A DNA stretch of 64,000 bases from an uncultured Gammaproteobacteria bacterium (GTDB taxonomy: Bacteria; Pseudomonadota; Gammaproteobacteria; UBA9214): positions 832,001-896,000 of the forward strand of contig CAVVHS010000006.1 in the NCBI GenBank assembly GCA_963748215.1, read 5' to 3'. Made by a program: the position numbers and the translations under genes. Below the pieces are notes generated by a model. That model was not told the origin of the DNA. It did not search any database and saw nothing but the letters and a program-made list of their open reading frames with translations. Shown here piece by piece: positions 1 through 64,000 of this stretch (positions are counted from its first letter, which is position 1; each line of letters begins with the position of its first letter).

Positions 1-3000
1 ATGTACCACCTCGCGGGGCAATTCGCTTGAGCCAAGGACGATTTCGAGTATCCGTAGGCGCCGATGCGCTGGCCAGTCAGCAGCCAGGTAACGGAGCGTT
101 TTCTTGATGGCCTGCCGAATCCCGCTGTAGGCGGGATCGTCCTCGTACAGCATCTCCGCGGCCGGCGATTGTTGTAAAGTCCGAGAGAACTGCTCGTCGT
201 CGATTTCCCCAAGTAGCAGATCCGGCAGGTGCCGACCCACTCGCCCGATCAGGGTCAACTGCGGCAGACAATCCGGCGCGTCACACAGCAAGGCCTGCCA
301 GATCTCCTCAGCCCCAGGCAATTCGGTCTCGCCCGTCAGGCGTGGTGAGCCATTGTCGTCCACCAACCTCCCTTCCTTCTCCATCACGCCGCACAGCCAG
401 CGTTTATAAGGCGAGCGCGATTGCGTGAAATCCTGCAGCACTCCTGAACCCCTGCGCTGCACCAAAGTCTCGAACGCCTCGTATATGAAGGAAAGCGTAA
501 GCGCTTCAAACAAGGGGAGCGTTTCCTTAAACCAGCGCTCTCTGCGGGCGTCATCTTCCGCCGACGTTGCTCGCAGCATTTCCAGCAATGCCTGCTGGGA
601 CGGCAGCTGAATTTGCTGAGTATCCGCTGCATGCGGCTCCAGCCAGGGGGATACCTGCCAGGACGCAACCTTGTTGTGCGCCTGTTGTTGTAAGGGTGCA
701 GCACGGAACCGGCAGGCCGAGACTACGGCAACCAGTTCCCCTTCTGCATCAAACAGTTCGAAATCTGCGAGTACCGAGCGTGCACCGAACCGATTCACCC
801 GAAGTCTAAATCCAACCACGTCGGCCTGTTGCAGCAACTCCAGACGTCCAGCCTTGACCGGCAACAGGGCAATTCCCTGCCCCCCTTCTATCTCCGGCTG
901 GAAAAAATCGACCAACGATTGGTAACACACATCCAGCACTGCCGGGTGAAGCAGGTACCCCCCAGTCCCTTCGTGGCCAGATACAAAGGAAACCTCCGCC
1001 TCGAGGTTGCGGTCAGCCACCCGTGCCGATACCAGCCCCCTGAATGCATCGCCATAATCCAGCCCCAGGGTGGCTGCCAGACGATAGTGTGTATCGCCCT
1101 GGACGAGTCGTGCTGTGGCGGGAGGGGCTGATATGCGAGCGGTAGGCAGGCGATCACTCGTCTCGATTATCCGACCGGCGGCATGCAATCTCCAGGCGTC
1201 GTCGGACAAGCGCTGGCGGCTGGTGATCTGAAAACTCCCGTCGCGCTCGTTGACAATGAGGCGTAAAGTGCGCGCGTGATCCCCATCGAACACCATCGGT
1301 GCAACAATATCGAGTTCTTCAATTGCCAAATGTTGGCCACCCAGCCATTCACGCGCCGCAGCCAAGGCCATTTCGGCATAAGCTGCCCCGGGGAAAACGA
1401 TTGCACCACCAACCTTGTGATCGGCCAACCAGGGAAGAATTTCGGGGTCGAGCGTGTTTTCCCAACCCAGCGTCACACCATGCAGGCGCCATCCCAGCAG
1501 TGGATGCACGCGACGCCGCTGAATGACACCGACGCTCTCGGTTGTCGTGGGATGCCAAAAACGCTCCTTCTGCCATGGGTAATTCGGCAGGCGTACACGA
1601 CGCCCCCGAAAGGGAAAAAACACGTCGTAGTTTGGCTGATCACTGAGCAGCTGGATACGTAGAGCCGCCTCTCGAATCCGATCAGGTCCATCGTCATCAC
1701 GCCGCAGCGTGGCCAGTATACGTGCCTCGGATCCTGCATCAGCAACGCACTCGGACATGTAACGCTGAAGAATCGCGTGTGGCCCGATTTCCACAAATGT
1801 ACGGCAGCCAAGTTGCTGGAGACGCGCCATTGCATCGGCGAAAAGGACCGGCTGGCGCACATTGTCCCACCAATATTCCGCGCCCAGTGATTCGCCCTCT
1901 ATAACATCCCCGTTGACTGTCGATACAAAGTACACCGACTTCGTCGGTCCGGGCGCCAGGCCCTGCAGACTCTCTATCAGGCGAGGCTGGATTACATCCA
2001 TCTGCCGGCTGTGGAATGCGTAGTCAAGATCCAACAGAGTGAAGAATACGTCCTCCGGCGCCAGATGCCGCTCGATCCGCTGCAGACACTCCAGACTGCC
2101 AGCCACAGTAATGTTATTTGGGCTGTTGACTCCTGCAATCTCTACATCCAGGTCGTCACCCAGCTGCGAAATCAGTTCGCGCATTGCAGCCTCAGACATA
2201 CCGACCGCCGCCATGCGTCCGGCACCACGGGTCTCACCTTGGGCCTTGCTGCGCGCACAGATTACGCGAATCGCTTGTGTGAGATCGAAGACGCCTGCAG
2301 CCCAGGCCGCCGTCACCTCGCCGACACTATGCCCGACGACCGCTACCGGTTCACAACCCTGGTCTTTGAGCAGCAGCGTAACCGCCACCTGGACGGCGAA
2401 CAACAGCGGTTGCGCCACCATCGTGTCATTCAGGCGCGCTTCGTCCGCTACAGCCTGAAGTTCCGCAATCACCGAGAAGCCGGCGATCGAGGCGACCGCT
2501 TCATCGATCCCGTTAATGATCTCGCCGAAACGCGGACTCTCCGCCAACAATACGCGTCCCATGCCAAGCCACTGGGAACCATTACCCGAATACACGAATG
2601 CAGTACCGCCCTGCTGCGCAAGGCGGTCTTCGGTTACCACGCCGCCCGGCATGTTGCCATTGGCAAAATCTTCAAGCAGTTGCGTAACCTCGGCGGGGGT
2701 TGGCGCCACAAGTGCCAGGCGATTCTCCAGGCGCTCGCGGTGAAATACGGCGGCATAAGCGATATCATAAAACTCTCTTGCAGATGCCTCACGCAACAAA
2801 CCAGCATACTGGCCAGCCATAGCTCTCAGCGCGCTACCGGAGCGTGCCGACAAGAACAGCGGCGGTGGGGACAGTTTCTCCGGCACAACTTCATCCCCGA
2901 CATCCACTGCCGGCTGGGCTTGAACCAGGATGTGTGCGTTGGCACCGCCGAAGCCAAAGGAGTTGACCCCCCCCACCAACGGCCTCGCATCGTCTCTCTC

Positions 3001-4290
3001 GAGCGAGTGGTAGCTGGTAACCAATTCGAGATTCAGCCCCTTGAAATCGATATGTGGATTTGGATCTTTCAGGTGCAGGGAAGGTGGCAGGGCACGGTTT
3101 TTCAACACCAACAAGGTCTTAACCAAACCGGCCATACCTGACGCCGGCTCCAGATGCCCAAGGTTGGCCTTGACCGAGCTGATCGGCAGTGGCTTGTTCC
3201 GCTCGGTACCATAGACCTCGCCGATTGCCGCAGTCTCGATTGGATCTCCCACCGCAGTACCGGTACCATGCGCTTCGACAAAATCGATGTCAGCGGCATC
3301 CAGACCACTGCGCGCGAGCACCTTGCTCATCAACTCCGCCTGGCCTTCGGAGCTGGGGATGGTAATGCTGGTTTTCCGCCCACCGTCCGTATTGACACCA
3401 CTGGCAAGTATCAAACCCTGCACCGCATCCCCGTCCTCCAGCGCCTTGCTCAAAGGTTTGAGCAATAGCACGGCACCACCCTCGGCTCGAACATAACCAT
3501 CACCAGAGGCATCGAAGGCCTTGCAGCGTCCGTCAGCCGATAACATCGATGCCTTGGTGAATCCGACAAAGGGATAAGGGTTCAACAATAAATTTACGCC
3601 CCCGGCGATCGCCATCGCGGACTCCCCGCTGCGCAGGCAATTGCAGGCGTGATGCAATGCCACCAAAGACGATGAGCAAGCCGTATCGACGGCCAGTGAG
3701 GGCCCTCTCAGGTCGTATACATAGGAAAGTCGGTTTGCCGCAATGCTCAGGGTATTACCGGTCATCAGGTGCGACGAAAAACCGGCGAAGTCATCAAGCC
3801 CCCGAGTGCCGTAATCGAGCCCGGAAATACCAATATAGACCGCGCAGTCCGAGCCTGCCAGGGAGGAAGGTGGTCTTCCCGCGTTTTCCATCGCCTCCCA
3901 GGACAACTCGAGCAACAGCCTTTGTTGGGGGTCCAGCCAAGCAGCCTCACGAGGGGATATGCTGAAAAAGGCTGCATCAAATTCATCGATTCGCGAAAGC
4001 ACTCCGGCAGAGAAGGTAATGCTGCATCCAGGTTCGCTCCGCTTTGGATGTTCGAACTCATCTACCGCCCAGCGATCATCAGGGATACGCTTGACCAGGT
4101 CTTCGCCATCCACCAGCGCCTGCCAAAACTGGTCTTCATCGCTGATGTCACCCGGAAAACGGAAGGCCAGCCCAACAATAGCTATTGGATCGCTGGATAA
4201 AAAAGGAGTGTTGGCTTCGACTTGACTGTCTGAACGTTCCTGAGTCTGCTTATCCGCAGCTACCTGTCTGCCATGCAATCGATCTCGCAT
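1..4290 (-). CDS. Type I polyketide synthase (KS-AT-DH...), WcbR/RkpA-like capsule-associated PKS; runs off the left edge
   Basis: Manual translation from ATG at 4290 gives DPIAIVGLAFRFPG (KS start), DTACSSS (KS Cys), GHSVG and YAFHS (AT), HPLLG and DHKVGGAIVFPG (DH). KS, AT and DH motifs were checked to be in one frame. Absent from the ORF track, probably because it is edge-truncated. Confidence 0.9.
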   Translation of the reverse strand, partial: MRDRLHGRQVAADKQTQERSDSQVEANTPFLSSDPIAIVGLAFRFPGDISDEDQFWQALVDGEDLVKRIPDDRWAVDEFEHPKRSEPGCSITFSAGVLSRIDEFDAAFFSISPREAAWLDPQQRLLLELSWEAMENAGRPPSSLAGSDCAVYIGISGLDYGTRGLDDFAGFSSHLMTGNTLSIAANRLSYVYDLRGPSLAVDTACSSSLVALHHACNCLRSGESAMAIAGGVNLLLNPYPFVGFTKASMLSADGRCKAFDASGDGYVRAEGGAVLLLKPLSKALEDGDAVQGLILASGVNTDGGRKTSITIPSSEGQAELMSKVLARSGLDAADIDFVEAHGTGTAVGDPIETAAIGEVYGTERNKPLPISSVKANLGHLEPASGMAGLVKTLLVLKNRALPPSLHLKDPNPHIDFKGLNLELVTSYHSLERDDARPLVGGVNSFGFGGANAHILVQAQPAVDVGDEVVPEKLSPPPLFLSARSGSALRAMAGQYAGLLREASAREFYDIAYAAVFHRERLENRLALVAPTPAEVTQLLEDFANGNMPGGVVTEDRLAQQGGTAFVYSGNGSQWLGMGRVLLAESPRFGEIINGIDEAVASIAGFSVIAELQAVADEARLNDTMVAQPLLFAVQVAVTLLLKDQGCEPVAVVGHSVGEVTAAWAAGVFDLTQAIRVICARSKAQGETRGAGRMAAVGMSEAAMRELISQLGDDLDVEIAGVNSPNNITVAGSLECLQRIERHLAPEDVFFTLLDLDYAFHSRQMDVIQPRLIESLQGLAPGPTKSVYFVSTVNGDVIEGESLGAEYWWDNVRQPVLFADAMARLQQLGCRTFVEIGPHAILQRYMSECVADAGSEARILATLRRDDDGPDRIREAALRIQLLSDQPNYDVFFPFRGRRVRLPNYPWQKERFWHPTTTESVGVIQRRRVHPLLGWRLHGVTLGWENTLDPEILPWLADHKVGGAIVFPGAAYAEMALAAAREWLGGQHLAIEELDIVAPMVFDGDHARTLRLIVNERDGSFQITSRQRLSDDAWRLHAAGRIIETSDRLPTARISAPPATARLVQGDTHYRLAATLGLDYGDAFRGLVSARVADRNLEAEVSFVSGHEGTGGYLLHPAVLDVCYQSLVDFFQPEIEGGQGIALLPVKAGRLELLQQADVVGFRLRVNRFGARSVLADFELFDAEGELVAVVSACRFRAAPLQQQAHNKVASWQVSPWLEPHAADTQQIQLPSQQALLEMLRATSAEDDARRERWFKETLPLFEALTLSFIYEAFETLVQRRGSGVLQDFTQSRSPYKRWLCGVMEKEGRLVDDNGSPRLTGETELPGAEEIWQALLCDAPDCLPQLTLIGRVGRHLPDLLLGEIDDEQFSRTLQQSPAAEMLYEDDPAYSGIRQAIKKTLRYLAADWPAHRRLRILEIVLGSSELPREVVH

Positions 4291-4609
4291 CCCTGCCCCT
4301 TTCAACAGCAACTCTCGTAAAGTTTCATGAAGGATGTATTAACGAAGTCTAAAGTTCAACAACGTATACAGGAAAAAGACGGCCAGTAACATGGAATTAC
4401 ACTCAGCAAATTCGGATTAATAGATTTGTACTATTTTTGGCTTTAAACGAAGAAAAGTCGGTATAGGTTGGAACCCTTGTATCTGACTATCCAGGATTTG
4501 TCGATCCCAGACAGCCAAGAATAGGAATTCAAGAGAGTGGTCGTCTATGGGACTGTTGAGACTTCATGGGGTAAGGGGCCCATTAGCGCCCCTGTAACAT
4601 ATTGATATT

Positions 4610-4725
4610 TGGCGCGCCCGAAGAGATTACTCGGGGCTGCGCCCCTCGCCCCTGCGGAGCGCCGGCAGAGCCGGCGTTCTTCGCCGCTGCGCGGCTTGTC
4701 GAACGCCCGACCGCCTGGTTCGTAG
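4610..4725 (-). repeat. tRNA-Arg(ACG) 3'-half att-like site 1, split by a 71-bp hairpin insertion (4629-4699)
   Basis: TGGCGCGCCCGAAGAGATT|insert|CGAACGCCCGACCGCCTGGTTCGTAG; IHF consensus TATCAATATGTTA at 4595-4607 (- strand). Confidence 0.85.
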
Positions 4726-4845
4726 TTATCGCCAGGGGGCGTAACCATTTGTATTTTAAGCAACTCAGGCGTGGTCGCCCGTTGCATTCTGTACTACCAC
4801 GCACCACTGCGCTGGACTGATCCCGGCAAAAGTCCGGCAGGGTAT

Positions 4846-5852
4846 GGGTATAGGAAGCATAACCCACGTATCTCGCGAGAATCCACCCGGGAACCGGCCG
4901 CAGCCCACCTTGCCCGCCTCCCTCCCGGGCCGGCAGCCTGGCCATGTGAATCCATGAATACCTGCTTGCGCCTCGTCACACCCATCCGTCCGGCAGCGCA
5001 CGCGGTGCCGGTAGCCGCAAACCCTCACGGACCGGCGCCGCTTGCTCCAGATGCGCCAGAATCTTGCCGATCACCGCCGGGTCCTCGATGCTGGCGATGA
5101 TCTTCACCGCACCGCCGCAGGCCTGACAGGTCTCAACATCGACAAGGTGAATGATGCGCAGCATCAAGAGAGGGTGCCCTGGGGCATCCGGAATACGCGC
5201 TTGAAGCCCTGTGCCCAGGTCATCGCAGACCGGCGGGCCGCCGGCGTGTCCTCCTCTACCTCATCCGATGCCTTGCGGTTGGCACCCCGGCCCCGACCCG
5301 CCTTCGTGACCCAGGCCCGGTGTGGACTGTTCGGTGCGAACACCCCGTGGTAGCGGGTCAGATTCACCCGTGGCCGCGGCACCAGCGCCGCCAGGCGGGC
5401 CATGAAATCCAGCGGCTCGACAAAATCGCCGGGAGCGATTTTGAACAGCCGAAGGCTGGCCCGAAGGGCGGAGGGCAGGATGCCCGGAGTAACATGACGT
5501 GCGTGGTGCCGTCCCGGTAAGGCGTCTTGAGCTGGTAGCGCACAGTTCCCGAAGGCGTCAGTGACAGGCGCGGTTCGGCAATCGCCGGCCGGGTTACATA
5601 GCGGCACAAACGCTCCAGCTTCTGCCGCTCGCCGCGGGCGGTGGCCACCCCGGCATACAGCGAGAAACCGGCCACTTTCGCTACCCGGGCACTGGACTCT
5701 TCCAGGCTGCCCGCCGCCGGCAGGCTCTGCAGGCAGAAGGCCTTGCGCCCCTGCTGTGGCCCCACGGCAATACGGTAGGTAATCGAACTGCCCAGCACAC
5801 CTTCCAGGCCGGTCTCGCCCGCCGGCTCCAGCGCAAGATAACTGGAATTTTC
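4846..5852 (-). mobile_element. IS91/ISCR-family element, 5'-truncated transposase pseudogene with oriIS
   Basis: oriIS-type end ...ATGCTTCCTATACCC at 4846; LERLCRYVTRPA, EPLDFMARLAALVPRPRVNLTRYHGVFAPNS and CQACGG motifs; two small internal insertions. Confidence 0.88.
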
Positions 5853-5979
5853 ACCAGCAAGCTGGGCCCGATAGTTGAGCCATCTGCGCCAGTCGCTCCG
5901 CCATTCATTACAAATTTGTTATTCAGAAACCTGGGGAAATCATATTTAGTCTTTCCTGCGGACAAGTCCTATGCGCAGC

Positions 5980-7602
5980 TCAGCGCCCACGCGCCCTTCG
6001 TAGGGCAGTCGCAAGCCTCCAAGGGAACGACGAGAGAATTTCTGCGAGCTGATTATTTACCAACGTTAATTCTTCGTCTCGCTCGCTCACCACTTTCTCT
6101 AATGCTCCGCATCTTTCTTTCCATTGTGTGACTTCAATCTGGAGTCGCATCATTTCTTTTTTAGCCGCTCGGGACTCGTGCGTTAGAATTTCTTCTTCGG
6201 CTTTCGCATCTGCGGATTTGATGGAGAACCTATCCCTGATGAGCCGCTCTTTTTCGCTTAACACTTTTTGTAAAAGTTTCGCATTCTCACGCTCGCCTGC
6301 TAACCAGTCTGCCAACGCTCTGTCCAACGACGCCTCTGCTTTTGTTCGCTGTCCCCGCCGCCGCAATACTTTTGCATACTCTAATCGTGCCAGAATGTGA
6401 GTCGGATGCAGTCCTACTATTTGGCCTAACAACTCTTGGGCCCGCTTCAACTCCCCTTCCCGAGCATAAACCCCTGCGAGCTTCAACACCGCGGACTCAT
6501 CATCTGGTGCCCGCTGCACTACAAACTTCAGCATTTGTTTCAGTCGTTTGTTATCATGCCATTGATCTGTCTGCATTTCCGTGCTCAGGAACTCGATAGC
6601 ATCCTCATTCCTGTTCGTGAGGATGAGGCTGATTAAATAAATGAATGCCGCCGGGATTGTGGGATTCCACGGCGTGTTAACTGGCCTAACGGCTTCTCGA
6701 AACTCGGCAAAGATCATCTTGTATTGAGAGCTATCGAGAGCTTCCGTTCCTCTCAACCAGAACTGCGTAATATCGTACCTCCACCAATTGCGGATTATCC
6801 ATTCTGCTGCCTCTTCCAAACCTTCAGCACGGAGCAGATCAATTACTCGCTTCTTCGCTCTTATAGAGTCAATCGCTATTTTCGCTGACACCTGTCGCCG
6901 CGTCATCGAACCAGTCGACTGCCGATAATGATAAACTACGTCAGGAATAAGAGTTACACGGCTAGCACAAACCAGGCATTGCGCCAGCATCACGAGATCC
7001 CCGCCCATAACCAGGTCTGCCGGGTATCGGATCCCTTGTTTATCTAGAAAGCACCGCTTATATAGATAAGAGCAGTGACTTCCAGGGATGCGCCTCAGCA
7101 AATCCGACTCATATATGTTTGTATTACGAATCGGCATATTGACGCACAAGCCCGAAGTCTTTCTGACTTTGCCGTCCTCCTGCATCATGGCGACACACCC
7201 TTTCACCATCTCGCTGCCATTATTGGAGGCCTCTGCATAAAGAACCGCTAAGGCATATTCCGGTATTGCGTCATCTGCATCTAGATAAAACAAGTACTCT
7301 CCCCGTGCCGCTTCAATACCTCCATTTCTAGCCACACCCTCGCCATGATTAACATCATTTTCAAGGATACGTATCCTGTCATCCGCTCTTGCATGCTTTC
7401 GGAGCACTTGAGAAGTCCCATCCGTCGAACCATCGTCAACGCAAATGATCTCGATCTCGCTCAGCGTCTGCTGCCTCGCCGACTTCAAACATGCACCCAC
7501 ATACCGCTCTACATTAAATGCCGGTATGATTATAGAAATCTTTGGAGTTAACATTTTTTTCCTCTTAATCCTGTACCGGTTTTCCAGCCATGCCATTTGC
7601 AC
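5980..7602 (-). CDS. GT2 glycosyltransferase with TPR-like/coiled-coil C-terminus
   Basis: ISIIIPAFNVE, VDDGSTD, ARNGGI, LDADD motifs. Confidence 0.9.
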   Translation of the reverse strand: MQMAWLENRYRIKRKKMLTPKISIIIPAFNVERYVGACLKSARQQTLSEIEIICVDDGSTDGTSQVLRKHARADDRIRILENDVNHGEGVARNGGIEAARGEYLFYLDADDAIPEYALAVLYAEASNNGSEMVKGCVAMMQEDGKVRKTSGLCVNMPIRNTNIYESDLLRRIPGSHCSYLYKRCFLDKQGIRYPADLVMGGDLVMLAQCLVCASRVTLIPDVVYHYRQSTGSMTRRQVSAKIAIDSIRAKKRVIDLLRAEGLEEAAEWIIRNWWRYDITQFWLRGTEALDSSQYKMIFAEFREAVRPVNTPWNPTIPAAFIYLISLILTNRNEDAIEFLSTEMQTDQWHDNKRLKQMLKFVVQRAPDDESAVLKLAGVYAREGELKRAQELLGQIVGLHPTHILARLEYAKVLRRRGQRTKAEASLDRALADWLAGERENAKLLQKVLSEKERLIRDRFSIKSADAKAEEEILTHESRAAKKEMMRLQIEVTQWKERCGALEKVVSERDEELTLVNNQLAEILSSFPWRLATALRRARGR

Positions 7603-7789
7603 TACTGCTGAACATCGAACGCCAAGGCGTACTGATCATAGAGAGGATATTGCTACTGCGGCAGACACTACACGCAGCATAATCTACCCTTGGGCAACTA
7701 TGACTCGCAGGGCGCGCCGCCTTCCCAGCACCAGAGCGGCACAATTCGCACTACAAATTATTGAACCGTAAAAGTTATTTCGAAAACTC

Positions 7790-9056
7790 TTCAGTTTGAG
7801 TCAAGCTACGACGGCCGACTCTTACCGTTACTGATAACAAGCCTGTTCTTTCTTTGCCGGCGGGACGTCGCAGATCGGCTCCAGCAGCCGGCGGTGATTG
7901 AACCAGTCCACCCATTTCAGAGTAGCGTACTCGACCCCATCGATGTTGCGCCAAGCCCCCCACCGGCGGATATCCCCGGTTTTGAACAGGCTGATAATTG
8001 TCTCTACCTGGGCACTATCATACAAATCGCCGACACTGCGGACCGACGACTCGACACCGGCTCCGGCGAAGTGCTCGGTATAGTGGATCGACAGATAGTG
8101 AGCACCCCGGTCGCTGTGATGCACCATGCCCCCCGTCCATGTCCTTGACCACAGCGCCTGTTCAAGTGCATCCAGCACCAGGTCCGTACACATTGAACTC
8201 GCCACCCCCTAACCGACAATGCGACGGGCGAAGACATCGATGACGAAGACTACGCCCACCCAGGTGGCAACGTAGGCAAAGTCCGCCACCCACAACGAGT
8301 TGGGATACGTCGCCGTGATCCACCGCTGCACGAGATCAGCCGGTCGATCGGCCGCATTGTCGGCTTGTATCGTCCGCCATGCCTTACCATGTACCGCGCC
8401 ATGCAGACACAACTTGCTTATCAGGCACTCCACCGTGCAGGAGGTCACCGGTATCTATTCACGGCTCAACAGCCGCCAGACCTCAGGCACCGTAGACCTA
8501 GAAGTTATCAGCCCATACGCGCCGAATCTCGGGCTTAAGCGTCATATCGGGCTGTGCACGCGGTGGCAGCCGTTCAGGATTGGACTCGCGGTGATTGCAC
8601 TCGTAATACGTCGAGGAGGCAATCGGCAACTACGCGCAAATCAACTTGACCCCATACTCGGATCAGTGCACATCGATAAACGACTTCATCACATCAGTCG
8701 CCGACCGAGATCCGCCCGGGCGAAAAAGCCGACGCCTTCGCAGATTCTCGTTGGCACGATTCAGCTCACTGTTCTCCCGCTCCAGCGCCTCGAGCCGCTC
8801 GCGATCAGACGTGGTCAGACCTTCACGCTTCCCTGATCCCGCCCGGCTTACCGCACCCTAATACGCAACGTCTCGGCCGTGCAACCCGCTTATCCGGCAA
8901 TCGAGTTCAACGCCGCTTACTGCGAGTCGTATTCAGCCCGGTGCCCGAAAACCAGCCATACCGCCAGTTCCCGTACTTACGACGAATAACTTGCTGACTT
9001 GCTCACGACTCCATCCTTTCAAGAAATTAAGCCTCCGGTAAAGCCGGGGCGATTCA
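7790..9056 (-). mobile_element. Degenerate IS3-family element (IS51-group-like)
   Basis: End TGAATCGCCCCGG at 9056; fragments WVADFAYV, HHSDRG and WVDWFNHRRLL with stops and frameshifts. Confidence 0.8.
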
Positions 9057-9288
9057 CCTCGCACTCTGGAGTTAAGTCTTTGCGGACATTTTGCTTCACC
9101 GCCGCAGTGTGAGCTGACTGAAAACCAGCGGCGACTGTTCAATGACCGGCCTTTGACATAGACAACTAACCAGTCCGGATTTTACTTATGCTTTATAGAC
9201 CAAGCATTTGTAATACGAGCCCAATGCAATAGGACGAACAGGAACAATTGCATATACTTCTCACACTTGGCTAACCGTTCTGCATTGG

Positions 9289-11964
9289 TTAGCGTTTTCG
9301 AAGCAAGAGTCGCAGCGGTCGTAATGCGGTATGCAACAAGTCACGAAGGTACGTGCGGGGATACCATTTTGACTTTCGCTGCACTGCCGCCCGATGCTCC
9401 TTGGGAGTCTTTTCAGATAGGGGCTTTTGTTCGGCTTGTGGCGGACCGGAGGGAACAGACCCCTTGGCAGTCTTCTTGGGGAGGGACTTTTGCTCGGCCT
9501 CTGGCGGGCCGGAGGGAACAGACCCCTTGGCAGTCTTATTGGGGTGGGACTTTTGCTCGGCCTCTGGCGGGCCGGAGGGAACAGACCCCTTGGCAGTCTT
9601 CTTGGGGAGGGACTTTTGCTCGGCCTCTGGCGGGCCGGAGGGAACAGACCCCTTGGCAGTCTTATTGGGGTGGGACTTTTGCTCGGCCTCTGGCGGGCCG
9701 GAGGGAACAGACCCCTTGGCAGTCTTATTGGGGTGGGACTTTTGCTCGGCCTCTGACGGGCCGGAGGGAACAGACCCCTTGGCAGTCTTCTTGGGGAGGG
9801 ACTTTTGCTCGGCCTCTGGCGGGCCGGAGGGAACAGCCCCCTTGGCAGTCTTATTGGGGTGGGACTTTTGCTTGCCTTCAGGCGCACTCGAAGAAGATGG
9901 GAGTGTCTTGTTTGATTCAATATCCAGGTGAAACCGCTCGAAAAGCGGAGCAGAAAGAGGAATCGCCGGTCGATCCTTGCCCGTATAGGTTAAGACCGCT
10001 CTACGAGGAATCCTGATCTCATAGAAATCGATAGCGACGGTAATGCTCCCATCAGACCCATCCGCGTCACGACGCTTTGTTGTATCTGCTTTACCATAGG
10101 AATAGAATCTATTTTTCAGAAAATAGATAAACATGTAAACATCATCCATGTTGACATCGGATTGTTTGTCAACCTCTTCACAAAAGCCATCCAGGTCATA
10201 GACCGAACTTCTCTTATTAATACCATCGAAGTGATAAAAAGCCTCCCCAAAGACAAAGCATGGCTTTCCCATCATCATGGCATAAATCCCGACTCGCGAA
10301 TTAATTAGTGCAACGCCGTCTGCCAATTCAAGCAAGTCGATAAAATGCGTGTCGTCCGGAACGTAGCAGGCGTACTCGAGTGGAATAGATTCAGCTTCAA
10401 GTGGATCCTTTTTACACAAAACGACCCAGCCGCATGTTCTTAATTTTTCGGCAGCCTCGTCGATGAAACGAAGAAAACTCTCGTAAGACTCCATTTCTCC
10501 GGCAAAATAGCGGATTTCAGTATCACTGGGCCGCTGCAGCGGCACAAATAGCACCTTTTTCCCACCAATCCGCAGCCTCGATGCCAAGGCATCACGCCCT
10601 ATCCTACCGCCCTCAGACTCCAGCGCGTTTACTCCCCAAAGGAGCCGCTTAATATACGTCTCGACCTCATTGCGTTGCACATCGGACAGTTCTAACTTCC
10701 AGTTATCGAGCGCATAGCTGGACGAATCAGCGCTGAATCCGTTGGGATCCAGAAACCAGCTATCAGCCAGGGCACCGCGCTCGAAACATAGATAGGGGAA
10801 CTTTGTCCGGCGGCACCAATTATAAATCTTCAAGCGAGCAGCGTTGGCATAGGGATTCGGAAAAAGAACCGCTTCAACGCCATGCTTCCCAAGCAGTGAT
10901 TCAAAAGCACGTTCATCCAGTTGATCGTCTTCGTCAATAAAATCTTGTTCGCTGACAAACAAGCGCTCCCCGAGTAGCGGGAATATATCACGCAAACGCC
11001 GGGCGGCATCCGTAAAAGGCTTACCAAAAAAGAGTATCTTGCGATACATGGCGTCAGCGTCAACCAAGGGCTCAGGATGCTCGCGTGTCTCGTCGAACTC
11101 TTTGAAGAACCTCTTCCAGATGGCCCGATTGACATCCATATTGCCGTAAAAGACGCTCGTCTTTGGCCTTTGGTGCCAGAGATGGACCACGAAAAGATTT
11201 GCCATTAATGCGTGGCGCCCAAGTAAGGAAAACTCTGAACGAAAGCCGCGGTAGTTCGTCGATTTCCATGATTTTGAGTCAGTATAGTAGTCGCGCGCAC
11301 GAGGCAGCACGCCTTCTTCACTAATCAAGCGATGGTAGAGTTCAAAGTCCTCGTATCCGTGCCCGCGAAATTCCGGTCGGTGCCCCCCAACAGACAGATA
11401 GTGCAGTCTGTCTACAACCATGACTGACGAGCATGGCGCCATGGTTTGTACCAACTGGCCATTCCCATTCAACCAGTGCAGATAGAAATCCATGAACCGG
11501 TGTGCCGGCTCCGCGGCAAGAAACTCTTCCGTCCCGGCTTCAGTTAGATACATGCAGGGGACAACAAAGAACCGCTTTTTACTCTTCGAGATCCCGAACC
11601 GGGACATGAATGTCAGCAACCGACCCCAATAGTCATCAGCGACGCGCAAATCCACATCGAGGAAAGTGACCGCAAGCCCCCGCGCCCGGCAGACACCAAA
11701 ATCCCGCGCAGCACCAATCGAAAAAGGCGCCCCCTCCGTTTCGTGATACAGGTAGCGAATCCCGTGTTGAACACAAAGTTGCTCGCTGTGAAGTCGGGTC
11801 TCCAAAGGGGACCCAGAGTCAACCACAATGAATTCGATCTGTTCGTTTTGCGGCAATGCAGCACACTGCTGTACTAGCCTTGCTGACAAATGCGGCAAAC
11901 CTGGATCCGCACGAAATGGAATGATTACGCTCAGGTTATGATTATTGAACTGCGCACCTGCCAT
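9289..11964 (-). CDS. Capsule biosynthesis protein: GT2-like N-terminus, KpsS/KpsC-like domain and repetitive C-tail
   Basis: SVIIPFR, VVDSGS, FLDVD, GHGYED; FERGAL..SWFLDPNG, VPLQRPSD, INSRVG. Confidence 0.75.
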   Translation of the reverse strand: MAGAQFNNHNLSVIIPFRADPGLPHLSARLVQQCAALPQNEQIEFIVVDSGSPLETRLHSEQLCVQHGIRYLYHETEGAPFSIGAARDFGVCRARGLAVTFLDVDLRVADDYWGRLLTFMSRFGISKSKKRFFVVPCMYLTEAGTEEFLAAEPAHRFMDFYLHWLNGNGQLVQTMAPCSSVMVVDRLHYLSVGGHRPEFRGHGYEDFELYHRLISEEGVLPRARDYYTDSKSWKSTNYRGFRSEFSLLGRHALMANLFVVHLWHQRPKTSVFYGNMDVNRAIWKRFFKEFDETREHPEPLVDADAMYRKILFFGKPFTDAARRLRDIFPLLGERLFVSEQDFIDEDDQLDERAFESLLGKHGVEAVLFPNPYANAARLKIYNWCRRTKFPYLCFERGALADSWFLDPNGFSADSSSYALDNWKLELSDVQRNEVETYIKRLLWGVNALESEGGRIGRDALASRLRIGGKKVLFVPLQRPSDTEIRYFAGEMESYESFLRFIDEAAEKLRTCGWVVLCKKDPLEAESIPLEYACYVPDDTHFIDLLELADGVALINSRVGIYAMMMGKPCFVFGEAFYHFDGINKRSSVYDLDGFCEEVDKQSDVNMDDVYMFIYFLKNRFYSYGKADTTKRRDADGSDGSITVAIDFYEIRIPRRAVLTYTGKDRPAIPLSAPLFERFHLDIESNKTLPSSSSAPEGKQKSHPNKTAKGAVPSGPPEAEQKSLPKKTAKGSVPSGPSEAEQKSHPNKTAKGSVPSGPPEAEQKSHPNKTAKGSVPSGPPEAEQKSLPKKTAKGSVPSGPPEAEQKSHPNKTAKGSVPSGPPEAEQKSLPKKTAKGSVPSGPPQAEQKPLSEKTPKEHRAAVQRKSKWYPRTYLRDLLHTALRPLRLLLRKR
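9433..9873 (-). repeat. In-frame tandem repeat, 7 x 63 bp (EQKS(L/H)P(K/N)KTAKGSVPSGPPEA)
   Basis: Seen directly in DNA and translation. Confidence 0.95.
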
Positions 11965-12436
11965 ACCTTATACCTTACCACTACACATGCATCATCGCAC
12001 CCACGACCAAAGCCAGTGGATACGCAACCTCAACGAGTTCACTGGTTTAACGGCCGGGCATTATCTCCGCTTCGTCATCAATACAACGCTCATATTACCT
12101 TTAGAGGATGCTCGTAGTTCGTCTGGAAGCCGTTGTCAAGCATCCAGCCGCATTCATCTCTAGCGACGCCCGGTCCCGTCTTACGCGCAAAGCCCTGACC
12201 CCGATAATTCGACAATACAATTGGCACCGCTGCTTCAGTCTTATGCCGCTAAGCGGGTATTACCGGCAGGAAATATTCGTTACTGGCGTAATTGGAGTTT
12301 GCGCGCAGGGTGTTCGCCGCGATCCACAGGCGTCTTTCGATGGCTTAATTGTGTTCAAGTTGCGGCATGTTCCTTATGTTGTCCTTTTATGATTCTGGCC
12401 ATGCATACCAGTGCCTTCAACAGCGTTCGGCTAGTA

Positions 12437-13235
12437 GGGTATAGGAAGCATAACCCACGTATCTCGCGAGAATCCACCCGGGAACCGGCCGTCTCACCGG
12501 CATCCCTGCCCCTGAATCCCCGCACCCCGGCCGCCTGCAGGCCGCTCCCGGCCCTCTGCCACCGGCTTCCGCTGGCCTCTTCCTTTTTGTAACAGCCATG
12601 GCCCGGCCCACCGGCCGCAGCCCACCTTGCCCGCCTCCCTCCCGGGCCGGCAGCCTGGCCATGTGAATCCATGAATACCTGCTTGCGCCTCGTCACACCC
12701 ATCCGTCCGGCAGCGCACGCGGTGCCGGTAGCCGCAAACCCTCACGGACCGGCGCCGCTTGCTCCAGATGCGCCAGAATCTTGCCGATCACCGCCGGGTC
12801 CTCGATGCTGGCGATGATCTTCACCGCACCGCCGCAGGCCTGACAGGTCTCAACATCGACAAGGTGAATGATGCGCAGCATCAAGAGAGGGTGCCCTGGG
12901 GCATCCGGAATACGCGCTTGAAGCCCTGTGCCCAGGTCATCGCAGACCGGCGGGCCGCCGGCGTGTCCTCCTCTACCTCATCCGATGCCTTGCGGTTGGC
13001 ACCCCGGCCCCGACCCGCCTTCGTGACCCAGGCCCGGTGTGGACTGTTCGGTGCGAACACCCCGTGGTAGCGGGTCAGATTCACCCGTGGCCGCGGCACC
13101 AGCGCCGCCAGGCGGGCCATGAAATCCAGCGGTTCGAAAATGACGTGCGTGGTGCCGTCCCGGTAAGGCGTCTTGAGCTGGTAGCGCACAGTTCCCGAAG
13201 GCGTCAGCGACAGGCGCGGTTCGGCAATCGCCGGG
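12437..13235 (-). mobile_element. Second IS91/ISCR-family copy (oriIS plus 3' part of transposase)
   Basis: Near-identical to 4846-5590; lacks the 71-bp insertion and has about 124 bp extra near oriIS. Confidence 0.88.
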
Positions 13236-13511
13236 CCGCCGGGGTTCATTGAAAGGTAAAACACCGAAATTGTTTCTGGAACAACGTTACCAGCATGCGA
13301 TTGGTGAGCTGGATGAATCGAGGAAATATCAGCGCCAGTTTGAAGCCTATTACCATCGCAAGTGAAAAAAGGAACCCGGATGGTGGCAACAGAATAATTC
13401 AGCCAAGCCAGGCCTACAGTGTTGGCTTGTGGAGTAAGATATATCCGTCAGATAACTAATGCGTGTTTTATAAAGCAAGTTGAGGCAACAATCCTGCATT
13501 CCGCACGTTCT

Positions 13512-14456
13512 TTATACGGCGCTGTTAGCAGGCAATATTACTTGCTTGACCCTGTTTCTCAACTTCTTAAAATAACCTTCCTGATATAATATGCACTCGG
13601 GATAATAACCATACCCTTGGATTCTCCGCTCATCATTTGGATAAAGGCCTGGCCGTCCAATAAGCACAACAGGTAATTTAGGATTGAAAAGCTTACTCCA
13701 GGCTGACAATAAAGATGGCGTTTTTATAAGTAAGTCACACTTTGACAGCAATATGCTATCAACCAATGCGTTTAGTCCTTTTTGATAATTATTCGAATTA
13801 TCTTCAAAATGAACTTTTCCACTCGGACTGCTGTAGATAAATATCTTTTTACCTGAAATATTTTGTGATATATATTTTATAAATTCTGGCTCATCACTTG
13901 CTATGAATATTGAGTCGAACCTACTTTTATATTTCTCTATTATTGATAACACAAAAGAATTCTCAAATATATACGCTTCTCTATGTTTATCCAAACCGCG
14001 ATAGTGAATGCCTAAGACTTTTTTATTTAAAAATGTTTTTAAATAAAAATCTTCTGCAGCTTTCAGAACATAATCCTGAATCTTAATATAGTGATTAAAA
14101 AGTAATTTACCTGCACGTAATGTTGTAAACTCATTTTGTATTTCATTGTCTTTATTACCACGCGTTAATTCATTAATGGAATACCGATTATGAATCTCAC
14201 AATAATCCCCATTCGCATATTTTTTTAATGCCTGCCTGCGGCCTTCTTGTGATAATTGCTTATGCGTAAAATAATAATCAAACCAATTTTCACCATGACG
14301 GTGATCAATATTCCCCTTTCCGGCAAGAACGAAATATGGAATTAGATTATTTTCTGCGCAATATTTTGATAAAAATAAACAATAATTTAATTGTGCAAAT
14401 GTACCAATATTATGTTGAGATAATTTAAAAATCACTATAGCTTCAGAAAGCTTCAT
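13512..14456 (-). CDS. NodZ/O-fucosyltransferase-like glycosyltransferase (AT-rich)
   Basis: LGIHYRGLDK, IFIASDE, DSILLSKCDLLIKTPSLLS; start set at MKLSEA because upstream codons belong to the IS3 end. Confidence 0.7.
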   Translation of the reverse strand: MKLSEAIVIFKLSQHNIGTFAQLNYCLFLSKYCAENNLIPYFVLAGKGNIDHRHGENWFDYYFTHKQLSQEGRRQALKKYANGDYCEIHNRYSINELTRGNKDNEIQNEFTTLRAGKLLFNHYIKIQDYVLKAAEDFYLKTFLNKKVLGIHYRGLDKHREAYIFENSFVLSIIEKYKSRFDSIFIASDEPEFIKYISQNISGKKIFIYSSPSGKVHFEDNSNNYQKGLNALVDSILLSKCDLLIKTPSLLSAWSKLFNPKLPVVLIGRPGLYPNDERRIQGYGYYPECILYQEGYFKKLRNRVKQVILPANSAV

Positions 14457-14457
14457 A

Positions 14458-15718
14458 AAGAAGTGGACCCCGAAAATTGGACAGCCCGATAAGTGCTGCC
14501 TCGGGTCATGCTGCCATCCTGGCGGCGTCTTGGTAATACACACTGTCCGGCGTCTGCCTGTCAAGCGACTGATGCCGACGTTTGGCATTGTAGAACGCAA
14601 AATACCTGCCTAACGAAGCACGGGCGTCGCCAATGCTGTCGTAGGCCCTGAGGTAGACCTCCTCGTACTTCACACTGCGCCACAGGCGCTCGACGAAGAC
14701 GTTATCGACCCAACGGCCCTTGCCGTCCATGCTGATGCGAATGTCCTGTTGCTTGAGCACACCGGTAAAATCTTCGCTCGTGAACTGGCTGCCCTGGTCA
14801 GTGTTGAAGATCGCCGGTGCGCCGTAGGTCTCGATCGCTTCGTTCAGCGCCTCGATACAAAAACTCGTGTCCAGCGTGTTGGACACCCGCCAGGCAAGCA
14901 CCCGTCGCGAATACCAGTCCATGATGGCGACCAGATACACAAAACCCCTGGCCATCGGGATATACGTCACGTCGGTCGCCCATACCTGATTCGGGCGATC
15001 GATCACAAGATTCCTCAGCAGGTACGGATACACCCTGTGCGCCTGGTTGGCCAGGCTCAAGTTGCGCTTCGGATACAGCGCCGCCAGACCCATGGTGCGC
15101 ATCAGGCGCTGTACCCGCTTACGGTTGACCCAACGACCCTCATCCTCAAGCCAGTCCCGGATGCGCCGGCTGCCGTAGTAGGGATGCTCCAGATGGCAGC
15201 GGTCGATCAGCGCCATCAGTTCAAGCTCCTCCTCGGTGACCGGCTGGGGCACGTGATAAAACGTCGAGCGTGGCAGATCCAGAAGCGCGCATTGGCGGCT
15301 CACTGGCAACGGGTCCATCCGATCTACCATTTCTTTCCTCTGGGCCCGTGAATCCGTTCGAGCCCGCGTTCTAAAAAATCGTTCTCCATCGTCAGCTGAC
15401 CGATCTTCGCGTGCAAGGCCTGGACGCTTTCTTCGGTATCCTCGGCTTTCCTGGCACCTTTACCAAACACGTCCGGTGCACCGCTGAGTAGCTGTTTCTT
15501 CCACTCAGTGATCTGGTTGGCATGCACATCAAACTTCTTGACCAGCTCCGCCATCGTCAGATCCCCCTTGATCGCTGCCAGGGCTACCTTGGACTTGAAC
15601 TCAGGTGAATGGGTACGTCTCTTTCGTTTCATTGCTTCTCTCCAGAGCTTGTTGCTCATGATGGAGGAAAGCACTTATCATCGTCCAGTCACTGTCCAAC
15701 CGGTGGGGTCCACTTCTC
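14458..15718 (-). mobile_element. IS3-family element, apparently intact (orfA 15632-15324, orfB 15330-14506)
   Basis: TIR AGAAGTGGACCCC at both ends; WATDVTY, NTDQGSQF and DNVFVERLWRSVKYE; overlapping orfA/orfB. Confidence 0.92.
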
Positions 15719-15968
15719 TCTGATGTACCGATAAACCAAAAGACCCGCGCAAGGCGGGTCTTTTGGTAAGGTAGCCAGCGACTACGATCGTCTGATTGAG
15801 GCCTCGGAACGTCCTGGACATGCCGACACTGCCATCACCCAGCGTGTCTTTCGACTGAAGCCCGTACGGATTCAGCCCTTAAAAAAGGCAGGGGAACCTG
15901 ATTCTACTGGACAATCGTGTATCTATTGGACAATCACTCATTCAAGGCAGCAGTAAGTCCTTGAAAAA

Positions 15969-16212
15969 TGGCGCGCCCGAAGAGATTACTCGGCCAAATT
16001 CTACTCGGGGCATTACTGACCCTCGCGCCCTGCGGGCCGCCGCCGCTGCGCGGCGACGTTCTCGGCACTTGCTCCCTGCATTACTCTCGGCTCTGGCATC
16101 CTGCTTCGCTCTACCGAGTCCATCCATGGACTCGTACCTCCTGAATGGCCCAGGCCAGCTGCTCGACCCGGACTATGCCCGTAATATGGCTAACCTTTCC
16201 CTGCAGTCGTGC
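15969..16212 (-). repeat. tRNA-Arg att-like site 2 with expanded nested hairpin insertion; right side replaced by a MITE fragment
   Basis: TGGCGCGCCCGAAGAGATT-ACTCGG...; upstream TGGACA arm-like repeats at 15905-15935. Confidence 0.8.
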
Positions 16213-16344
16213 ACCGGCGGGACAGCGACCCATTTTCCGGATCCTCCCCGTCAAATAGCTACGGCTACTCTCCTTGAATTATACAAAAAATGACCTCACT
16301 CTCCCACCCGGCTCGCTACGATCGCCCAGATCCGACAGACTCCT
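16210..16344. mobile_element. Partial copy of the 165-bp MITE at 22541-22705
   Basis: High identity, including the right TIR ATCCGACAGACTCCT. Confidence 0.8.
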
Positions 16345-16373
16345 GGATTCGATTATTCCTGAATTTATAGCTA

Positions 16374-16416
16374 TGTACGTTATCGTACAGACTGCGTTTT
16401 CTCATACGACTACTGT
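16374..16416 (+). promoter_or_regulatory. Crp/Fnr-type box TGTACG-TTAT-CGTACA-GAC plus -10 (TACTGT)
   Basis: Perfect palindromic half-sites; one of six copies. Confidence 0.75.
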
Positions 16417-16596
16417 TTCACCAGCATCCGGACTGCCCGTGTAATTTGTCCTGACTATGTCACCTTTTCCTTTCCGCAGGCTGTTGCTGCGCAAGACGCG
16501 AGAGTAACGGAGTAGAGGGATGCGGCATGGATGCTCGATCTACTGTCCCGCCAGTCGGGACCCGAACAACACCTCTACGCTGGAAGGAGTATCAAG

Positions 16597-17158
16597 ATGT
16601 ACAACATACGCAATCATCCCCTCACACTCATGTTCGCGGCGGCAGCCATCGTCTCGATGAGCGTGATGAATCTGGCAAGTGCCGCAACCGCTGAGGATCT
16701 GGACAAGGATTCCCGACAGGCCTTGCAGACACTTTATAAAGCCGAACCTGTTGCCAAGACCCTTTCGCACACCGCCAAGGCTATCCTCGTTTTTCCGAAT
16801 ATCGTAAAGGCTGGCCTGGTATTCGGCGGCAGCTATGGCGAAGGTGAGCTGATCAAGGGCTCGAAGAGTGGTCGATTATTACAACTCCGTAACCGGATCC
16901 TGGGGTCTGCAAATCGGCGCCCAGTCCTACGGATATGCCGTGTTTCTGATGACAGACAAGGCCGTCAAGTACATCGAAGAGACGAAGGGCTGGGAAATTG
17001 GCGTGGGTCCGACCGTCGTGGTGGTTGACGAAGGGGTCGCGAAGAATCTTTCGACATCCACGCTAAAGGATGATGCCTATGCGTTTATCTTCAGTCAGCA
17101 GGGATTGATGGCTGGAGTCAGCATCGAGGGTACGAAAATTTCCCGAATCGAACGGTAA
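16597..17158 (+). pseudogene. YSC84/SYLF-related lipid-binding exported protein, frameshifted near 16867
   Basis: AILVFPNIVKAGLVFGGSYGEG in one frame, GSWGLQIGAQ...GLMAGVSIEGTKISR in another; may be a sequencing error. Confidence 0.75.
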
Positions 17159-17316
17159 ACCGGCACGGGGCGGACGCGATTTGCGTCCGTCCCGACTTGT
17201 CTGTCTCCCTCAAATACAGAGGGCGAAATTACAGCAGCGGTGATGAAGCATCAGGCCGCACCGAAACGATTCAGTCGCTGCCTCTGGAACACATATGAAC
17301 TCACAGGAGAATATCC

Positions 17317-17508
17317 GTGCCTTTGATTAACCTGGTCATCATCTTGCTCGTGGTTGGCGTACTGCTCTGGGTCGTCAATACCTACATACCCATGGACCGC
17401 AAGATCAGAAACATCCTGAACATAGTCGTGGTCATTGTGGTCGTGATATGGTTACTGCAGGTGTTCGGCGTGATGGGATCGCTGGATAGCATACGTATCG
17501 GCCGATGA
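17317..17508 (+). CDS. Small two-TM membrane protein (Thivi_2564-like)
   Basis: GVLLWVVNTYIPMD..I..ILN; RBS AGGAG. Confidence 0.75.
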   Translation: MPLINLVIILLVVGVLLWVVNTYIPMDRKIRNILNIVVVIVVVIWLLQVFGVMGSLDSIRIGR

Positions 17509-17684
17509 TGGCCTGAAAGGGTCATGAGACACAGTCAGTCTCCAATAAAAGTAGATCGATAGTGCGTTGGAAGTGGAGCCTGACACCTCGCATTCGCGAA
17601 GACTATTCCGATCCCCGTAACATCCATTACAATACCCGAAGCTGAAATAACCCGATTCGATGTGCGAATCGGGTTCTCATATGA

Positions 17685-18326
17685 GTGTTTGATCAGGACC
17701 TATCCGTCATGATCAAGAGTGAACGCTTCAACAGCATTTCACATCTGGTCGGTGCTGTGCTGGCGCTGGCAGGTGCCGTGGTGCTGGTTGTGGTGGCGTC
17801 GCGGGGTGACGATACACGCCGCATCGTGTCGTTCAGCATTTATGGCGCGACGCTGTTTCTGCTTTACCTCATTTCCACACTTTATCACGGCCTGCCGACG
17901 GGCCGTGCGAAGCACGTGTTCCGCGTTCTCGATCATCAGGCGATATATCTGCTGATAGCCGGAAGCTACACGCCGTTCACGCTGGTCGTGCTCGACGGTA
18001 TTGTGGGTTGGTGGCTGTTCGGTGCGATCTGGGGCATGGCGGTGCTGGGTCTGGTGCTCGATGCGCTGCCCCGGCGCGGCGCGCGGGTGCTGCCGTTTAT
18101 TATTTACTTCGTAATGGGCTGGTTGATAGTGCTGGCCATTGATCCACTGCTCGCGGCGCTGCCTCGCACGGGCTTCATCTGGCTGTTGACCGGCGGCATA
18201 CTCTATTCCTCCGGTATCGTGTTTTTTGCCCTCGATCGCCGTTACCCGTGGATGCACGGGGTATGGCATCTGTTCGTACTGGCCGGCAGCATCAGCCACT
18301 ATGTGGCGATTCTGGTCTATGTGTGA
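17685..18326 (+). CDS. Hemolysin III / PAQR family membrane protein
   Basis: ERFNSISH, STLYH, LDHQAIYLLIAGSYTP, HGVWHLFV. Confidence 0.92.
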   Translation: MFDQDLSVMIKSERFNSISHLVGAVLALAGAVVLVVVASRGDDTRRIVSFSIYGATLFLLYLISTLYHGLPTGRAKHVFRVLDHQAIYLLIAGSYTPFTLVVLDGIVGWWLFGAIWGMAVLGLVLDALPRRGARVLPFIIYFVMGWLIVLAIDPLLAALPRTGFIWLLTGGILYSSGIVFFALDRRYPWMHGVWHLFVLAGSISHYVAILVYV

Positions 18327-18475
18327 TAGCCAATAACGGTTCCGTAAGCAGTCGTATCGCAGGTGTCCTGAATGGCGATGGGCAAACTCCACGCACCTCG
18401 AGTCCGTAACCCGCTCGTTTGGATGGTGCAGCACCAGATCCTGTGGCCGAGTACCAGGGCATGGCAGGCGTGTTA

Positions 18476-18518
18476 TGTACGCTACCGTCCAGACAACCGC
18501 CAGGTCTCATTCCATACT
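18476..18518 (+). promoter_or_regulatory. Crp/Fnr-type box plus -10 (CATACT) upstream of the first Crp gene
   Basis: TGTACG-CTAC-CGTCCA-GAC, 18 nt, CATACT. Confidence 0.7.
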
Positions 18519-18595
18519 AGTATTATTCATCTTCGTGAAAAACACTTACCCTTGGATGCGTATTCGACACAGGGATTGCACAGCCAGCTCTCAAT

Positions 18596-19378
18596 GTGCC
18601 GTTTCCCGGGTTTTCCGACACCAGGAGAGATCATTTGCCGCTCACCAGACCTGCCCCGGTTGCCAATCGTCTGCTTGGTGCCCTGCCGCGCAAGGACCGT
18701 CAGCGATTTCTGGCAGGCTGCGAGCCGGTCGAACTGGCATTTGCCGATGTCCTGACCGAACCTGGCGAGCGCATTCGCCACGTTTACTTCCCCACGGAAA
18801 GCTTCATTTCGCTGGTAACGCCGATCGATAGCCGCGCTCGCCTGGAGGTGGGACTGGTCGGTGACGAAGGCATGCTCGGAATCTCCCTCATACTCGGAGT
18901 GGATGTAGCGCCGCTGCACGCCGTGGTACAGGGAAAAGGTACGACGCTGCGCATGAACGTCGCGCCGTTTCGCCGCGAACTCGCACTGAGCCCCGCACTG
19001 CAACGGGGACTGAAGCGTTACCTCTATGTAATGATGGGTCAAATCGCGCAAACAGCCGCCTGTACCCGCTTTCATGTGGTGGAGGCGCGTCTTGCCCGCT
19101 GGCTACTGATGACACAGGACCGGGCGCACTCAAACGCGTTCCATGTCACGCATGAATTTCTCGCTTACATGCTGGGCGTGCGTCGTGTCGGTGTCACCAG
19201 GGCCGCCACTGCGCTGCAAAATCGCAAACTGATCCGCTATAGCCGCGGGAATATCACGATTCTTGACCGCGGCGGCCTGGAGGCCGCTTCCTGCGTGTGT
19301 TACGCGGCCGATAAGGCAATCTACGCCAGGATATTGGGCCAGAACGCCTGTCGGACTCAGGAAATCGTAGCGCGCTGA
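18596..19378 (+). CDS. Crp/Fnr family transcriptional regulator
   Basis: [41 protein letters not shown]. Confidence 0.92.
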
Positions 19379-19434
19379 ATACGCCTGTCAGGCAACAATA
19401 TGAGGATCAGTGCGACAACACGCGGCCAACCGGA

Positions 19435-20154
19435 TTAATGAACGTTGATCACCGGGAGCAGGCGATCGAACTCCTTCTTGACCACCTGGTAGCATTCGCA
19501 GACGCGTGCCTCCAGGCCGGGCCGGTCCAGCACGGTGATCTTGCCGCGGCTGTAGTGAATCAACCCGGCGCGCTGCAGTTTCCCGGCCGCCTCGGTGACG
19601 CCTTCGCGGCGCACGCCGAGCATGTTGGCGATCAGCTCCTGCGTCATGATCAACTCGTTCGAGGGCAGGCGGTCCAGGCTCAGCAGCAGCCAGCGGCACA
19701 GTTGCTGGTCCACCGAATGATGCCGGTTGCACACCGCCGTCTGCGCCATCTGGGTCAGCAGCGCCTGGGTGTAGCGCAGCAACAGACGCTGCATCGGCCC
19801 GGCGCGAAAGAACGCGTCCTTCAGCAGCTGCCCCTTCAGCCGGTAGGCGTGACCGGCGCTTTGCACCACGGCCCGGCTGGTCGTGGTTTCGCCGCCCATG
19901 AACAGGGAGACGCCGACGATGCCCTCGTTGCCGACCACGGCGATTTCGGCCGATGCGCCATCCTCCATGACGTAGAGCAGGGACACGATGGAGGTGGTGG
20001 GGAAATAGACGTGGCGCATCGTCATGCCGGGCTCGTAAACCGCATCGCCGAGCGGCATCGGGACCAGTTCCAGATGGGGAAAGAGGCGCGCGCGTTCCTC
20101 CGCCGGCAGGGCGGCGAGCAGGTGGTTCTGACGGGGGTCATGAGGGACGGGCAT
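19435..20154 (-). CDS. Crp/Fnr family transcriptional regulator
   Basis: EIAVVGNEG, QTAVCNRHH, TQELIANMLGVRREGVTEAAG, CECY. Confidence 0.94.
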   Translation of the reverse strand: MPVPHDPRQNHLLAALPAEERARLFPHLELVPMPLGDAVYEPGMTMRHVYFPTTSIVSLLYVMEDGASAEIAVVGNEGIVGVSLFMGGETTTSRAVVQSAGHAYRLKGQLLKDAFFRAGPMQRLLLRYTQALLTQMAQTAVCNRHHSVDQQLCRWLLLSLDRLPSNELIMTQELIANMLGVRREGVTEAAGKLQRAGLIHYSRGKITVLDRPGLEARVCECYQVVKKEFDRLLPVINVH

Positions 20155-20252
20155 GTGCCGCCGCCCAAGTATCTGTCAAAACTGTAATAATCATCGATGT
20201 GGCTGTATCTGCTGCTGGAAACGCCGGTTAATTATCTCCCCTCCCCCGCCAA

Positions 20253-20344
20253 TGTACAACAGCGTACAGACGGAGCACGGGTACCCTTCGATTGCCGGCT
20301 ATGTACGCCAGCAGACAGACGGCGAATGAGGTCCTCCGTAAGCT
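20253..20344 (+). promoter_or_regulatory. Two tandem Crp/Fnr-type boxes (20253 and 20302); the second has a -10 (TAAGCT)
   Basis: TGTACA-ACAG-CGTACA-GAC and TGTACG-CCAG-CAGACA-GAC. Confidence 0.7.
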
Positions 20345-20467
20345 CGAATCATCGGAACCAGCATAAAAACCTGCAATGTCTGCAGCGCTATCCTGGCGAA
20401 GAGCAGTGTATGCCCGGCATGACTTGCCGATGCATCACTCCCGGACTCACCACATTAAGGAACGTTA

Positions 20468-20707
20468 ATGACCAACTTCAACACCATTGATACCATGCAG
20501 AAATACGCACTCATTGCAGTTGCCGCAGCCTTGCTGCTCGGCCTGAGTGGTTGTTCCGGGATGTCGACGCAGGACAAAAACACCGCTATCGGCGCGGGTG
20601 TCGGTGCCGTCGGCGGCGCAGTTCTTACCGGCGGCAGCACGATCGGAACCGTCGGCGGTGCAGCCGTTGGCGGCATCATCGGCCACGAGATCGACCCGGA
20701 CAATTGA
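20468..20707 (+). CDS. Glycine-zipper lipoprotein (OsmB-like)
   Basis: Lipobox LSGC; GAGVGAVGGAV...GAAVGGIIGHE. Confidence 0.85.
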   Translation: MTNFNTIDTMQKYALIAVAAALLLGLSGCSGMSTQDKNTAIGAGVGAVGGAVLTGGSTIGTVGGAAVGGIIGHEIDPDN

Positions 20708-20840
20708 TGATCGGTCCGCGACGTGCCTGGCCCACCCGGCCGGTGCGTCGCGGACTCTGATAACCCTGGATACCGGCAATCGGTGTGACCCACACGGTGA
20801 CTCCCCCTACCAGACACAACATCATCAGGAGATATACATC

Positions 20841-21035
20841 ATGAAATCAGTCAAGATCCTCAGCACAGCCTTGCTTACAAGTGCGTTGCTTATTGCACTA
20901 ACCGGCTGCGAGAAACAGGAAGGCCCGATGGAGAAAGCCGGCAAGAGTGTCGACAACGCGACCGAGTCACTTGGAGAACATATGGAAGATGCCGGTGAAG
21001 CCATCCAGGACGCGGCAAAGGACGCCAAGAAGTAG
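20841..21035 (+). CDS. Small lipoprotein (EGPMEKAGK stress-protein type)
   Basis: RBS AGGAG, lipobox LTGC. Confidence 0.75.
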   Translation: MKSVKILSTALLTSALLIALTGCEKQEGPMEKAGKSVDNATESLGEHMEDAGEAIQDAAKDAKK

Positions 21036-21260
21036 AGAGCGCTGTATATGGGCAACAACCAGAGTTAATCGTGTGTCGTTCTGCACTATCAAGGGCCCTG
21101 CCGACCGCTTGTGGGGCGCGCAGTCACAGCGCAAGTTCCTCACGCAGATGGGGCTCGACCAATGGACGCAGTCCGGGGAGCTGGTTCGCCCGGAAGTGAA
21201 GCGATTCACTCCGGATTAAGTGGCTCCGCGACAGGACATGACAGATCAGGAGTAACATCC

Positions 21261-21407
21261 ATGCTTGAAACTATTGCGATTATCTTGCTCATCCTATGGG
21301 TGCTTGGCCTGGTTTCATCGTACACTATGGGTGGGTTGATCCATCTTTTCCTGGTCATCGCGCTCGTTGTGATCGTGATACGCGTCATTCAAGGTCGACG
21401 CGTGTAA
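21261..21407 (+). CDS. lmo0937-family small membrane protein
   Basis: MLETIAIILLILWVLGLVSSYTMGGLIH. Confidence 0.85.
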   Translation: MLETIAIILLILWVLGLVSSYTMGGLIHLFLVIALVVIVIRVIQGRRV

Positions 21408-21514
21408 CGGCCCGGGAAGTGCTCTCTGTCGCAGGGGGGCTAGGTGAATCGATCCGGTGATTTCCGGTTTACCGGGCGCCTGCCTGTAACGAAAGCATCA
21501 GAGAGGACGTGATC

Positions 21515-21829
21515 ATGCTGGTAACCTTTTCCTGCCCGGCCTATGCGAGCATAACGATGTTCGGCGCGGATGCAGTCCGACTGCTCAAACTGATGGGGCA
21601 CAGCGGTACGGTGCCCGGCGCTCTGCTGGCAGTAGATGTCCAGGCGGCGCTGGAACACCTGGAAGCTGCGGTCGAGGCAGACCAGCAGTCGCCGGAACCG
21701 GAAGTGCCTGCGGAAGGAGAGGACGGCGAACCTGCCGTCAGTCTCACGCACCGCGCCTTGCCGGTAATCGAATTACTCAAGGCGGCGGCAAAGGCAAAAT
21801 GCGACGTGATGTGGGACAAGAGCAACTAA
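21515..21829 (+). CDS. DUF1840-family protein
   Basis: MLVTFS...ITMFG..A..LLKLMGHSGTVPGA...RALP..ELLKAA. Confidence 0.8.
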   Translation: MLVTFSCPAYASITMFGADAVRLLKLMGHSGTVPGALLAVDVQAALEHLEAAVEADQQSPEPEVPAEGEDGEPAVSLTHRALPVIELLKAAAKAKCDVMWDKSN

Positions 21830-22156
21830 TCCAGCAGTCGTATGTGACAGTTATTCCAATACCAGGCCGCCAACTATAGTCAGGTGGTTGTGCCGGAATG
21901 TCGGCACAAGACAGAAGTTTCACTATCGACGCTGGAGTCGGGTCCGTAGACGGTACAGTCGTCGGCGGCAGCATCGATAGTCGATCAATCCGGCGTCTGT
22001 ACTTACCGCATACCGACCCCGGTTTCTGCTCACCGCTGTGTAGGTGCACTCCCCCGCCCCGCTCCTCCAGGCACTGCAATGGTGCTGCGAACTCCCTGAT
22101 AGCCCCGCCCGGGGATGTACACACCATGATCAGCTATGCAGGCAATTGTGACCTTA

Positions 22157-22199
22157 GGTACGCCAGCGTACCGACTGCACCTGATCCTGCGAGTAATCT
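22157..22199 (+). promoter_or_regulatory. Crp/Fnr-type box plus -10 (TAATCT) upstream of csbD
   Basis: GGTACG-CCAG-CGTACC-GAC with compensatory palindrome changes. Confidence 0.7.
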
Positions 22200-22338
22200 T
22201 GTATTTGTATCCGGAGTTTCCGTGAAATGATCCCGTCTTCTACCCACGCGAAGTTACCAGGTGACGAAAGATGACTGCGACGAAGGATGCTCGATTGGCA
22301 ATACCGCCAGTCGGAACACTGACAAAAGGACTTTACAT

Positions 22339-22542
22339 ATGGACTGGAATATCGTTGAAGGCAACTGGAAGCAGTTCAAGGGCAAGGTGAAAGCACAGTG
22401 GGGCAAACTCACCGACGATCACCTCGACGTGATTGCCGGCAATCGCGATCAGCTGGCGGGCAAGATCCAGGAGACCTATGGCATTACGAAGGACGAAACC
22501 GAACAGCAAATCAAGGATTTCGAAGAGCTTGACAAGCACTAG
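22339..22542 (+). CDS. csbD: CsbD/YjbJ-family general stress protein
   Basis: MDWNIVEGNWKQFKGKVKAQWGKLTDD. Confidence 0.9.
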   Translation: MDWNIVEGNWKQFKGKVKAQWGKLTDDHLDVIAGNRDQLAGKIQETYGITKDETEQQIKDFEELDKH

Positions 22543-22705
22543 GAGCCTGTCGGACTTGGGACTGATCTACTGCGCCGGCGGGACAGCAGCCCATTTTTCC
22601 GATCCTCCTCGTCAAATAGCTACGGCTATTCTCCTCGAACGATCGGAAAAATGACCTCGCTCTCCCACCCGGCTCGCTACGATCGCCCAAATCCGACAGG
22701 CCCCT
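22541..22705. mobile_element. 165-bp MITE
   Basis: TIRs AGGAGCCTGTCGGACTTGG / CCAAATCCGACAGGCCCCT; second partial copy at 16210. Confidence 0.8.
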
Positions 22706-22810
22706 GGCAGCCGACGCATTTCTCCTGACCTGAACGACGCCGTACACGGCGATACGCCGCATGAAGCGAGGGTCGCACAGGGCAGGCACTTTACTGAAAG
22801 GATACTACTC

Positions 22811-23284
22811 ATGACAAGCTCTGAACGCTTCACTCCGCCACATGTTCCGACCGGGGGCGCCACGCATAGGGTTGAGCGCCTTCACAACACAGAACAATGG
22901 CGATGGAAGGCTCAGTCGGACGACTGGGATATTGAAGGTGGACGCGTGGCTGCAACTCACGCTGCCGAGCAAGAACCGTTCTCGATCGACACAGAAACCG
23001 TGGCGTCAATGCCGCTCCATCGTCATGAAGCAGACGAGGTCATGAACGCGCCCTCTGCAGCCGGCAGTGTTAGCCCTGACGTCCCTGGCCATTCCCCTCG
23101 CGGACGCTCATGTCCCCAATGCAATGGCCCCGTGGAACGTATACGACGCCGCATTCTCGATCGAATCGTGAGCTGGATTATGCCGGTGTACCGCTATCGC
23201 TGCCGTATGAAGGGTTGGGGTTGCGATTGGGAAGGGAATCTACGCACCAAGCGACATTCCCTGCCGATGCATGGGCTGCGGTGA
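22811..23284 (+). CDS. Hypothetical protein with C-terminal zinc-ribbon-like segment
   Basis: CPQC...RIRRR...YRYRC...C; RBS AAGGA. Confidence 0.5.
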   Translation: MTSSERFTPPHVPTGGATHRVERLHNTEQWRWKAQSDDWDIEGGRVAATHAAEQEPFSIDTETVASMPLHRHEADEVMNAPSAAGSVSPDVPGHSPRGRSCPQCNGPVERIRRRILDRIVSWIMPVYRYRCRMKGWGCDWEGNLRTKRHSLPMHGLR

Positions 23285-23431
23285 GTTGTACGACGGAAGA
23301 CACGGCGCACTCGATCCATCACGACGGGGCGTCGCCTCGCCATACCGTCCAGGAACGCAGCCGATGAGCAGTCGAGTGATCGGAATCATACCGGCGATAC
23401 AGTGACGATCCACCTGCTTCGATCGAGGATA

Positions 23432-23474
23432 TGTACGACAGCGTACAGACTTGATAATGGAGTTCACGTAGTCT
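23432..23474 (+). promoter_or_regulatory. Crp/Fnr-type box plus -10 (TAGTCT) upstream of the Gly/Pro/Met-rich gene
   Basis: TGTACG-ACAG-CGTACA-GAC, 18 nt, TAGTCT. Confidence 0.75.
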
Positions 23475-23691
23475 AAACATCAGAGGTGAGATGCCGTAAT
23501 CGGGCATTCCGCCAGAATGAAGTGCGCAAGACGCATGCGGCGAAATGATGGGAAGCCTAGCTACGGGCGGGATAAGCTGGATGTGGCTTCTATCCTGGCT
23601 TGTCTCCGTACTGGACGTGGTGCATTTCACCGTCACTAGCCGACAGTAACGGACACATGAATTTATTCAGCTCAATTAAGGAAATATCACT

Positions 23692-24630
23692 ATGAAAACT
23701 TCAAAACTGGCTGCCGCGATCATCGCCAGCGCCCTGTCTGCGTCTATCGTATCAGCGCAGGAAATGACCGCGCCCGCCGGGTCGGCGAAGTGCATAGACG
23801 CGGACAAGCAACTGTCCCAGATGCAGGAGAAAATGCAAGAATTACAGCAGCAGATGGAAAAACTCCGGCAACAGTCCAGGTTGCAGGAGAACATGAACGA
23901 AATGCAGCAGCAGATGGGGAAACTCCAGGCGACGACTGACCCGAAGGAACGCCGGAAGCTGTTGCAGGAACACATGCAGACCATGCAGGCACATATGGAG
24001 ATGATGCGTAGCATGAGCGGATCCGAAGGCGGCCCGGGCATGATGGGTGGTCCGCAGCGCGGTCCCGGTAGTCCGGGCGGCATGATGCATGGGCCCCAAG
24101 GCGGTCCGGGTGGCATGATGCGTGGTCCGGGTAGTCCAGGCGGCATGATGTACGGTCCCGGTGGTCCAGGCGGCATGATGTACGGTCCCGGTGGTCCGGG
24201 CGGCATGATGTACGGTCCCGGTGGTCCGGGTGGTCCCGAAGATGGCCCAGGTGGAATGGGCGGTTACCAGGGTGGCCCCGGTAGCATGGGCGGTCCCGGT
24301 GGTCCGGGCGGCATGATGCGTGGGCCCCAAGGCGGCCCGGGTAGCATGATGGGTGGTCCGGGTGGAATGGGCGGTCCCGGTGGTCCGGGTGGCATGATGC
24401 GTGGGCCCCAAGGCGGTCCGGGTGTAATGATGCGTCGGCCTCAAAGCGGTCCGGGTAGCATGATGGGTGGTCCGGGTGGAATGGGGGGTCCGGGCGGTCC
24501 AGGCGGTATGATGTACGGTCCCGGCGGTCCGGGTGGCCCCGGTAGCATGGGCGGTCCCGATGGTCCGGACGGCATGATGTATGGTCCCGATGGTCCCGAA
24601 GGTGGTCCGAATGAACCGAGGTCTGAGTAA
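23692..24630 (+). CDS. Secreted Met-rich coiled-coil protein with long GPGG/GMM low-complexity tail
   Basis: Signal peptide (VSA-Q), TTDPKERRKLLQEHMQTM, repeated GPGGPGGMM(Y/R). Confidence 0.8.
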   Translation: MKTSKLAAAIIASALSASIVSAQEMTAPAGSAKCIDADKQLSQMQEKMQELQQQMEKLRQQSRLQENMNEMQQQMGKLQATTDPKERRKLLQEHMQTMQAHMEMMRSMSGSEGGPGMMGGPQRGPGSPGGMMHGPQGGPGGMMRGPGSPGGMMYGPGGPGGMMYGPGGPGGMMYGPGGPGGPEDGPGGMGGYQGGPGSMGGPGGPGGMMRGPQGGPGSMMGGPGGMGGPGGPGGMMRGPQGGPGVMMRRPQSGPGSMMGGPGGMGGPGGPGGMMYGPGGPGGPGSMGGPDGPDGMMYGPDGPEGGPNEPRSE

Positions 24631-24952
24631 TCATATAACCCACCTTCCAGCGCGCCGAGAAGCTGTTCACAAACGAACAGCGTCAAGCCCCGCAGGGGCT
24701 CCCATGTCATGATGCCGCAGCAGACACGGTAACGATGGGTATTCCAGAATACTCAGGGAGTCACGTTCTGTACAACAGGCTGACTCCCTGCTTCTTTCTG
24801 ATCGCAGGACGTTCCGGGCAGGCCCGCGGTTAACCTGTGCGTAGCCAATTGTTGCTCAGACTGCTGCGTTCAACCGGTATAGCTCTCGAAAATACTGATA
24901 AGCAGCTAAAACGTGCGTGTTCAGAAATGTGAAAGAACATCAAGAGTCGGAC

Positions 24953-25088
24953 ATGACCTTCATTGAGAAGCATACCAAGGCCCCGGCGCCTTACATATGG
25001 ACCAGGTCAGCAACTGATATCCTGGAGAAACTGAAACAGGAAAGAAAAACGCTCAATAAGTTACAAACTGTTTGAAGACTCACAATAG
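24953..25088 (+). pseudogene. IS630-family transposase 3' remnant; the same end recurs inverted at about 44094-44126
   Basis: PAPYIWTRSATDILEKLK; shared ATAAGTTACAAACTGTTTGA. Confidence 0.6.
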
Positions 25089-25224
25089 CGGATTCGGATA
25101 AACTCTATAGAGGCGAAATAAGTTTATCCAGGCCCTCTCGCGTTGCGCGATTCACGATGGGTTACGCGTGATCGTACTGATTGAGCCGGGTGTCGGAAGT
25201 GTTCCGCGAGACTGGATCAGGTCA

Positions 25225-26652
25225 ATGTCAAAATCTTTTAAAATCATCTTCCTTGCTGCCGGCGGATTCGTTGCCCTCCTCGTCTTCATCGCGGTCGCCC
25301 TGGTTGTCTTTGTGGATGCCAATGCCTACAAGTCCGACCTGGAATCGACCGCCACGGGAGCTTTGGGGATGGAAGTCAAAATCGACGGCCGGCTGGGGAT
25401 CGGCTTTTTTCCAGGCCTGCTGCTCACGCTGCGGGACGTGCACATCCTCAACGGGGGGACGGATATCATCACGGTCAAGGAGGCAAGGATCGGGGTTGAT
25501 CTAATCTCTCTGTTGCGTAAGAAAGTCCAGATCAGGAATGTCGCACTTATACAACCCAGGATCGCCATCGAACGGGACAGCGACGGCACGTTCAACTTCG
25601 AGAGAGCGGATGCGGCCGGAACAACCGCCCATGCCCTGGACCTGGCGAAACTTTCCCTTACAGATGCAAGTATTGTCTACGCGGACAAACTAACCGGATC
25701 AGGGTTCGAGGTCGCGGATTGCAGCCTGGCTCTGCTCCGTCTGCATTTTGCACGTGGGCAGAGCCCGGGCATACTGAAGAACCTTAGCTTCACGGGGGAA
25801 CTGGCCTGCGGAGAAATGATGGCAGGTCGCTTCGCTGCATCGGACCTGAAGGTTGCAGCCGAGGGAGGAGACGGGGTGTTCGACCTCAAGCCGGTCACGA
25901 TGCGTGTCTACGGCGCGCAAGGATCGGGGAACATACACGCGGACTTTTCGGGCGCAACACCGGCTTACGATGTCAGCTACGCATTGCCAGGGTTCCAGAT
26001 CAGGGAGGCATTCAAAATACTGTCACCAAAGCAGGCCGCGGAAGGGACAATGGATTTCTCCGCGACCCTGTCGATGCGGGGCAAGACCGCGTACTCGATG
26101 AAACGGACTCTCGCAGGACAGGTCTCTCTGCAGGGCGAAAATCTCACGCTCATCGGCACGGATCTCGATGAGGCATTCTCCCGGTTTGAGTCCAGCCAGA
26201 ACTTCAACCTGGTGGATTTGGCCGCCTTTTTCTATGCCGGGCCGCTCGCCCTGGTGGTTACGAAGGGTTACAACTTTGCGAGTATCTTCCAGGGGTCGGG
26301 GGGGCGCAGCAGCATTCGCAAACTGGTTTCCAACTGGAAGCTCAGGCGCGGCCAGGCGCAGGCCCGGGACGTGGCCATGGTGACGGACGAGAACCGCATC
26401 GCCCTCCAGGGAAGGCTCGATTTCGTCAACGAGCGCTACGATGATGTGACCGTGGCACTGATCGACGCCAAGGGCTGCGTCCTGGTCGAGCAGGAAATGC
26501 GCGGCAGCTTCCATAACCCTGAGGTGGAGAAGCCGAGCATGCTCCAGTCCCTGGCCGGGCCGGCGCTCAAGCTGCTCAAGCAGGGAAAGAATGCCTTGAC
26601 TGGCGCAAAGTGCGACGTGTTCTACACCGGTTCAGTGACACCGCCAAAATGA
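25225..26652 (+). CDS. AsmA-family protein
   Basis: N-terminal TM, DANAYK..LE......LG..V.IDG.L, beta-rich body. Confidence 0.8.
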   Translation: MSKSFKIIFLAAGGFVALLVFIAVALVVFVDANAYKSDLESTATGALGMEVKIDGRLGIGFFPGLLLTLRDVHILNGGTDIITVKEARIGVDLISLLRKKVQIRNVALIQPRIAIERDSDGTFNFERADAAGTTAHALDLAKLSLTDASIVYADKLTGSGFEVADCSLALLRLHFARGQSPGILKNLSFTGELACGEMMAGRFAASDLKVAAEGGDGVFDLKPVTMRVYGAQGSGNIHADFSGATPAYDVSYALPGFQIREAFKILSPKQAAEGTMDFSATLSMRGKTAYSMKRTLAGQVSLQGENLTLIGTDLDEAFSRFESSQNFNLVDLAAFFYAGPLALVVTKGYNFASIFQGSGGRSSIRKLVSNWKLRRGQAQARDVAMVTDENRIALQGRLDFVNERYDDVTVALIDAKGCVLVEQEMRGSFHNPEVEKPSMLQSLAGPALKLLKQGKNALTGAKCDVFYTGSVTPPK

Positions 26653-26836
26653 ATGGCTTGCAACGATACCGGCGTACTGGCGCCACGGCCGGCTGGTCAT
26701 ATGAACGCAGGCGAGGAAACGACTGAACAGGAAATACATTGAGGTGGTCGCTGGTGCAGGTGCTGCCAACACGGTTTCGGTAATCATAGATGAAGCCCGA
26801 AGGGATTCCAGGGGAAACGCCGCGGGCGGTTCTGGA

Positions 26837-27100
26837 GTGCCCGGGGAGATTACTCGGCCAAATTCTGCTCGGGGCATTACTGACCCTCGCGCCCTACGGG
26901 CCGCCGCCGCTGCGCGGCGACGTTCTCGGCAATTGCTCCCTGCATCGCCCAAGGGCGCCTACTTTTGGTGCCCCACCTCCTGCATGGCCCAGGCCAGCTT
27001 ATCGACCCGGGCTATACCCGTAATAATGGCTCACCTTCTCCCTGCAGTCGTGCGCCGCCTTCGGCGGCTTGTCGAACTCCCGACCGCCTGGTTCGCAGCC
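26837..27100 (-). repeat. tRNA-Arg att-like site 3 with nested hairpin insertion
   Basis: GCCCGGGGAGATT-ACTC...TTGT-CGAACTCCCGACCGCCTGGTTCGCAGCC. Confidence 0.82.
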
Positions 27101-27426
27101 AGATTGAAGCATATGTTTACTCTATTAATCAGCCACTTGCGATACCTGCCCAGCCAATGCCGTTGTTGAGCTATCAAACACTCGCGCTTCACCGTCACTG
27201 GAACTTAACACAAAACCAGCACAGCCCAATTGCCCCCTGAAAGATCCCTATAAGCCACGCGAACAGGAACTCGCCACCCACAGGTTATTTGGTGCATTCT
27301 AATGGACAATCGGGACAGTCGATTCTTCACGTCAACAATCAGATAATTACATGGCAATGCCGCATCTGCATTATGTCTTTCAGGGGTTATTCACACCGTT
27401 GATCGAATCGTGATTAATAATTCGCC

Positions 27427-29460
27427 ATGCACAGGACGATACAACCGCATATGAGCACATTAAAGAAATACCTGGAATCCATTCGGCAATACTCGCTCCC
27501 GAAAACGCGGGCTTTGCAACATGAACTGGAAGCGACTCGCGAGGCGCATGCCGCCATCACTGCTGAGCATGAAAAAGCGCGAGAAAACCTGCAGCTTGCC
27601 ATTGTAACTGATGCACAACTGCTTGCCGACTTGCGGCAGCAGGTAAAACAGATCGAATCAGAACGCAGCAATGCAGTTGAGCGGGTCGAGAATCTGCAAC
27701 GCTCACTCGTCGATGCAGAACAAAACCTGAAGTCCACCGAGGAACAAAAGGCGGCTCTGGAGGCGAAGCTCGAACAGGAACGCGACAACGCACTTAAGCA
27801 GGTAGAGTCTCTGCAACACTCACTCGCCGATGCAGAACAAAACCGGAAGTCCACCGAGGAACACAAGGCGGCACTGGAGGCGAAGCTCGAAGAGGAACGT
27901 GACAACGCACGTAAGCAGGTAGAGTCTCTACAACACTCACTCGCCGATGCAGAACAAAACCGGAAGTCCACCGAGGAACACATGGCGGCACTGAAGGCGA
28001 AGCTCGAACAGGAACGCGACAACGCACGTAAGCAGGTAGAGTCTCTGCAGCACTCACTCGCCGATGCAGAACAAAACCGGAAGTCCACCGAGGAACACAA
28101 GGCGGCACTGGAGGCTAAACTCGAAGCGGAACGTAGCCGGCATGAAGAAAGCATCCGCGCAACGGAATCCCGTCAGCTGCAACTACAGGCCGAACAGCAA
28201 TCCCGGTTAAAGCAGCAAACAGAACTGGCCAACAGCTTGCACGATGTGAACACACGCCTGTTAGAGTCGTTACAGGAAAGGAACAAGAAACAACGCTACT
28301 CACTGTTGCTACTTATCATCATAGCAGCTGCATTGTTTGCATCAGGCACCCTGATCGGGATGCTATTCCTGCAGCCCACGCAGGACAGCAACCAGGAGCT
28401 TGCCCTGGTAGAGCGGAATATCGATGATATGCGCAGCTTCACGAAACAGCATATCGATAACCAGGATGCGCTGCTGAAGGAGCTTGCGCTGAATCTCAAC
28501 AAGCAAGCTTCCGCTGAACAGGTATTGCTCGGGGAAAAACTGCAGCAGCTTGAGGAGATAACGCAAGCGACAGACACACCTCAGCCGGAGGCCGTAATAA
28601 CCTTCACACCGGATATCCGCGAGCTGCAGGCCAACCTGATGGCACTGGGCTTTGATTTGGGCATGTCGCAGCCGAACGGTGAGCCGGGCATCAAGACGCG
28701 GCAGGCGTTGCAGGAGTTCAGGCAGTTTTACCTGCCGCAGAGTGATGCACAGGATGACCTCATCAGTGAAGCGCTGGCGGCCCTGATCCTGAACTCGGCC
28801 GACCGTACCAGGGCCGATGCGGCGCGTTTCAGGATTGGCAGTGATGTGCTTGCCGCGATTCGGCTCGGCAGTATTCGCACTGGCGTGGACTTTTCATTCC
28901 TGATGGAGCTGGCCAGGGTCGAGAGTTACTTCAATCCGGCAGCGCGCGCACCGAAGTCTTCGGCAACCGGTTTGTTTCAGTTCAAGTCCCGTGACTGGCT
29001 GCAGGCGATGCGGACGTTTGGTGCCAGTTATGGCCTGCAGGACTACGCCACACAGGTCGCACTGATCGACGATGAGGACAACGTGCAGCAGCCGATTATG
29101 TACGACCCGCTGCAACAGGAAGCATTGGCGCTGCGTCTCAATCCGCGCTTGTCCACCCTGTTTGCCGCGGAGAACATCAAGCACAATTTGCAGGCGCTGT
29201 CAGAGATGATCGGGCGTGAACCCGGACGGACCGATCTCTACCTGTCCCATTTTCTCGGCACGGCCGATGCGGCAATGTTTCTCAAGGCGCTTGCTGAGGA
29301 ACCGACCGCAATTGCCGCTGAATTATTCCCGGAAGCAGCTGCAAAAAACCCGGGAGTCTTTCAGAACCGGCAGAACCAGCCACGCACCGTGGCCGGTGTA
29401 TACCAGTGGTTTGACCGCAAGTTCAATACCGCACGCTACGACGATCGCAATCCGGGCTGA
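27427..29460 (+). CDS. Coiled-coil repeat, TM, peptidoglycan-binding and SLT-like lytic transglycosylase protein
   Basis: 120-bp repeats at about 27690-28130; ELQANLMALG...G.PG.KT.QAL..F; ARVESYFNP...SSATGLFQF; LYLSHFLG; true start may be MSTLKK at 27451. Confidence 0.82.
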   Translation: MHRTIQPHMSTLKKYLESIRQYSLPKTRALQHELEATREAHAAITAEHEKARENLQLAIVTDAQLLADLRQQVKQIESERSNAVERVENLQRSLVDAEQNLKSTEEQKAALEAKLEQERDNALKQVESLQHSLADAEQNRKSTEEHKAALEAKLEEERDNARKQVESLQHSLADAEQNRKSTEEHMAALKAKLEQERDNARKQVESLQHSLADAEQNRKSTEEHKAALEAKLEAERSRHEESIRATESRQLQLQAEQQSRLKQQTELANSLHDVNTRLLESLQERNKKQRYSLLLLIIIAAALFASGTLIGMLFLQPTQDSNQELALVERNIDDMRSFTKQHIDNQDALLKELALNLNKQASAEQVLLGEKLQQLEEITQATDTPQPEAVITFTPDIRELQANLMALGFDLGMSQPNGEPGIKTRQALQEFRQFYLPQSDAQDDLISEALAALILNSADRTRADAARFRIGSDVLAAIRLGSIRTGVDFSFLMELARVESYFNPAARAPKSSATGLFQFKSRDWLQAMRTFGASYGLQDYATQVALIDDEDNVQQPIMYDPLQQEALALRLNPRLSTLFAAENIKHNLQALSEMIGREPGRTDLYLSHFLGTADAAMFLKALAEEPTAIAAELFPEAAAKNPGVFQNRQNQPRTVAGVYQWFDRKFNTARYDDRNPG

Positions 29461-29822
29461 CCCCGCGCCTGGCAATTAAGGGTTGCGACGGAGAACAACA
29501 AGCGCAAATTGCCGGCGCTATCAGAGATGATCTGATGTGAATACGGACGAATCGTATCCCAGATCATCTTGGGGTGGTGACCCTCCCTGTACCGGCTGAA
29601 TTACATCATGAATACGGCCTGTTGCCGAAGACGGTATGAGTATATGCTGACCACAACGGGCACCCACTCTTTCCTGACACATCAGCAGCACCACCGCCGG
29701 GTCCTGTAATGCATTTTCGGCACCATTCCTCCCGTTCTCACTAGCTGCGCGAGTAAAAAGTTTCCATAAATTATGGTGCAGGCTAAAACTGCATATAGCC
29801 ACCATTCGTATCACGGCCTTAA

Positions 29823-32960
<3,138 letters not shown>

Positions 32961-34223
32961 TTAGTGATCGTGCGACGCGCCGGATTTTTCGATGTCGGCC
33001 TTGACGAGATAGCTGTTTTTGCTGACGTAATGCATTCCCGGCTCCAGCCCGCCGAGTACCTCTATCCACTCCCGGTCCTGCCTGCCGAGTTCCAGCATGC
33101 GCACTTCATACTCGTCACCGATCTGCGCATAGACCACGGTAAAATCGCGAAACGCTTGCAGACCCGTGCGCATCACCGCCAAAGGCACCGGGTGGGTACC
33201 CACGGTCACTTCAGCAGTCACGAAGGTGCCCGGCAAGAATCGCATTTCTGAGTTATCCAGTACGACGCGTGCCGTCACCGATTGATTGGTTTCTGCCTGG
33301 ACATTCACGCGTGCAATAGTGCTTTCGACAGGCTGACCGCCGGTTGCGGCAGTGATGGTGACAGGAGCACCGGCGATTACGCGTGCGCGATCAGCAGGGA
33401 AAACGGAGAGATCGACCCACACGGATGATGTATCCGTGATGGTGAACAGCGTGCGCCCGTCGGTCTGCTCACCGGGGTTGGCATCGCGCTGAGTGATCAC
33501 ACCGCTGATCGGTGCCTTGATCGTATACGACTTGAGACTTTCATTGCTCTCGATCTTTGCCAGTGTCTGCCCTTCGCGAACGGTGTCGCCAAGCGAGGGA
33601 ATCACCGACTGAATGACGCCATCAAAACGTGCGCTGACTTCACGAACCCGCTCGGTGTTGGTCATGACGCGACCGTATACGGTGACCGTTTCCTGCAACA
33701 CGGCCGGCCCGGCGACCAGTGTTTCCAGTCCAAATGCCTCGGCCACCTCGGCGCTGATCTTCGTACGCCCCTCAAAGTTATCGTACTGCCAACGATGGGT
33801 CTTGCCGTTATAGACGGCCTCGATGGACACCACAAACGAGTGCGGCTCGTAAATGACCGTATCACCGCGCAGGAAATCTTCCTGGGTCTTGAAGCCAATG
33901 GTATCGACGCGATCACCCAGTCGAGTCAGTTTTATAGTGAGATCGACGTCATCGGGTTTGACATGCTGGCCCTGTTCTGTCGCCCAGACACGAAACTCCG
34001 GAGGCACACCGGTCTCGAATATGGCCAGCTCCAGCACAAAGTCGCCATCGGTCAGTAATCGACCTCGATGAGGGCCTTTCTCGGGTTCAGGCTCTGTTTC
34101 CACGCCGTGCCCAAGCTTTGTTGCCGAGTCACGCTCCGAGTCGCCACCGCTGCAGGCCGTGAGCATGACACTCAGACAAATAATCCAGAAAAGGTGTGTT
34201 CGGGTGTTCATAAACGACCTCAT
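32961..34223 (-). CDS. czcB: RND periplasmic adaptor CzcB-like
   Basis: Lipobox LTAC, IKAPISGVI, KADIEKSGASHDH. Confidence 0.9.
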   Translation of the reverse strand: MRSFMNTRTHLFWIICLSVMLTACSGGDSERDSATKLGHGVETEPEPEKGPHRGRLLTDGDFVLELAIFETGVPPEFRVWATEQGQHVKPDDVDLTIKLTRLGDRVDTIGFKTQEDFLRGDTVIYEPHSFVVSIEAVYNGKTHRWQYDNFEGRTKISAEVAEAFGLETLVAGPAVLQETVTVYGRVMTNTERVREVSARFDGVIQSVIPSLGDTVREGQTLAKIESNESLKSYTIKAPISGVITQRDANPGEQTDGRTLFTITDTSSVWVDLSVFPADRARVIAGAPVTITAATGGQPVESTIARVNVQAETNQSVTARVVLDNSEMRFLPGTFVTAEVTVGTHPVPLAVMRTGLQAFRDFTVVYAQIGDEYEVRMLELGRQDREWIEVLGGLEPGMHYVSKNSYLVKADIEKSGASHDH

Positions 34224-35500
34224 GGCGATATTGCCGATTGCGCGATGCGCATACCGGTCAGGCGTTCAATCTCGATGGTATTGTTGTGTGCGTCAACGCT
34301 TGCCTCGACCAACGCACGGCGTGCCTCGAGCAGGTCTTTCTGCACTGTGTGCCATTCGAAGTAGCTATAGCGGCCGAGCTCATAAGCATTGCGTGTGTCT
34401 GTCAATGCCTGCTCCAGGTGCGGGATCACATCATCACGGAATGCTTTGGCCCGGTGCAGGCTGTGTTGCAGTTCCTGATAGATAACGAACAGTGATGTTT
34501 CGGTACGAATACGCGCGGCGGTGGCATCCGCGTCCGTTTGTGCCAGGCTGGCCTGAGCTTCAGCAATGCGGCCCTGGTTGCGATTGCGCAGCGTCAAGGG
34601 AATAGTTATGTTCGCTACGAGCGCCTCATCATCGCTAATTTCGAACCGGCGCACGCCTGCCGATACGCGCCAGTTTTGCTTGCGCTGCGCCTCAGCCAGG
34701 CGCAACTCCGCCTCGTCCACCCGCTGCTTCGACAGGAATCGGCTAATATCCGGATTGCGTTCAATGCGTGTTTTGAGGGTTGCGAAGGAGTCCGTGGTGG
34801 GGAGCGTCAGTATCTCTCCGTTTACACGCTTGAATCCCGGCTTGGTTTCACCCCACTGCGCGGCCAAACGGCGACTGGCAGATAACAAACTGTGTTCAAA
34901 GTCTTCCTGATTGAGTTTCATACGCGCCAGTTCGGCTTGAGCACGCGCCAATTCTGCCTGTGGCGATTTACCCGCCTGTACTCTGTTTTTGACAGCACTA
35001 ACAGTTTCTTGTGCAAGTTGCACGGCTTCGCTTGCGTTGACCATCTGTGCCTGGTAGGACAAACACGATAAAAACAGCCGGGCAGTTTCGGCGGCCGCAT
35101 CAAGGCGCATAATGTCCGCTTCTACTTCGAGTAGCGATACACCCGCACGGGCCGTCTCTAGACGGCGCTGCCGGACACCGCGCTCCAGAACCCAGGCAAT
35201 ACTCAGGGTGGTTTCCGCACCATCAAAACTCGTAAATTCGCCGGTTCCGAGTGCGTTCTCGACCATAAGGCTCAGTTCCGGATTGGGTGCCAGCCCGGCT
35301 TGCAATACCCGGCCGTCCTGCATCTGGAGCTGATGCCCGAAGGCGACCAGTTCTGGATTACGCACCAGGGTTCTGGCAACTGCTTCATTCAAGCCGATCA
35401 TCTGGCCATCACCAGCCAGGTCGGATTCCGCTTGAGCGATGGTGCCAAACAGCACTAGAAACAGGCATACACCCATCTGGCGTGTGAGATATTTCCACAT
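34220..35500 (-). CDS. czcC: TolC-family outer membrane factor CzcC-like
   Basis: QAGLAPNPEL, IPLTLRNRNQG, AYELGRYS. Confidence 0.9.
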   Translation of the reverse strand: MWKYLTRQMGVCLFLVLFGTIAQAESDLAGDGQMIGLNEAVARTLVRNPELVAFGHQLQMQDGRVLQAGLAPNPELSLMVENALGTGEFTSFDGAETTLSIAWVLERGVRQRRLETARAGVSLLEVEADIMRLDAAAETARLFLSCLSYQAQMVNASEAVQLAQETVSAVKNRVQAGKSPQAELARAQAELARMKLNQEDFEHSLLSASRRLAAQWGETKPGFKRVNGEILTLPTTDSFATLKTRIERNPDISRFLSKQRVDEAELRLAEAQRKQNWRVSAGVRRFEISDDEALVANITIPLTLRNRNQGRIAEAQASLAQTDADATAARIRTETSLFVIYQELQHSLHRAKAFRDDVIPHLEQALTDTRNAYELGRYSYFEWHTVQKDLLEARRALVEASVDAHNNTIEIERLTGMRIAQSAISP

Positions 35501-35598
35501 GAACACGTCTCCCGTGTGCTCTACGGAGCACATATATCAGGCAAAGAACAAGACTGCCGACCGACACGTCAGGCGCTCGTCAGGCTATCTACCAGGAA

Positions 35599-35964
35599 TT
35601 AGAGGACGGGTTGGGGTGGTGCGCGCAGGGGGGGTCGCCAACGGGATCGATGACGTGCGGGAAAACGTTCGACAAGTAGAGGCAGAACCGTCGTGCTTGT
35701 CCGTATTGAGGGCAATAGGACGAATATAAATGCACCGAGAATCGGGATCAGTTTAGACCATGTAACACCCGGTTCGAAGGACGACACGTCGATTTCGTCA
35801 TCATGGCCGTGGCCATGCCCATAAGGGCCCGCATCGTGGAGGTGCATCCGGTGAAGCGCACTGCTCTGGCTATCTAGACTCACATGCAGATGCAATCCGC
35901 TCATCTGCATAGTCAGCAGGCTGAGGCATATGAGGGCAATGAGCAGTGCGGGGGATGAACGCAT
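35599..35964 (-). CDS. His-rich leader protein with C-terminal RAPP motif (CzcI/DUF2946-like)
   Basis: N-terminal TM, HLH...HRMHLH...HGHGHDD, second hydrophobic segment, RWRPPLRAPP. Confidence 0.7.
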   Translation of the reverse strand: MRSSPALLIALICLSLLTMQMSGLHLHVSLDSQSSALHRMHLHDAGPYGHGHGHDDEIDVSSFEPGVTWSKLIPILGAFIFVLLPSIRTSTTVLPLLVERFPARHRSRWRPPLRAPPQPVL

Positions 35965-36251
35965 CTAGACAACACTACACATCGACTGCTTTTTTGACAA
36001 TAGTCGTATTGTTCTAGCTATCACCTGTCGAGGTCCCTGACGAATTGTTATTCTCACCGAAACAATCCGCTGCAATACGATAGATAAATCCCCATCACAC
36101 AGCGCATGGCACCGGTAGCGCACCTGGTTTTTGACCAGGCGCCGGGTAACGCATTACCCATTGTTTTCAGGAGAGCAGGGAAAATGGTAGAAAACAACAG
36201 CACGTAGAATAGACATGCAAAGTCTATTATAACTTGCTGTTATTATTGTCT

Positions 36252-36544
36252 TTGCACATCCGGTGAGATAACTCACCCCCTACGCGGCTCGCGCGGCGAC
36301 GTTCTCGGCAATGGCTCCCTGCATTGCTCTCGGCTCTGGCATGGCCCAGGCCAGTCTCTCGATCGCTGCGCGATCTCACCTGCTCCTGCTTCGCTCTACC
36401 GAGTCCATCCATGGACTCGTACCTCCTGCATGGCCCAGGCCAGCCTCTCGACCCGGGCTATGCCTGTAATAATGGCTCATCTTCTCCCTGCAGTCGTGCG
36501 CCGCCTTCGGCGGCTTGTCGAACTCCCGACTGCCTGGTTCGTAG
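36252..36544 (-). repeat. tRNA-Arg att-like site 4 (degenerate acceptor end) with the most deeply nested insertion
   Basis: ...TTGT-CGAACTCCCGACTGCCTGGTTCGTAG. Confidence 0.8.
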
Positions 36545-36652
36545 TTAGCACTTTAGTCGCTGACTGTATGTATTTAATTGACATGCCTGAATTCTTACTC
36601 CGTTTTTTGGTTCACATCGTTTTCAGTTTACACATCAACCAGAAGCCCTGCG

Positions 36653-37018
36653 TCATCCGTCAAAAGCCAGCTTCATCTTCCTGGCTATCTTCTGCAAGCG
36701 CTGGTCGCGTGTCCAGATCAAGGCCATATCCGCTAATGTGGCAGATGCCAGAAGATGGGTATCGATATAACCGACACCCTGCCCCATCAGTTTATTGCTT
36801 TCGATAAAGTGCAACACCTCTTCATGCGAGGCCACTGGCGCCTGGGGCAAATCGTTGAGCAGCCTGATCACATCATCCCGCTTTTGCAGATTCCTACAGG
36901 CCAGCTCACCAATGACAAAGGTGTGCGCCAGTACCTGGCAGCTGTCGAGCAGATCTATAAGACGCTCGTCTCCAGTACGCAGATGATCGATCCAGACCGA
37001 GGTATCAACCAGGATCAT
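36653..37018 (-). CDS. vapC: VapC PIN-domain toxin
   Basis: MILVDTSVWIDHL, VIGEL, GYIDTHLL, WTRD. Confidence 0.92.
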   Translation of the reverse strand: MILVDTSVWIDHLRTGDERLIDLLDSCQVLAHTFVIGELACRNLQKRDDVIRLLNDLPQAPVASHEEVLHFIESNKLMGQGVGYIDTHLLASATLADMALIWTRDQRLQKIARKMKLAFDG

Positions 37019-37215
37019 GCTGCCGGATCGGACTGCCGGCGGGGTATCGGTTTCAGTTGTGGTTCGCTGCCCCCCAGCCGGGCCAGTCGGCGGGCGCTCT
37101 CTCGTTCGATCAGGGCGCGCAATCCCTCACGCACCAGCGCGACTTTCTCACTTACCCCGGTAATCCGCTGGGCCTCGGCTAACAATTGGTCATCGATATT
37201 CAGTGTGGTTCTCAC
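37015..37215 (-). CDS. vapB: VapB antitoxin
   Basis: MRTTLNIDD...LVREGLRALIERESARRLA; palindrome ACATCAT-N3-ATGATGT at 37250-37266. Confidence 0.9.
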   Translation of the reverse strand: MRTTLNIDDQLLAEAQRITGVSEKVALVREGLRALIERESARRLARLGGSEPQLKPIPRRQSDPAA

Positions 37216-37324
37216 GGGCAGCTCCCGTCGTCAGAAGGCACGATTATTAACATCATTTGATGATGTACTGGATGTACTGATTGTGCAAGGGTTGTCGCCT
37301 GACCCGAGCCAGGCGAATTGCTAA

Positions 37325-37945
37325 TTATCACCTGAAAACGGTGAGTTAGGCAGTCGTGTTCATGCTCGCAACCTTACCTACCCTGCTTTGCCATGAAGGA
37401 CCTGCTGATACTCCTCGCCCATCTATCGACTACCGTCGCCAAACTCCTGGGGCCTGGCGCTGCGAGGGCCATTGTCGCTGACAGCCTGCTCATGAAGCAG
37501 CAGCTTCTGGTCATTCATCGTTCGCGGTGACGCGCGCCCAATCTTTCGGCGCTTGATCTGTTTCTGTTTGGCTTCTGGACGCTGTTTCTCGATCCACACG
37601 TTATTCAGCGGGCTGCGGTGATTATTCGGCCATCAACGCTTTTGAAATTTCACGACCTGCTTAAAAATCGTAAGTACCGACTTCTGATTGGAACGATTCG
37701 TCGTGAATACCTGGATCACATCTTTTTCTGGAATGCGCACGACCTGGAGCGAAAACTTGAGGCTTTTAGGAAATACTACAACCAGAATCGGGTTCATCAA
37801 TCGCTAGCCGGTGATGCACCGGCGGTTGTTAGCGGCATTTCTCAAACTCAATGCGCAGATCTCAGCAACTATTCGTGGATGTCACACCGCAATGGACTTT
37901 TTCAAACCCAGGTCGCTGCATAAACAGGAATTCGCCAAGGACAGG
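37325..37945 (+). mobile_element. Internally deleted integrase-core (IS481-like) IS
   Basis: MKDLLILLAHL...KQQLLV with an internal stop; LIGTIRREYLDH..FWN; ends TATCACCTGAAAAC and GAATTCGCCAAGGACAG. Confidence 0.72.
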
Positions 37946-37996
37946 GTCGTTTCCAGACATACCAGATTTAATCTGGCCTGATGTTCCTATACCAAG

Positions 37997-39421
37997 TCAG
38001 AAGCCGCCGCGGGTACGAAAGCCACCACCGCCGCGTCCCGTGCCAGCACCAAAGGTACCGCGCCGACGCGAGGACGGGTTACGCCATACCTTGCGCGAGC
38101 GGCCAAAACCGCCGCTGCCGAAATCCGGATTGGAGCGGGTCTGGCGATAGCGCTGGTTGCGCAGGATGGTACTCCACAGATCATCGGAACTGGCAACACC
38201 GCGCAGGAACTCGTTCAAGATTACGGCCAGCAATCCGGTATTGTCGAATTGGGAATTCATATCGTCGAAGCGTTCGCGCTTGAAGTTGCGCCTGACCCCT
38301 TGTAGTTCCTGCAGACGAGCCAAATGCCGCGTGTGCATCTGCTTGTGATGGTCCAGGGCATCCTGGTGCTGCCTCTTCTCGTTGTCTATATTGACGAGCT
38401 TTTGGATGATAAGGTCATCTTTCGTAGTCATCGTCATCTCGGCATGCTGGCGCAAGGATGAAAAACCTTCACGCTCGAACTCCGCTACCAGAGTGGTGAT
38501 GGCTTTGTTGAAGTACGGATCCTCTGCGGCAGCAAATCGTGCCTGTTCCTGCAATAGCTGGTTGAAGGTCTCTTCTTCCTGCTGGATGCGTTGATCGATC
38601 AGCCGGAGCGCCTGTTCGACCTGCTCCACTGCCGCGCGCAGCGCAGGGATGCCGTCTGCATCCGCAACCGCCGCTTCCATCGCTTCCAGGGCGGCAAAGG
38701 CGGCATCGGCGTCGCTGCGTACCCGCTGTGCATGTTCGCGCAGTCGGACCGGAATCTCGAGCAACATGGCGTAGTTGGGGCGGGCCGCGTGATAATCACA
38801 CAATCGCGCCACCTTCCTGTCGAGAAAGCGGGTCAGGGGCCCGGCCGAATAGCGGGATGTTCCGAAGTGTCTTTTCCACAGATACATGAACAGCGAATCC
38901 GCCTCATAGGGCCCGCCTTTCTCGACCCGGTCTGCCTCTGCCTGTGCCGTCTTTGCTTCCGCCTGTCCGGCAATATCGTCTGCCGCATGCGCGGCAGCGA
39001 GCAGCTCCTTATGGGCCGGGTCCTCCTCCAGGCGCTGCTGTGTCGTGGCTTCCACCGCGTCGAGTCGTTCCGCGGCCTGGTCGGCCTGCTGACGCGAGGT
39101 CTCACGTTCGGTATCCAGATCATCCTGTGCCTGTTGTGATGCCTCGATGCGTGACTGGAGTGTCTGCAACGCCTGCCCGCGTTCGGCCAGCAACGCCTGC
39201 ACGCGCCGATCGGCTGCATCGAGGCCTGTGATGATCTCCCCCCTGATCAGTTGATCAAGCCGCATTTCGGCCAGTTGCCGGTAGCCGTCCGCTTCTTCCT
39301 GCCTCAGGTGCACCAGCTTCCTGCTGGTAATTTGAACCTGGGTATCGAGCTCACGGACCTGCTGGCGCACCTGGCGCAGGCCCTGGTCGATTGAGGTGAG
39401 TGTTTGCGGGCCGCTCCACAT
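37997..39421 (-). CDS. Hypothetical long coiled-coil protein with GGGGFRTRGGF C-terminus
   Basis: 474-aa ORF, operonic with the next two genes; YEADSLFMYLW motif. Confidence 0.8.
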   Translation of the reverse strand: MWSGPQTLTSIDQGLRQVRQQVRELDTQVQITSRKLVHLRQEEADGYRQLAEMRLDQLIRGEIITGLDAADRRVQALLAERGQALQTLQSRIEASQQAQDDLDTERETSRQQADQAAERLDAVEATTQQRLEEDPAHKELLAAAHAADDIAGQAEAKTAQAEADRVEKGGPYEADSLFMYLWKRHFGTSRYSAGPLTRFLDRKVARLCDYHAARPNYAMLLEIPVRLREHAQRVRSDADAAFAALEAMEAAVADADGIPALRAAVEQVEQALRLIDQRIQQEEETFNQLLQEQARFAAAEDPYFNKAITTLVAEFEREGFSSLRQHAEMTMTTKDDLIIQKLVNIDNEKRQHQDALDHHKQMHTRHLARLQELQGVRRNFKRERFDDMNSQFDNTGLLAVILNEFLRGVASSDDLWSTILRNQRYRQTRSNPDFGSGGFGRSRKVWRNPSSRRRGTFGAGTGRGGGGFRTRGGF

Positions 39422-39429
39422 GGTCCGGT

Positions 39430-40344
39430 CTACCAGGCGGTGATCGAGGCGCCGGTCGTCGGCATGGCATATTCGGGTGTGAGCTGGCCACGCCGCTTCA
39501 CGCCAAAGTCGCGCTTCTGGATTATTCCGTCGTCCTTTTTATCGGCGGCGATTTGTTGATACAGCTGCTCGCTTACCCGCAGCGCCCATTTGCTTACCTT
39601 ATAGGTCTTTCCATCCTCTTCATTGCGGACAGGTAACGTCAGCGTGCTGCCATCCGCAATCACCGCCTCGACGATAATGTAGTAGTTACGGGCATTGGGG
39701 TTGAGTTCTGGCATACGCCATACACCACTGGGTTCATCCGGCCGGGATACGATGCGCACGATGTATTCCTGTTCAAGCTGTGCACGCAGGTCCTTCAGTG
39801 AGGCAATTGCTTTCTCGGCTGCTTCGGTATCGTTTTCATGCAAGGCCACCTTGCCCTGTTTAAGGTACTGTTCCGCGCGTTCCCTTGCTTCGGGGAGCGT
39901 GGTTTGTTCGACAATGGCCTGTCGCTGTGTGGCCAGTTCGTCAGGGAGTGTTGCCAGACGGCGTTGTTGCGGGCCGCTGATCAGCGTTGCGTATACAATC
40001 ATTACCGCAGTGATGAGCGCCAGCATCACCAGCAGCGCCTTGCCCCAGGTGCCGCGGCTGATGTAGATGCGTGCGAGGATTACGCGTAAGCCCGGTTCGG
40101 GCGGCGTGTAGACAAAGCGCTCCTCATCCAGGGCCGCAACACCTTCGGCCAGCACATGATCGGGAACATCGATACCCTGGGCGGCATAGATCTCGCGCAG
40201 CCGCTTGATCAGTGTTTGCTCGCGCGCTTCCGTATTCAGTTCACGCTCGACCAGCAGCTGGCGATGCCGTAGTGTATCGACCACATCCATGGCCTGCATG
40301 ACTTCATCGAGTGGATGCCTGGTTGCCGTATTTGTCCCGGCCAT
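39430..40344 (-). CDS. DUF6384-like membrane-anchored protein
   Basis: LDEVMQAMDVVDTLRH, RLREIYAAQGIDVPD..L.EGV.AL.E.RF.Y.PP. Confidence 0.75.
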   Translation of the reverse strand: MAGTNTATRHPLDEVMQAMDVVDTLRHRQLLVERELNTEAREQTLIKRLREIYAAQGIDVPDHVLAEGVAALDEERFVYTPPEPGLRVILARIYISRGTWGKALLVMLALITAVMIVYATLISGPQQRRLATLPDELATQRQAIVEQTTLPEARERAEQYLKQGKVALHENDTEAAEKAIASLKDLRAQLEQEYIVRIVSRPDEPSGVWRMPELNPNARNYYIIVEAVIADGSTLTLPVRNEEDGKTYKVSKWALRVSEQLYQQIAADKKDDGIIQKRDFGVKRRGQLTPEYAMPTTGASITAW

Positions 40345-40374
40345 GGTTCAGGGCTGCCTGTTGTCCGGGTTCTG

Positions 40375-41550
40375 TTATGACTGCCCTGGCAGCGTCAGCG
40401 GGAATGCCTTGCCTTCTTCGACCAGCCGTGCAAGGCGCTTCTTGCCTTCTTCCACCGCATCGCGGATTTCTTCAGCGTTCTGCGTGCTCAGCTTGCGCAT
40501 TTCCTCGATTATGATGCGCGAGTGTTCCTGGTAACTGACCACCGAATCAACGAGGCGTTTGACAGCATCGGCGCGAATAGTCGGGCCGTAGCCGGCCTTG
40601 ATGGCCTCTTCATGCACCTTGCCGCCGATATCGGCCAGGTCTTCAAGGCTCTTGTTGACACCCTCTTTCATCGCGTTCAGGGTCTCGGTGCTCTCGTGCA
40701 ATCCGTGCAGGCCGGTGAACGACGCACTCAACGCGGTTAATACGGTTTCATTGGTGCCGAAGAAGCTTATCGACTGCTGGTACACGCGCTCCTTGGCATT
40801 GGTGGTCTGGATGAGCCGTGCCATGACAACCTCCGAGGTGTGGTAGCTCACCGTCAGGTTATCGGAGAGATCCTTGCTGATCTGGTAACGCTGATCGGCA
40901 GTCTGAACATCACGCATACGTTCATCGCGCGTGAGTTCCAGGCGTGCGCGTTCGGCAGCATCTTCACCTGTATACTCGCCCAATGTGTTCATCGCAGCCT
41001 GCAGGTCGGCCTTGGCTATATCCAGCTTGCCCTGGGCGGTTTTCAGGACTTCCAGCGCCAGTACTTCGGACTCTTTCAGGGCGCCGCGGAAATCCTGGTA
41101 GGCGGTGAGAATCAGGTGTTCGCGCTGGATCTGATCTTTGGAATCATCAGCCACGTCCAGATACACCTTTTTGATATTATCGAAGCGGTCGGAGATATCG
41201 CCGCGGCTCACCTTCATCCAGACATTCTGTACACGTTCCCAGGTATTGACCTTGCCATCTTCTAATTGCTCGACCATCCCCTTGGCATCTTCGCGAATGC
41301 TGTTAAATGATTTGATTATTTCTTCATAGCGTTCGCCGATTTGCATGGCGCTGACCTGTTCGCGGACCACTTCATTGAATAGCGAGGCCTGGTTCAGTGT
41401 CATGGCGATTGCCACGACCTTCTCTTCATCCAGATCGGTAATCTGATTCAGTAATGCGATAACGGGGGCTTCCTCGTTACCCTCTGGCATCAGGTTGAGA
41501 TCACGCAGCGAGTTGAGCGCCTTGTCGAGATATTTTAAAGGTGTACTCAT
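40375..41550 (-). CDS. All-helical protein, TelA/toxic-anion-resistance-like (often annotated as cell surface protein)
   Basis: 391-aa helical ORF; family assignment from recall only. Confidence 0.6.
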   Translation of the reverse strand: MSTPLKYLDKALNSLRDLNLMPEGNEEAPVIALLNQITDLDEEKVVAIAMTLNQASLFNEVVREQVSAMQIGERYEEIIKSFNSIREDAKGMVEQLEDGKVNTWERVQNVWMKVSRGDISDRFDNIKKVYLDVADDSKDQIQREHLILTAYQDFRGALKESEVLALEVLKTAQGKLDIAKADLQAAMNTLGEYTGEDAAERARLELTRDERMRDVQTADQRYQISKDLSDNLTVSYHTSEVVMARLIQTTNAKERVYQQSISFFGTNETVLTALSASFTGLHGLHESTETLNAMKEGVNKSLEDLADIGGKVHEEAIKAGYGPTIRADAVKRLVDSVVSYQEHSRIIIEEMRKLSTQNAEEIRDAVEEGKKRLARLVEEGKAFPLTLPGQS

Positions 41551-42053
41551 GGGGTATTCCTCACCTGTAGTGGATTGCAGACTTGAGGGTGACCGTGCGG
41601 GTAACCGGGGTAAGCTGATGCATTAGTATAATACCTCCTGGCAGGCGTGTACTTATTCGAATATTCAGCCTGTGGGTGGCGAATTCCTGGTTGTCACCTG
41701 AAAACGTTCACCTAGACCGTGTGGGTGACTCAATCATAGTTATCATCTTACAAACGCTGACTTAGACTGGCGTTCAAACGCCAGATGTCAATTGATTCAG
41801 CACCTCTATAAAAAGGGAAACCTGATTCTATTGGACTTCGAACATCTATTGGACAGATAGCAGTTTCAAGGCTCAGCTACGTATTAACAAACCAAACACT
41901 TAATGACTGCTGGCCAGTCGATCACGTGGTTTTTAACCAGGTAGTCGGGTTAGCACTTAATCCTTTGTTTTCGTGAGAACTGGAAAAAGGAAGGATAAAG
42001 ACAGCAAGTAGAAAAGACCTGCAAAATCTTCGCTAACTTGCTGCTTTATAATA

Positions 42054-42303
42054 TGGCGCGCCCGGAGAGATTACTCGGCCAAATTCTACTCGGGGCACTA
42101 CTGCCCCTCGCGCCCGTGCGGGGCCGCCGGCAAAGCCGGCGTTCTCGGCAATTGCTCCCTGCATTGCTCTACCTCGTGCATGGCCCAGGCCAGCCTCTCG
42201 ACCGGTTTCCGGTCTCACCTACTCCCTGCAGTCGTGCGCCGCTGCGCGGCTCGTCGAACTCGACCAATTAGAAACGTCGGGAGTTCGAATGCCTGGTTCG
42301 TAG
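42054..42303 (-). repeat. tRNA-Arg att-like site 5 with nested insertion and partial repeat tail
   Basis: TGGCGCGCCCGGAGAGATT-ACTC...TCGT-CGAACTC...GCCTGGTTCGTAG. Confidence 0.82.
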
Positions 42304-42588
42304 TGTTATCCCTCAACCTCTCCAACCGTCTAATTTACTTAACAAATCAAGACTTTTCGCCTATATGGCGTTTAATGCGTTGATTTGCGGTTGGTTGGAC
42401 ACTGTTATTGGACAGCAAACCCTCCCCAAGACCATGTGATTATGAATTCGCCATGCACACCCAACAAACGAGAAATTCCGGACATCTGCGCCATTTTTGC
42501 CACTACCGCAGTAGAATCGGCCTAAGCTGGAAAGACTCCTAGAATACGGACCACGCTGTTACCGAACAGCATCGAATCTACGCAGGAT

Positions 42589-43296
42589 ATGGGAACAGAA
42601 AAGCTACCGACAAAATCCAGTCGTTCAGAGGTCGAGGCGTTTCTGCGCGAGGCGGCATCCACACCCGTTATAAAGTCGTCGACCCAGTTGGGACGGCTGA
42701 TGTTCGCGCTGGATGCCACCGCGAGTCGCGGGCCCACCTGGGACCATGCCTGCCATTTACAGGCCCAGATGTTTGCAGAGACAGCGAACCTTGGCGGCCT
42801 GGAGATCCAACTGTGCTATTACCGCGGATTCAACGAATTCAGGACTACCGGCTGGCTAACTAACACCGTCGATCTCCAGCACCGCATGGCGGCCGTACGA
42901 TGCCTCGGCGGACAGACGCAGATACACAAGGTGCTTCAACATGCGATCAAGGAGACCAGGCAAAAAAAGGTCGACGCGCTGGTATTTGTGGGTGACTGCA
43001 TGGAAGAAGACATTGACGAACTTTGCCAGATTGCGGGTGAACTGGGCATTCATAATGTCCCAGTATTCTTGTTTCACGAGGGCAGCGACCCCGTCGCCGA
43101 ACATGCTTTCAGACAGATCGCGAGACTGACAAAGGGAGTGTATTGCCCGTTTGACGCAGGTAGCGCCGAGCAGCTGCGTGACCTGCTGAGCGCGGTGGCC
43201 GTCTATGCGGCGGGCGGGCGCCGGGCGCTGGAACATTTCAGCAAGACGCGGGGCGAGAAGGTAAAGCTGCTTACCCGGCAGATTAGTCAGGGTTAG
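42589..43296 (+). CDS. VWA-domain protein
   Basis: MIDAS-like FALDATASR, GGQTQI, FVGDCMEE. Confidence 0.88.
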   Translation: MGTEKLPTKSSRSEVEAFLREAASTPVIKSSTQLGRLMFALDATASRGPTWDHACHLQAQMFAETANLGGLEIQLCYYRGFNEFRTTGWLTNTVDLQHRMAAVRCLGGQTQIHKVLQHAIKETRQKKVDALVFVGDCMEEDIDELCQIAGELGIHNVPVFLFHEGSDPVAEHAFRQIARLTKGVYCPFDAGSAEQLRDLLSAVAVYAAGGRRALEHFSKTRGEKVKLLTRQISQG

Positions 43297-43301
43297 TCAT
43301 A

Positions 43302-44033
43302 GTGCGCGCACTACTTCTCCTGGCGGCAATTGCCGGGCTCTATCTCGCGTTTCGCTGGTTCCTGACACAACCACGGAGAACCCAGCTTCAGGCGACTGCA
43401 GTGGCCGTCGGCCTCGCGCTGATAGGTTTGGCGGCAACCGGGCGCCTGAACTGGGTGTTCGCAATCTTCGGTGCCCTGCTGCCATTCGTGCGCCGTTTGC
43501 TGCCACTGGCGTCCTACCTGCCGACCTTTCAGCGGGTCTACAGACACTTCAAGAGCGCACGATCCACAGCAGGACAGTCTGCTGGCCAGCAGTCAAAAGT
43601 TGAAACCCGCTTTGTCAGCATGACCCTAGATCACGACACGGGTGAGATGAACGGTAGCGTTCTTGAAGGCCGGTTCGCCGGCAAGGATTTAAAGGCGCTT
43701 TCACTCGACCAACTGGTTGAACTGCTGGCCGAGTGCGTACACGAAGACGAAGAATCGGCAGCACTCTTGCGCGCTTATTTGGACCGGGTGCATGGTGACG
43801 AATGGCAAAAGCGGGAGCAGTCCGAAGCAGGTAATAAGGCCACGGGATTTTCAGCCGAAATGACACGTCACGAGGCCTATGAGATTCTGGGTCTCGATGT
43901 AGGGGCCAGCGAGGAACAGATCATAGAGGCGCACCGGAGACTCATGCAGAAAATCCATCCAGACCGCGGCGGTTCCACCTTCCTGGCATCCAAGATTAAT
44001 CAAGCCAAGCGCCTGCTGCTTGGCAATGGGTAA
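43302..44033 (+). CDS. Membrane protein with C-terminal DnaJ domain
   Basis: AYEILGL...AHRRLMQKIHPDRGGS. Confidence 0.9.
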   Translation: MRALLLLAAIAGLYLAFRWFLTQPRRTQLQATAVAVGLALIGLAATGRLNWVFAIFGALLPFVRRLLPLASYLPTFQRVYRHFKSARSTAGQSAGQQSKVETRFVSMTLDHDTGEMNGSVLEGRFAGKDLKALSLDQLVELLAECVHEDEESAALLRAYLDRVHGDEWQKREQSEAGNKATGFSAEMTRHEAYEILGLDVGASEEQIIEAHRRLMQKIHPDRGGSTFLASKINQAKRLLLGNG

Positions 44034-44149
44034 TCGCGGAACCGGAAGTGAATACGTCCCCGCAGGGTCAAAATACACATCCCACTCGCTCGGCTAGTGT
44101 AGGTCGTCAAACAGTTTGTAACTTATAAACACAGGGAATATAGCTGTTG

Positions 44150-44592
44150 CGTGACGTCCAAAATCGCTCCCGGCGATTTTGTCGAACTGTGGAGCCCGAC
44201 TCAGCCCTCGCACAAGCCAAACACAAAACCGGCCTGGAGGCCGGTTTTGTGTTTGGCTTGCCCGGAGAGATTACTCGGCCAAATTCTACTCGGGGCATTA
44301 CTGCCCCTCGCGCCCCTGCGGGGCCGCCGGCAAAGCCGGCGTTCTCGGCAATTGCTCCCTGCATTGCTCTACCTCCTGCATGGCCCAGGCCAGCCTCTCG
44401 ACCGGTTTCCGGTCTCACCTCCTCCCTGCAGTCGTGCGCCGCTGCGCGGCTCGTCGAACTCAACTGAATAGATACGTCGGGAGTTCGAATACCTGCCAGT
44501 ACTTCAAACACACAGAAGCCCGCGCAAGGCGGGCTTCTGTGTGTTTGGCGCGCCCGGAGAGATTCGAACTCCCGACCGCCTGGTTCGCAGCC
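44150..44592 (-). repeat. Tandem tRNA-linked repeat units ending in an uninterrupted tRNA-Arg 3' half (44546-44592); site 6
   Basis: Interrupted copy at 44254, intact copy at 44546, terminator-like hairpins at 44216-44257 and 44506-44545. Confidence 0.85.
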
Positions 44593-44813
44593 CTAAATCA
44601 AGGGCTATATCATATTATACAGTCACTTGCGGCGTTTGCCCCTCTCATGCCGCAGTTGACTTATCAATCACTTACGGTTGAGCGTACTTTCAAGTTAGCA
44701 CAAATCTGGCACACTCCACGCAGCAGAATTCCGGTTATTCTCTCCAGAAATTGTATAGACGTCCAATATACAATAATGTATATTGATCATCTATACAACT
44801 GGAGACTATTCCG

Positions 44814-45092
44814 ATGACTGAAACACAGAACCGTGCAGCACCGATTAATATCCGCGCCCGCCCAACTCAGCGTAACCTGATCGACAAGGCCGCTGCGATG
44901 CTCAACAAGAATCGCTCGGACTTCATGCTGGAAGCGGCCTGCCGTGAGGCCGAGAACGTCTTGCTCGACCAGCGCCTTTTCCTGGTCGACGACAAGGCCT
45001 GGCAGGCATTCGAGACACTCATTGATGCGCCGGTCAAAGACAACCCCGCGCTGCGCAAACTGTTACATGACAAGGCCCCATGGGAGAAGTAA
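44814..45092 (+). CDS. DUF1778 RHH antitoxin (TacA/AtaR-like)
   Basis: INIR....R.LID.AA....NRSDFMLEAA; palindrome TTGTATA-N9-TATACAA at 44751-44773. Confidence 0.9.
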   Translation: MTETQNRAAPINIRARPTQRNLIDKAAAMLNKNRSDFMLEAACREAENVLLDQRLFLVDDKAWQAFETLIDAPVKDNPALRKLLHDKAPWEK

Positions 45093-45574
45093 CGGCGCCG
45101 GAGCCGATTACAGCGACTCACCTCATTGAGTCGTTCTCATGCGGTGTCCCGGTGCTGGATGACTGGCTTAAACGCCGCGCGCTCAAGAACGAAGTTTCCG
45201 GCGCATCCCGCACCTTCGTCATTTGCCAGGATTCGCAGGTCATCGGTTATTACACGCTGGCCACTGGCAGTATCGAACATCGCAATACACCAGGGAAAAT
45301 ACGCCGCAACATGCCGAATCCGATACCGGTGATGGTGATCGGAAGACTTGCCGTCGATCAGCGGTGGCAGCAGGCAGGCCTGGGTCGCGGCCTGCTGAAA
45401 GATGCCCTGTTGCGCACCCTGTCGGTTTCGAAACAGGCAGGCATCCGGGCATTACTGGTGCATACTCTCTCGGAAGATGCAAAGCACTTCTACACCCGTA
45501 GCGGGTTTATCGAATCTCCGCTTGATCCAATGACCTTGATTATTGCACTGCAGGATGCTGCACATTGCCTGTAG
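45080..45574 (+). CDS. GNAT acetyltransferase toxin (TacT/AtaT-like)
   Basis: FSCG..LDDWLKRRA, GRLAVD..WQQAGLGRGLL. Confidence 0.9.
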   Translation: MGEVTAPEPITATHLIESFSCGVPVLDDWLKRRALKNEVSGASRTFVICQDSQVIGYYTLATGSIEHRNTPGKIRRNMPNPIPVMVIGRLAVDQRWQQAGLGRGLLKDALLRTLSVSKQAGIRALLVHTLSEDAKHFYTRSGFIESPLDPMTLIIALQDAAHCL

Positions 45575-45809
45575 CGGCGCGCACGGATAAGACCGTGGAA
45601 ACCGGTCGAACAATGTGGAACGCTATGCTGCGACAAGCTGTGATACGGGTAAAGCCCAACTATTTCGCATTACCCGAAGTCGAATGTGAACATTACCAGC
45701 TGCAGTTGAATGCAGATGATAAAGTCAATACTACAGAGGAGCAGGCCGCGGTACTGGACAGATTTGAGGATAGTCTGTATCTGTTATTGAATAGCATGCT
45801 TTTGCCCTT

Positions 45810-46193
45810 ATGGCATTGACCAAGGAACAATCTTTACGCGAGGCAATCACCCGCGAAGAAGCTCAACTCGCTGAGATTGCACACAGACAGGATGAGAGCC
45901 GAAAACGGTTGGCAGCACCTAAGGAAGAGCTTGCCACCGTGGAATCACCGCATGTAGCTCCTTTCGCCTCTGCAATACACCCTGGCGCCGACGTACCAAC
46001 CACCGCCGAAGGAAAAATCTCATTATTCCGTCAACTATTCCGCGGCCGGGATGATGTATTTCCATTGCTCTGGGTAAGTACAAAGACCGGTCGGAAAGGG
46101 TATTCACCAGCCTGCAGCAATGAATGGGTACGTGGCGTCTGCGAAAAACCCCGTGTGAAAGAGAGCATTTGTCTATTTAAACCGATATTTTAG
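45810..46193 (+). pseudogene. N-terminal fragment of an AEP-primase/helicase (TOTE-type) protein
   Basis: KISLFRQLFRGRDDVF..W...TGRKGYSPACSNEW..GVCEKP, truncated afterwards. Confidence 0.6.
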
Positions 46194-46254
46194 AATCAGA
46201 GTTAAATCTGAATGTCTCCTTTGTACGAATATGCTCACTTTTAGAGATTAACTG

Positions 46255-46390
46255 CCAATGTCTTCGATTACATCGAAATGTTCTACAATCGTACCCGTCG
46301 GCACAGCCATCTTGGCGGGGTCAGTCCGGAGGCATTTGAAAGTGCCTCAAAATGAGGCTGGGAAGTGTCTACTGTATCGGGGGTAGTCCA
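46255..46390 (+). pseudogene. IS3-family 3' remnant
   Basis: [23 protein letters not shown]; end ...GGGGTAGTCCA. Confidence 0.75.
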
Positions 46391-46753
46391 TTACGCAATA
46401 AGACACTCGTAGGGGATCTTCAAACCTTCATGCAATTTCCGGATCATTGTTAGCGTCAAACTTCGCTTTTTACTCAGCACCTCAGACACACGCCCACTTG
46501 TTCCGATATACGGCTCCAGATCTTTGCGCGACAAGCTGTTCTGCTCCATCAAGAACTTGATCGCTTCTATTGGGTCCGAGGCAGGAATTGCATAGTGCTC
46601 ATCTTCATATTTCTCAACGATCAGCATCAAGACATCCAGCTCATCGCCTCTTGGTGTATTGGGTTTTGCACCCCACAGCTCATCGATACGCTTTAACGCA
46701 CGGTTCAGCTCACGGTCATTTTTAACAGGCTTCAGTTTCATAATAAACCTCAA
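46391..46753 (-). CDS. higA: HigA antitoxin (HTH)
   Basis: DPIEAIKFLMEQ...RVSEVLSKKRSLTLTMIRKLH. Confidence 0.9.
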   Translation of the reverse strand: MRFIMKLKPVKNDRELNRALKRIDELWGAKPNTPRGDELDVLMLIVEKYEDEHYAIPASDPIEAIKFLMEQNSLSRKDLEPYIGTSGRVSEVLSKKRSLTLTMIRKLHEGLKIPYECLIA

Positions 46754-47061
46754 ATATGTTCAATATCCTCGATCTCGTCATATTCCTTATGGGTCCCCAC
46801 AAATCGAATAAGCATTCCATGCCGAACATAATCCATAAGCACAACAATTCTGTATTTGTTACCGCATAGGTTAAATACAACACGGTTGTTCTTTAAGATG
46901 CTCGCATTACGCAAGTCAGCCTTTAATTTGTGTGGCGTATTCCATTTTGCAGTTGCACAGTAGTTGTACCACTCCGTCATTTGCTTCTTTGCATCTCTGT
47001 ATTTCGGGCTACTCTCCCAAAATTTCCGCAGCATGGACTTTGCGATCACCCTCATCAACAT
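46750..47061 (-). CDS. higB: HigB toxin
   Basis: RVVFNLCGNKYR, IRFVGTHKEYD. Confidence 0.9.
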   Translation of the reverse strand: MLMRVIAKSMLRKFWESSPKYRDAKKQMTEWYNYCATAKWNTPHKLKADLRNASILKNNRVVFNLCGNKYRIVVLMDYVRHGMLIRFVGTHKEYDEIEDIEHI

Positions 47062-47070
47062 ACCCTATCA

Positions 47071-47112
47071 TGCTCCCATCATGGGAGCAATCAGAAATAT
47101 CCCAATATGGGA
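47071..47112. promoter_or_regulatory. Putative HigA operator palindromes
   Basis: TGCTCCCAT-C-ATGGGAGCA (47071-47089) and TCCCA-ATA-TGGGA (47100-47112). Confidence 0.65.
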
Positions 47113-47433
47113 GGTTTTTACTTCAGACCGGTGACGTCATGCAACAATGGGAACAGGGAAACCACGACTGTATCAGTACCTGAAGCGGGTTTTCACCACA
47201 CTGCCAGCTGAATCTCCACCCAGACGTGCTAACTTCAGCAACTCATTTTCCGGATCACATTGACGCCGATTTTTTGGAACCCTGTCAGTCACTTGATCAC
47301 GGATGCCGTATACACAGGGAAGGTATGCAATGACAGCACCTGTCCAATTAAATGGATGTTTTTAGCTCTATTGGACAGTCACAAAAAAACCGGCCTAGCA
47401 GAACGCTATAATCAGTTGATTTAAATAGTAAAA

Positions 47434-47610
47434 TGGCGCGCCCGGAGAGATTACTCGGGGTTTTGCCCCTCGCCCCTGCGGGGCCGCCGGCAAAGCCGGC
47501 GTTCTGCGCTCCCTGCGGTCGCTGGTCGAACTCAACTGAATAGATACGTCGGGAGTTCGAACCTCTGATGTACCGATAAACCAAAAGACCCGCGCAAGGC
47601 GGGTCTTTTG
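47434..47610 (-). repeat. tRNA-linked repeat unit / att-like site 7
   Basis: One mismatch versus the unit at 52160; IHF consensus AATCAACTGATTA at 47409-47421 (- strand). Confidence 0.88.
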
Positions 47611-47737
47611 TGTAGTACCTGAGAGATAGCATACAGACTATACCGGAGACATGGTTTACACATAAGGGCATTGGGGGGGATCCCGGATGCCATGGAAAGA
47701 GTGTAAACCGATGGATGAACGCCTAAAGTTTGTAGCC
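47611..47737 (+). mobile_element. IS481-family left-end fragment
   Basis: TGT terminus; MPWKECKPMDERLKFVA. Confidence 0.8.
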
Positions 47738-47961
47738 CCAATCAACGGGATATATTACTCTAACTTACAGTCACTTACGGCGCCTGCCCATCCAATGCCG
47801 CAGTTGACTTATCAATCAGTTACAGCTCACTGTGCATTCGAGTTAGCACAAATCTGGCACACTCCACGTAGTGTAATTCCGGTTATTCTCTCCAGAAATT
47901 GTATAGACCATCGATATACAGTGATGTATATTGATTATCTATACAACAGGAGACTACCCCA

Positions 47962-48240
47962 ATGGCTGAAACACAGAACCGCGCGGCACCGATTAATATC
48001 CGTGCCCGCGCGACGCAGCGCAACCTGATTGATAAGGCCGCTGCGATACTCAACAAGAATCGCTCGGACTTCATGCTGGAAGCGGCCTGCCGTGAGGCCG
48101 AGAACGTCTTGCTCGACCAGCGCCTCTTCCTGGTCGACGACAAGGCTCGGCAGGCATTCGAGGCACTCATCGACGCGCCGGTCAAAGACAACCCCGCGCT
48201 GCGCAAACTGTTACATGACAAGGCGCCATGGGAGAAGTAA
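47962..48240 (+). CDS. DUF1778 antitoxin, second copy
   Basis: Close paralogue of 44814-45092. Confidence 0.9.
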   Translation: MAETQNRAAPINIRARATQRNLIDKAAAILNKNRSDFMLEAACREAENVLLDQRLFLVDDKARQAFEALIDAPVKDNPALRKLLHDKAPWEK

Positions 48241-48722
48241 CGGCGCCGGAGCCAATTACCGAGACTCACCTCACTGAATCATTCTCGTGCGGCATCCCGG
48301 TGCTGGATGAATGGCTCAAACGCCGCGCACTCAAGAATGAAGTTTCCGGCGCATCCCGCACCTTCGTCATTTGCCAGGATTCGCAGGTCATCGGTTATTA
48401 CACGCTGGCCACTGGAAGTATCGAACATCGCAATGCTCCAGGAAAAATACACCGCAACATGCCGAATCCGATACCGGTGATGGTGCTCGGAAGACTCGCC
48501 GTCGATCAGCGGTGGCAGCAGGCAGGACTGGGGCGGGGTCTGCTGAAAGATGCCCTGTTACGCACCCTGTCGGTGTCGAAACAGGCAGGCATTCGGGCGT
48601 TACTGGTGCATACGCTCTCGGAAGATGCAAAGCGCTTCTACACCCGTAGCGGGTTTATCGAATCTCCACTTGACCCCATGACCTTGGTGATTGCGTTGCA
48701 GGATGCTGCACATTGCCTGTAG
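48228..48722 (+). CDS. GNAT toxin, second copy
   Basis: Close paralogue of 45080-45574. Confidence 0.9.
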   Translation: MGEVTAPEPITETHLTESFSCGIPVLDEWLKRRALKNEVSGASRTFVICQDSQVIGYYTLATGSIEHRNAPGKIHRNMPNPIPVMVLGRLAVDQRWQQAGLGRGLLKDALLRTLSVSKQAGIRALLVHTLSEDAKRFYTRSGFIESPLDPMTLVIALQDAAHCL

Positions 48723-48878
48723 CGGCGCACATGGATAAGACCGTGGAAACCTGTCGAATAATGTGGAACGCTATGCTGCGACAAGCTGTGATACGGGTAA
48801 AGCCCTACTATTTTGCATTACCTGTGCATGGCGAATTACGAGTTTGTACCATGAAAGAGGCGGGCCTTCTTGTTTATA

Positions 48879-48989
48879 TCGCGCGCCCGGAGAGATTACT
48901 CGGCCAAATTCTTCTCGGGGCATTACTGCCCCTCGCACCCTGCGGGCCGCCGCCTTCGGTGGCTTGTCGAACTCAGCTGAATAGATACG
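48879..48989 (-). repeat. Truncated tRNA-linked repeat / att-like site 8
   Basis: GCGCGCCCGGAGAGATT-ACTC...TTGT-CGAACTCAGCTGAATAGATACG. Confidence 0.8.
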
Positions 48990-49099
48990 AGAATAAGGTG
49001 ACGGAGGCGTTTTATTCCTTCACGCATGAAAAGAAATAGTGTCAGAGCACATTTTCTCATTATATTCGCGGAAAATGTGCTCTGACACCAATTAGCAGA

Positions 49100-49663
49100 T
49101 CAGAAATCGTAACGTCCGCTGATGTATGGCCCGTCCAGCTCCTGGTCGGAGGCAGCGCCTACCGCCAGGGACATCTGCGGCGCTGGATAGAAGCGTACAC
49201 CGGCCTTGATACCCAGCTCGTCGTCATCCCAGAAGTCGTTGGAGATGTACGAGATGTCACCTTCCAGGTGCAGGTTCTGCTGCAGCGCATAGCGGAGGCC
49301 GCCGCGCAGCAGCACGCCGGTGTCGTCATTGTTGCCGAACCCGAAGTCCGCATCGGCATTGATCAGCTGCACGCTGCCGACAAAATCCAACTGGTTGTTT
49401 AGCGGGGTGTGAAACTGCACACCGATGGTGAAGATGTCCAGATCGCCGTCTGCTAATGGACCGCGGTCGAAATCCATCGCGTAATAGGAACCGATAATGC
49501 CGAAGCCCTGGTTAAGATCGACGGCACCACCGATGAACAGGCCGTCGCCATCGCCCCGACCCTCGCCATAGCCGATTTCCACGTAGGTGTATCTGAAATC
49601 CCCGGCCATGGCCGGTGCGGTTGCCAGCAGTATCGCGCCGGCCAGAAGTGCCTTCTTGTTCAT
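49100..49663 (-). CDS. Small outer-membrane beta-barrel protein
   Basis: Signal peptide (AMA), alternating beta strands, terminal RYDF. Confidence 0.88.
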   Translation of the reverse strand: MNKKALLAGAILLATAPAMAGDFRYTYVEIGYGEGRGDGDGLFIGGAVDLNQGFGIIGSYYAMDFDRGPLADGDLDIFTIGVQFHTPLNNQLDFVGSVQLINADADFGFGNNDDTGVLLRGGLRYALQQNLHLEGDISYISNDFWDDDELGIKAGVRFYPAPQMSLAVGAASDQELDGPYISGRYDF

Positions 49664-50036
49664 GTGCGTCCCTCTACGAATGGTCTGAAATGCGCGGTTT
49701 GATTAGTGTACCTTAAACCAGCAGCCGCGTCGTTTGCGAACAGGTGTGCAAAGAATAAACACTTTTATGCAAGAATAAAGGGGACGGAGGAGTTATTTTC
49801 CAACTAATGGTGTCAGCACATTTTCTCCTTGATCGCGAAAAACCGACTCAAAGGGGACGGAGGATATAAAGTGGGGATTACTAAAGGGGACGGATGAGTT
49901 TTATTCATTCTGGGATTTCGCTTGAGAATATAACTCCTCCGTCCCCTATTACTCAATCCGCAGTTCGAGTAAAAAACCGAACAAGCCAGCTGTCATTGCA
50001 AAATTCTGAACACAGGCGATTCAATAGAGATTTGTA

Positions 50037-50744
50037 ATGGACAAACAAGCCCCACAATTCAATCCGGTATTGTTGTGGTTACGTTTTGTCATTCGCATGA
50101 GTTTATTTGCTCTCGCCCTGATGTGGCCGGCAGGCACCTGGCACTGGCGGGAAGCCTGGGTGGTGGTAGGACTGTGGTCACTCTTTGGCCTGGTCATGCA
50201 ACATTATCTGATGCACAACGACCCCGCCTTGTTAGCAGAGCGATTAAAGCTGGTTCCGATACACAAGGATCAGAAGACTTGGGACAAGGCACTCATGGCT
50301 ATATTTTTTATAGCAGGGATTTCACTTTATATCGTTCCCGGTTTTGATGTCGTGCGTTATGGCTGGAGTGAGCCATTACCCTTGTGGTTGAAGATAGTGG
50401 CCTTCACCATACACATTCCCTGTTTTATCGGTTTGGGATGGGTGATGCGTGAAAATACGTATCTGGCACAGGTTGTAAAAATTGACGAACAACGAGGTCA
50501 TCAGGTGATTACGACAGGTCCTTATGCATTGGTACGGCATCCAATGTATGCCATCGTTATCATTTTACTGTTCGCAGTGCCCGTAGCACTTGGATCACGC
50601 TATGCCCTGATCCTCTCCGTATTTTTAACACTATTATTGATTATACGAACATATCTTGAAGATCGGACTTTGCATGATGAACTTGATGGGTATGCAGCGT
50701 ATGCCAAACAAACCCCTTACAGGCTGATTCCTGGAATATGGTAA
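50037..50744 (+). CDS. Isoprenylcysteine carboxyl methyltransferase family membrane protein
   Basis: VITTGPYALVRHPMY, RTYLEDRTL..EL.GY..Y. Confidence 0.9.
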   Translation: MDKQAPQFNPVLLWLRFVIRMSLFALALMWPAGTWHWREAWVVVGLWSLFGLVMQHYLMHNDPALLAERLKLVPIHKDQKTWDKALMAIFFIAGISLYIVPGFDVVRYGWSEPLPLWLKIVAFTIHIPCFIGLGWVMRENTYLAQVVKIDEQRGHQVITTGPYALVRHPMYAIVIILLFAVPVALGSRYALILSVFLTLLLIIRTYLEDRTLHDELDGYAAYAKQTPYRLIPGIW

Positions 50745-50791
50745 ACCAATCAATGGGGTCAGACTCGATTGATTACAGAAGGCAGACTGCC

Positions 50792-51433
50792 ATGAAGAGA
50801 ACTTACTCGACGGCCAGGCACCCTCCCCTGCGTACCCTGCCAGGACTGGCTGTCATGGCACTCGTCGTGCTGCCGTTGCTCGCCTCCTGCGACGCCGTCT
50901 GCAAGGCTGTCTGCGAAACATCCCAACCCGCCGGGGAAATCGGCCAACCCAGGGATATCGGCTATGCCGTTCTGAAAAAGCTGCTCGACGACGAGCAGCA
51001 TGTCAAGACGCTCCGCATCGTCAAGTCCATCATCACCTTAAGCAAGGCCAGTGATCCGACAGCCGAGCTGATCGATGACATCGCCACGGTTTCCGCCCGG
51101 GGACTGGACGACCTGGAGACGCTGGTCGCACTCAGGCCCGCAATCAACCTGGACACGTCCAGCCAGGAGCAGCTCGGCAGCGACATTTTTAACGCATTGC
51201 GCGTGGCTACCGCCAGGGAACTGATCACCGCGACGGGTGACGACTTCGAACTCAGCCTCGTGCTCAGCCAGATCCAGGCGCTGCGCCTGATCGGCCAGTT
51301 ACTCAAGGAAATCCAGGAACTGGACCCGAACCCGAAGCGACAGGCCTGGCTTGCGCATCTGGCCAGTGACTACGAAACTCTTTACAGTCGTGCCGTTGCA
51401 CGCCTGTCAATCAATGGGGCCAGACTCGATTGA
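50792..51433 (+). CDS. Hypothetical helical lipoprotein
   Basis: Hydrophobic segment and LASC lipobox; start (MKRTYS) uncertain. Confidence 0.6.
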   Translation: MKRTYSTARHPPLRTLPGLAVMALVVLPLLASCDAVCKAVCETSQPAGEIGQPRDIGYAVLKKLLDDEQHVKTLRIVKSIITLSKASDPTAELIDDIATVSARGLDDLETLVALRPAINLDTSSQEQLGSDIFNALRVATARELITATGDDFELSLVLSQIQALRLIGQLLKEIQELDPNPKRQAWLAHLASDYETLYSRAVARLSINGARLD

Positions 51434-51464
51434 TCTGACAACCTTGACCGGAATAAAGGGGACG

Positions 51465-51645
51465 GCGTATAGGAAGCATAACCCACGTATTTCGCGAGAA
51501 TCCACCCGGGAACCGGCCTTCTCACCGGCATCCCTGCCCCTGAATCCCCGCACTCCAGCCGCCTGCAGGCCGCTCCCGGCCCTCTGCCACCGGCTTCCGC
51601 TGGCCTCCTCCTTTTTGTAACAGACATGGCCCGGCCCACCCACCG
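51465..51645 (-). mobile_element. Orphan IS91/ISCR oriIS fragment (third copy)
   Basis: Homologous to 12437-12614; no transposase sequence. Confidence 0.82.
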
Positions 51646-51804
51646 GGTATTCAGGGGACGGTTACTAATTTCCACTCAATGCCCCGAACATTTACCTGTC
51701 TCGACTGAGTGCTTGTAAACGGACATCTGTTGCCGCATGGAAAATATTCCTCTGCGCCCGTAAAACTCAGATAAATAGGTATACTGTCCCCTGACTCTTC
51801 GCCG

Positions 51805-52388
51805 CCATCGCGGCTCGTCGAACGCAACCGATTAGATAAGTCGGGAGTTCGAATACCATTCCAGACCTCAAACAAACAAAAGCCCGCACAAGGCGGGGCT
51901 CGGTTGTTTTGTGCGCGACCAGAACGAGCGTAGCGAGTTCAGGAAGTACTTGATGAAACGCCGCAGGCGGTTCTGAAGTACCCGGAGAGATTACTCGGGG
52001 CTGCGCCCCTCGCCCTGCGGGCCGCCGCCGCTGCGCGTCGACGTTCTGCGCTCCCTGCGGTCGCTGGTCGAACTCAACTGAATAGACACGTCGGGAGTTC
52101 GAACCTCTGGTAAACCGATAAACCAAAAGACCCGCGCAAGGCGGGTCTTTTGGTTTATATGGCGCGCCCGGAGAGATTACTCGGGGCTTTGCCCCTCGCC
52201 CCTGCGGGGCCGCCGGCAAAGCCGGCGTTCTGCGCTCCCTGCGGTCGCTGGTCGAACTCAACTGAATAGATACGTCGGGAGTTCGAACCTCTGATGTACC
52301 GATAAACCAAAAGACCCGCGCAAGGCGGGTCTTTTGGTTTATATGGCGCGCCCGGAGAGATTCGAACTCCCGACCGCCTGGTTCGTAG
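51805..52388 (-). repeat. About three tandem 184-186 bp tRNA-linked repeats ending in an intact tRNA-Arg(ACG) 3' half (52344-52388); site 9
   Basis: Reverse strand reads CTACGAACCAGGCGGTCGGGAGTTCGAATCTCTCCGGGCGCGCCA; period 52160 to 52344. Confidence 0.9.
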
Positions 52389-52515
52389 TTAGCAAGTGAA
52401 TCGCTAACTTTTTGTTTCTTAAAGTAGATTACTGGAATGCCCGTTGCCCATTTTGCCTAACAAAGCAGGACGATGCATAACTGAATCCCGCAAAAGTCCC
52501 GCAAGCCATTTCATG

Positions 52516-55030
52516 CCCGTCTGGTCAAAATATTCATGCGGCCTCCCGATGGTAATACTTCAGCAGCCCACCTAACCGTTCCTTACAAACGACCGATCCG
52601 TTACCACGATTCATTGCCTTCGTAGTCCTGGAAATAACAGTACGTTGTCTTTACCTTGATGATTTCGCTCAGCATGATAATGGACCAGATACTCTCGCAG
52701 GGCACGTCTTAAGGATGTTTCGCCAAACAGAATTAACTTCGATAAACAGTCGTCCTTGACCGATTTCACCCAGCGTTCAGAAAACGCATTCAGATTCGGA
52801 CTACGCGCAGGAAGCTGGAACGTTTTGACATCGCCGGATTCGATGATGTCCCGAAATGACTCACAGTACTTGGTATCACGGTCATGGATGAGATAGCTGC
52901 AACTTTCAAGAAAACCCCCTCCATCCATGGTCACATTCCGGGCGATTTGTTTCATCCACTGCTCGTTCGGATGTGGCGTGATGCCGACTACCTCGACTTT
53001 GCGACTCTCAAGCTGGATAAAGAATAGTACGTAATAAGTGACCAACTCGGAATCCGCGCAGCGTCAGTACCTCCACGCAGAAAAAGTCGGTCCCCGCAAG
53101 AGACAGAGCATAGAGGTGGACCCCGGTAGCCGGACAGGGGTGAGGAAAGTTTAAGTGTCTTCTGCGAAGATAATTGGGATAGAGACAGGAGCAGAAGATG
53201 AAGAGGAAACGTCGTAATCATTCAGCGAGCTTCAAGGCGAAGGTAGCGGTCGCTGCCATCCGGGGAGACAAGACGCTGGCGGAATTATCCGAGCAGTTTG
53301 ATGTACATCAGAACCAGATTCAGGACTGGCGGCGGAAGTTGCTGGACCAGGCGGATCAGGTCTTTGGGCGTGGAGGTGGTTCGCCGTCCGAGTCGGAACA
53401 CAAGGTCAAGGAGCTGCATGCCAAGATTGGTCAGCTGACGATGGAACGGGATTTTTTAGAACAAGGGCTGGAAAGGATTTCACGGCCGAGAGGCAAAAAA
53501 TGATTGATTGGACGCATTCGTTGCCTGTGACCCGCCAGTGTCGTTGCTCATTCTCAATCGATCCTCGGTGTATTACCAACCGACCGGTGTTTCTGATGAG
53601 GATTTGAGGCTGATGCGGCTCATCGATGAGATCCATCTCAAGCGCCCGTTCTACGGCAGCCGCCGGATTCGGGTAATCTGCAGGATTACTGGGACACCCG
53701 GTCAATCGCAAGAAGGTGCAACGCCTGATGCAGCTGATGGGGATTTCTGCCCTCTATCCGAAGGCTAATACCAGTCGGCCGGGTAAGGGGCACAGGATCT
53801 TATTCCGTACCTGCTGAAAGGCTTGAATATAGACAGACCGAACCAGGTCTGGGCGACTGACATCAGCTATATCCCCATGGCCAGGGGCTTCGTGTATGTC
53901 GTGGCCATCATGGACTCGTACAGCCGCAAGGTCTTGGCTTGGCGGGTATCCAACAGCATGGATGCGGACTTCTGCGTGGATGCCCTGGAAGAGGCTATCA
54001 GTCGCTATGGAGCACCTGATATCTTCAACACCGATCAGGGGGCCCAGTTTACCAGTGAGGCCTTCACCGACGTTCTCAAGTCGGCAGGTATCCGGATCAG
54101 CATGGACGGCAAGGGTCGTTGGGTGGACAATGTGTTTGTGGAACGGCTGTGGCGCAGCCTGAAATACGAAGAGGTGTACCTCAAGGCATACGAAACGGTA
54201 GCCGAGGCCCGACTGGGTATTGGCAACTACTTCCAGTTCTACAATTGTGAACGCAGGCACGACAGCCTGGACCGGCAGACGCCGGATCAGGTCTATGAAG
54301 GGAGTGTAATGTGGCCGGTCGCAGCATGATCAGGCCGCAGGATGTGTGGGGAGAATACACTTAAACGGCTGTCCAAAAATCGGGGTCCATTTCTCATGTG
54401 TGCGCGGATGAAGTCCGCCCAGGTTGTGTACGCCGGCGCTCGGCGCTGGCAGGATGTCATGGCGTTGCAGAATATTGCCAACCGTTTGATCGGATAGCGT
54501 GTAGCCGAGATTCGCCATGGCGCCCACAATGCGGTCATAGCCCCAATCTGAATTCTCTTTGGCCATGCGCACTACCAGTTGCTCGGTTTCGTGATCAATT
54601 CTGGGTCGGCCGGGATATTGGCGTGACTGGGAACCATCGAATTTGCTGGCTATCAGCTTTCGATACCAGCCAGGATAGTGTTCGGGCTTTGGCATTGGCC
54701 ACATCCTCAAGGGCTTTACGGCCAAGACGATGGGCGATTTCTGCAAGTGTGATCCTCTCCCCGTCAGTGAGTCGAAGCGGCGTCTTGAGTTGAGCTTTGA
54801 GGATCCGGTTTTCGGCAGCAAGATACTCATTACGCAAAAGGAGTTCCTGGTTCACTGTCCCAGTGATGTAAGCCAGCATGCGTGCCCAATCCATAATTAT
54901 CCCCACGAGCGATTAGCATTAGCCGATAGATTGTAGGCTTAATGTGAGGGAATTTTCAAAAGCACTGTAACCAGTACGCCATATGTTAAGATGCTGATAT
55001 ATCAACAAGGATGACTTTTTTGACCACACG
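52516..55030 (-). mobile_element. Degenerate copy of the integrase-core IS at 57174-58400, interrupted by IS3
   Basis: Same TIRs and protein fragments, with frameshifts. Confidence 0.85.
53111..54396 (+). mobile_element. IS3-family element with frameshifted orfB
   Basis: TIR with TGGACCCCG core; orfA 53198-53503; WATDISY, NTDQGAQF. Confidence 0.88.
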
Positions 55031-55031
55031 A

Positions 55032-55490
55032 GGGGAAGTCGATGGTGTCGCCCTCTGTCGGATGTTCAACACCGCCATCTTCTAATTATAGAGTCCCACA
55101 CTACCTGAGCTCCGACCATGATCCGCTATTCCTGTATCACCAATGGCAAGCCAACTTACGGATTCTCGAGATCAAGAAAATCAAGTCCATCCCGCATACC
55201 CCTGTATCGCACCCCTTCGTTGAGCGACTGATCGGAACGGTTCGGCGGGAATACCTTGACCATGTCTTCTCTGGAATGCGCAGGAGATCGTGAACGGAAA
55301 CTTGGCACGTTTCTACAGTATTACAACCATACCCGTGCTGATCAGTCTCTCGATGGGAACGCACCCGCTGAAGTTAGCGGCGCAGCATCAACCACCAACT
55401 GCAAAACTCTGCAACTATTCATGGATACCACACTGTAATGGCCTTTTTCAGACGCCAATTGCTGCATGAATAGGAATTCGCCTAGGACAG
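55032..55490 (+). pseudogene. Integrase-core IS 3' fragment, same family as 37325-37945
   Basis: YLSSDHDPLF...SHPFVERLIGTVRREYLDH; end GAATTCGCCTAGGACAG. Confidence 0.75.
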
Positions 55491-56204
55491 CACGATTATC
55501 ATCGAGCAGCGCACTTGTTAAGCCACTACCCAGTAGATTTGGTAATCCTGTATTCGGATTTGGTTTACTATTGTAGGCTAGCGACAATAACGCCAGCCGC
55601 TCATTACTATCCATGAAGTTTAATTCTGGTCGAACCAGGTCTAGGCCAGTGCTTACGAGCCAGTCATCAAGAACCGCTTCATACCCATCAAAAGATATTG
55701 TCACGCCGTTTGCATCAGTTGTGCTATATCCGTCAAACGACAGCGTCGTTAAATAATCGCGCACATTCGAATCATCTATTCGCAACTCGTATTTACGAAC
55801 CAATTCAAACTGAAAATCATCATATGCCTGTTGACTAGTAAAATTTGTTGGGTCGTAGCCAAGCTGCGAGAAATAGGCAAGCCTTGCCTGCAGAATCGAA
55901 TCAAAGGCCTGCTTGGCCTGATTATTTTCTAGCTCACTTGGAGAATACGTTAAGGTAAATGCCGCAATTAATTGTCTAGCGAAGTCTTGCTCAGCAGCAA
56001 ATGCCGTGCCTACCAATTTTCGTGACCACCCAAATCGAAACCAAGCGTTTCTAATACTAGTAATCCATGATCTCTGAGATTCAGTCCTATACCGAATGTT
56101 GGTATACCCACACTATCGACGTACGCCCAGGCAATATCTCCCTCTAAGCGCTTTAGTAAGTCGATTCTGGTCGAGTTATAATTACTTTGTAGATGCAATT
56201 GCAT
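55491..56204 (-). pseudogene. GH24/lysozyme-like effector N-terminus, frameshifted near 56017 and truncated by an IS
   Basis: LKRLEG...AYVDSVGIPTFGIGLNL; ERLALLSLAYN. Confidence 0.6.
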
Positions 56205-56244
56205 ATTATCCTCCGTTATACAATTGATATTCTGTTACAGAATG

Positions 56245-57102
56245 TCATTGTAAGAACCTATAACTACACACCTGAGCAATACCACCGGATGTAAGTTGAT
56301 AGACTCGTAACTTACCCATCACAATAGGTGACTTTCCCAGAAAGTCTGGATGATTTCTCCACCATTGATCAATGTATGTTTCGCCTTTGTAGTGAAAGAC
56401 ATCATAATCAACGTCGTGAATGGCATCTTCCACAGCTGTATAACCTCGTTTTACATCGCTTGGCGCAATACCCCAATCACCTTTTTTCACAGGTCTAAAT
56501 ACTTCACGCCCCTTTTTATTCAATGGCGGATGAGGCATGAGCATTTCAGTTTTCTTTAGATCAATGTGCTTGTAATCTGTGCTCAATACCGCCAATAATG
56601 ATCCGTACACACTACCGCACGGTTGCTCGAAGTAGACCGGCTCTTTTTTACCGTCATTATCGATATCAAATTCCGACAAAAAAGGCAGATACCCATATCT
56701 CTGGCGATCTGCTATATAAGCCCCATGCGCCTCTTCGACCTGTAGCATCGTTGCTTGCCATTGCGGCCATTTGTCCACACGATAATATTTAACAGGATTG
56801 ACATCTTGCTCCCATAGCAGCGCTGTCATTTCATTCCTGAATGCTTGTATTGGCTTCCCTGATGGAGTTAAATCACCTTGATACGAAGACCACTCAGGCT
56901 TAGAAAAGCCATAATCCGTATTAACCTTACGTCCACAAGACATAGGCACCTTGGGATTAAATGAATTCAAATTTCTTTCATAGGCCTCACATATTTGCAC
57001 ATTTTTGCCTTCGAGCAATTTGTATTGGCCACTCAACGCTACAGTTGGCGTGCAACCCCACGTTAGAATTACTACCGCCAATATTACAATATACATATTC
57101 AT
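56245..57102 (-). CDS. Exported hypothetical protein, possible immunity partner
   Basis: Signal-like MNMYIVILAVVILTWGC; FDIDNDGKKE; AT-rich; upstream codons overlap the IS end. Confidence 0.6.
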   Translation of the reverse strand: MNMYIVILAVVILTWGCTPTVALSGQYKLLEGKNVQICEAYERNLNSFNPKVPMSCGRKVNTDYGFSKPEWSSYQGDLTPSGKPIQAFRNEMTALLWEQDVNPVKYYRVDKWPQWQATMLQVEEAHGAYIADRQRYGYLPFLSEFDIDNDGKKEPVYFEQPCGSVYGSLLAVLSTDYKHIDLKKTEMLMPHPPLNKKGREVFRPVKKGDWGIAPSDVKRGYTAVEDAIHDVDYDVFHYKGETYIDQWWRNHPDFLGKSPIVMGKLRVYQLTSGGIAQVCSYRFLQ

Positions 57103-57173
57103 AATGTGACCACTCACTAGTAAATGATATGCCGATTGAAATTGATGGGTAAAAATTGCCGCCAATAGCTGTG

Positions 57174-58400
57174 CCCGTCTGGTCAAAATATTCATGCGGC
57201 CTCCCGATGGTAATACTTCAGCAGCCCACCTAACCGTTCCTTACAAACGACCGATCCGTTACCACGATTCATTGCCTTCGTAGTAGCTGGAAATAACAGT
57301 ACGTTGTCTTTACCTTGATGATTTCGCTCAGCATGATAATGGACCAGATACTCTCGCAGGGCACGTCTTAAGGATGTTTCGCCAAACAGAATTAACTTCG
57401 ATAAACAGTCGTCCTTGACCGATTTCACCCAGCGTTCAGAAAACGCATTCAGATTCGGACTACGCGCAGGAAGTGGCAACGTTTTGACATCGCCGGATTC
57501 GATGATGTCCCGAAATGACTCACAGTACTTGGTATCACGGTCATGGATGAGATAGCTGCAACTTTCAAGAAAACCCCACTCATCCATGGTCACATTCCGG
57601 GCGATTTGTTTCATCCACTGCTCGTTCGGATGTGGCGTGATGCCGACTATCTCGACTTTGCGACTCTCAAGCTGGATAAAGAATAGCACGTAATAAGTGA
57701 CCAATCCGCGCAGCGTCAGTACCTCCACTGAGAAAAAGTCGGTCCCCGCAAGAACAGACATGTGTGCGCGTATGAAGTCCGCCCAGGTTGTAGTACGCTG
57801 GCGCTCCGGCGCTGGCAGGATGTCATGGCGTTGCAGAATATTGCCAACCGTTTGATCGGATAGCGTGTAGCCGAGATTCGCCATGGCGCCCACAATGCGG
57901 TCATAGCCCCAATCTGAATTCTCTTTGGCCATGCGCACTACCAGTTGCTCGGTTTCGTGATCAATTCTGGGTCGGCCGGGATATTGGCGTGACTGGGAAC
58001 CATCGAATTTGCGGGCTATCAGCTTTCGATACCAGCCCAGGATAGTGTCGGGCTTTGCGGCATTGGCCACATCCTCAAGGGCTTTACGGCCAAGACGATG
58101 GGCGATTTCTGCAAGTGTAATCCTCTCCCCGTCAGTGAGTCGCAGCGGCGTCTTGAGTTGAGCTTTGAGGATCCGGTTTTCGGCAGCAAGATACTCATTA
58201 CGCAAAAGGAGTTCCTGGTTCACTGTCCCAGTGATGTAAGCCAGCATGCGTGCCCAATCCATAATTATCCCCACGAGCGATTAGCATTAGCCGATAGATT
58301 GTAGGCTTAATGTGAGGGAATTTTCAAAAGCACTGTAACCAGTACGCCATATGTTAAGATGTTGATATATCAACACGGATGAGTTTTTTGACCACACGGG
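57174..58400 (-). mobile_element. Integrase-core (IS481-like) IS with intact 360-aa transposase (57192-58274)
   Basis: TIR CCCGT(C/G)TGGTCAAAA; TDFF, LIHDRDTKY, NAFSERWV. Confidence 0.88.
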
Positions 58401-58520
58401 ATCACGACACACTACTCAGCGGCCGAATTGCACAACCTGATTGCGGCCGCAAACAGGGTGTCGGACGAAAAGTCCCGCAAAAGTCCCGCACTGACAATTT
58501 TGAACAGGAAGACTGGTTAG
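58401..58520 (+). pseudogene. C-terminal 39 codons of a tyrosine integrase, truncated by an IS
   Basis: ITTHYSAAELHNLIAAANRV...SRKSPAL* (T..Y catalytic motif); contains AAAAGTCCCGC x2; points toward the tRNA 3' end. Confidence 0.7.
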
Positions 58521-58559
58521 AGAAAGTGGCTCTAACCAACTGAGTGGTATAGGGAAAAA

Positions 58560-58637
<78 letters not shown>

Positions 58638-58716
58638 AAGTGAAGTGTGCGCTTCGCGCACCAGGCACATGTTAACAATAAAAGCAGGTGCGCACAGCGC
58701 ACCCTGCGATAAATAA

Positions 58717-59073
58717 CTACCGTTTCAGAAGATGCAGCACGTCCTCGAGTTCGACGCGGATCTGGTGCACGATCTGCAGGCTCTGGGTGACGTCTTCCTT
58801 CGCGTCCTCGCCGGACATCTTCTGGCGCGCGCCACCGATGGTGAAGCCCTGTTCGTACAGCAGGCTGCGGATCTGGCGGATCATCAGCACGTCCTGGCGC
58901 TGGTAATAACGCCGGTTGCCACGCCGCTTGACCGGTTTCAGCTGCGGAAATTCCTGTTCCCAGTAACGCAGCACGTGCGGCTTCACGCCGCACAGATCAC
59001 TTACTTCACCGATGGTGAAATAGCGCTTGCCCGGGATGACTGGAAGTTCGTTGTTATTGCTCACTTCCAGCAT
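58717..59073 (-). CDS. MerR-family regulator (conserved after ihfA)
   Basis: [27 protein letters not shown]. Confidence 0.95.
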
Positions 59074-59353
59074 ACGCTTCTACCCTCGCCTTGAGTTTCT
59101 GACCAGACCGGAAGGTGACGACGCGTCGTGCGGAAATCGGTATTTCTTCACCCGTTTTCGGATTACGGCCGGGACGCTCGTTTTTTTCTCGCAGGTCGAA
59201 ATTCCCGAACCCGGAAAGCTTCACCTGGCGTCCGTTCTCCAGTGCCGCGCGAATCTCCTCGAAAAAGAGTTCGACCAGTTCCTTGGCCTCGCGCTTGTTC
59301 AATCCCAGCTCCTCAAACAGCCTTTCTGCCATGTCGGCTTTGGTTAGTGCCAT
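59054..59353 (-). CDS. ihfA: Integration host factor alpha
   Basis: [32 protein letters not shown]. Confidence 0.98.
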
Positions 59354-59357
59354 AGCG

Positions 59358-61733
59358 TTACTCTCTCAGTGATGCCCCAAGTTTTTTACCGAGCCCCTCG
59401 GTGATCCGGCCAACCGCGGATTCGATATCATCCTCGGTAAGTGTGCGGGAATAATCCTGTAGAATCAAGCCGAAAGCCATGCTTTTTCGCCCCTTTTCTA
59501 CTCCCTGTCCCTGATAAATGTCAAAAATTACCAGCTCCTGCAGCAGTTCGCCGGCGGCCTCGCGCACCACCTCCAGCACGGCATCGGCCCCGATGTCGAC
59601 GTCCACCACCACCGCCAGGTCGCGGCGGATCGACGGGAAGCGCGAGATCGCGGCAAAGCTTGCCAGCCTTCCGCTGCCGAGTGCCGCATAGTCCAGTTCG
59701 AACACACAGGTGGCCGGATCGAGGTCGAGCTGCCTGGCCAGCTGCGGGTGCAGCCGACCCAGCCAGCCGACTGTAACGTCGTCCACACGGATCGCCGCTG
59801 ACTGCCCCGGATGCAGTGCCGGGTGTGCGTCCGCGACGAAACGGAAATCGTTACCGGCACGCGCCAGCAGTGTTTCGACATCCTGTTTCAGGTCATAGAA
59901 GTCTACCGGTGTGCCCTTGCCATCCCAGTGTTCGGGCAGGCGCGAACCGGTGGCGATGCCGGCCAGCACCGGGTCCTGCTGTATCTCGCCGGACTCGCGC
60001 CAGAAGCGCAGTCCGTATTCGAACAGGCGCACGCGTGTCTTCTGGCGGTTGATATTATGCTGCACGGCCTTCAGCAGACCCGGCCACAGGCTGGTGCGCA
60101 TGGCGGCCATCTCCGAGGAAATCGGGTTGGCCAGCAGTACCGCTTCCCGTTCCGGGTTCACGGCCTGCTGCAACTGCGGATCGACGAAGCTGTAGGTTAT
60201 GACCTCCTGGAAACCGCGCGCCACGAGCAGGTCACTGTAGTGTTCGATGCTGCGCGCCGTCTCGGCCAGTGGCCGCACATCGAGACTGCCCTGCATGGCG
60301 ATGCTGGGCAGACGGTTGTAGCCGTAGATGCGTCCGACCTCCTCGATGAGGTCGGCCTCGATGGCGATATCGAAACGGAACGACGGCGGCAGCACGCGCC
60401 AGCCCGTCGCGTCCTGCATCTCGACCTGCATACCGAGGCGTTGCAGGATCTCGCTGATCTCGCGGTCCGCCGGCAGCATGCCGAGCACGCGTTCGATACG
60501 CTGCTTGCGCAGGATGATCGATTCGCGCGCCGGCAACTGTGCCGGCGCCACACGTTCGATCACCGGACCGGCCGCGCCGCCGCAAATCGCCAGCAACAGT
60601 GCCGTGGCACGCTCGATGGCGCGGGCCTGCAGCTGCGGGTCGACACCGCGCTCGAAGCGGTGCGCCGAATCGGTATGCATCGCATAGCGACGTGCACAGC
60701 CGGCGATCGACTCGGGCGGGAAAAACGCACATTCCAGGAATACATCCGCGGTAGCATCCGTGACACCGGAATCCATGCCGCCCATGACGCCGGCTATGGC
60801 CAGCACCTTGTCGTGATCGGCGATCACCAGCGTGTCTGCGTCCAGCTCGATCTCGCGTTCGTCCAGCAGGGTCAGCCGCTCACCCTGCCCTGCAAAACGG
60901 ACGCGGATGCCGCCGGACAGACGCGCCAGGTCGAAGGCATGCATCGGCTGGCCGAGCTCGAGCATGACGTAGTTGGTGACATCCACCAGCGGACCCAGGC
61001 TGCGCAGACCGCTGCGCCGCAGGCGCTCCTGCATCCACAACGGCGTCTCCGCCGTGGCCTGCACACCGCGCAAGACGCGGCCGAGGTAGCGCGGACAGGC
61101 CTGCGGTACCTGTACCTCAACGTCGTAGCTGTCATCGATGCTCGCCGCTACCGGCGCAATGTCCACGGTATTGACTGGCGTGCGGGTCAGCGTACCGACC
61201 TCGCGCGCCACGCCTTCCAGGCCCAGGCAGTCGCCGCGGTTCGGGGTGAGGTCGATCTCGATCAGCGTATCGTCGAGGCCGAGCGCATCGACCAGCGACT
61301 GCCCGGCGTGCACCGTGGCCGGCAGGTCCATCAGGCCCTGGCTGTCCTCGCTCAGACCGAGCTCCTTCGCCGAACAGAGCATGCCGAACGACTCCACGCC
61401 GCGCAGCTTGCTTTTCTTTATTCTGAAATCGCCGGGCAGTTTCGCACCCACCGGCGCCAGCGGATACTTGCCGCCGACCGCGACATTGGGCGCGCCGCAC
61501 ACCACCTGCAGGGGCTCACCCTCGCCCAGCGATACGCGGCAAACGCGCAGCTTGTCGGCATCGGGATGTTTTTCGAGCGCAATAACCTCACCGACACGCA
61601 GGTCGGCCAGCCCCGTGCCCAGGCGCTCGACCGAGTCGACTTCCAGACCGGCCATGGTCAGCTGTGCAACCAGTTCGTCGGTCGAAACCGGCGGGTTGAC
61701 CCATTCCCGCAGCCATTGTTCGCTGAATTTCAT
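59358..61733 (-). CDS. pheT: Phenylalanine-tRNA ligase beta subunit
   Basis: [37 protein letters not shown]. Confidence 0.98.
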
Positions 61734-61760
61734 AATTGCTATGTCTTAAACCAGTTTATT

Positions 61761-61954
61761 CTCGCGCAGAGACGCAAAGGACGCAGAGAATTTCAATTTC
61801 ATCACGATGGATCTGAAATCATGCGAGCTCTACAAGAAGCACACATCTTTCCCTGCGCATTTTTTTACAAAAACAATCGCGCTTGCGAAGCGCTCCTACA
61901 ACATCACTTAGCACAGCATATTTATACATGATTTTCTCTGCGTCTCTGCGCGAG
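61761..61954. repeat. REPIN-like inverted repeat pair between pheS and pheT
   Basis: CTCGCGCAGAGACGCA... / ...TGCGTCTCTGCGCGAG. Confidence 0.65.
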
Positions 61955-61959
61955 GCTTC

Positions 61960-63003
<1,044 letters not shown>

Positions 63004-63331
63004 TCATGCAGTGATCGATTCGCTGCAATCCACTTGCTTTCACATCGGTATCAGCCAGTCAAGCTCGCCTGCTCAAGATTGAATCCGTACGACTGATGCA
63101 TCTTACCCAGCCCCGCACACTCCGGGTAAAGATTGGGGTATGGAGATAAAATCGGTGCAGTCAACTGCGTCTCTTGTATCCCCTCCAGGACTCCTGTTCT
63201 TATTAATCCTGCAACCGTCGCTGCATACAACATGCTGCTCGATTGGTGTCAGCCCCCTCTCACTCCGGTCTATACTCTCCCGGAGGGAGAGGGGATGGCA
63301 GTCTCAAACGCCTGCGACAGCCGGATTGAAC

Positions 63332-63365
63332 AAAAAAGGGGAAAGACTTTCGTCCTTCCCCTTTC
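63332..63365 (-). terminator. Rho-independent terminator after rplT
   Basis: AAAGGGGAAGGAC-GAAA-GTCTTTCCCCTTTTTTT on the - strand. Confidence 0.7.
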
Positions 63366-63388
63366 TGGCAGCCATCTGCAAGCGGGGC

Positions 63389-63748
63389 TTAGGCAGACAA
63401 TCCGGCCTTGGCCTTTTCCGCCAGCGCACTGAAGCCGGCTGCGTCGAATACGGCCAGATCGGCCATCACCTTGCGGTCGACCTCGATATTGGCCTTGCTC
63501 AGACCCTCGATCAGGCGGCTGTAGGACATACCGTTCTCGCGGGCCGCGGCGTTGATACGCGCAATCCACAAGGCACGGAACTGGCGCTTTCTTTGACGCC
63601 GGTCGCGATAGGCATACTGGCCGGCCTTGATGACCGCCTGCTTGGCAACACGGTAAACCTTGCTGCGCGCACCGTAGTAACCCTTCGCCTTGTCCAGCAC
63701 CTTCTTGTGCCGGGCGTGAGCGGTTACACCACGTTTAACTCTTGGCAT
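63389..63748 (-). CDS. rplT: 50S ribosomal protein L20
   Basis: [30 protein letters not shown]. Confidence 0.99.
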
Positions 63749-63772
63749 GACTGACTACCTCGAAAAATGAAT

Positions 63773-63970
63773 TCAGACAAAGGGCAGCATGCGGCGCACC
63801 ATGGCCACGTCGGCCTCGTGCACCTGCGCCGGCGAACCGAGCTGGCGTTTACGCTTGCTGCTCTTCTTGGTCAGGATGTGACGCAGGTGCGACTGGCCGC
63901 GCTTGAAGCCGCCGGAGCCGGTCTTCTTGAAGCGCTTGGCAGCACCGCGATTGGTTTTTAACTTGGGCAT
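63773..63970 (-). CDS. rpmI: 50S ribosomal protein L35
   Basis: [17 protein letters not shown]. Confidence 0.99.
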
Positions 63971-64000
63971 TGTCGTTCTACTCCAATACTATAAAAAAAT

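What the first reader, a model, noticed from the sequence alone, without database searches (positions are those of the whole stretch)
4595..52505. Array of cargo modules delimited by about nine co-oriented tRNA-Arg(ACG) 3' halves, with no intact integrase
Seen: tRNA-Arg 3' fragments at 4610, 15969, 26837, 36252, 42054, 44254/44546, 47434, 48879 and 51981/52160/52344, all on the - strand. The complete ones end at the 7-nt anticodon loop (CTACGAA) or 2 nt beyond it. Perfect IHF consensus sites flank them (4595, 44662, 47409, 47810). At least four families of homologous arm regions recur: AAAAGTCCCGC type (4821, 52486), TTAGCACAAATCTGGCACA type (27101, 44593, 47738), TTGGACA type (15905, 41826, 42390, 47370) and 36125/41925. 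Each interval holds a coherent cargo: capsule GTs, Crp stress cluster, czc, VapBC plus a three-gene operon, VWA-DnaJ, TA modules. Known: tyrosine integrases that cross over in tRNA anticodon loops leave such 3' halves and use IHF and arm sites. Inference: this is either a record of at least nine serial integrations or an integron-like array of non-autonomous, att-bounded cassettes moved in trans.
Basis: partly seen in the sequence, partly recalled or inferred. Interest (0 to 1): 0.85.

Follow-up and report, generated by a model that had tools for sequence, protein, structure and literature searches.

The report
Decayed tRNA-Arg island array, RtT inserts
This stretch is a worn-out stack of integrase-less genomic islands that once piled up at a tRNA-Arg gene, and many of its "tRNA halves" carry a small hairpin-rich element of the E. 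coli RtT family that here behaves like a tiny mobile insert aimed at T-loop-like DNA.

Summary
Ten copies of the last 19 nt of tRNA-Arg(ACG), plus two degenerate ones, lie on the minus strand between 4610 and 52388. A thirteenth lies 25 kb left of the window. IHF-consensus sites and three arm-motif families sit beside them. Only six copies start at the anticodon loop. Most copies are RtT-like units: about 70-230 nt of hairpins sitting at TTCGA^A of the T-loop, homologous to the E. coli tyrT and argV repeats.

Relatives show the same junction types directly downstream of an intact tRNA-Arg. They carry the same modules in other contexts, with breakpoints 30-470 nt from the junctions. This is tandem accretion of islands, now without any intact integrase. 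It is a known kind, as at Dehalococcoides ssrA.

Two things are new:
- The hairpin element is a discrete 71-nt insertion in one of two 99.5%-identical IS91-like copies (filled 5421-5491, empty about 13137), at GGTTCGA^A.
- In this assembly the array abuts tRNA-Pro(GGG), while the intact tRNA-Arg and a tRNA-Pro fragment array lie elsewhere. That is either a large reciprocal rearrangement or a mis-join in an IS-rich stretch.

No circles were found, and no cognate integrase turned up in the one family search made.

The parts
52344..52502 (-). Junction J1, proximal part: arm motif GCGGGACTTTTGCGGGA (52486-52502), then an uninterrupted tRNA-Arg(ACG) 3' half running from the anticodon loop to CCA (52388-52344).
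51974..52257 (-). Two RtT-like units, each preceded by a terminator hairpin and an inverted T-arm piece: 52160-52257 and 51974-52073. The second loses the tRNA end after CCGGG. A third unit, cut short, lies near 51790-51860.
   Evidence: model R1 98 and 74.3 bits; RF02902 40.5 bits
48879..48972 (-). RtT-like unit with the tRNA-Arg 3' end (1 mismatch) and a truncated terminator.
   Evidence: R1 22.8 bits
47368..47861 (-). Junction J3: arm TTAGCACAAATCTGGCACA (47843-47861), IHF consensus (47810), truncated core near 47735, RtT-like unit with tRNA end (47434-47531), IHF consensus (47409), TGTCCAATAG (47368).
   Evidence: 97.6 bits
44148..44713 (-). Junction J4: arm (44695-44713), IHF consensus (44662), tRNA-Arg 3' half (44590-44546), terminator, long RtT-like unit (44254-44373), terminator. 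Homologous to the junction downstream of G008's tRNA-Arg.
   Evidence: 54.7 bits
41828..42414 (-). Junction J5: TGTCCAATAA arm (42405) and IHF consensus (42373); anticodon-loop start (42303) joined to an inverted T-arm; long RtT-like unit with tRNA end (42054-42173); TGTCCAATAG-type arms downstream (41846, 41828). This is an attP-like internal junction.
   Evidence: 50.8 bits. The same junction carries a plain 3' half in MAG locus L029.
36252..36544 (-). Junction J6: tRNA-Arg 3' half from the anticodon loop, T-loop interrupted by a long RtT-like insert, 3' end degenerate.
   Evidence: weak R1 hit at 36473-36523
26833..27098 (-). Junction J7: 3' half (identity from CGAACC) with the T-loop interrupted by a long RtT-like insert. 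The tRNA end is cut after CCGGG and followed by the same flank as at 51975.
   Evidence: R1 34.8 bits
15904..16086 (-). Junction J8: RtT-like unit with tRNA end (15969-16086), then two TGTCCA(A/G)TAG arms (15923, 15904). A separate dispersed repeat lies at 16061-16347.
   Evidence: R1 38 bits
4595..4838 (-). Junction J9: arm-like GCCGGACTTTTGCCGGG (4822-4838), 3' half from the anticodon loop (4725) with a short RtT-like insert in the T-loop and the tRNA end (4610), IHF consensus (4595).
   Evidence: RtT 28.8 bits, RF02902 31.1 bits; 84.6 bits
5421..5491 (+). A 71-nt RtT-type hairpin element inserted in an IS91-family (Y2_Tnp) transposase gene at GGCTCGA^. The empty site GGTTCGA^AAATG lies near 13132-13140 in a copy that is 99.4-99.6% identical.
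   Evidence: (31.9 bits)
52514..58398 (.). IS-rich joint between the Arg array and tRNA-Pro. There are two copies of one IS (rve_3/HTH_32): 52514-55030, itself interrupted at 53108-54394, and 57172-58398.
   Evidence: the skip 53101->54395 is seen in contigs of 4 of 4 runs
58401..58637 (-). Intact tRNA-Pro(GGG) (58561-58637), arm GCGGGACTTTTGCGGGA (58473-58489) and a 94-nt remnant of an integrase 3' end (58401-58493; the gene reads on the + strand). Conserved core genome starts to the right.
4839..51973 (.). Cargo intervals:
- capsule glycosyltransferases with IS3 and IS91 debris (4.8-15.9 kb)
- HlyIII/Crp-like/AsmA (16.3-26.8 kb)
- SLT protein plus RND efflux triplet (27.2-36.2 kb)
- three-gene operon with DUF6384 (37.9-41.6 kb)
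- DnaJ-domain pair (42.46-44.07 kb)
- TacA-GNAT, AEP fragment, HigB/HTH (44.7-47.4 kb)
- second TacA-GNAT (47.9-48.7 kb)
- OMP/ICMT-like (49.1-51.4 kb)
   Evidence: Pfam

Best explanation
The window holds most of a roughly 77-kb fossil stack of genomic islands (C6:807087-884388). The stack was built by repeated tyrosine-integrase insertion into the anticodon-loop region of tRNA-Arg(ACG), which here is the counterpart of the E. coli serV-argV locus. Each insertion pushed the older tRNA 3' part further away, leaving co-oriented att junctions that read arm, IHF site, tRNA 3' part, arm. The integrases and most island backbones have since been lost. Cargo remains, with many toxin-antitoxin pairs, so the intervals now look like integrase-less, att-bounded modules of the CIME kind.

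A second layer sits on top. A hairpin-rich element of the RtT family lies at TTCGA^A in the T-loop of most of these redundant tRNA fragments, or comes with them as part of tandem tRNA-linked units. It is about 70 nt at its smallest, and longer where another repeat is nested inside it. The element is a discrete insertion that also hits a T-loop-like GGTTCGAA in a transposase gene.

Last, in this assembly the stack is joined through an IS-rich 6 kb to tRNA-Pro(GGG). The intact tRNA-Arg sits at the end of another contig, and a stack of tRNA-Pro fragments sits at the start of this contig. A reciprocal exchange (an inversion of about 870 kb) between the two hot spots would explain this.

Shown here: the fragments, the motifs, the RtT homology, the filled and empty site, and the arrangement in relatives. 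Inferred: the order of events, integrase action, how the element moves, and that the inversion is real.
For: Fragments and motifs are far above chance.

Canonical arrays in relatives:
- G008 has tRNA-Ser(GCT), an RtT unit, then tRNA-Arg(ACG) at C5:162791-163158. Arg fragments lie only downstream of it (159056, 146894, 146705), and Pro fragments lie only downstream of its tRNA-Pro.
- MAG locus L040 has an intact tRNA-Arg, a 0.9-kb toxin-antitoxin islet, then arm plus 3' half, then the end of the DnaJ module at 98% identity.

Modules recur elsewhere with breakpoints near the junctions:
- window 42291/42456-44068 in L029-L034 and G012
- 38561-41582 in G012
- 16352-20272 in G008

The core flank left of the array (C6:784-798 kb) lies next to the tRNA-Arg region in G008, and by contig ends in G002.

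RtT homology:
- The E. coli tyrT and serV-arg loci show the same architecture.
- A covariance model built from 15 units of this genome alone finds 4 of 4 tyrT-locus units (42-50 bits) and 3 serV-arg units (22.6-32.8 bits).
- 7 of 14 predicted pairs show compensatory change.
- 55 of 150 other gammaproteobacterial families sampled have a hit at E<=1e-4.

Discrete insertion:
- The filled site at 5421-5491 faces an empty site in a copy that is 99.4-99.6% identical, 7.7 kb away.
- G007 also has an empty site.
- G008 has the same site filled with a 70 of 70 identical element, while the flanks are about 85-90% alike.
- The same cut point is seen in T-loops of Arg, Pro, Lys, Ser, Gln, Glu and Val contexts, and in the D-loop of two tRNA-Ser 5' copies.

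No intact island integrase was found. PF00589 hits only two Xer-like genes, one gene with an in-frame TGA, and two fragments. The ORF beside the intact tRNA-Arg has no Pfam hit.
Against: - No intact tRNA-Arg heads the array here.
- Integrase action is inferred from att anatomy only.
- The arm motifs are consensus matches, and the TGTCCAATAG count alone is not significant.
- One module of the Pro-fragment stack (C6:41.6-48.6 kb) lies downstream of tRNA-Arg in G008, so island position is not a clean synteny marker. The Pro-side flank could not be anchored.
- The tRNA-Pro joint lies in 97%-identical IS copies. Public contigs break at every junction and none spans one, so a chimeric join cannot be excluded.
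- The same RtT subtype sits at five or six junctions. These copies are paralogous, not independent insertions, and how they spread is unexplained.
- No donor copy of the 71-nt insert exists elsewhere in the genome.
- No transposase for the element is identified. The Y1 transposase genes present carry other flanking repeats.
Confidence: 0.75

Rival explanations
1. An integron-like or CIME array that is still active: non-autonomous, att-bounded cassettes that are excised, reordered and reinserted in trans by an integrase encoded elsewhere or brought in by an incoming element.
For: Interval 44.7-47.4 kb is flanked by a tRNA end plus IHF site plus TGTCCAATAG on one side, and by arm plus IHF site plus 3' half on the other, with no integrase inside. 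Module order differs between relatives (G012:C382, G003:C123). A 0.9-kb toxin-antitoxin islet sits between tRNA-Arg and its repeat in L040. One contig of a related population joins 52504 back to 36655 (run X7, side 31 nt).
Against: The PF00589 search found no intact integrase apart from Xer-like genes. There is no integron integrase and no attI. Several junctions are truncated or degenerate (36252, 26833, 51975, 47735). No circle junction was seen in the three runs that hold the same strain. Selection for toxin-antitoxin genes during island decay explains small TA-only intervals equally well.
Confidence: 0.12
2. No serial integration took place. A native tandem run of RtT units downstream of tRNA-Arg, like the E. 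coli tyrT repeats, was pulled apart by unrelated insertions (IS elements, transposons, illegitimate recombination).
For: Most copies of the tRNA end belong to RtT-like units. Tandem runs with 170-230 nt spacing are the usual state in this genome and in other Gammaproteobacteria. IS3, IS91 and rve_3 elements litter the region.
Against: Six copies extend to the anticodon loop, which RtT units do not. They are preceded by conserved arm and IHF motifs that are shared with junctions in other species. Modules have defined ends at these junctions in relatives.
Confidence: 0.08
3. The attachment of the Arg array to tRNA-Pro is an assembly chimera made through the IS copies at 52.5-58.4 kb. In the real chromosome the array follows tRNA-Arg (contig C5), and the Pro-fragment stack follows tRNA-Pro.
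For: One wrong join would restore the arrangement seen in G008. The joint holds two 97%-identical IS copies. C5 and C6 both end within the expected partner regions. All four runs differ from the assembly by 1293 nt inside this joint.
Against: Contigs of up to 1 Mb that run through many 180-nt and 1.2-kb repeats suggest long-read support. Contigs of 4 of 4 runs bridge 52981-53101 to 54395-55030 as assembled, apart from the indel. C5:1-1500 and C6:1-5000 show no repeated sequence at E 1e-10, apart from one 67%-identical 306-nt match of C6:2272-2574 to C9.
Confidence: 0.25

Closest known systems
Tandem ssrA genomic islands of Dehalococcoides (PMC3146451; passages read)
   Same: Many co-oriented direct repeats of the 3' end of a tRNA-like gene lie within 100 kb downstream. 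Each bounds a cargo island. Fifteen islands without an integration module are discussed there as possible cis-mobilizable elements joined by accretion.
   Different: There the integrase is a serine recombinase, many islands keep it, the repeat is 20 bp, and the array is attached to ssrA. Here the junctions have tyrosine-integrase-type arms and IHF sites, no integrase survives, the fragments carry RtT-like inserts, and the array is detached from its tRNA.
CIMEs and tandem accretion (Pavlovic et al. 2004, seen only as a citation in PMC3146451; IME review PMC5704250, search listing only)
   Same: att-flanked elements without their own integrase, arising by deletion and sitting in tandem with related elements.
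   Different: Mobilisation in trans is shown for the streptococcal cases. Nothing of that kind could be tested here, and no helper integrase was found in the genome.
E. coli RtT / tyrT 178-bp repeats and the serV-argVYZQ spacers (Rfam RF00391; loci read; Bosl and Kersten 1991 not held)
   Same: The unit is the same: a T-arm 5' piece ending in TTCGA, three or four GC-rich hairpins with conserved GAACG and GAGTA linkers, then the last 19 nt of the neighbouring tRNA. Units are often in tandem. The two sets detect each other with a covariance model.
   Different: In E. coli the units sit in compact tandem runs inside tRNA operons. Here they are spread over 77 kb at island junctions, also interrupt anticodon-loop-to-CCA fragments, and one copy lies in a protein-coding gene. 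Rfam's own RtT model scores below its threshold here (28.8 and 26.1 bits against 45). Three copies pass RF02902 (Aggregatibacter sRNA 22).
IS200/IS605-type miniature elements (PATEs); recalled, not tested
   Same: Short, no terminal inverted repeats, subterminal hairpins, insertion in one orientation just 3' of a fixed short motif with no clear target duplication, and clean empty sites.
   Different: No Y1 transposase with matching ends was found. The Y1 genes in this genome are flanked by other repeats, including GTAG-headed REP-like hairpins. The mechanism is open.
Integrons
   Same: A one-way array of small promoter-poor modules separated by structured recombination sites.
   Different: There is no IntI, no attI and no attC-type sites. 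The separators are tRNA 3' parts with arm-type motifs.

Membership tests
Tandem tRNA-gene genomic islands (accretion) | Co-oriented direct repeats of the tRNA 3' part bounding the islands | tested here: met
   10 copies plus 2 degenerate in the window, and 1 outside, all on the minus strand
Tandem tRNA-gene genomic islands (accretion) | An intact copy of the same tRNA at the proximal end of the array | tested here: not met
   The proximal end abuts tRNA-Pro(GGG). The intact tRNA-Arg(ACG) is on contig C5. The feature is met in relatives G008 and L040.
Tandem tRNA-gene genomic islands (accretion) | An integrase gene next to the tRNA-proximal junction of each island | tested here: not met
   Only remnants were found: window 58401-58493, C5:2378-2533 and C6:48986-49105
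Tandem tRNA-gene genomic islands (accretion) | Gain, loss or reordering of islands in relatives with breakpoints at the repeats | tested here: met
   Homology to relatives ends at window 42291/42456, 44068, 41582 and 16352, that is 30-470 nt from junction elements
Cis-mobilizable elements (CIME) | att sites on both sides, with no integrase or transfer genes inside | tested here: met
   Interval 44.7-47.4 kb. Several other intervals have truncated sites.
Cis-mobilizable elements (CIME) | Excision or transfer with the help of a related element's integrase | not testable with these tools
   No helper integrase in the genome. No circle junction in the same-strain runs.
Integron | IntI-type integrase with attI next to the array | tested here: not met
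   PF00589 search of the whole genome found two Xer-like genes, one gene with an in-frame stop, and two fragments
RtT RNA family (RF00391) / RF02902 | Reaches the Rfam gathering score | tested here: inconclusive
   RF00391 scores 28.8 and 26.1 bits, below 45. RF02902 scores 41.5, 40.5 and 40.1 bits, above 39.8, for 3 copies; two more fall below.
RtT RNA family (RF00391) / RF02902 | The unit ends with the last ~19 nt of the neighbouring tRNA and is homologous to the E. coli tyrT repeat | tested here: met
   Architecture compared. Model R1, built without E. coli sequences, finds 4 tyrT-locus and 3 serV-arg units.
IS200/IS605-type miniature element | A cognate Y1 transposase whose element ends match the miniature element | tested here: inconclusive
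   Five or six Y1_Tnp genes are present. Their flanks carry other inverted repeats. The R1 hits near two of them are tRNA-Lys fragments.

The most novel reading that the evidence does not exclude
RtT-like units are not merely odd tRNA-operon repeats. They are a widespread family of ~70-100-nt hairpin-rich mobile elements that home to the T-loop-like word GGTTCGA^A. Insertion into a working tRNA would presumably be lethal, so they pile up in redundant tRNA pieces: att scars of genomic islands and duplicated tRNA ends. It would also make these elements markers, and perhaps modifiers, of island attachment sites.
Probability: 0.55. Interest if true: 0.8.

Novelty: new variant of a known kind. Interest (0 to 1): 0.6.

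Why it matters
Stacks of integrase-less islands at tRNA genes are known, so the array itself is a further example. It is well preserved in one respect: it shows how such a stack decays into small cargo and toxin-antitoxin intervals, and how two hot spots can exchange their stacks.

The more useful result concerns the RtT-type repeat. Its origin and function have stayed unexplained since it was found in E. coli. Here it appears as a discrete insertion with a defined target, GGTTCGA^A, with a clean filled and empty pair inside one genome. That turns an old descriptive puzzle into something testable: a target-trap assay, a search for the enzyme, and a reason why tRNA fragments at island borders so often look 'interrupted'.

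It also warns that automated island finders which count tRNA fragments will over-count integrations wherever these units occur.

Tried and rejected
Circles and joints. Contigs of four public runs were laid on 35501-55500. They break at every junction repeat and none spans a whole junction. The 'skips' between RtT units (for example 44310->52011 in three runs) have only 28-37 nt on the shorter side and lie in repeats, so I do not read them as excision products. The one 'goes back' joint (52504->36655) comes from a run that holds a quarter of the words, which means a relative. No verdict on circles follows from this.

Synteny of the Pro side. C6:75-95 kb and C6:112-124 kb are mosaic or accessory in G002, G003, G007, G008 and G013, so they cannot anchor the ancestral tRNA-Pro flank.

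Contig ends. C5:1-1500 and C6:1-5000 showed no overlap with each other at E 1e-10. They showed no repeat either, apart from one 67%-identical 306-nt match of C6:2272-2574 to C9. The C5-C6 join is inferred only.

IS91 rolling-circle targeting (GTTC/CTTG, recalled) as the way the hairpin element inserts was rejected. The right flank resumes at A after TCGA, not at GAA after GTTC.

RNA fold of single units. z-scores were -1.6 to -2.8, not decisive by themselves. I rely on the alignment covariation instead.

Literature. Searches for RtT/rttR/tyrT operon/AaHKsRNA, tRNA-linked or tRNA-associated repeat, and TTCGAA/T-loop/target site/MITE turned up no paper that describes these units as mobile or as part of island att sites. 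I read passages of 10.1101/2024.07.17.603846 and PMC3318445, and both only restate the 1991 description.

Full report
WHAT IS THERE

ARAGORN finds a single tRNA in the window, tRNA-Pro(GGG) at 58561-58637 on the minus strand. The last 19 nt of tRNA-Arg(ACG) nevertheless occur 10 times with at most 3 mismatches, always on the minus strand. Chance expectation is 0.03. Two further degenerate copies lie at about 36252 and 51975.

In the whole 3.5-Mb, 9-contig genome the motif gave 14 matches. These are the 10 window copies, the one true tRNA-Arg(ACG) (C5:2666-2742), one copy at C6:807087 that lies 25 kb left of the window, and two unrelated 3-mismatch matches. The array therefore runs over about 77 kb. 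Its leftmost interval is a capsule-export cluster with a single type I PKS.

Six copies begin in the anticodon loop. CTACGAACC starts at 52388, 42303, 36544 and 4725. At 44587 and 27095 identity begins 3 nt later, at CGAACC, which is 2 nt before the end of the loop.

IHF-consensus sites are enriched, 8 against 1.17 expected, and 6 of the 8 lie beside junctions. Three arm-motif families recur.

Pfam confirms most of the cargo. The 'VapBC' and 'VWA' labels were not confirmed.

MOST 'HALVES' ARE RtT-LIKE UNITS

Only 52388-52344 and 44590-44546 are uninterrupted 3' halves. At 4725, 27098 and 36544 the fragment runs from the anticodon loop to GAGTTCGA in the T-loop. It is then interrupted by 70-230 nt of GC-rich hairpins and resumes with AATCTC...CCA. 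The other copies begin with an inverted T-arm piece, a short spacer and GAGTTCGA before the same hairpins.

Rfam scores three copies above threshold for RF02902 (Aggregatibacter sRNA 22). It gives sub-threshold full-length matches to RF00391 (RtT).

The E. coli K-12 tyrT-tyrV-rttR locus and the serV-argVYZQ locus have the same build...GGTTCGA C, hairpins, GAGTAAT, then the last 19 nt of the tRNA.

The same family sits beside many tRNAs of this genome, each copy carrying the end of its own tRNA:
- Arg-CCG, Gln, Ser-GCT, Ser-GGA, Ser-CGA, Glu, Val and Ser-TGA
- fragments of Pro-GGG and Lys-TTT

For two tRNA-Ser genes the element lies in the D-loop of 5' copies (GGTCGA^AAGC, GGTTGA^AGG).

A covariance model was built from 15 units of this genome (alignment A1). 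Of its 14 predicted pairs, 7 show compensatory change. The model finds all four units at the E. coli tyrT locus (42-50 bits) and three at serV-arg (22.6-32.8 bits). It also finds hits in 55 of 150 other gammaproteobacterial families sampled, often in tandem runs. The homology is therefore real, and the family is old and common.

THE HAIRPIN ELEMENT IS A DISCRETE INSERTION

The model also hit 5415-5511 on the plus strand, inside an IS91-family transposase gene. A second copy of that IS fragment lies 7.7 kb away. It is 99.6% identical over 531 nt to the left and 98% over 98 nt to the right, but it lacks 71 nt:
- empty: GGTTCGA|AAATGACG
- filled: GGCTCGA[C...GGAGTA]ACATGACG

G007 has the empty site too (GATTCGA|ACACC). 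G008 has the site filled with an element identical in 70 of 70 positions, although the flanks there are only about 85-90% alike.

The cut point TCGA^A is the one seen in every T-loop and D-loop copy. The orientation relative to GG-TTCGA is always the same.

No identical donor copy exists in this genome. No enzyme is identified. Five or six Y1 transposase genes are present, but they carry other flanking repeats.

I conclude that the element is, or recently was, mobile with a T-loop-like target. How it moves is open. A single-strand, IS200/IS605-like route is a guess from its anatomy.

THE ARRAY IS A DECAYED STACK OF ISLANDS

G008 shows the canonical state. Its order is tRNA-Ser(GCT), RtT unit, tRNA-Arg(ACG), then Arg fragments at 3.7 and 16 kb downstream. 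The last of these has the same build as window 44148-44600: 3' half, terminator, RtT unit, terminator.

MAG locus L040 has an intact tRNA-Arg, a 0.9-kb RelE/HTH islet, arm plus 3' half, and further on the end of the DnaJ module at 98% identity.

Modules behave as units:
- Window 42291/42456-44068 recurs at 82-96% identity in six loci with different neighbours.
- In L029 the same junction carries a plain 3' half where the window has the rearranged, RtT-bearing version.
- 38561-41582 and 16352-20272 recur in G012 and G008, with homology ending near the junctions.
- G003:C123 and G012:C382 hold mini-arrays of arm + (interrupted) 3' half + arm.

Internal junctions such as 41828-42414 have arms on both sides. 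That is expected when one island inserts next to another.

The genome search for PF00589 returns only two Xer-like genes, one gene with an in-frame TGA, and two fragments. The gene beside the intact tRNA-Arg is broken. The stack is therefore a fossil. Small intervals rich in toxin-antitoxin pairs (TacA-GNAT twice, HigB/HTH) fit selective retention during decay.

This matches the known pattern of tandem accretion and cis-mobilizable remnants, for example at ssrA of Dehalococcoides (PMC3146451, passages read).

THE ARRAY IS DETACHED FROM ITS tRNA

The proximal end of the Arg array (52388-52502) is joined to an integrase 3' remnant, an arm motif and the intact tRNA-Pro(GGG). The link is two copies of one IS, one of them interrupted. 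To the right of tRNA-Pro lies core genome that is conserved in five relatives.

Conversely, about ten tRNA-Pro fragments lie on the plus strand at C6:13-74 kb with no tRNA-Pro near them. The intact tRNA-Arg sits 2.7 kb from the start of contig C5.

In G008 each fragment type follows its own tRNA. The core segment left of the window's array (C6:784-798 kb) lies on the tRNA-Arg side there. Contig ends suggest the same for G002.

A reciprocal exchange between the two hot spots explains all of this. It would be an inversion of roughly 870 kb if C5 position 1 joins C6 position 1. A single chimeric join in the IS-rich 6 kb would explain it as well. Public contigs could not decide. I put the real rearrangement at about 0.6 and the mis-join at about 0.25. 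Either way the reading of the array itself does not change.

VERDICT

The 'integron-like, moved in trans' half is not excluded, but it has no positive evidence.

The array is a new example of a known kind. The added value is the second layer: the RtT-type element as a T-loop-homing insertion. My searches found nothing in print on that. The library covers open-access papers only, supplements were closed, and the 1991 RtT paper was not held.

Noticed in passing
window 47425-47527, 52170-52253, 44275-44364; L009, L018: Rfam families RF02902 (Aggregatibacter sRNA 22) and RF00391 (RtT) appear to describe one and the same repeat family. The same units match both, and a model built from them finds the E. 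coli RtT units.
   Followed up: partly
window 16061-16347; also 26938-27098, 36384-36544, 42173-42260, 44373-44460: A second dispersed repeat of about 130-290 nt (CACGACTGCAGGGAG...GGCCTGGGCCATGCAGGAGG) is nested inside the long RtT-like units. It has many copies across the genome and in the genus (for example C6:221442, C7:302914, C8:175655, C5:233464).
   Followed up: no
G000:C9:317917-318022 and about 335110-335216 (L065 3101-3206, L066 2962-3067): tRNA-Lys(TTT) 3' halves, from the anticodon loop to CCA, with the T-loop interrupted by the same element type and flanked by GCGGGA(G/C)TTTTGCGGGA-like arms. This is a third hot spot with the same anatomy. Two identical Y1 transposase genes lie about 1.3 kb away.
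   Followed up: partly
G000:C6:477201-477600: Upstream of tRNA-Ser(TGA) there are three 172-nt tandem units. Each is made of the tRNA's promoter region and its first 22 nt, the hairpin element in the D-loop, and 9 more tRNA nucleotides. This is a 5'-side mirror image of the usual 3'-side units.
   Followed up: no
window 53108-54394: A 1.29-kb insertion inside an IS copy is absent from contigs of all four public runs laid, which join 53101 to 54395 with 5 other letters between. This is an IS-in-IS polymorphism, or a difference between the assembly and the populations.
   Followed up: no
G000:C2:7025, C2:32336, C3:751, C5:41481: Another repeat family shares hairpin modules with the RtT-type element (CAATTCGCCGGGAGCGAATTGG, GGCCCGCAGGGCG, GAAGTCCAGGGATGGACTTCG). 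It sits in the centre of a longer palindrome (GGGCGAGGTACTTTTCTTTG ... CAAAGAAAAGTACCTCGCCC), not at a tRNA.
   Followed up: no
G000:C5:2743-13017: About 10 kb with a two-component system and other genes separate tRNA-Ser(GCT) and its two RtT units from tRNA-Arg(ACG). In G008 and E. coli the two tRNAs are neighbours. tRNA-Arg keeps a similar TATAAT promoter.
   Followed up: no
window 9336-9947, 27650-28117, 24039-24593: In-frame tandem repeats inside cargo genes: 63-nt units in the 891-aa glycosyltransferase, 117-nt units in the 677-aa SLT-domain protein, and Gly/Pro/Met-rich 30-63-nt units in the 312-aa ORF.
   Followed up: no
window 51975 and 26833: Two junctions lose the tRNA end at the same point (CCGGG|) and continue with homologous sequence (yACTyCAGAACCGCCyGCGGCGTTTC). 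This suggests a further, unidentified element or recombination site within the acceptor stem.
   Followed up: no
window 45810-46193: A 127-aa ORF matches only the first 53 positions of the AEP-TOTE primase domain (conflict-system family). It is a fragment of a defence-type gene inside the toxin-antitoxin-rich interval.
   Followed up: no

Follow-up and report, generated by a model that had tools for sequence, protein, structure and literature searches.

A four-hairpin core of tRNA-linked repeats as a precisely placed cassette in an uncultured gammaproteobacterium

Two 71-bp inserts with matching ends

The window, i.e. the whole stretch of 64,000 nt that was analysed (contig C6 of the genome of an uncultured gammaproteobacterium), harbours 3' fragments of tRNA-Arg(ACG), two copies of a remnant of an IS91-family transposase gene (Y2_Tnp, PF04986) and several copies of a short hairpin element (Table 1). 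At site 1, direct reading of the sequence places an insert of 71 bp (4629-4699) between TT and CGA of a 47-nt tRNA 3' fragment. A second 71-bp insert (5420-5490) separates TT from CGA in the minus strand of the first Y2_Tnp remnant and has the orientation opposite to that of site 1. As the first-pass annotation of this DNA had stated, the two inserts have matching ends and no target duplication; the junction is ambiguous by one base (A). Its empty sites in the two uninterrupted tRNA fragments and in the second Y2 copy (13136|13137) were confirmed as well, and the right end that it saw recurring near 44160 is present there as 24 nt with 100% identity (44159-44182). The tRNA-Pro(GGG) of the window was considered as the source of the split tRNA pieces and rejected: the pieces are 3' ends of tRNA-Arg(ACG), the gene of which is located on another contig (C5:2666-2742).

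Table 1. Positions of the core copies and of their hosts and empty counterparts in the window.
Feature	Position	Strand	Remarks
tRNA-Arg(ACG), last 19 nt, 3' of the site 1 core	4610..4628	-	one mismatch to the gene
Site 1: 71-nt four-hairpin TLR/RtT-type core	4629..4699	-	structured strand is the minus strand (tRNA sense)
tRNA-Arg(ACG) piece, anticodon loop to T-loop TTCG, 5' of the site 1 core	4700..4727	-	
Y2_Tnp (IS91-family) remnant, copy 1, split by a core	4893..5591	-	substitutions 5416 and 5493 beside the insert
71-nt core, RrB (5S-linked TLR) subtype, in the Y2_Tnp remnant	5420..5490	+	antisense to the remnant
Y2_Tnp remnant, copy 2	12610..13238	-	empty site between 13136 and 13137
Composite TLR core	16003..16085	-	nested element upstream; ends in a tRNA-Arg(ACG) 3' end
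Composite TLR core	26867..26947	-	nested element upstream
Composite TLR core	42088..42168	-	of the kind at 44288..44368
Truncated copy, hairpin P1 only	44159..44182	-	24/24 identical to P1 of 5420-5490; GTTCG as 5' flank
Composite TLR core, 3' two thirds	44288..44368	-	second small element nested between P1 and P2, about 44370-44440
Uninterrupted tRNA-Arg(ACG) 3' fragment	44546..44590	-	empty T-loop site 44564|44565; on the sense strand followed by terminator and TLR units
TLR core	47453..47526	-	RF02902 41.5 bits, over the cut-off
TLR core, tandem neighbour of the 52179 unit	51993..52068	-	
TLR core in a canonical unit	52179..52252	-	inverted T-arm copy, short T-stem, core, 19-nt tRNA-Arg end, terminator; RF02902 40.5 bits, over the cut-off
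Uninterrupted tRNA-Arg(ACG) 3' fragment	52344..52390	-	empty site 52362|52363; followed by terminator and two TLR units

Apart from the insert, the two Y2 remnants are 99.6% (532 nt) and 97% (102 nt) identical, and all other differences between them amount to four substitutions and one terminal indel. The empty state is ancestral, since the Y2_Tnp profile matches the uninterrupted copy without a break. Of the four substitutions, two are at most 4 nt away from the insert (for two of the three internal ones, P is about 5e-4), which is expected from templated copying with donor flanks and not from clean cut-and-paste. The host had been taken for a protein-coding gene; the insert is real, but instead of an intact gene we found a truncated transposase remnant, which corresponds to positions 86-183 of the 183 positions of the profile. 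The profile search detected Y2 genes in this genome as three fragments only, all of them within the window. In four public runs, some of the contigs over 4400-5800 join 5420 to 5494 via AA and resemble in sequence the empty paralogous copy (13136); the other joints are short-sided.

The element is the conserved core of tRNA-linked repeats

All 17 cores that were folded form four hairpins (P1 to P4) on the sense strand. Each of the two 71-bp inserts likewise has four hairpins, and not three as previously proposed. It is the tRNA-sense strand that folds. Both P1 and P4 have C-GA...GA-G as a frame, which on the complement corresponds to T.C mismatches, and the ends of the core are not inverted repeats of each other. 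For 59 distinct copies, 95.7% of the cells are paired compared with 81.9% in shuffles, and 84 cells are changed on both sides compared with 21.7 +/- 3.6 in shuffles, none of 500 shuffles reaching 84. This test was limited to P2-P4; P1 was misaligned in the MAFFT alignments A1 and A3 and hence was not counted. Covariation is strong in the helices P2 and P4, and 27 of the 59 copies have U:G at one P2 pair. The covariation in these 59 copies supports the view, already expressed in the first-pass annotation, that the core is conserved more in structure than in sequence.

The tRNA-linked repeats (TLR/RtT/RrB), a known family and not a new one, have this 71-bp element as their four-hairpin core. Its suspected likeness to the E. 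coli tyrT (RtT) repeats turned out to be identity of the core, according to the comparison with Rfam RtT, to the E. coli rttR unit and to the matches in E. coli K-12 described below. With RtT (RF00391, gathering score 45 bits) we obtained 25 matches in the genome, seven of them over the cut-off (45.9-61.2 bits), and with AaHKsRNA22 (RF02902, gathering score 39.8 bits) 15 matches, three of them over the cut-off; three window copies (44275, 47425 and 52170) passed the latter with 40.1-41.5 bits. Site 1 stayed under both cut-offs (28.8 and 31.1 bits, respectively) and scored 47.1 bits with our covariance model R2, of the training set of which it is a member. The insert 5420-5490 gave no match in Rfam at E <= 10. 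A covariance-model scan, which had been suggested as a check, detected it at full length (30.5 bits, E = 5.9e-6 over 74.5 kb) with R2, from the training set of which the IS91 insert and its close relatives had been left out. From end to end, it can also be aligned with the TLR core of E. coli rrnB (L061:1501-1573). A scan of the genome by regular expression for ACTC...GTCGA yielded 374 matches, mostly random, and covariance models were used instead.

Canonical units of this genome and of E. coli contain a 5' arm that is an inverted copy of the T-arm (GGATGAGAAC-type) and pairs with the tRNA 3' end. In the TLR units of the window the inverted T-arm is unmodified; at site 1 and at 5420-5490 the 5' arm is absent. 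Altogether, the covariance model of the core revealed 48 copies in the genome. About 12 of them sit 51-522 nt behind their own gene, and many are dispersed at kb spacing in tRNA 3' fragments; direct repeats of tRNA 3' ends bound kb-sized segments. Core copies were found in 23 of the 24 congeners searched. At E <= 1e-4, there are 42 copies in this genome versus 0-17 in the 24 congeners, which looks like a burst. TLRs are located beside 8 of 13 tRNA types with the T-loop GTTCGAAT and beside 2 of 30 types without it (p = 3e-4). The hairpin modules are mosaic between copies, P2 of the copy at 51993 resembling P2 of copies on contigs C3 and C8, and this shuffling fits recombination.

The model R1, for which this genome alone was used, gave 16 matches in E. 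coli K-12 (E <= 0.1), including the tyrT, lysT-valT and rrnA, rrnB and rrnD loci; the remaining places presumably belong to tRNA operons, to which we assigned them by map position. The tyrT-type core is present in 4726 of 5426 E. coli genomes, and the search of this collection also gave 18 places on plasmids. Among the matches listed, an RtT sRNA is annotated at every place and there is no sign of recent movement of the core.

Insertion at G^AA inside and outside of stable RNA genes

Site 1 is no proof of insertion, because a deletion between 7-nt repeats could give the same structure. Such a simple deletion, between the GAGTTCG of an empty tRNA fragment and that of a downstream TLR, can explain site 1 alone, and the arrangement needed for it is seen at 52179-52390.

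The point of insertion is always G^AA: in T-loops (GGTTCG^AAT), in D-loops of Ser/Leu-type tRNA copies, in a 5S fragment, and in two hosts unrelated to stable RNA. The latter are the Y2 transposase remnant (5420-5490) and a repeat of about 600 bp, and both provide filled/empty pairs outside of tRNA fragments, which had been named beforehand as a check on mobility. The insert 5420-5490 is flanked by Y2_Tnp coding sequence; terminators are absent, and neither flank is of 5S or tRNA origin. The best tRNA match has 4 mismatches in 16, so that the tRNA 3' end typical of TLRs is absent. The 600-bp repeat was found filled in five copies and empty in five, and the junction is exact. The five filled copies may stem from one event. 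An Rfam search with this repeat (L050, L051) gave no family.

The targets differ in how much they have in common with the T-loop. In the Y2 target, 8 nt (GGTTCGAA) agree with it, while the D-loop targets share only 3+2 nt and the 600-bp repeat only G^AA with the T-loop flanks; in the D-loops the junctions are exact, too. Constant on the 5' side of the insert is only G (sense strand) or TT (antisense strand). The D-loop inserts were detected in four other species; one pseudo-tRNA harbours cores in both the D-loop and the T-loop, and a near-complete tRNA-Gln copy with an insert adjoins the intact tRNA-Gln gene. In E. coli, the 5S-linked core sits in a partial copy of the 3' end of the upstream gene, again at G^AA.

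Taken together, the core is a discrete cassette, which has been put exactly at G^AA with no duplication of the target. The idea of an independently mobile mini-element thus survives as far as the cassette with its filled and empty sites is concerned, but not as a new family. Terminal inverted repeats and target-site duplications, by which classical, DDE-mobilised MITEs are recognized, are both absent.

The search for a mobiliser found none, the results for Y1 adjacency and for co-occurrence being both negative. The repeats neighbouring the Y1 (RAYT-like) genes, among which are C3:109441 and C9:316317, differ from the cores. Across 41 genomes, three congeners have cores (7, 10 and 1) without a Y1 match, and six genomes have Y1 without cores. 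Tyrosine recombinases (PF00589) gave five matches in the genome, none of them in the window or in the array on contig C9, and the resolvase PF00239 gave no match in the genome.

Possible routes of copying

In the canonical unit, the repeat comes after a tRNA gene and is read together with the tRNA. The inverted T-arm copy would pair with the direct copy of the last 19 nt of the tRNA to a stem resembling a tRNA minihelix, from which the core would branch at the T-loop position. Copying probably takes place at the DNA level, from a single strand folded into hairpins, and would be directed to GG..G^AA. It could be accomplished by a putative trans-acting nuclease or transposase or by short-homology template switching from a TLR donor; we prefer the enzyme only slightly. 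That the TLR core is copied as a free cassette, irrespective of any particular enzyme, we consider rather probable. Tentatively, and with a probability of roughly 0.35, we propose that the TLR cores are living, non-autonomous insertion elements with single-strand hairpins, which home to GG..G^AA in tRNA T- and D-loops without duplication and are mobilised in trans by an unrecognised enzyme. If so, the E. coli TLRs, including that in the rrnB T1-T2 spacer, would be fixed products of such insertion, and the kb-spaced arrays of split tRNA ends would be footprints of insertion and not scars of integrases.

Alternatively, there may be no dedicated mobility. TLR cores would then spread by ordinary recombination only, i.e. 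by unequal crossing-over, short-repeat deletions between tRNA genes, fragments and TLR units, gene conversion of T-arms and rare template switches at GGTTCG/AA microhomology, and the Y2 insert would be one accident. We regard this as somewhat unlikely. It accounts for site 1, which is reproduced by a 7-nt-repeat deletion in an arrangement like that at 52179-52390, and for the Y2 insert with its 8 nt of T-loop sequence in the target and the substitutions 5416 and 5493 at the junctions. In line with it are also the association of TLRs with tRNA types having the common T-loop sequence, the mosaic modules, the lack of an associated transposase and the static E. coli copies among the matches listed. 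However, the targets in D-loops and in the 600-bp repeat scarcely match the T-loop flanks and yet have exact junctions, G^AA serves as the insertion point in five unrelated settings, 5S among them, and the copy number in comparison to the 24 congeners is burst-like.

The first-pass annotation had related the core to HUH enzymes (IS91 Y2 or IS200/RAYT Y1) and had supposed that such a hairpin mini-element locks or inactivates att sites of islands. Neither part found support, and we consider this explanation improbable. The absence of target duplication, the hairpin-rich ends and the strand-specific fold would suit an HUH enzyme, but its candidates do not fit: although two C9 units each have a RAYT-like gene about 1.1-1.2 kb away, the repeats flanking the Y1 genes are their own and not cores, the presence of Y1 does not track the cores across the 41 genomes, and the Y2 genes are the three fragments of the window. 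Nor does the target seem to fit. IS91 is found 5' of GTTC/CTTG, a rule at odds with the D-loop and 600-bp-repeat sites, and IS608 has a fixed target of 4-5 nt 5' of the insert, whereas only G or TT is constant there in the case of the core. The structured strand is on the G-rich strand in 39 of 48 copies and in 16 of 20 neighbourhoods, a bias which IS200/IS605-type insertion into the lagging-strand template would yield and which is confounded by tRNA gene orientation. As to the att sites, many copies are indeed in dispersed tRNA 3' fragments of the kind left by islands; with no integrase or resolvase in the window or the C9 array there is nothing to lock, and the E. coli TLRs are not att sites.

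Finally, we give very little credence to an element acting at the RNA level, either as an intron-like insert excised from tRNA transcripts or as RNA copied back by a reverse transcriptase. In its favour, the tRNA-sense strand is always the folded one, U:G pairs are present and, according to PMC8144298 and PMC4986893, E. coli and Actinobacillus produce and process TLR RNAs. Against it, the hosts are only fragments or decayed pseudogenes, so that there would be nothing to rescue, 71 nt is far below the size of a self-splicing intron, and the insert in the Y2 remnant runs antisense to that gene.

Comparison with known repeats

In PMC8144298, TLRs are defined by a 3' end that copies the final 18-19 nt of a tRNA or rRNA gene and by a location immediately behind this gene in its operon; they are said to be known since 1978, and are described as still missing an accepted function or origin. 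The E. coli rtT/RttR TLRs of the tyrT-tyrV operon (RF00391) have the same four-hairpin core and linkers as the copies described here, and in the rttR unit this core is located at GGTTCG^...^AATCC of the T-arm copy. The E. coli rtT/RttR units and the units of our genome also share the 19-nt copy of the tRNA 3' end, the inverted T-arm 5' arm and the organization in tandem arrays behind tRNA genes. Site 1 resembles them in its 19-nt tRNA 3' end (one mismatch) and in the multi-hairpin core between TTCG and AAT; it differs in its low RtT score (28.8 bits versus the 45-bit cut-off), in the missing inverted-arm half and in its position, since its host is a genuine tRNA-Arg fragment of 47 nt, which is remote from the tRNA-Arg gene and not directly behind it in the same operon. 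In comparison to the E. coli TLRs, about 48 copies are present in our genome, and many of them are scattered at kb spacing.

Among the 5S-linked TLRs of E. coli (rrA, rrB, rrF), the RrB sRNA is encoded between the rrnB terminators T1 and T2. The insert 5420-5490 and the rrnB core both have a P1 with a CGGGA loop and compensatory stem changes, and a P4 loop with GGA. In contrast to the 5S-linked TLRs, the insert stands alone and antisense in a transposase remnant and not behind a 5S gene between terminators. PMC8144298 reports that RrB binds Hfq and CsrA in vitro via GGA loops. In the alignment with the Aggregatibacter sRNA 22 (RF02902), the window copies show the same P2-P3-P4 core. As for the RtT sRNAs of Pasteurellaceae, Actinobacillus expresses RtT-family RNAs beside tRNA genes, as stated in PMC4986893.

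Like the core, the REP/REPIN-RAYT and IS200/IS605 mini-elements are short, GC-rich, strand-specific hairpins without target duplication. A conserved motif stands beside the hairpins in both cases, GTAG in REP elements and CGAG in the core. Unlike REPs with their RAYTs, the core does not flank or co-occur with a cognate Y1 gene, targets tRNA loops rather than intergenic space and apparently has no fixed 5' tetranucleotide.

In the literature searched, we found no description of the TLR core as an insertion cassette. New here are the clean pair of filled and empty sites in a gene that has nothing to do with stable RNA, the D-loop inserts, and the G^AA in common with the 5S-linked copies of E. 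coli. These points recast the TLR from a repeat which copies a tRNA end to a cassette which is placed at a defined site. They are also of importance for genome annotation: split tRNA ends with cores need not be att sites of islands, and a 71-bp core may silently break a gene.

Inserts and their empty sites

The two 71-bp inserts recorded by the first-pass annotation, one in a tRNA 3' fragment (site 1) and one in a Y2_Tnp remnant (Y2 insert), are real (see the table). In the sense orientation of the tRNA (minus strand), the core at site 1 is flanked by TTCG and AATC of the T-loop. ARAGORN, run on the whole genome, identifies the split fragment as the 3' end of tRNA-Arg(ACG) (45 of 45 nt in common), the gene of which lies on another contig than the window. 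The source is not the tRNA-Pro(GGG) gene of the window, which has a different T-loop. The two Y2 remnant copies show 99.6% identity on one side of the insert and 97% on the other, with only four substitutions (5416, 5493, 5562, 5589) besides one terminal indel. The copy without the insert gives one continuous match to the Y2_Tnp profile; the ancestral state here is thus the empty one. In line with the proposed precise insertion, neither insert has a target duplication, and both junctions are ambiguous by one A.

Features of the window and of its genome (G000, contigs C2-C9; the window is part of C6)
Feature	Location	Remark
Site-1 insert, 71 bp	window 4629-4699	splits tRNA 3' fragment between TT and CGA, plus strand; direct reading
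Intact copies of the 47-nt tRNA fragment	window 44546-44590, 52344-52390	direct reading
tRNA-Arg(ACG) gene	C5:2666-2742	
Y2 insert, 71 bp	window 5420-5490	breaks Y2_Tnp (IS91-family) gene remnant
Second Y2_Tnp remnant copy	window 12610-13238	without insert
~600-bp repeat, filled	C2:31843-32436, C5:41396-41988, C3:662-883, C2:6585-7089, C6:1038762-1039284	
~600-bp repeat, empty	C2:99883-100102, C5:221265-221771, C9:280887-281403, C4:98162-98644, C6:985669-986191	
T-loop site		GGTTCG^AATCC; at least ten tRNA types
D-loop site		GAGTGG-Y-Y-G^AA; Ser/Leu-type tRNA copies, own genome and four other species searched
5S 3' fragment site	E. coli rrnB	
Y2 remnant site		GGTTCG^AAAA
~600-bp repeat site		AAAG^AAAAG; within 14-bp hairpin stem
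tRNA-Lys(UUU) array	C9:317927-408760	7-98 kb from gene
tRNA-Arg(ACG) array	window 4600-52400	gene on other contig
tRNA-Pro(GGG) units		>800 kb from gene
Nested element	window ~16090-16180, 26950-27040, 42170-42250, 44370-44440; C6:898800-898860, C2:153021-153159, C5:191117-191228	
GGATGAGAAC motif	E. coli L019 1160-1200 (minus), L057 ~1575-1610 (minus); C8:224986-225010	
ALIL pseudoknot (RF01497, 53.3 bits)	window 8615-8731 (minus)	frameshift signal of IS3-family elements
HTH_32/rve_3 transposase ORF	window 57192-58274	adjoins tRNA-Pro(GGG)
33-bp repeat	C3:109280-109312	5' of a RAYT-like Y1 gene

Insertion point

In the sense orientation a G closes the 5' flank and AA opens the 3' flank of nearly all copies. 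Among the 13 tRNA types with GTTCGAAT as T-loop sequence, eight are accompanied by TLRs (tRNA-linked repeats, of which the inserts are the core), compared with two of the 30 others (Fisher p = 3e-4). A pseudo-tRNA kept in four species of the genus has one core in its D-loop and another in its T-loop. Its cores have diverged, which hints at selection for the RNA; it is of the Leu/Ser type (L026, L025, L035 and L038 in the congeners G003, G015, G024 and G019, respectively).

Fold and covariation

Each insert folds into four hairpins (P1-P4) and not into three as first described, with a DNA-fold z-score of about -2 at site 1 and of -4.9 to -5.8 at the Y2 insert. All 17 cores folded form P1-P4 on the sense strand, where the C-GA...GA-G motif framing P1 and P4 gives tandem G.A pairs; on the complement these are T.C mismatches.

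The covariation analysis covered 59 distinct copies, which were drawn from six genomes and aligned to the covariance model R1 (trained on 16 cores, all from the own genome); P1, which was misaligned by MAFFT, was left out. Pairing was observed in 95.7% of the cells (81.9% in shuffles), and 84 cells were changed on both sides (21.7 +/- 3.6 in shuffles, reached by 0 of 500; at most 14 in slid controls), figures which lean towards structure, because the model guided the alignment and the copies are kin. In 27 of the 59 copies, one of the P2 pairs is U:G. P3 is invariant. Conservation in structure rather than sequence, as originally suggested, applies to P2 and P4.

The conserved 5' motif of canonical RtT units, GGATGAGAAC, reads as the reverse complement of the T-arm of the tRNA itself, except that GAG stands in place of TCG, and the unit is therefore an inverted duplication. 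Judged from its sequence, such a unit could fold into an acceptor/T minihelix of 12 bp with NCCA at its end.

Cassette insertion or deletion

Site 1 by itself is no proof of insertion, because its arrangement could also have been created by a deletion. In the stretch 52179-52390, a terminator comes after an empty fragment, and then a TLR with the same 7 nt (GAGTTCG) before the core; deletion between the GAGTTCG repeats would yield exactly the layout of site 1. No such TLR adjoins the Y2 remnant, the D-loops or the ~600-bp repeat, so in these places the core came in as a cassette. The ~600-bp repeat is a non-coding family with at least ten copies in the own genome, five filled and five empty at an identical exact junction. 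No Rfam match and no tRNA was found in the two copies tested (L050 and L051). The core in its filled copies is of the RrB type, named after the sRNA from E. coli rrnB. The only integrase-like gene not of the Xer type (C2:97718) is ~1.6 kb away from one of the copies. Within the own genome, the Y2 insert has its nearest relative in the truncated copy at 44159-44182, which has a T-loop-type 5' flank and a P1 identical in 24 of 24 positions. Taken together, we consider it probable (roughly 60%) that the TLR core is copied as a free cassette at G^AA.

Genomic distribution

R1 finds 48 places in the own genome (E <= 0.01), with ten in the window at E <= 0.001. About 12 of the 48 copies repeat the end of a tRNA gene that lies 51-522 nt in front of them; in about 25, among them the tRNA-Lys, tRNA-Arg and tRNA-Pro(GGG) units of the table, this gene is kilobases away or on another contig, and the remaining copies are in D-loops or non-tRNA DNA. 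The units of tRNA 3' fragment and core in the two arrays are kb-spaced and in single orientation, and neither array contains an integrase or a resolvase.

Some TLR cores contain a second small structured element, ~57-100 nt long and with a hairpin of its own; its position is between P1 and P2, except for one case in the P4 loop. It had no Rfam match at E <= 1 in window 44000-52600.

Search for a mobiliser and possible routes

The proposed independently mobile mini-element stands as a discrete cassette with filled/empty pairs outside tRNA, but no mobiliser was found among the Y1_Tnp and Y2 genes of the own genome or the Y1 genes of 41 genomes. As to the route of copying, an as yet unrecognised enzyme is slightly preferred. 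Some features are more readily accounted for by templated copying from a TLR donor than by clean cut-and-paste: of the four substitutions that separate the Y2 copies, two are at most 4 nt from the insert, 8 nt are common to the Y2 target and the T-loop, and modules are shuffled between copies. A single-strand process would fit the lack of target duplication, the strand-specific fold and the location of the fold on the G-rich strand in 39 of 48 copies and 16 of 20 neighbourhoods, the last being confounded by tRNA orientation. In view of these mixed features, our confidence is placed on the copying of the core as a free cassette and not on its route.

Mobilisation by HUH enzymes (IS91, IS200/RAYT), suggested in the first-pass annotation, is not borne out. 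The five to six Y1_Tnp (RAYT-like) genes score 69-70 bits against NF047646 (cut-off 80), and although two are ~1.1-1.2 kb from C9 units, their flanks bear other repeats and not cores. Cores are present without a Y1 match in three of the 41 genomes and a Y1 match without cores in six, and the Y2 genes are three fragments only. The 33-bp repeat next to one Y1 gene recurs ~18 times, mostly on C3, and the two identical C9 Y1 genes are flanked by a different short repeat; each may be the true REP partner of the Y1 gene or genes beside it.

Dispersed tRNA ends bound kb-sized segments. Nothing indicates that the core locks or inactivates att sites, as had been considered: the five tyrosine-recombinase matches of the genome (one with an internal stop, two fragments, and two presumably Xer-type) all lie outside the window and C9, and the genome has no resolvase match.

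Comparison with known tRNA-linked repeats

The element is a member of the known, little-studied TLR family (Rfam RtT, RF00391). Site 1 scores 28.8 bits with RtT and 31.1 bits with AaHKsRNA22 (RF02902), both under the cut-off; three other window copies pass that of RF02902, and 7 of the 25 RtT matches in the whole genome are over theirs. Outside the own genome, R1 has matches in 23 of the 24 further members of the genus that were searched, and in 5 of the 16 additional families of the class. In E. coli K-12 it finds 16 places (E <= 0.1), among them the tyrT locus (checked) and, on our reading, lysT-valT and rrnA/B/D; the rest we take to be proK, valU and argQ-serV from their map positions. The suspected likeness to tyrT is thereby confirmed, since the K-12 rttR unit, read directly, is built in the same way: GGTTCG and AATCC enclose its four-hairpin core, which is followed by the last 19 nt of tRNA-Tyr. 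In the E. coli collection, the tyrT-type core occurs at 18 places on plasmids and has no match (E <= 1e-3) in 700 of 5426 complete genomes.

The model R2, built without the Y2 insert and its close relatives, still recovers 5420-5489 at full length (30.5 bits, E = 5.9e-6). This insert aligns end to end with the E. coli rrnB core between terminators T1 and T2, the changes in P1 being compensatory. According to PMC8144298, the RrB sRNA from this core binds Hfq and CsrA in vitro, and K-12 has 22 TLRs at ten loci; the last 18-19 bp of each are identical with the tRNA or rRNA gene upstream of it, and the TLRs are described there as without known function. Compared with the papers searched, newly seen here are the free-standing core in non-RNA DNA, its D-loop sites, and a single G^AA junction common with the 5S-linked copies of E. 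coli.

Follow-up and report, generated by a model that had tools for sequence, protein, structure and literature searches.

Nested 22-71-bp hairpin units in gammaproteobacterial DNA, probable micro-transposons with one widespread 48-bp family

In the 64,000-nucleotide stretch of gammaproteobacterial DNA analysed here (the window), small units of hairpin DNA, 22-71 bp in size overall, are inserted with precision, both in each other and in hairpin repeats of other kinds. It is very likely, given the junctions described below, that these units are independently and precisely mobile. The arrangement as a whole is probably best explained by independent, non-autonomous micro-transposons that have nested in each other and are mobilised in trans by an HUH enzyme, with even chances that a Y1-HUH enzyme moves them. 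For one family, B, exact ends, target rules and filled/empty pairs can be given for a very small and widespread mobile unit. No Rfam model or published description was found for B or for a second unit, C.

Results

Pairwise alignment of filled and empty copies gave clean insertions whose position slides only by a common T, bearing out the initial annotation's reading of the region as nested units with filled and empty versions. Motif counts in the window were compared with 100 shuffles (3 versus 0; 6 versus a mean of 0.04, maximum 2; 5 versus 0). Features lie on the plus strand unless stated. At 42073..42254 and at 44273..44454, layer A holds B (42146-42235 and 44346-44435, the latter a 90-bp B+C composite), which in turn holds C (42182-42223 and 44382-44423); the second nest has an Rfam AaHKsRNA22 match at 44275-44364. 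Alignment places at 26852..27072 a layer A holding a B (26927-27051) with a 23-bp micro-unit, F (26946..26968), and a 54-bp form of C (26986..27039). The outer B at 36306..36497 holds both B' (36331-36420), itself holding a 42-bp C (36343-36384), and a second C (36432-36485), making four levels counting layer A. Last, the left part of a layer A with an extra 15-bp unit (15988..16062), which has a 7-bp direct repeat, is followed by an outer B (16063..16210) holding an uninterrupted 48-bp B' (16088-16135) and a 52-bp form of C at GAAT^CC (16147..16198). The junctions first proposed for this B', at CTCT^ACC of B (equally CTC^TACC) and empty at 44370, were confirmed by alignment. The right flank of the same outer B comes from another palindrome family, as the second half of a long palindromic repeat (16211..16345; uninterrupted copy at ~22540-22705), a chimera at 16210 showing that B can join unrelated repeats to each other.

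The outer B is never uninterrupted in the window (0 matches to the joined right end; 5 of 5 outer copies hold C), and the 48-bp length first given for it, which the window only implies, stands on empty copies in other genomes. The five A+B+C composites have identical junctions and probably descend, to judge from these, from a single ancestor; the number of independent insertion events in the window by itself is therefore small.

Layer A (~71 bp) had been taken for the base of the nest, with the core at 52179 as its empty reference. That core was in turn inserted into tRNA 3' halves, at a T-loop that is unoccupied at 44564 and 52362, and the exact empty allele for B is instead the 71-bp layer A without B at 4629..4699 (GTTCT^TCGCC), the 52179 variant differing in its fourth hairpin. 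The copy at 4629 splits the T-loop of a tRNA-Arg-like 3' half running from anticodon arm to CCA (4610..4725, minus strand), aligned to the empty 52344-52388; its tRNA-Arg identity is read from the sequence, ARAGORN having made no such call. The tRNA-Arg-like 3' halves at 44546..44590 and 52344..52388 (both minus strand) have empty T-loops. Layer A without B recurs at 47453..47526 (an Rfam match) and 51993..52068, and a shortened layer A lies at 48898..48967. The other host here is an IS91-like (Y2_Tnp, Pfam) gene, in which a 71-bp layer-A-family unit occupies a T-loop-like T|TCGA site (5421..5491, minus strand); a second copy of the gene, near 13139, is without the unit. The target T|TCGAA is found in tRNA T-loops and in this mimic, and insertion is as clean as that of B. 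The presence of the unit in one of two transposase-gene copies shows, on this comparison, that the layer A (TLR) insert is itself mobile.

Layer A here and the insert of the E. coli TLR (rttR/RtT, RF00391) both break a repeated tRNA 3' end in its T-loop, at GATT^CGAAC; the ends of the two are similar, and an inverted copy of the T-arm comes next. The unit measures 184 bp here (52160..52343, comprising tRNA 3' end, layer A at 52179-52252, inverted T-arm copy and terminator-like hairpin) and 178 bp at tyrT. The repeats here follow tRNA 3' halves rather than an intact tRNA-Arg gene; no intact cognate tRNA gene was found adjoining the layer A repeats, only tRNA-Pro. The RtT model RF00391 scored below its cut-off (26.1 versus 45 bits), AaHKsRNA22 (RF02902) matched three layer A copies above cut-off, and BLAST of the unit at 52156 against E. 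coli genomes gave one chance match. TLRs have been described as without known function (PMC8144298); layer A adds evidence of mobility, from a protein gene with an empty twin.

B and B', regarded at first as two sibling 48-bp families, are one family of 47-48-bp two-hairpin units. A single genome scan found at least 127 distinct copies of B, nearly all gammaproteobacterial, and the target logo is mostly YYC|T, with ~3.4 bits over four positions among the matches listed. In the 127 copies among those matches, position -2 is C in 97, T in 19, G in 11 and A in none, position -1 is T in 119, and the information is at most 0.15 bit directly after the terminal CGT. Among the matches listed, the ends have one base in common, usually T, and the target step in the 99 copies with a leading T is C|T in 66, T|T in 15, G|T in 9, C|A in 6 and other in 3. 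An exact empty allele, with the flanks joined at offset 0, exists elsewhere for 38 of the 93 complete copies among the matches listed (26 in hosts other than B, 12 tandem or self-nested), and joining the flanks of the same 93 at offsets of 1-3 bases either way gave none. Insertion of B entails no duplication beyond the one common base and no loss of target bases. Ownership of that base could be followed in 12 informative copies among the matches listed, only four of which have a credible empty allele; three of these indicate the leading T (two from the same host family) and one the trailing T. A further four copies among the matches listed carry C at each end, the pattern expected from a 1-bp duplication. 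Structured DNA is preferred, other repeats and B itself included: the empty alleles show more structure than YC|T sites taken as controls (-8.1 versus -6.2 kcal/mol, n=104 versus 314, p ~1e-6), and a preference for loop over stem is absent (24/104 versus 72/314 in the controls).

B is not a MITE: its ends are not inverted repeats and no duplication of two or more bases occurs among the matches listed. Nor does IS110-type recombination fit, which entails a shared 2-base core at both junctions and a long specific target; two shared bases were found in only 9 of the 93 complete copies among the matches listed, mostly tandems, and the targets are diverse.

The initial annotation's picture of independent micro-elements accreting on one another is upheld, since B, with fixed junctions, is found well beyond the composite. 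Its many hosts include palindromes (REP-like, tRNA-linked and others), B itself, C, and genes, in frame, so that the refuting case named in that annotation, units confined to the composite or with variable junctions, did not arise. (Loci collected in the scan are numbered L.) B lies inside C at L075, inside B' at L104 and inside B at several positions (L009, L051, L113), and B' enters B at CTC|TAC in the window and at L051, L071 and L115; in all, 10 of the 127 copies among the matches listed are nested in B-family units. Head-to-tail tandems occur at L046, L050, L099 and L122, and nine copies of one 47-bp unit at L072 (L022 and L072 being MAG contigs with duplicated flanks); by eye, the genes beside the large L072 array are not transposase-like. 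B is also present in finished replicons. BLAST of the filled composite against plasmids gave only B in Pseudoalteromonas, where no orthologous empty site was found, and otherwise chance matches; 50,697 phage records gave no match to B.

In genes such as pglX, B forms a 16-residue in-frame insert. The pglX orthologues L126 (filled) and L128 (empty) form a pair, with a 30-bp deletion 9 bases from the insertion; L128 alone gave a clean pair, two of the three homologues aligning ambiguously. B' was found in 2 of 5426 E. coli genomes, both times in pglX. Compared with structures, the in-frame inserts gave a split alignment for cobN and no match for dabA.

C had been described as a 42-bp unit, which holds for three window copies (36343-36384, 42182-42223 and 44382-44423; empty at 16099), the other three of six being 52, 54 and 54 bp. 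All eight copies seen (six in the window, L075 and L104) lie at AT^CC of a GGAT loop, an A|T step, and at L075 that loop belongs to an ordinary GGAT hairpin rather than to B; C alone gave chance-level matches to plasmids. A relative of F lies at the same place in B at L074 and twice in an IS91-like gene at L076. C and F insert as cleanly as B, at narrower sites (GGAT loops for C), and F and A are also found in coding DNA. D, the 63-bp insert in the acceptor-stem strand (51918..51980), was correctly noted at the outset together with its homologue near 26790, which is partial (~26790-26839, by alignment); its junction has no common T, and no copy beyond the window was found in the loci collected in the scan.

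The stems of B covary, with 26 two-sided changes against 8.9 in shuffles and 0 of 500 shuffles as high, and contain tandem G.A steps alternating with Watson-Crick pairs. On the minus strand a C-ANGGAU-G loop with a free N is present in 113 of the 127 copies among the matches listed, a conservation imposed in part by the pattern used for searching; the second loop reads AGGA, AGGGA or AGGAX. These two loops match high-affinity Csr/Rsm (CsrA) sites, as judged against the A(N)GGAX rules and AGGGA pentaloop given in the available part of PMC4005645. The folding strand could not be distinguished by energy (DNA -7.5 versus -7.9, RNA -12.5 versus -12.9 kcal/mol) or by wobble-pair counts. Among the closest described repeats, TwoAYGGAY (RF01731 and its Pseudomonadota extension) share ANGGAY-loop hairpins, tandem G.A steps and a gammaproteobacterial range, and are presented in the available part of their description as proposed Csr/Rsm sites of suspected mobile origin and variable copy number (bioRxiv 10.64898/2026.09.22.753630). 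Unlike them, B is 48 bp, with one ANGGAU and one AGGA(N) loop and no common basal stem, and it has defined ends and targets, which that part of the preprint leaves unresolved. In 20 loci examined with E values up to 1, RF01731 did not match B (a single sub-threshold match fell elsewhere in L112), and it gave no match in window positions 15800-37000 or 41900-52600.

Discussion

With respect to the enzyme involved, the junctions of B recall those of REP transposases. TnpA_REP cuts C|T, the Marinomonas enzyme also cuts C|A, incoming DNA is joined to T, and a CT-to-TT change abolished cutting in vitro (PMC8266576); in E. coli, one of the TnpA_REP sites falls inside CTAC, which reads GTAG on the other strand, and the enzyme requires a REP on the cut strand (PMC3333891). 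B' enters B at exactly this CTAC step. The minus strand of B has GTAG (TTAG in a minority), one base, then hairpin 2, a motif partly fixed by the search pattern. Among the matches listed, 72 of 99 targets have a REP-type C|T or C|A step and 24 have T|T or G|T, B's own joint being G|T; on this count the latter 24 do not fit a strict C|T rule. Also counting against such an enzyme are the mixed ownership of the common base, the lack of a preference for loops, the A|T step of C and the 30-bp deletion near the pglX insertion. The GTAG and hairpin of B are moreover on the strand opposite its C|T junctions (the CTAC strand), and a REP in the host could supply the cut-strand REP in some targets only.

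B shares several features with the REP/BIME/REPIN-RAYT systems: the hairpins are small and extragenic, GTAG stands immediately 5' of one of them, units are amplified in tandem, and insertion takes place both into existing repeats (PMC3116915) and in frame into genes (PMC6006769). The junctions listed for B are mostly, but not always, at the C|T or C|A step of those systems. B differs in that its mobile unit is not a pair of inverted REPs but a single asymmetric one, with two dissimilar hairpins and only one GTAG, and in being conserved across orders whereas those elements are species-specific. With non-autonomous derivatives of IS200/IS605 it shares subterminal hairpins at both ends, lack of target duplication, a preference mostly in the 5' flank and a predicted circular single-stranded intermediate; theirs is a tetra- or pentanucleotide target of fixed sequence, whereas that of B is degenerate (YYC|T). 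Half-matches in the collected loci included no autonomous parent bounded by the ends of B. The link to RAYT transposases proposed in the initial annotation remains plausible from the junction chemistry, but no Y1 transposase was found among 200 window frames. The only Y1 gene among 98 proteins scanned (from ~710 locus ORFs, selected for an HxH motif or for lying near B) has ordinary REPs on its flanks instead of B, and no enzyme was enriched among these 98.

It is reasonable to postulate that an HUH tyrosine transposase of RAYT/IS200 type, encoded elsewhere, would cut single-stranded, hairpin-exposing DNA before T. B would leave as a circle of single-stranded DNA closed at a G|T joint, to be strand-transferred into C|T sites, and re-use of that joint would yield head-to-tail tandems. 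Nesting would then need no dedicated relay, because every unit would supply further hairpins and cleavage sites in a place where another insert carries no cost.

A rolling-circle transposase of the IS91/ISCR type (Y2 HUH), acting in trans on B as a minimal ori-ter cassette, is an unlikely alternative. It would accommodate head-to-tail arrays of up to nine copies without duplication, the Y2_Tnp genes in the window (5167-5918 and 12884-13447, Pfam), and the entry of A (window) and of F and B (L076) into IS91-like genes; B at L090 also lies in what we take to be such a gene. However, B and the ends of the window's IS91-like elements have no visible sequence in common, inserts in these genes are equally explained by single-stranded or dispensable targets, and the strong right-flank T is unexpected under IS91 target rules as we understand them.

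It seems similarly doubtful that B is primarily a functional RNA, a two-site Csr/Rsm binder spread through an RNA intermediate or kept by regulatory selection. The minus-strand ANGGAU and AGGA(N) loops fit the Csr/Rsm rules in the available part of PMC4005645, and the alternating G.A steps, the range and the proposed role of TwoAYGGAY agree. Yet the partly forced loop conservation tempers this, orientation relative to transcription has no clear bias (20 versus 11 among co-directional gene pairs), and the target duplication or tail expected of target-primed reverse transcription is lacking. Furthermore, the GGA loop is repeatedly disrupted by other inserts (C; L015, L028, L063, L086), and these loops could serve as recognition signals in the DNA. 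An RNA role accounts for the persistence of B more readily than for its movement, and is compatible with HUH-driven micro-transposition.

A strict relay, each family specialised for the target carried by the preceding one, has little to recommend it. The initial annotation's statement that each family carries the target of the next holds for C, found only in GGAT loops, and the recurrent placing of F in B (window, L074) and of B' in B at CTC|TAC in several genomes is of the kind expected; the hierarchy is nevertheless only partly valid because B is a generalist. B enters many unrelated hosts and genes, with few copies nested in its own family, the order is reversed at L075, where C's own host is not B, and F and A enter coding DNA. 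For B, these placements refute the relay. Slippage, local duplication, gene conversion or assembly artefact is hardly credible in spite of the identical junctions of the five composites, the MAG arrays with duplicated flanks and the 7-bp repeat in the 15-bp unit, since inserts lack a local template, the same ends recur in unrelated contexts and finished replicons, and the slide is one base; recurrence elsewhere with empty alleles refutes slippage or duplication for B on the alignments, although either may account for D and the 15-bp unit.

Returning to micro-transposons moved in trans, the ends and targets of B are defined well enough for the enzyme to be identified by assays on a 48-nt oligonucleotide. 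The findings bear on two open questions in the literature, the expansion of AYGGAY-loop repeats and the nature of TLR/RtT repeats, and families annotated as 'sRNA', AaHKsRNA22 among them, may be repeats of a mobile kind. If the loops of B bind CsrA, regulatory sites would be spread by B. We tentatively suggest, as a possibility only, an undescribed gammaproteobacterial 'micro-mobilome' of 20-70-bp families, hyperparasitic on host HUH nucleases and homing to each other's hairpins. Its hub would be a mobile two-site CsrA/RsmA operator, able to put genes under Csr control or to add 16 residues to a protein, and the same process may lie behind TLR/RtT and TwoAYGGAY-type repeats.

Results

The two-hairpin unit of 47-48 bp designated B (B' where it sits inside an outer B) was proposed in the initial annotation as one of several families of tiny elements that accrete on one another, and it is found well outside the composites in which it nests with layers A and C. 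The predicted empty 48-mer follows GTTCT in an unrelated context in a Pseudoalteromonas replicon, the 48-mer is present in eight plasmid records, and a scan of genome contigs with a B/B' pattern returned at least 124 stretches, which, with duplicates dropped by their 30-base flanks, yielded at least 123 loci and at least 127 distinct copies in a possibly biased sample. By record title, 118 of the 123 loci among the matches listed are gammaproteobacterial, four come from unclassified Proteobacteria and one from Haliangium. The left flank of the 127 copies among the matches listed is YYCT-like, with T at position -1 in 119 and C, T, G and A at position -2 in 97, 19, 11 and 0, respectively; the right end is CGT, beyond which the bases carry at most 0.15 bit. 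When the two flanks of a copy are joined, the resulting sequence recurs elsewhere in the 0.85 Mb compared for 38 of the 93 complete copies, always at offset 0 (26 in other hosts, 12 tandem or self-nested), and none of the 93 gave a recurrence at offsets of one to three bases in either direction.

The hosts of B include REP-like hairpins, other palindromes (one class of which we take to be BoxC-like), inserts of the tRNA-linked repeat type (TLR; L012), C (L075), B' (L104) and B itself, with self-nesting four deep in L009. In L072:2990-3940, B' variants lie in tandem and within one another over about 900 bp, one 47-bp unit being present nine times; this array is possibly an assembly artefact because its flanks are duplicated. 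Protein genes also carry B in frame, with a gain of 16 residues, namely pglX, a cobN-like gene, dabA, a molybdopterin oxidoreductase and a cupin (L126:2506-2553; also L054, L058, L065 and L069). The pglX allele with B occurs in two E. coli genomes and two plasmid records, and an orthologue is precisely without the unit, with a 30-bp deletion close by. By mechanical ORF calls, and in small numbers, 8 of 80 tested copies lie well within long ORFs, the 48-bp length being found in 7 of these 8 versus 37 of 72 outside.

B folds as two hairpins, and 73% of cells pair in a set of 26 copies of 48 bp chosen by hand. Two-sided changes in the stems of these copies number 26 versus 8.9 when shuffled, with none of 500 shuffles as high; the number of pairs with two-sided changes showed no excess over shuffles in the same copies (210/500).

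Within the window, filled/empty alignments upheld every junction named in the initial annotation, each sliding by a single shared T apart from that of D (the 63-bp insert in an acceptor-stem strand, 51918-51980), which does not slide, and the unit motifs far exceed chance expectation. Other parts of that description required revision. The outer B, proposed as a 48-bp layer, occurs nowhere uninterrupted in the window; its exact empty host is the copy at 4629 rather than the one taken as the basic core; and the core, here layer A (about 71 bp), is itself inserted in the T-loop of tRNA-Arg-like 3' halves. C, a unit in GGAT loops described as 42 bp, has that length in three of six copies and measures 52-54 bp in the remainder. 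An additional 23-bp unit, F, lies within B at 26946. Because their junctions are common to all, the five composites are probably of one ancestor, and independence is therefore not provable from the window alone.

At 15988, 26852, 42073, 44273 and 48898, layer A starts with an additional unit of 15 bp that contains a direct repeat of 7 bp; this unit can be read either as a local duplication or as the remnant of a B-like insertion. Past B, the composite at 15988 does not return to layer A; what follows is the latter half of a different long palindrome (16211-16345), joined at CTACT^GC, a site belonging to that palindrome family. A family copy lies at 22540-22705, and B sits in the same family in L020. 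This chimera probably arose by recombination between two B copies.

Outside the window C was found in 2 of the 123 loci among the matches listed, both at AT^CC of GGAT hairpins. The same GGAT loop is occupied in L015, L028, L063 and L086 by other units, which are B-like and, in at least L015 and L028, in reverse orientation. F was found again in L074 and L076.

Layer A is already known, from the tRNA-linked repeats. The E. coli tyrT repeats likewise hold an insert at the identical T-loop step; its ends are similar, a T-arm copy in inverted orientation is also present, and these repeats are matched by RtT; Rfam AaHKsRNA22 scores above cut-off on three window copies of layer A, to which RtT gives a weak match. 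The TLR architecture also agrees with that of the window, where layer A is followed by a plus-strand tRNA-like stretch (D-arm-like portion and T-arm, no anticodon arm) and then by a terminator-like hairpin (44455-44545, 47527-47612, 52069-52159 and 52253-52343). The function of these repeats is described as unknown in the accessible portion of PMC8144298, which cites Rudd 1999 and Egan and Landy 1978. New relative to known TLR inserts is an A-family unit of 71 bp that splits an IS91-like transposase remnant (5421-5491, minus strand) at a T-loop-like step, with an empty twin in a second IS91-like copy near 13139. A piece of this unit is seen again at 44156-44185.

The window ends in rplT-pheS-pheT-IHF-MerR-tRNA-Pro, an order usual in Gammaproteobacteria and relatives. 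The rest is mostly island-like cargo (glycosyltransferases, an RND efflux operon, toxin-antitoxin pairs, IS3/IS481 and IS91-like remnants) in blocks set apart by minus-strand 3' halves of the tRNA-Arg-like gene, with six tails between 4610 and 52388. The Arg identity was read off the sequence, ARAGORN calling tRNA-Pro only; the closest intact tRNA gene, at 58561-58637, is that for Pro(GGG), and neither an intact tRNA-Arg nor an integrase was found in the window. A Pfam scan of 79 + 121 window reading frames (frames within already identified genes excluded) gave no Y1 transposase or tyrosine integrase. Tails and cargo together look like a decayed tandem island array. Duplicated TacA-like antitoxin and GNAT pairs (44787-45571 and 47935-48719) and a HigB-family gene (46753-47064) are also present, as are coding tandem repeats of 63 bp in a glycosyltransferase (9336-9947), about 30 bp in a Gly/Pro-rich protein (24039-24593) and 117 bp in an SLT-domain protein (27650-28117). 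One end sequence, presumably that of an IS91/ISCR-like element, occurs at 4850, 12439 and 51467, two of the three copies adjoining Y2_Tnp fragments.

Discussion

B behaves like a non-autonomous single-strand element. In the accessible text of the relevant reports, TnpA_REP is described as cutting single strands at C|T, with one enzyme also using C|A and the incoming DNA joined to the T (PMC8266576), one cut site lies within CTAC, and models of the enzyme include tandem amplification and single-stranded circles (PMC3333891). The step at which B' has entered B is C|TAC. The 99 target steps of B among the matches listed comprise C|T in 66, T|T in 15, G|T in 9, C|A in 6 and others in 3; tandems carry a G|T joint, as expected of a circle, and the targets have more structure than control sites. 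Movement by an HUH enzyme is opposed by a strand conflict between B and TnpA_REP, by targets at T|T and G|T steps, by mixed signs of which side owns the shared T (leading in three and trailing in one of four credible cases, with a C at both ends in four copies), by insertions without loop preference, and by a search beside B copies that turned up no enzyme. Taking the evidence on both sides, we therefore consider the precise, independent mobility of B to be established, and an HUH enzyme acting in trans to be its likeliest mover. A rival to this is movement of B by a Y2 rolling-circle enzyme.

A further rival is centred on RNA and treats B as a Csr/Rsm module, which could also hold as a secondary effect. 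The minus-strand loops, the first C-ANGGAU-G in 113 of 127 copies among the matches listed and the second AGGA, AGGGA or AGGAX, show a conservation that the search pattern partly imposed on both, and GTAG lies between the two hairpins on this strand. These loops fit the Csr/Rsm binding rules given in the available part of PMC4005645 and are, by sequence, putative sites.

Repeat-into-repeat insertion is known for REPINs (PMC3116915) and some GTAG/CGTC families (PMC3733652), in-frame REP inserts are likewise known (PMC6006769), and mobility, by an unresolved mechanism, is suspected for TwoAYGGAY repeats (10.64898/2026.09.22.753630; also PMC2864571 and PMC4333381); the accessible portions of PMC3184786 and 10.1101/2024.07.17.603846 contributed nothing specific. 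The features tested place B outside the REPINs, MITEs and TwoAYGGAY repeats. Across 20 loci no Rfam model matched B, and within the window none matched B or C; no published description of either unit was found in a literature containing few subscription papers. The nesting is a real feature of this DNA, and it is conceivable, if rather doubtful, that it represents a hyperparasitic micro-mobilome that spreads CsrA sites.
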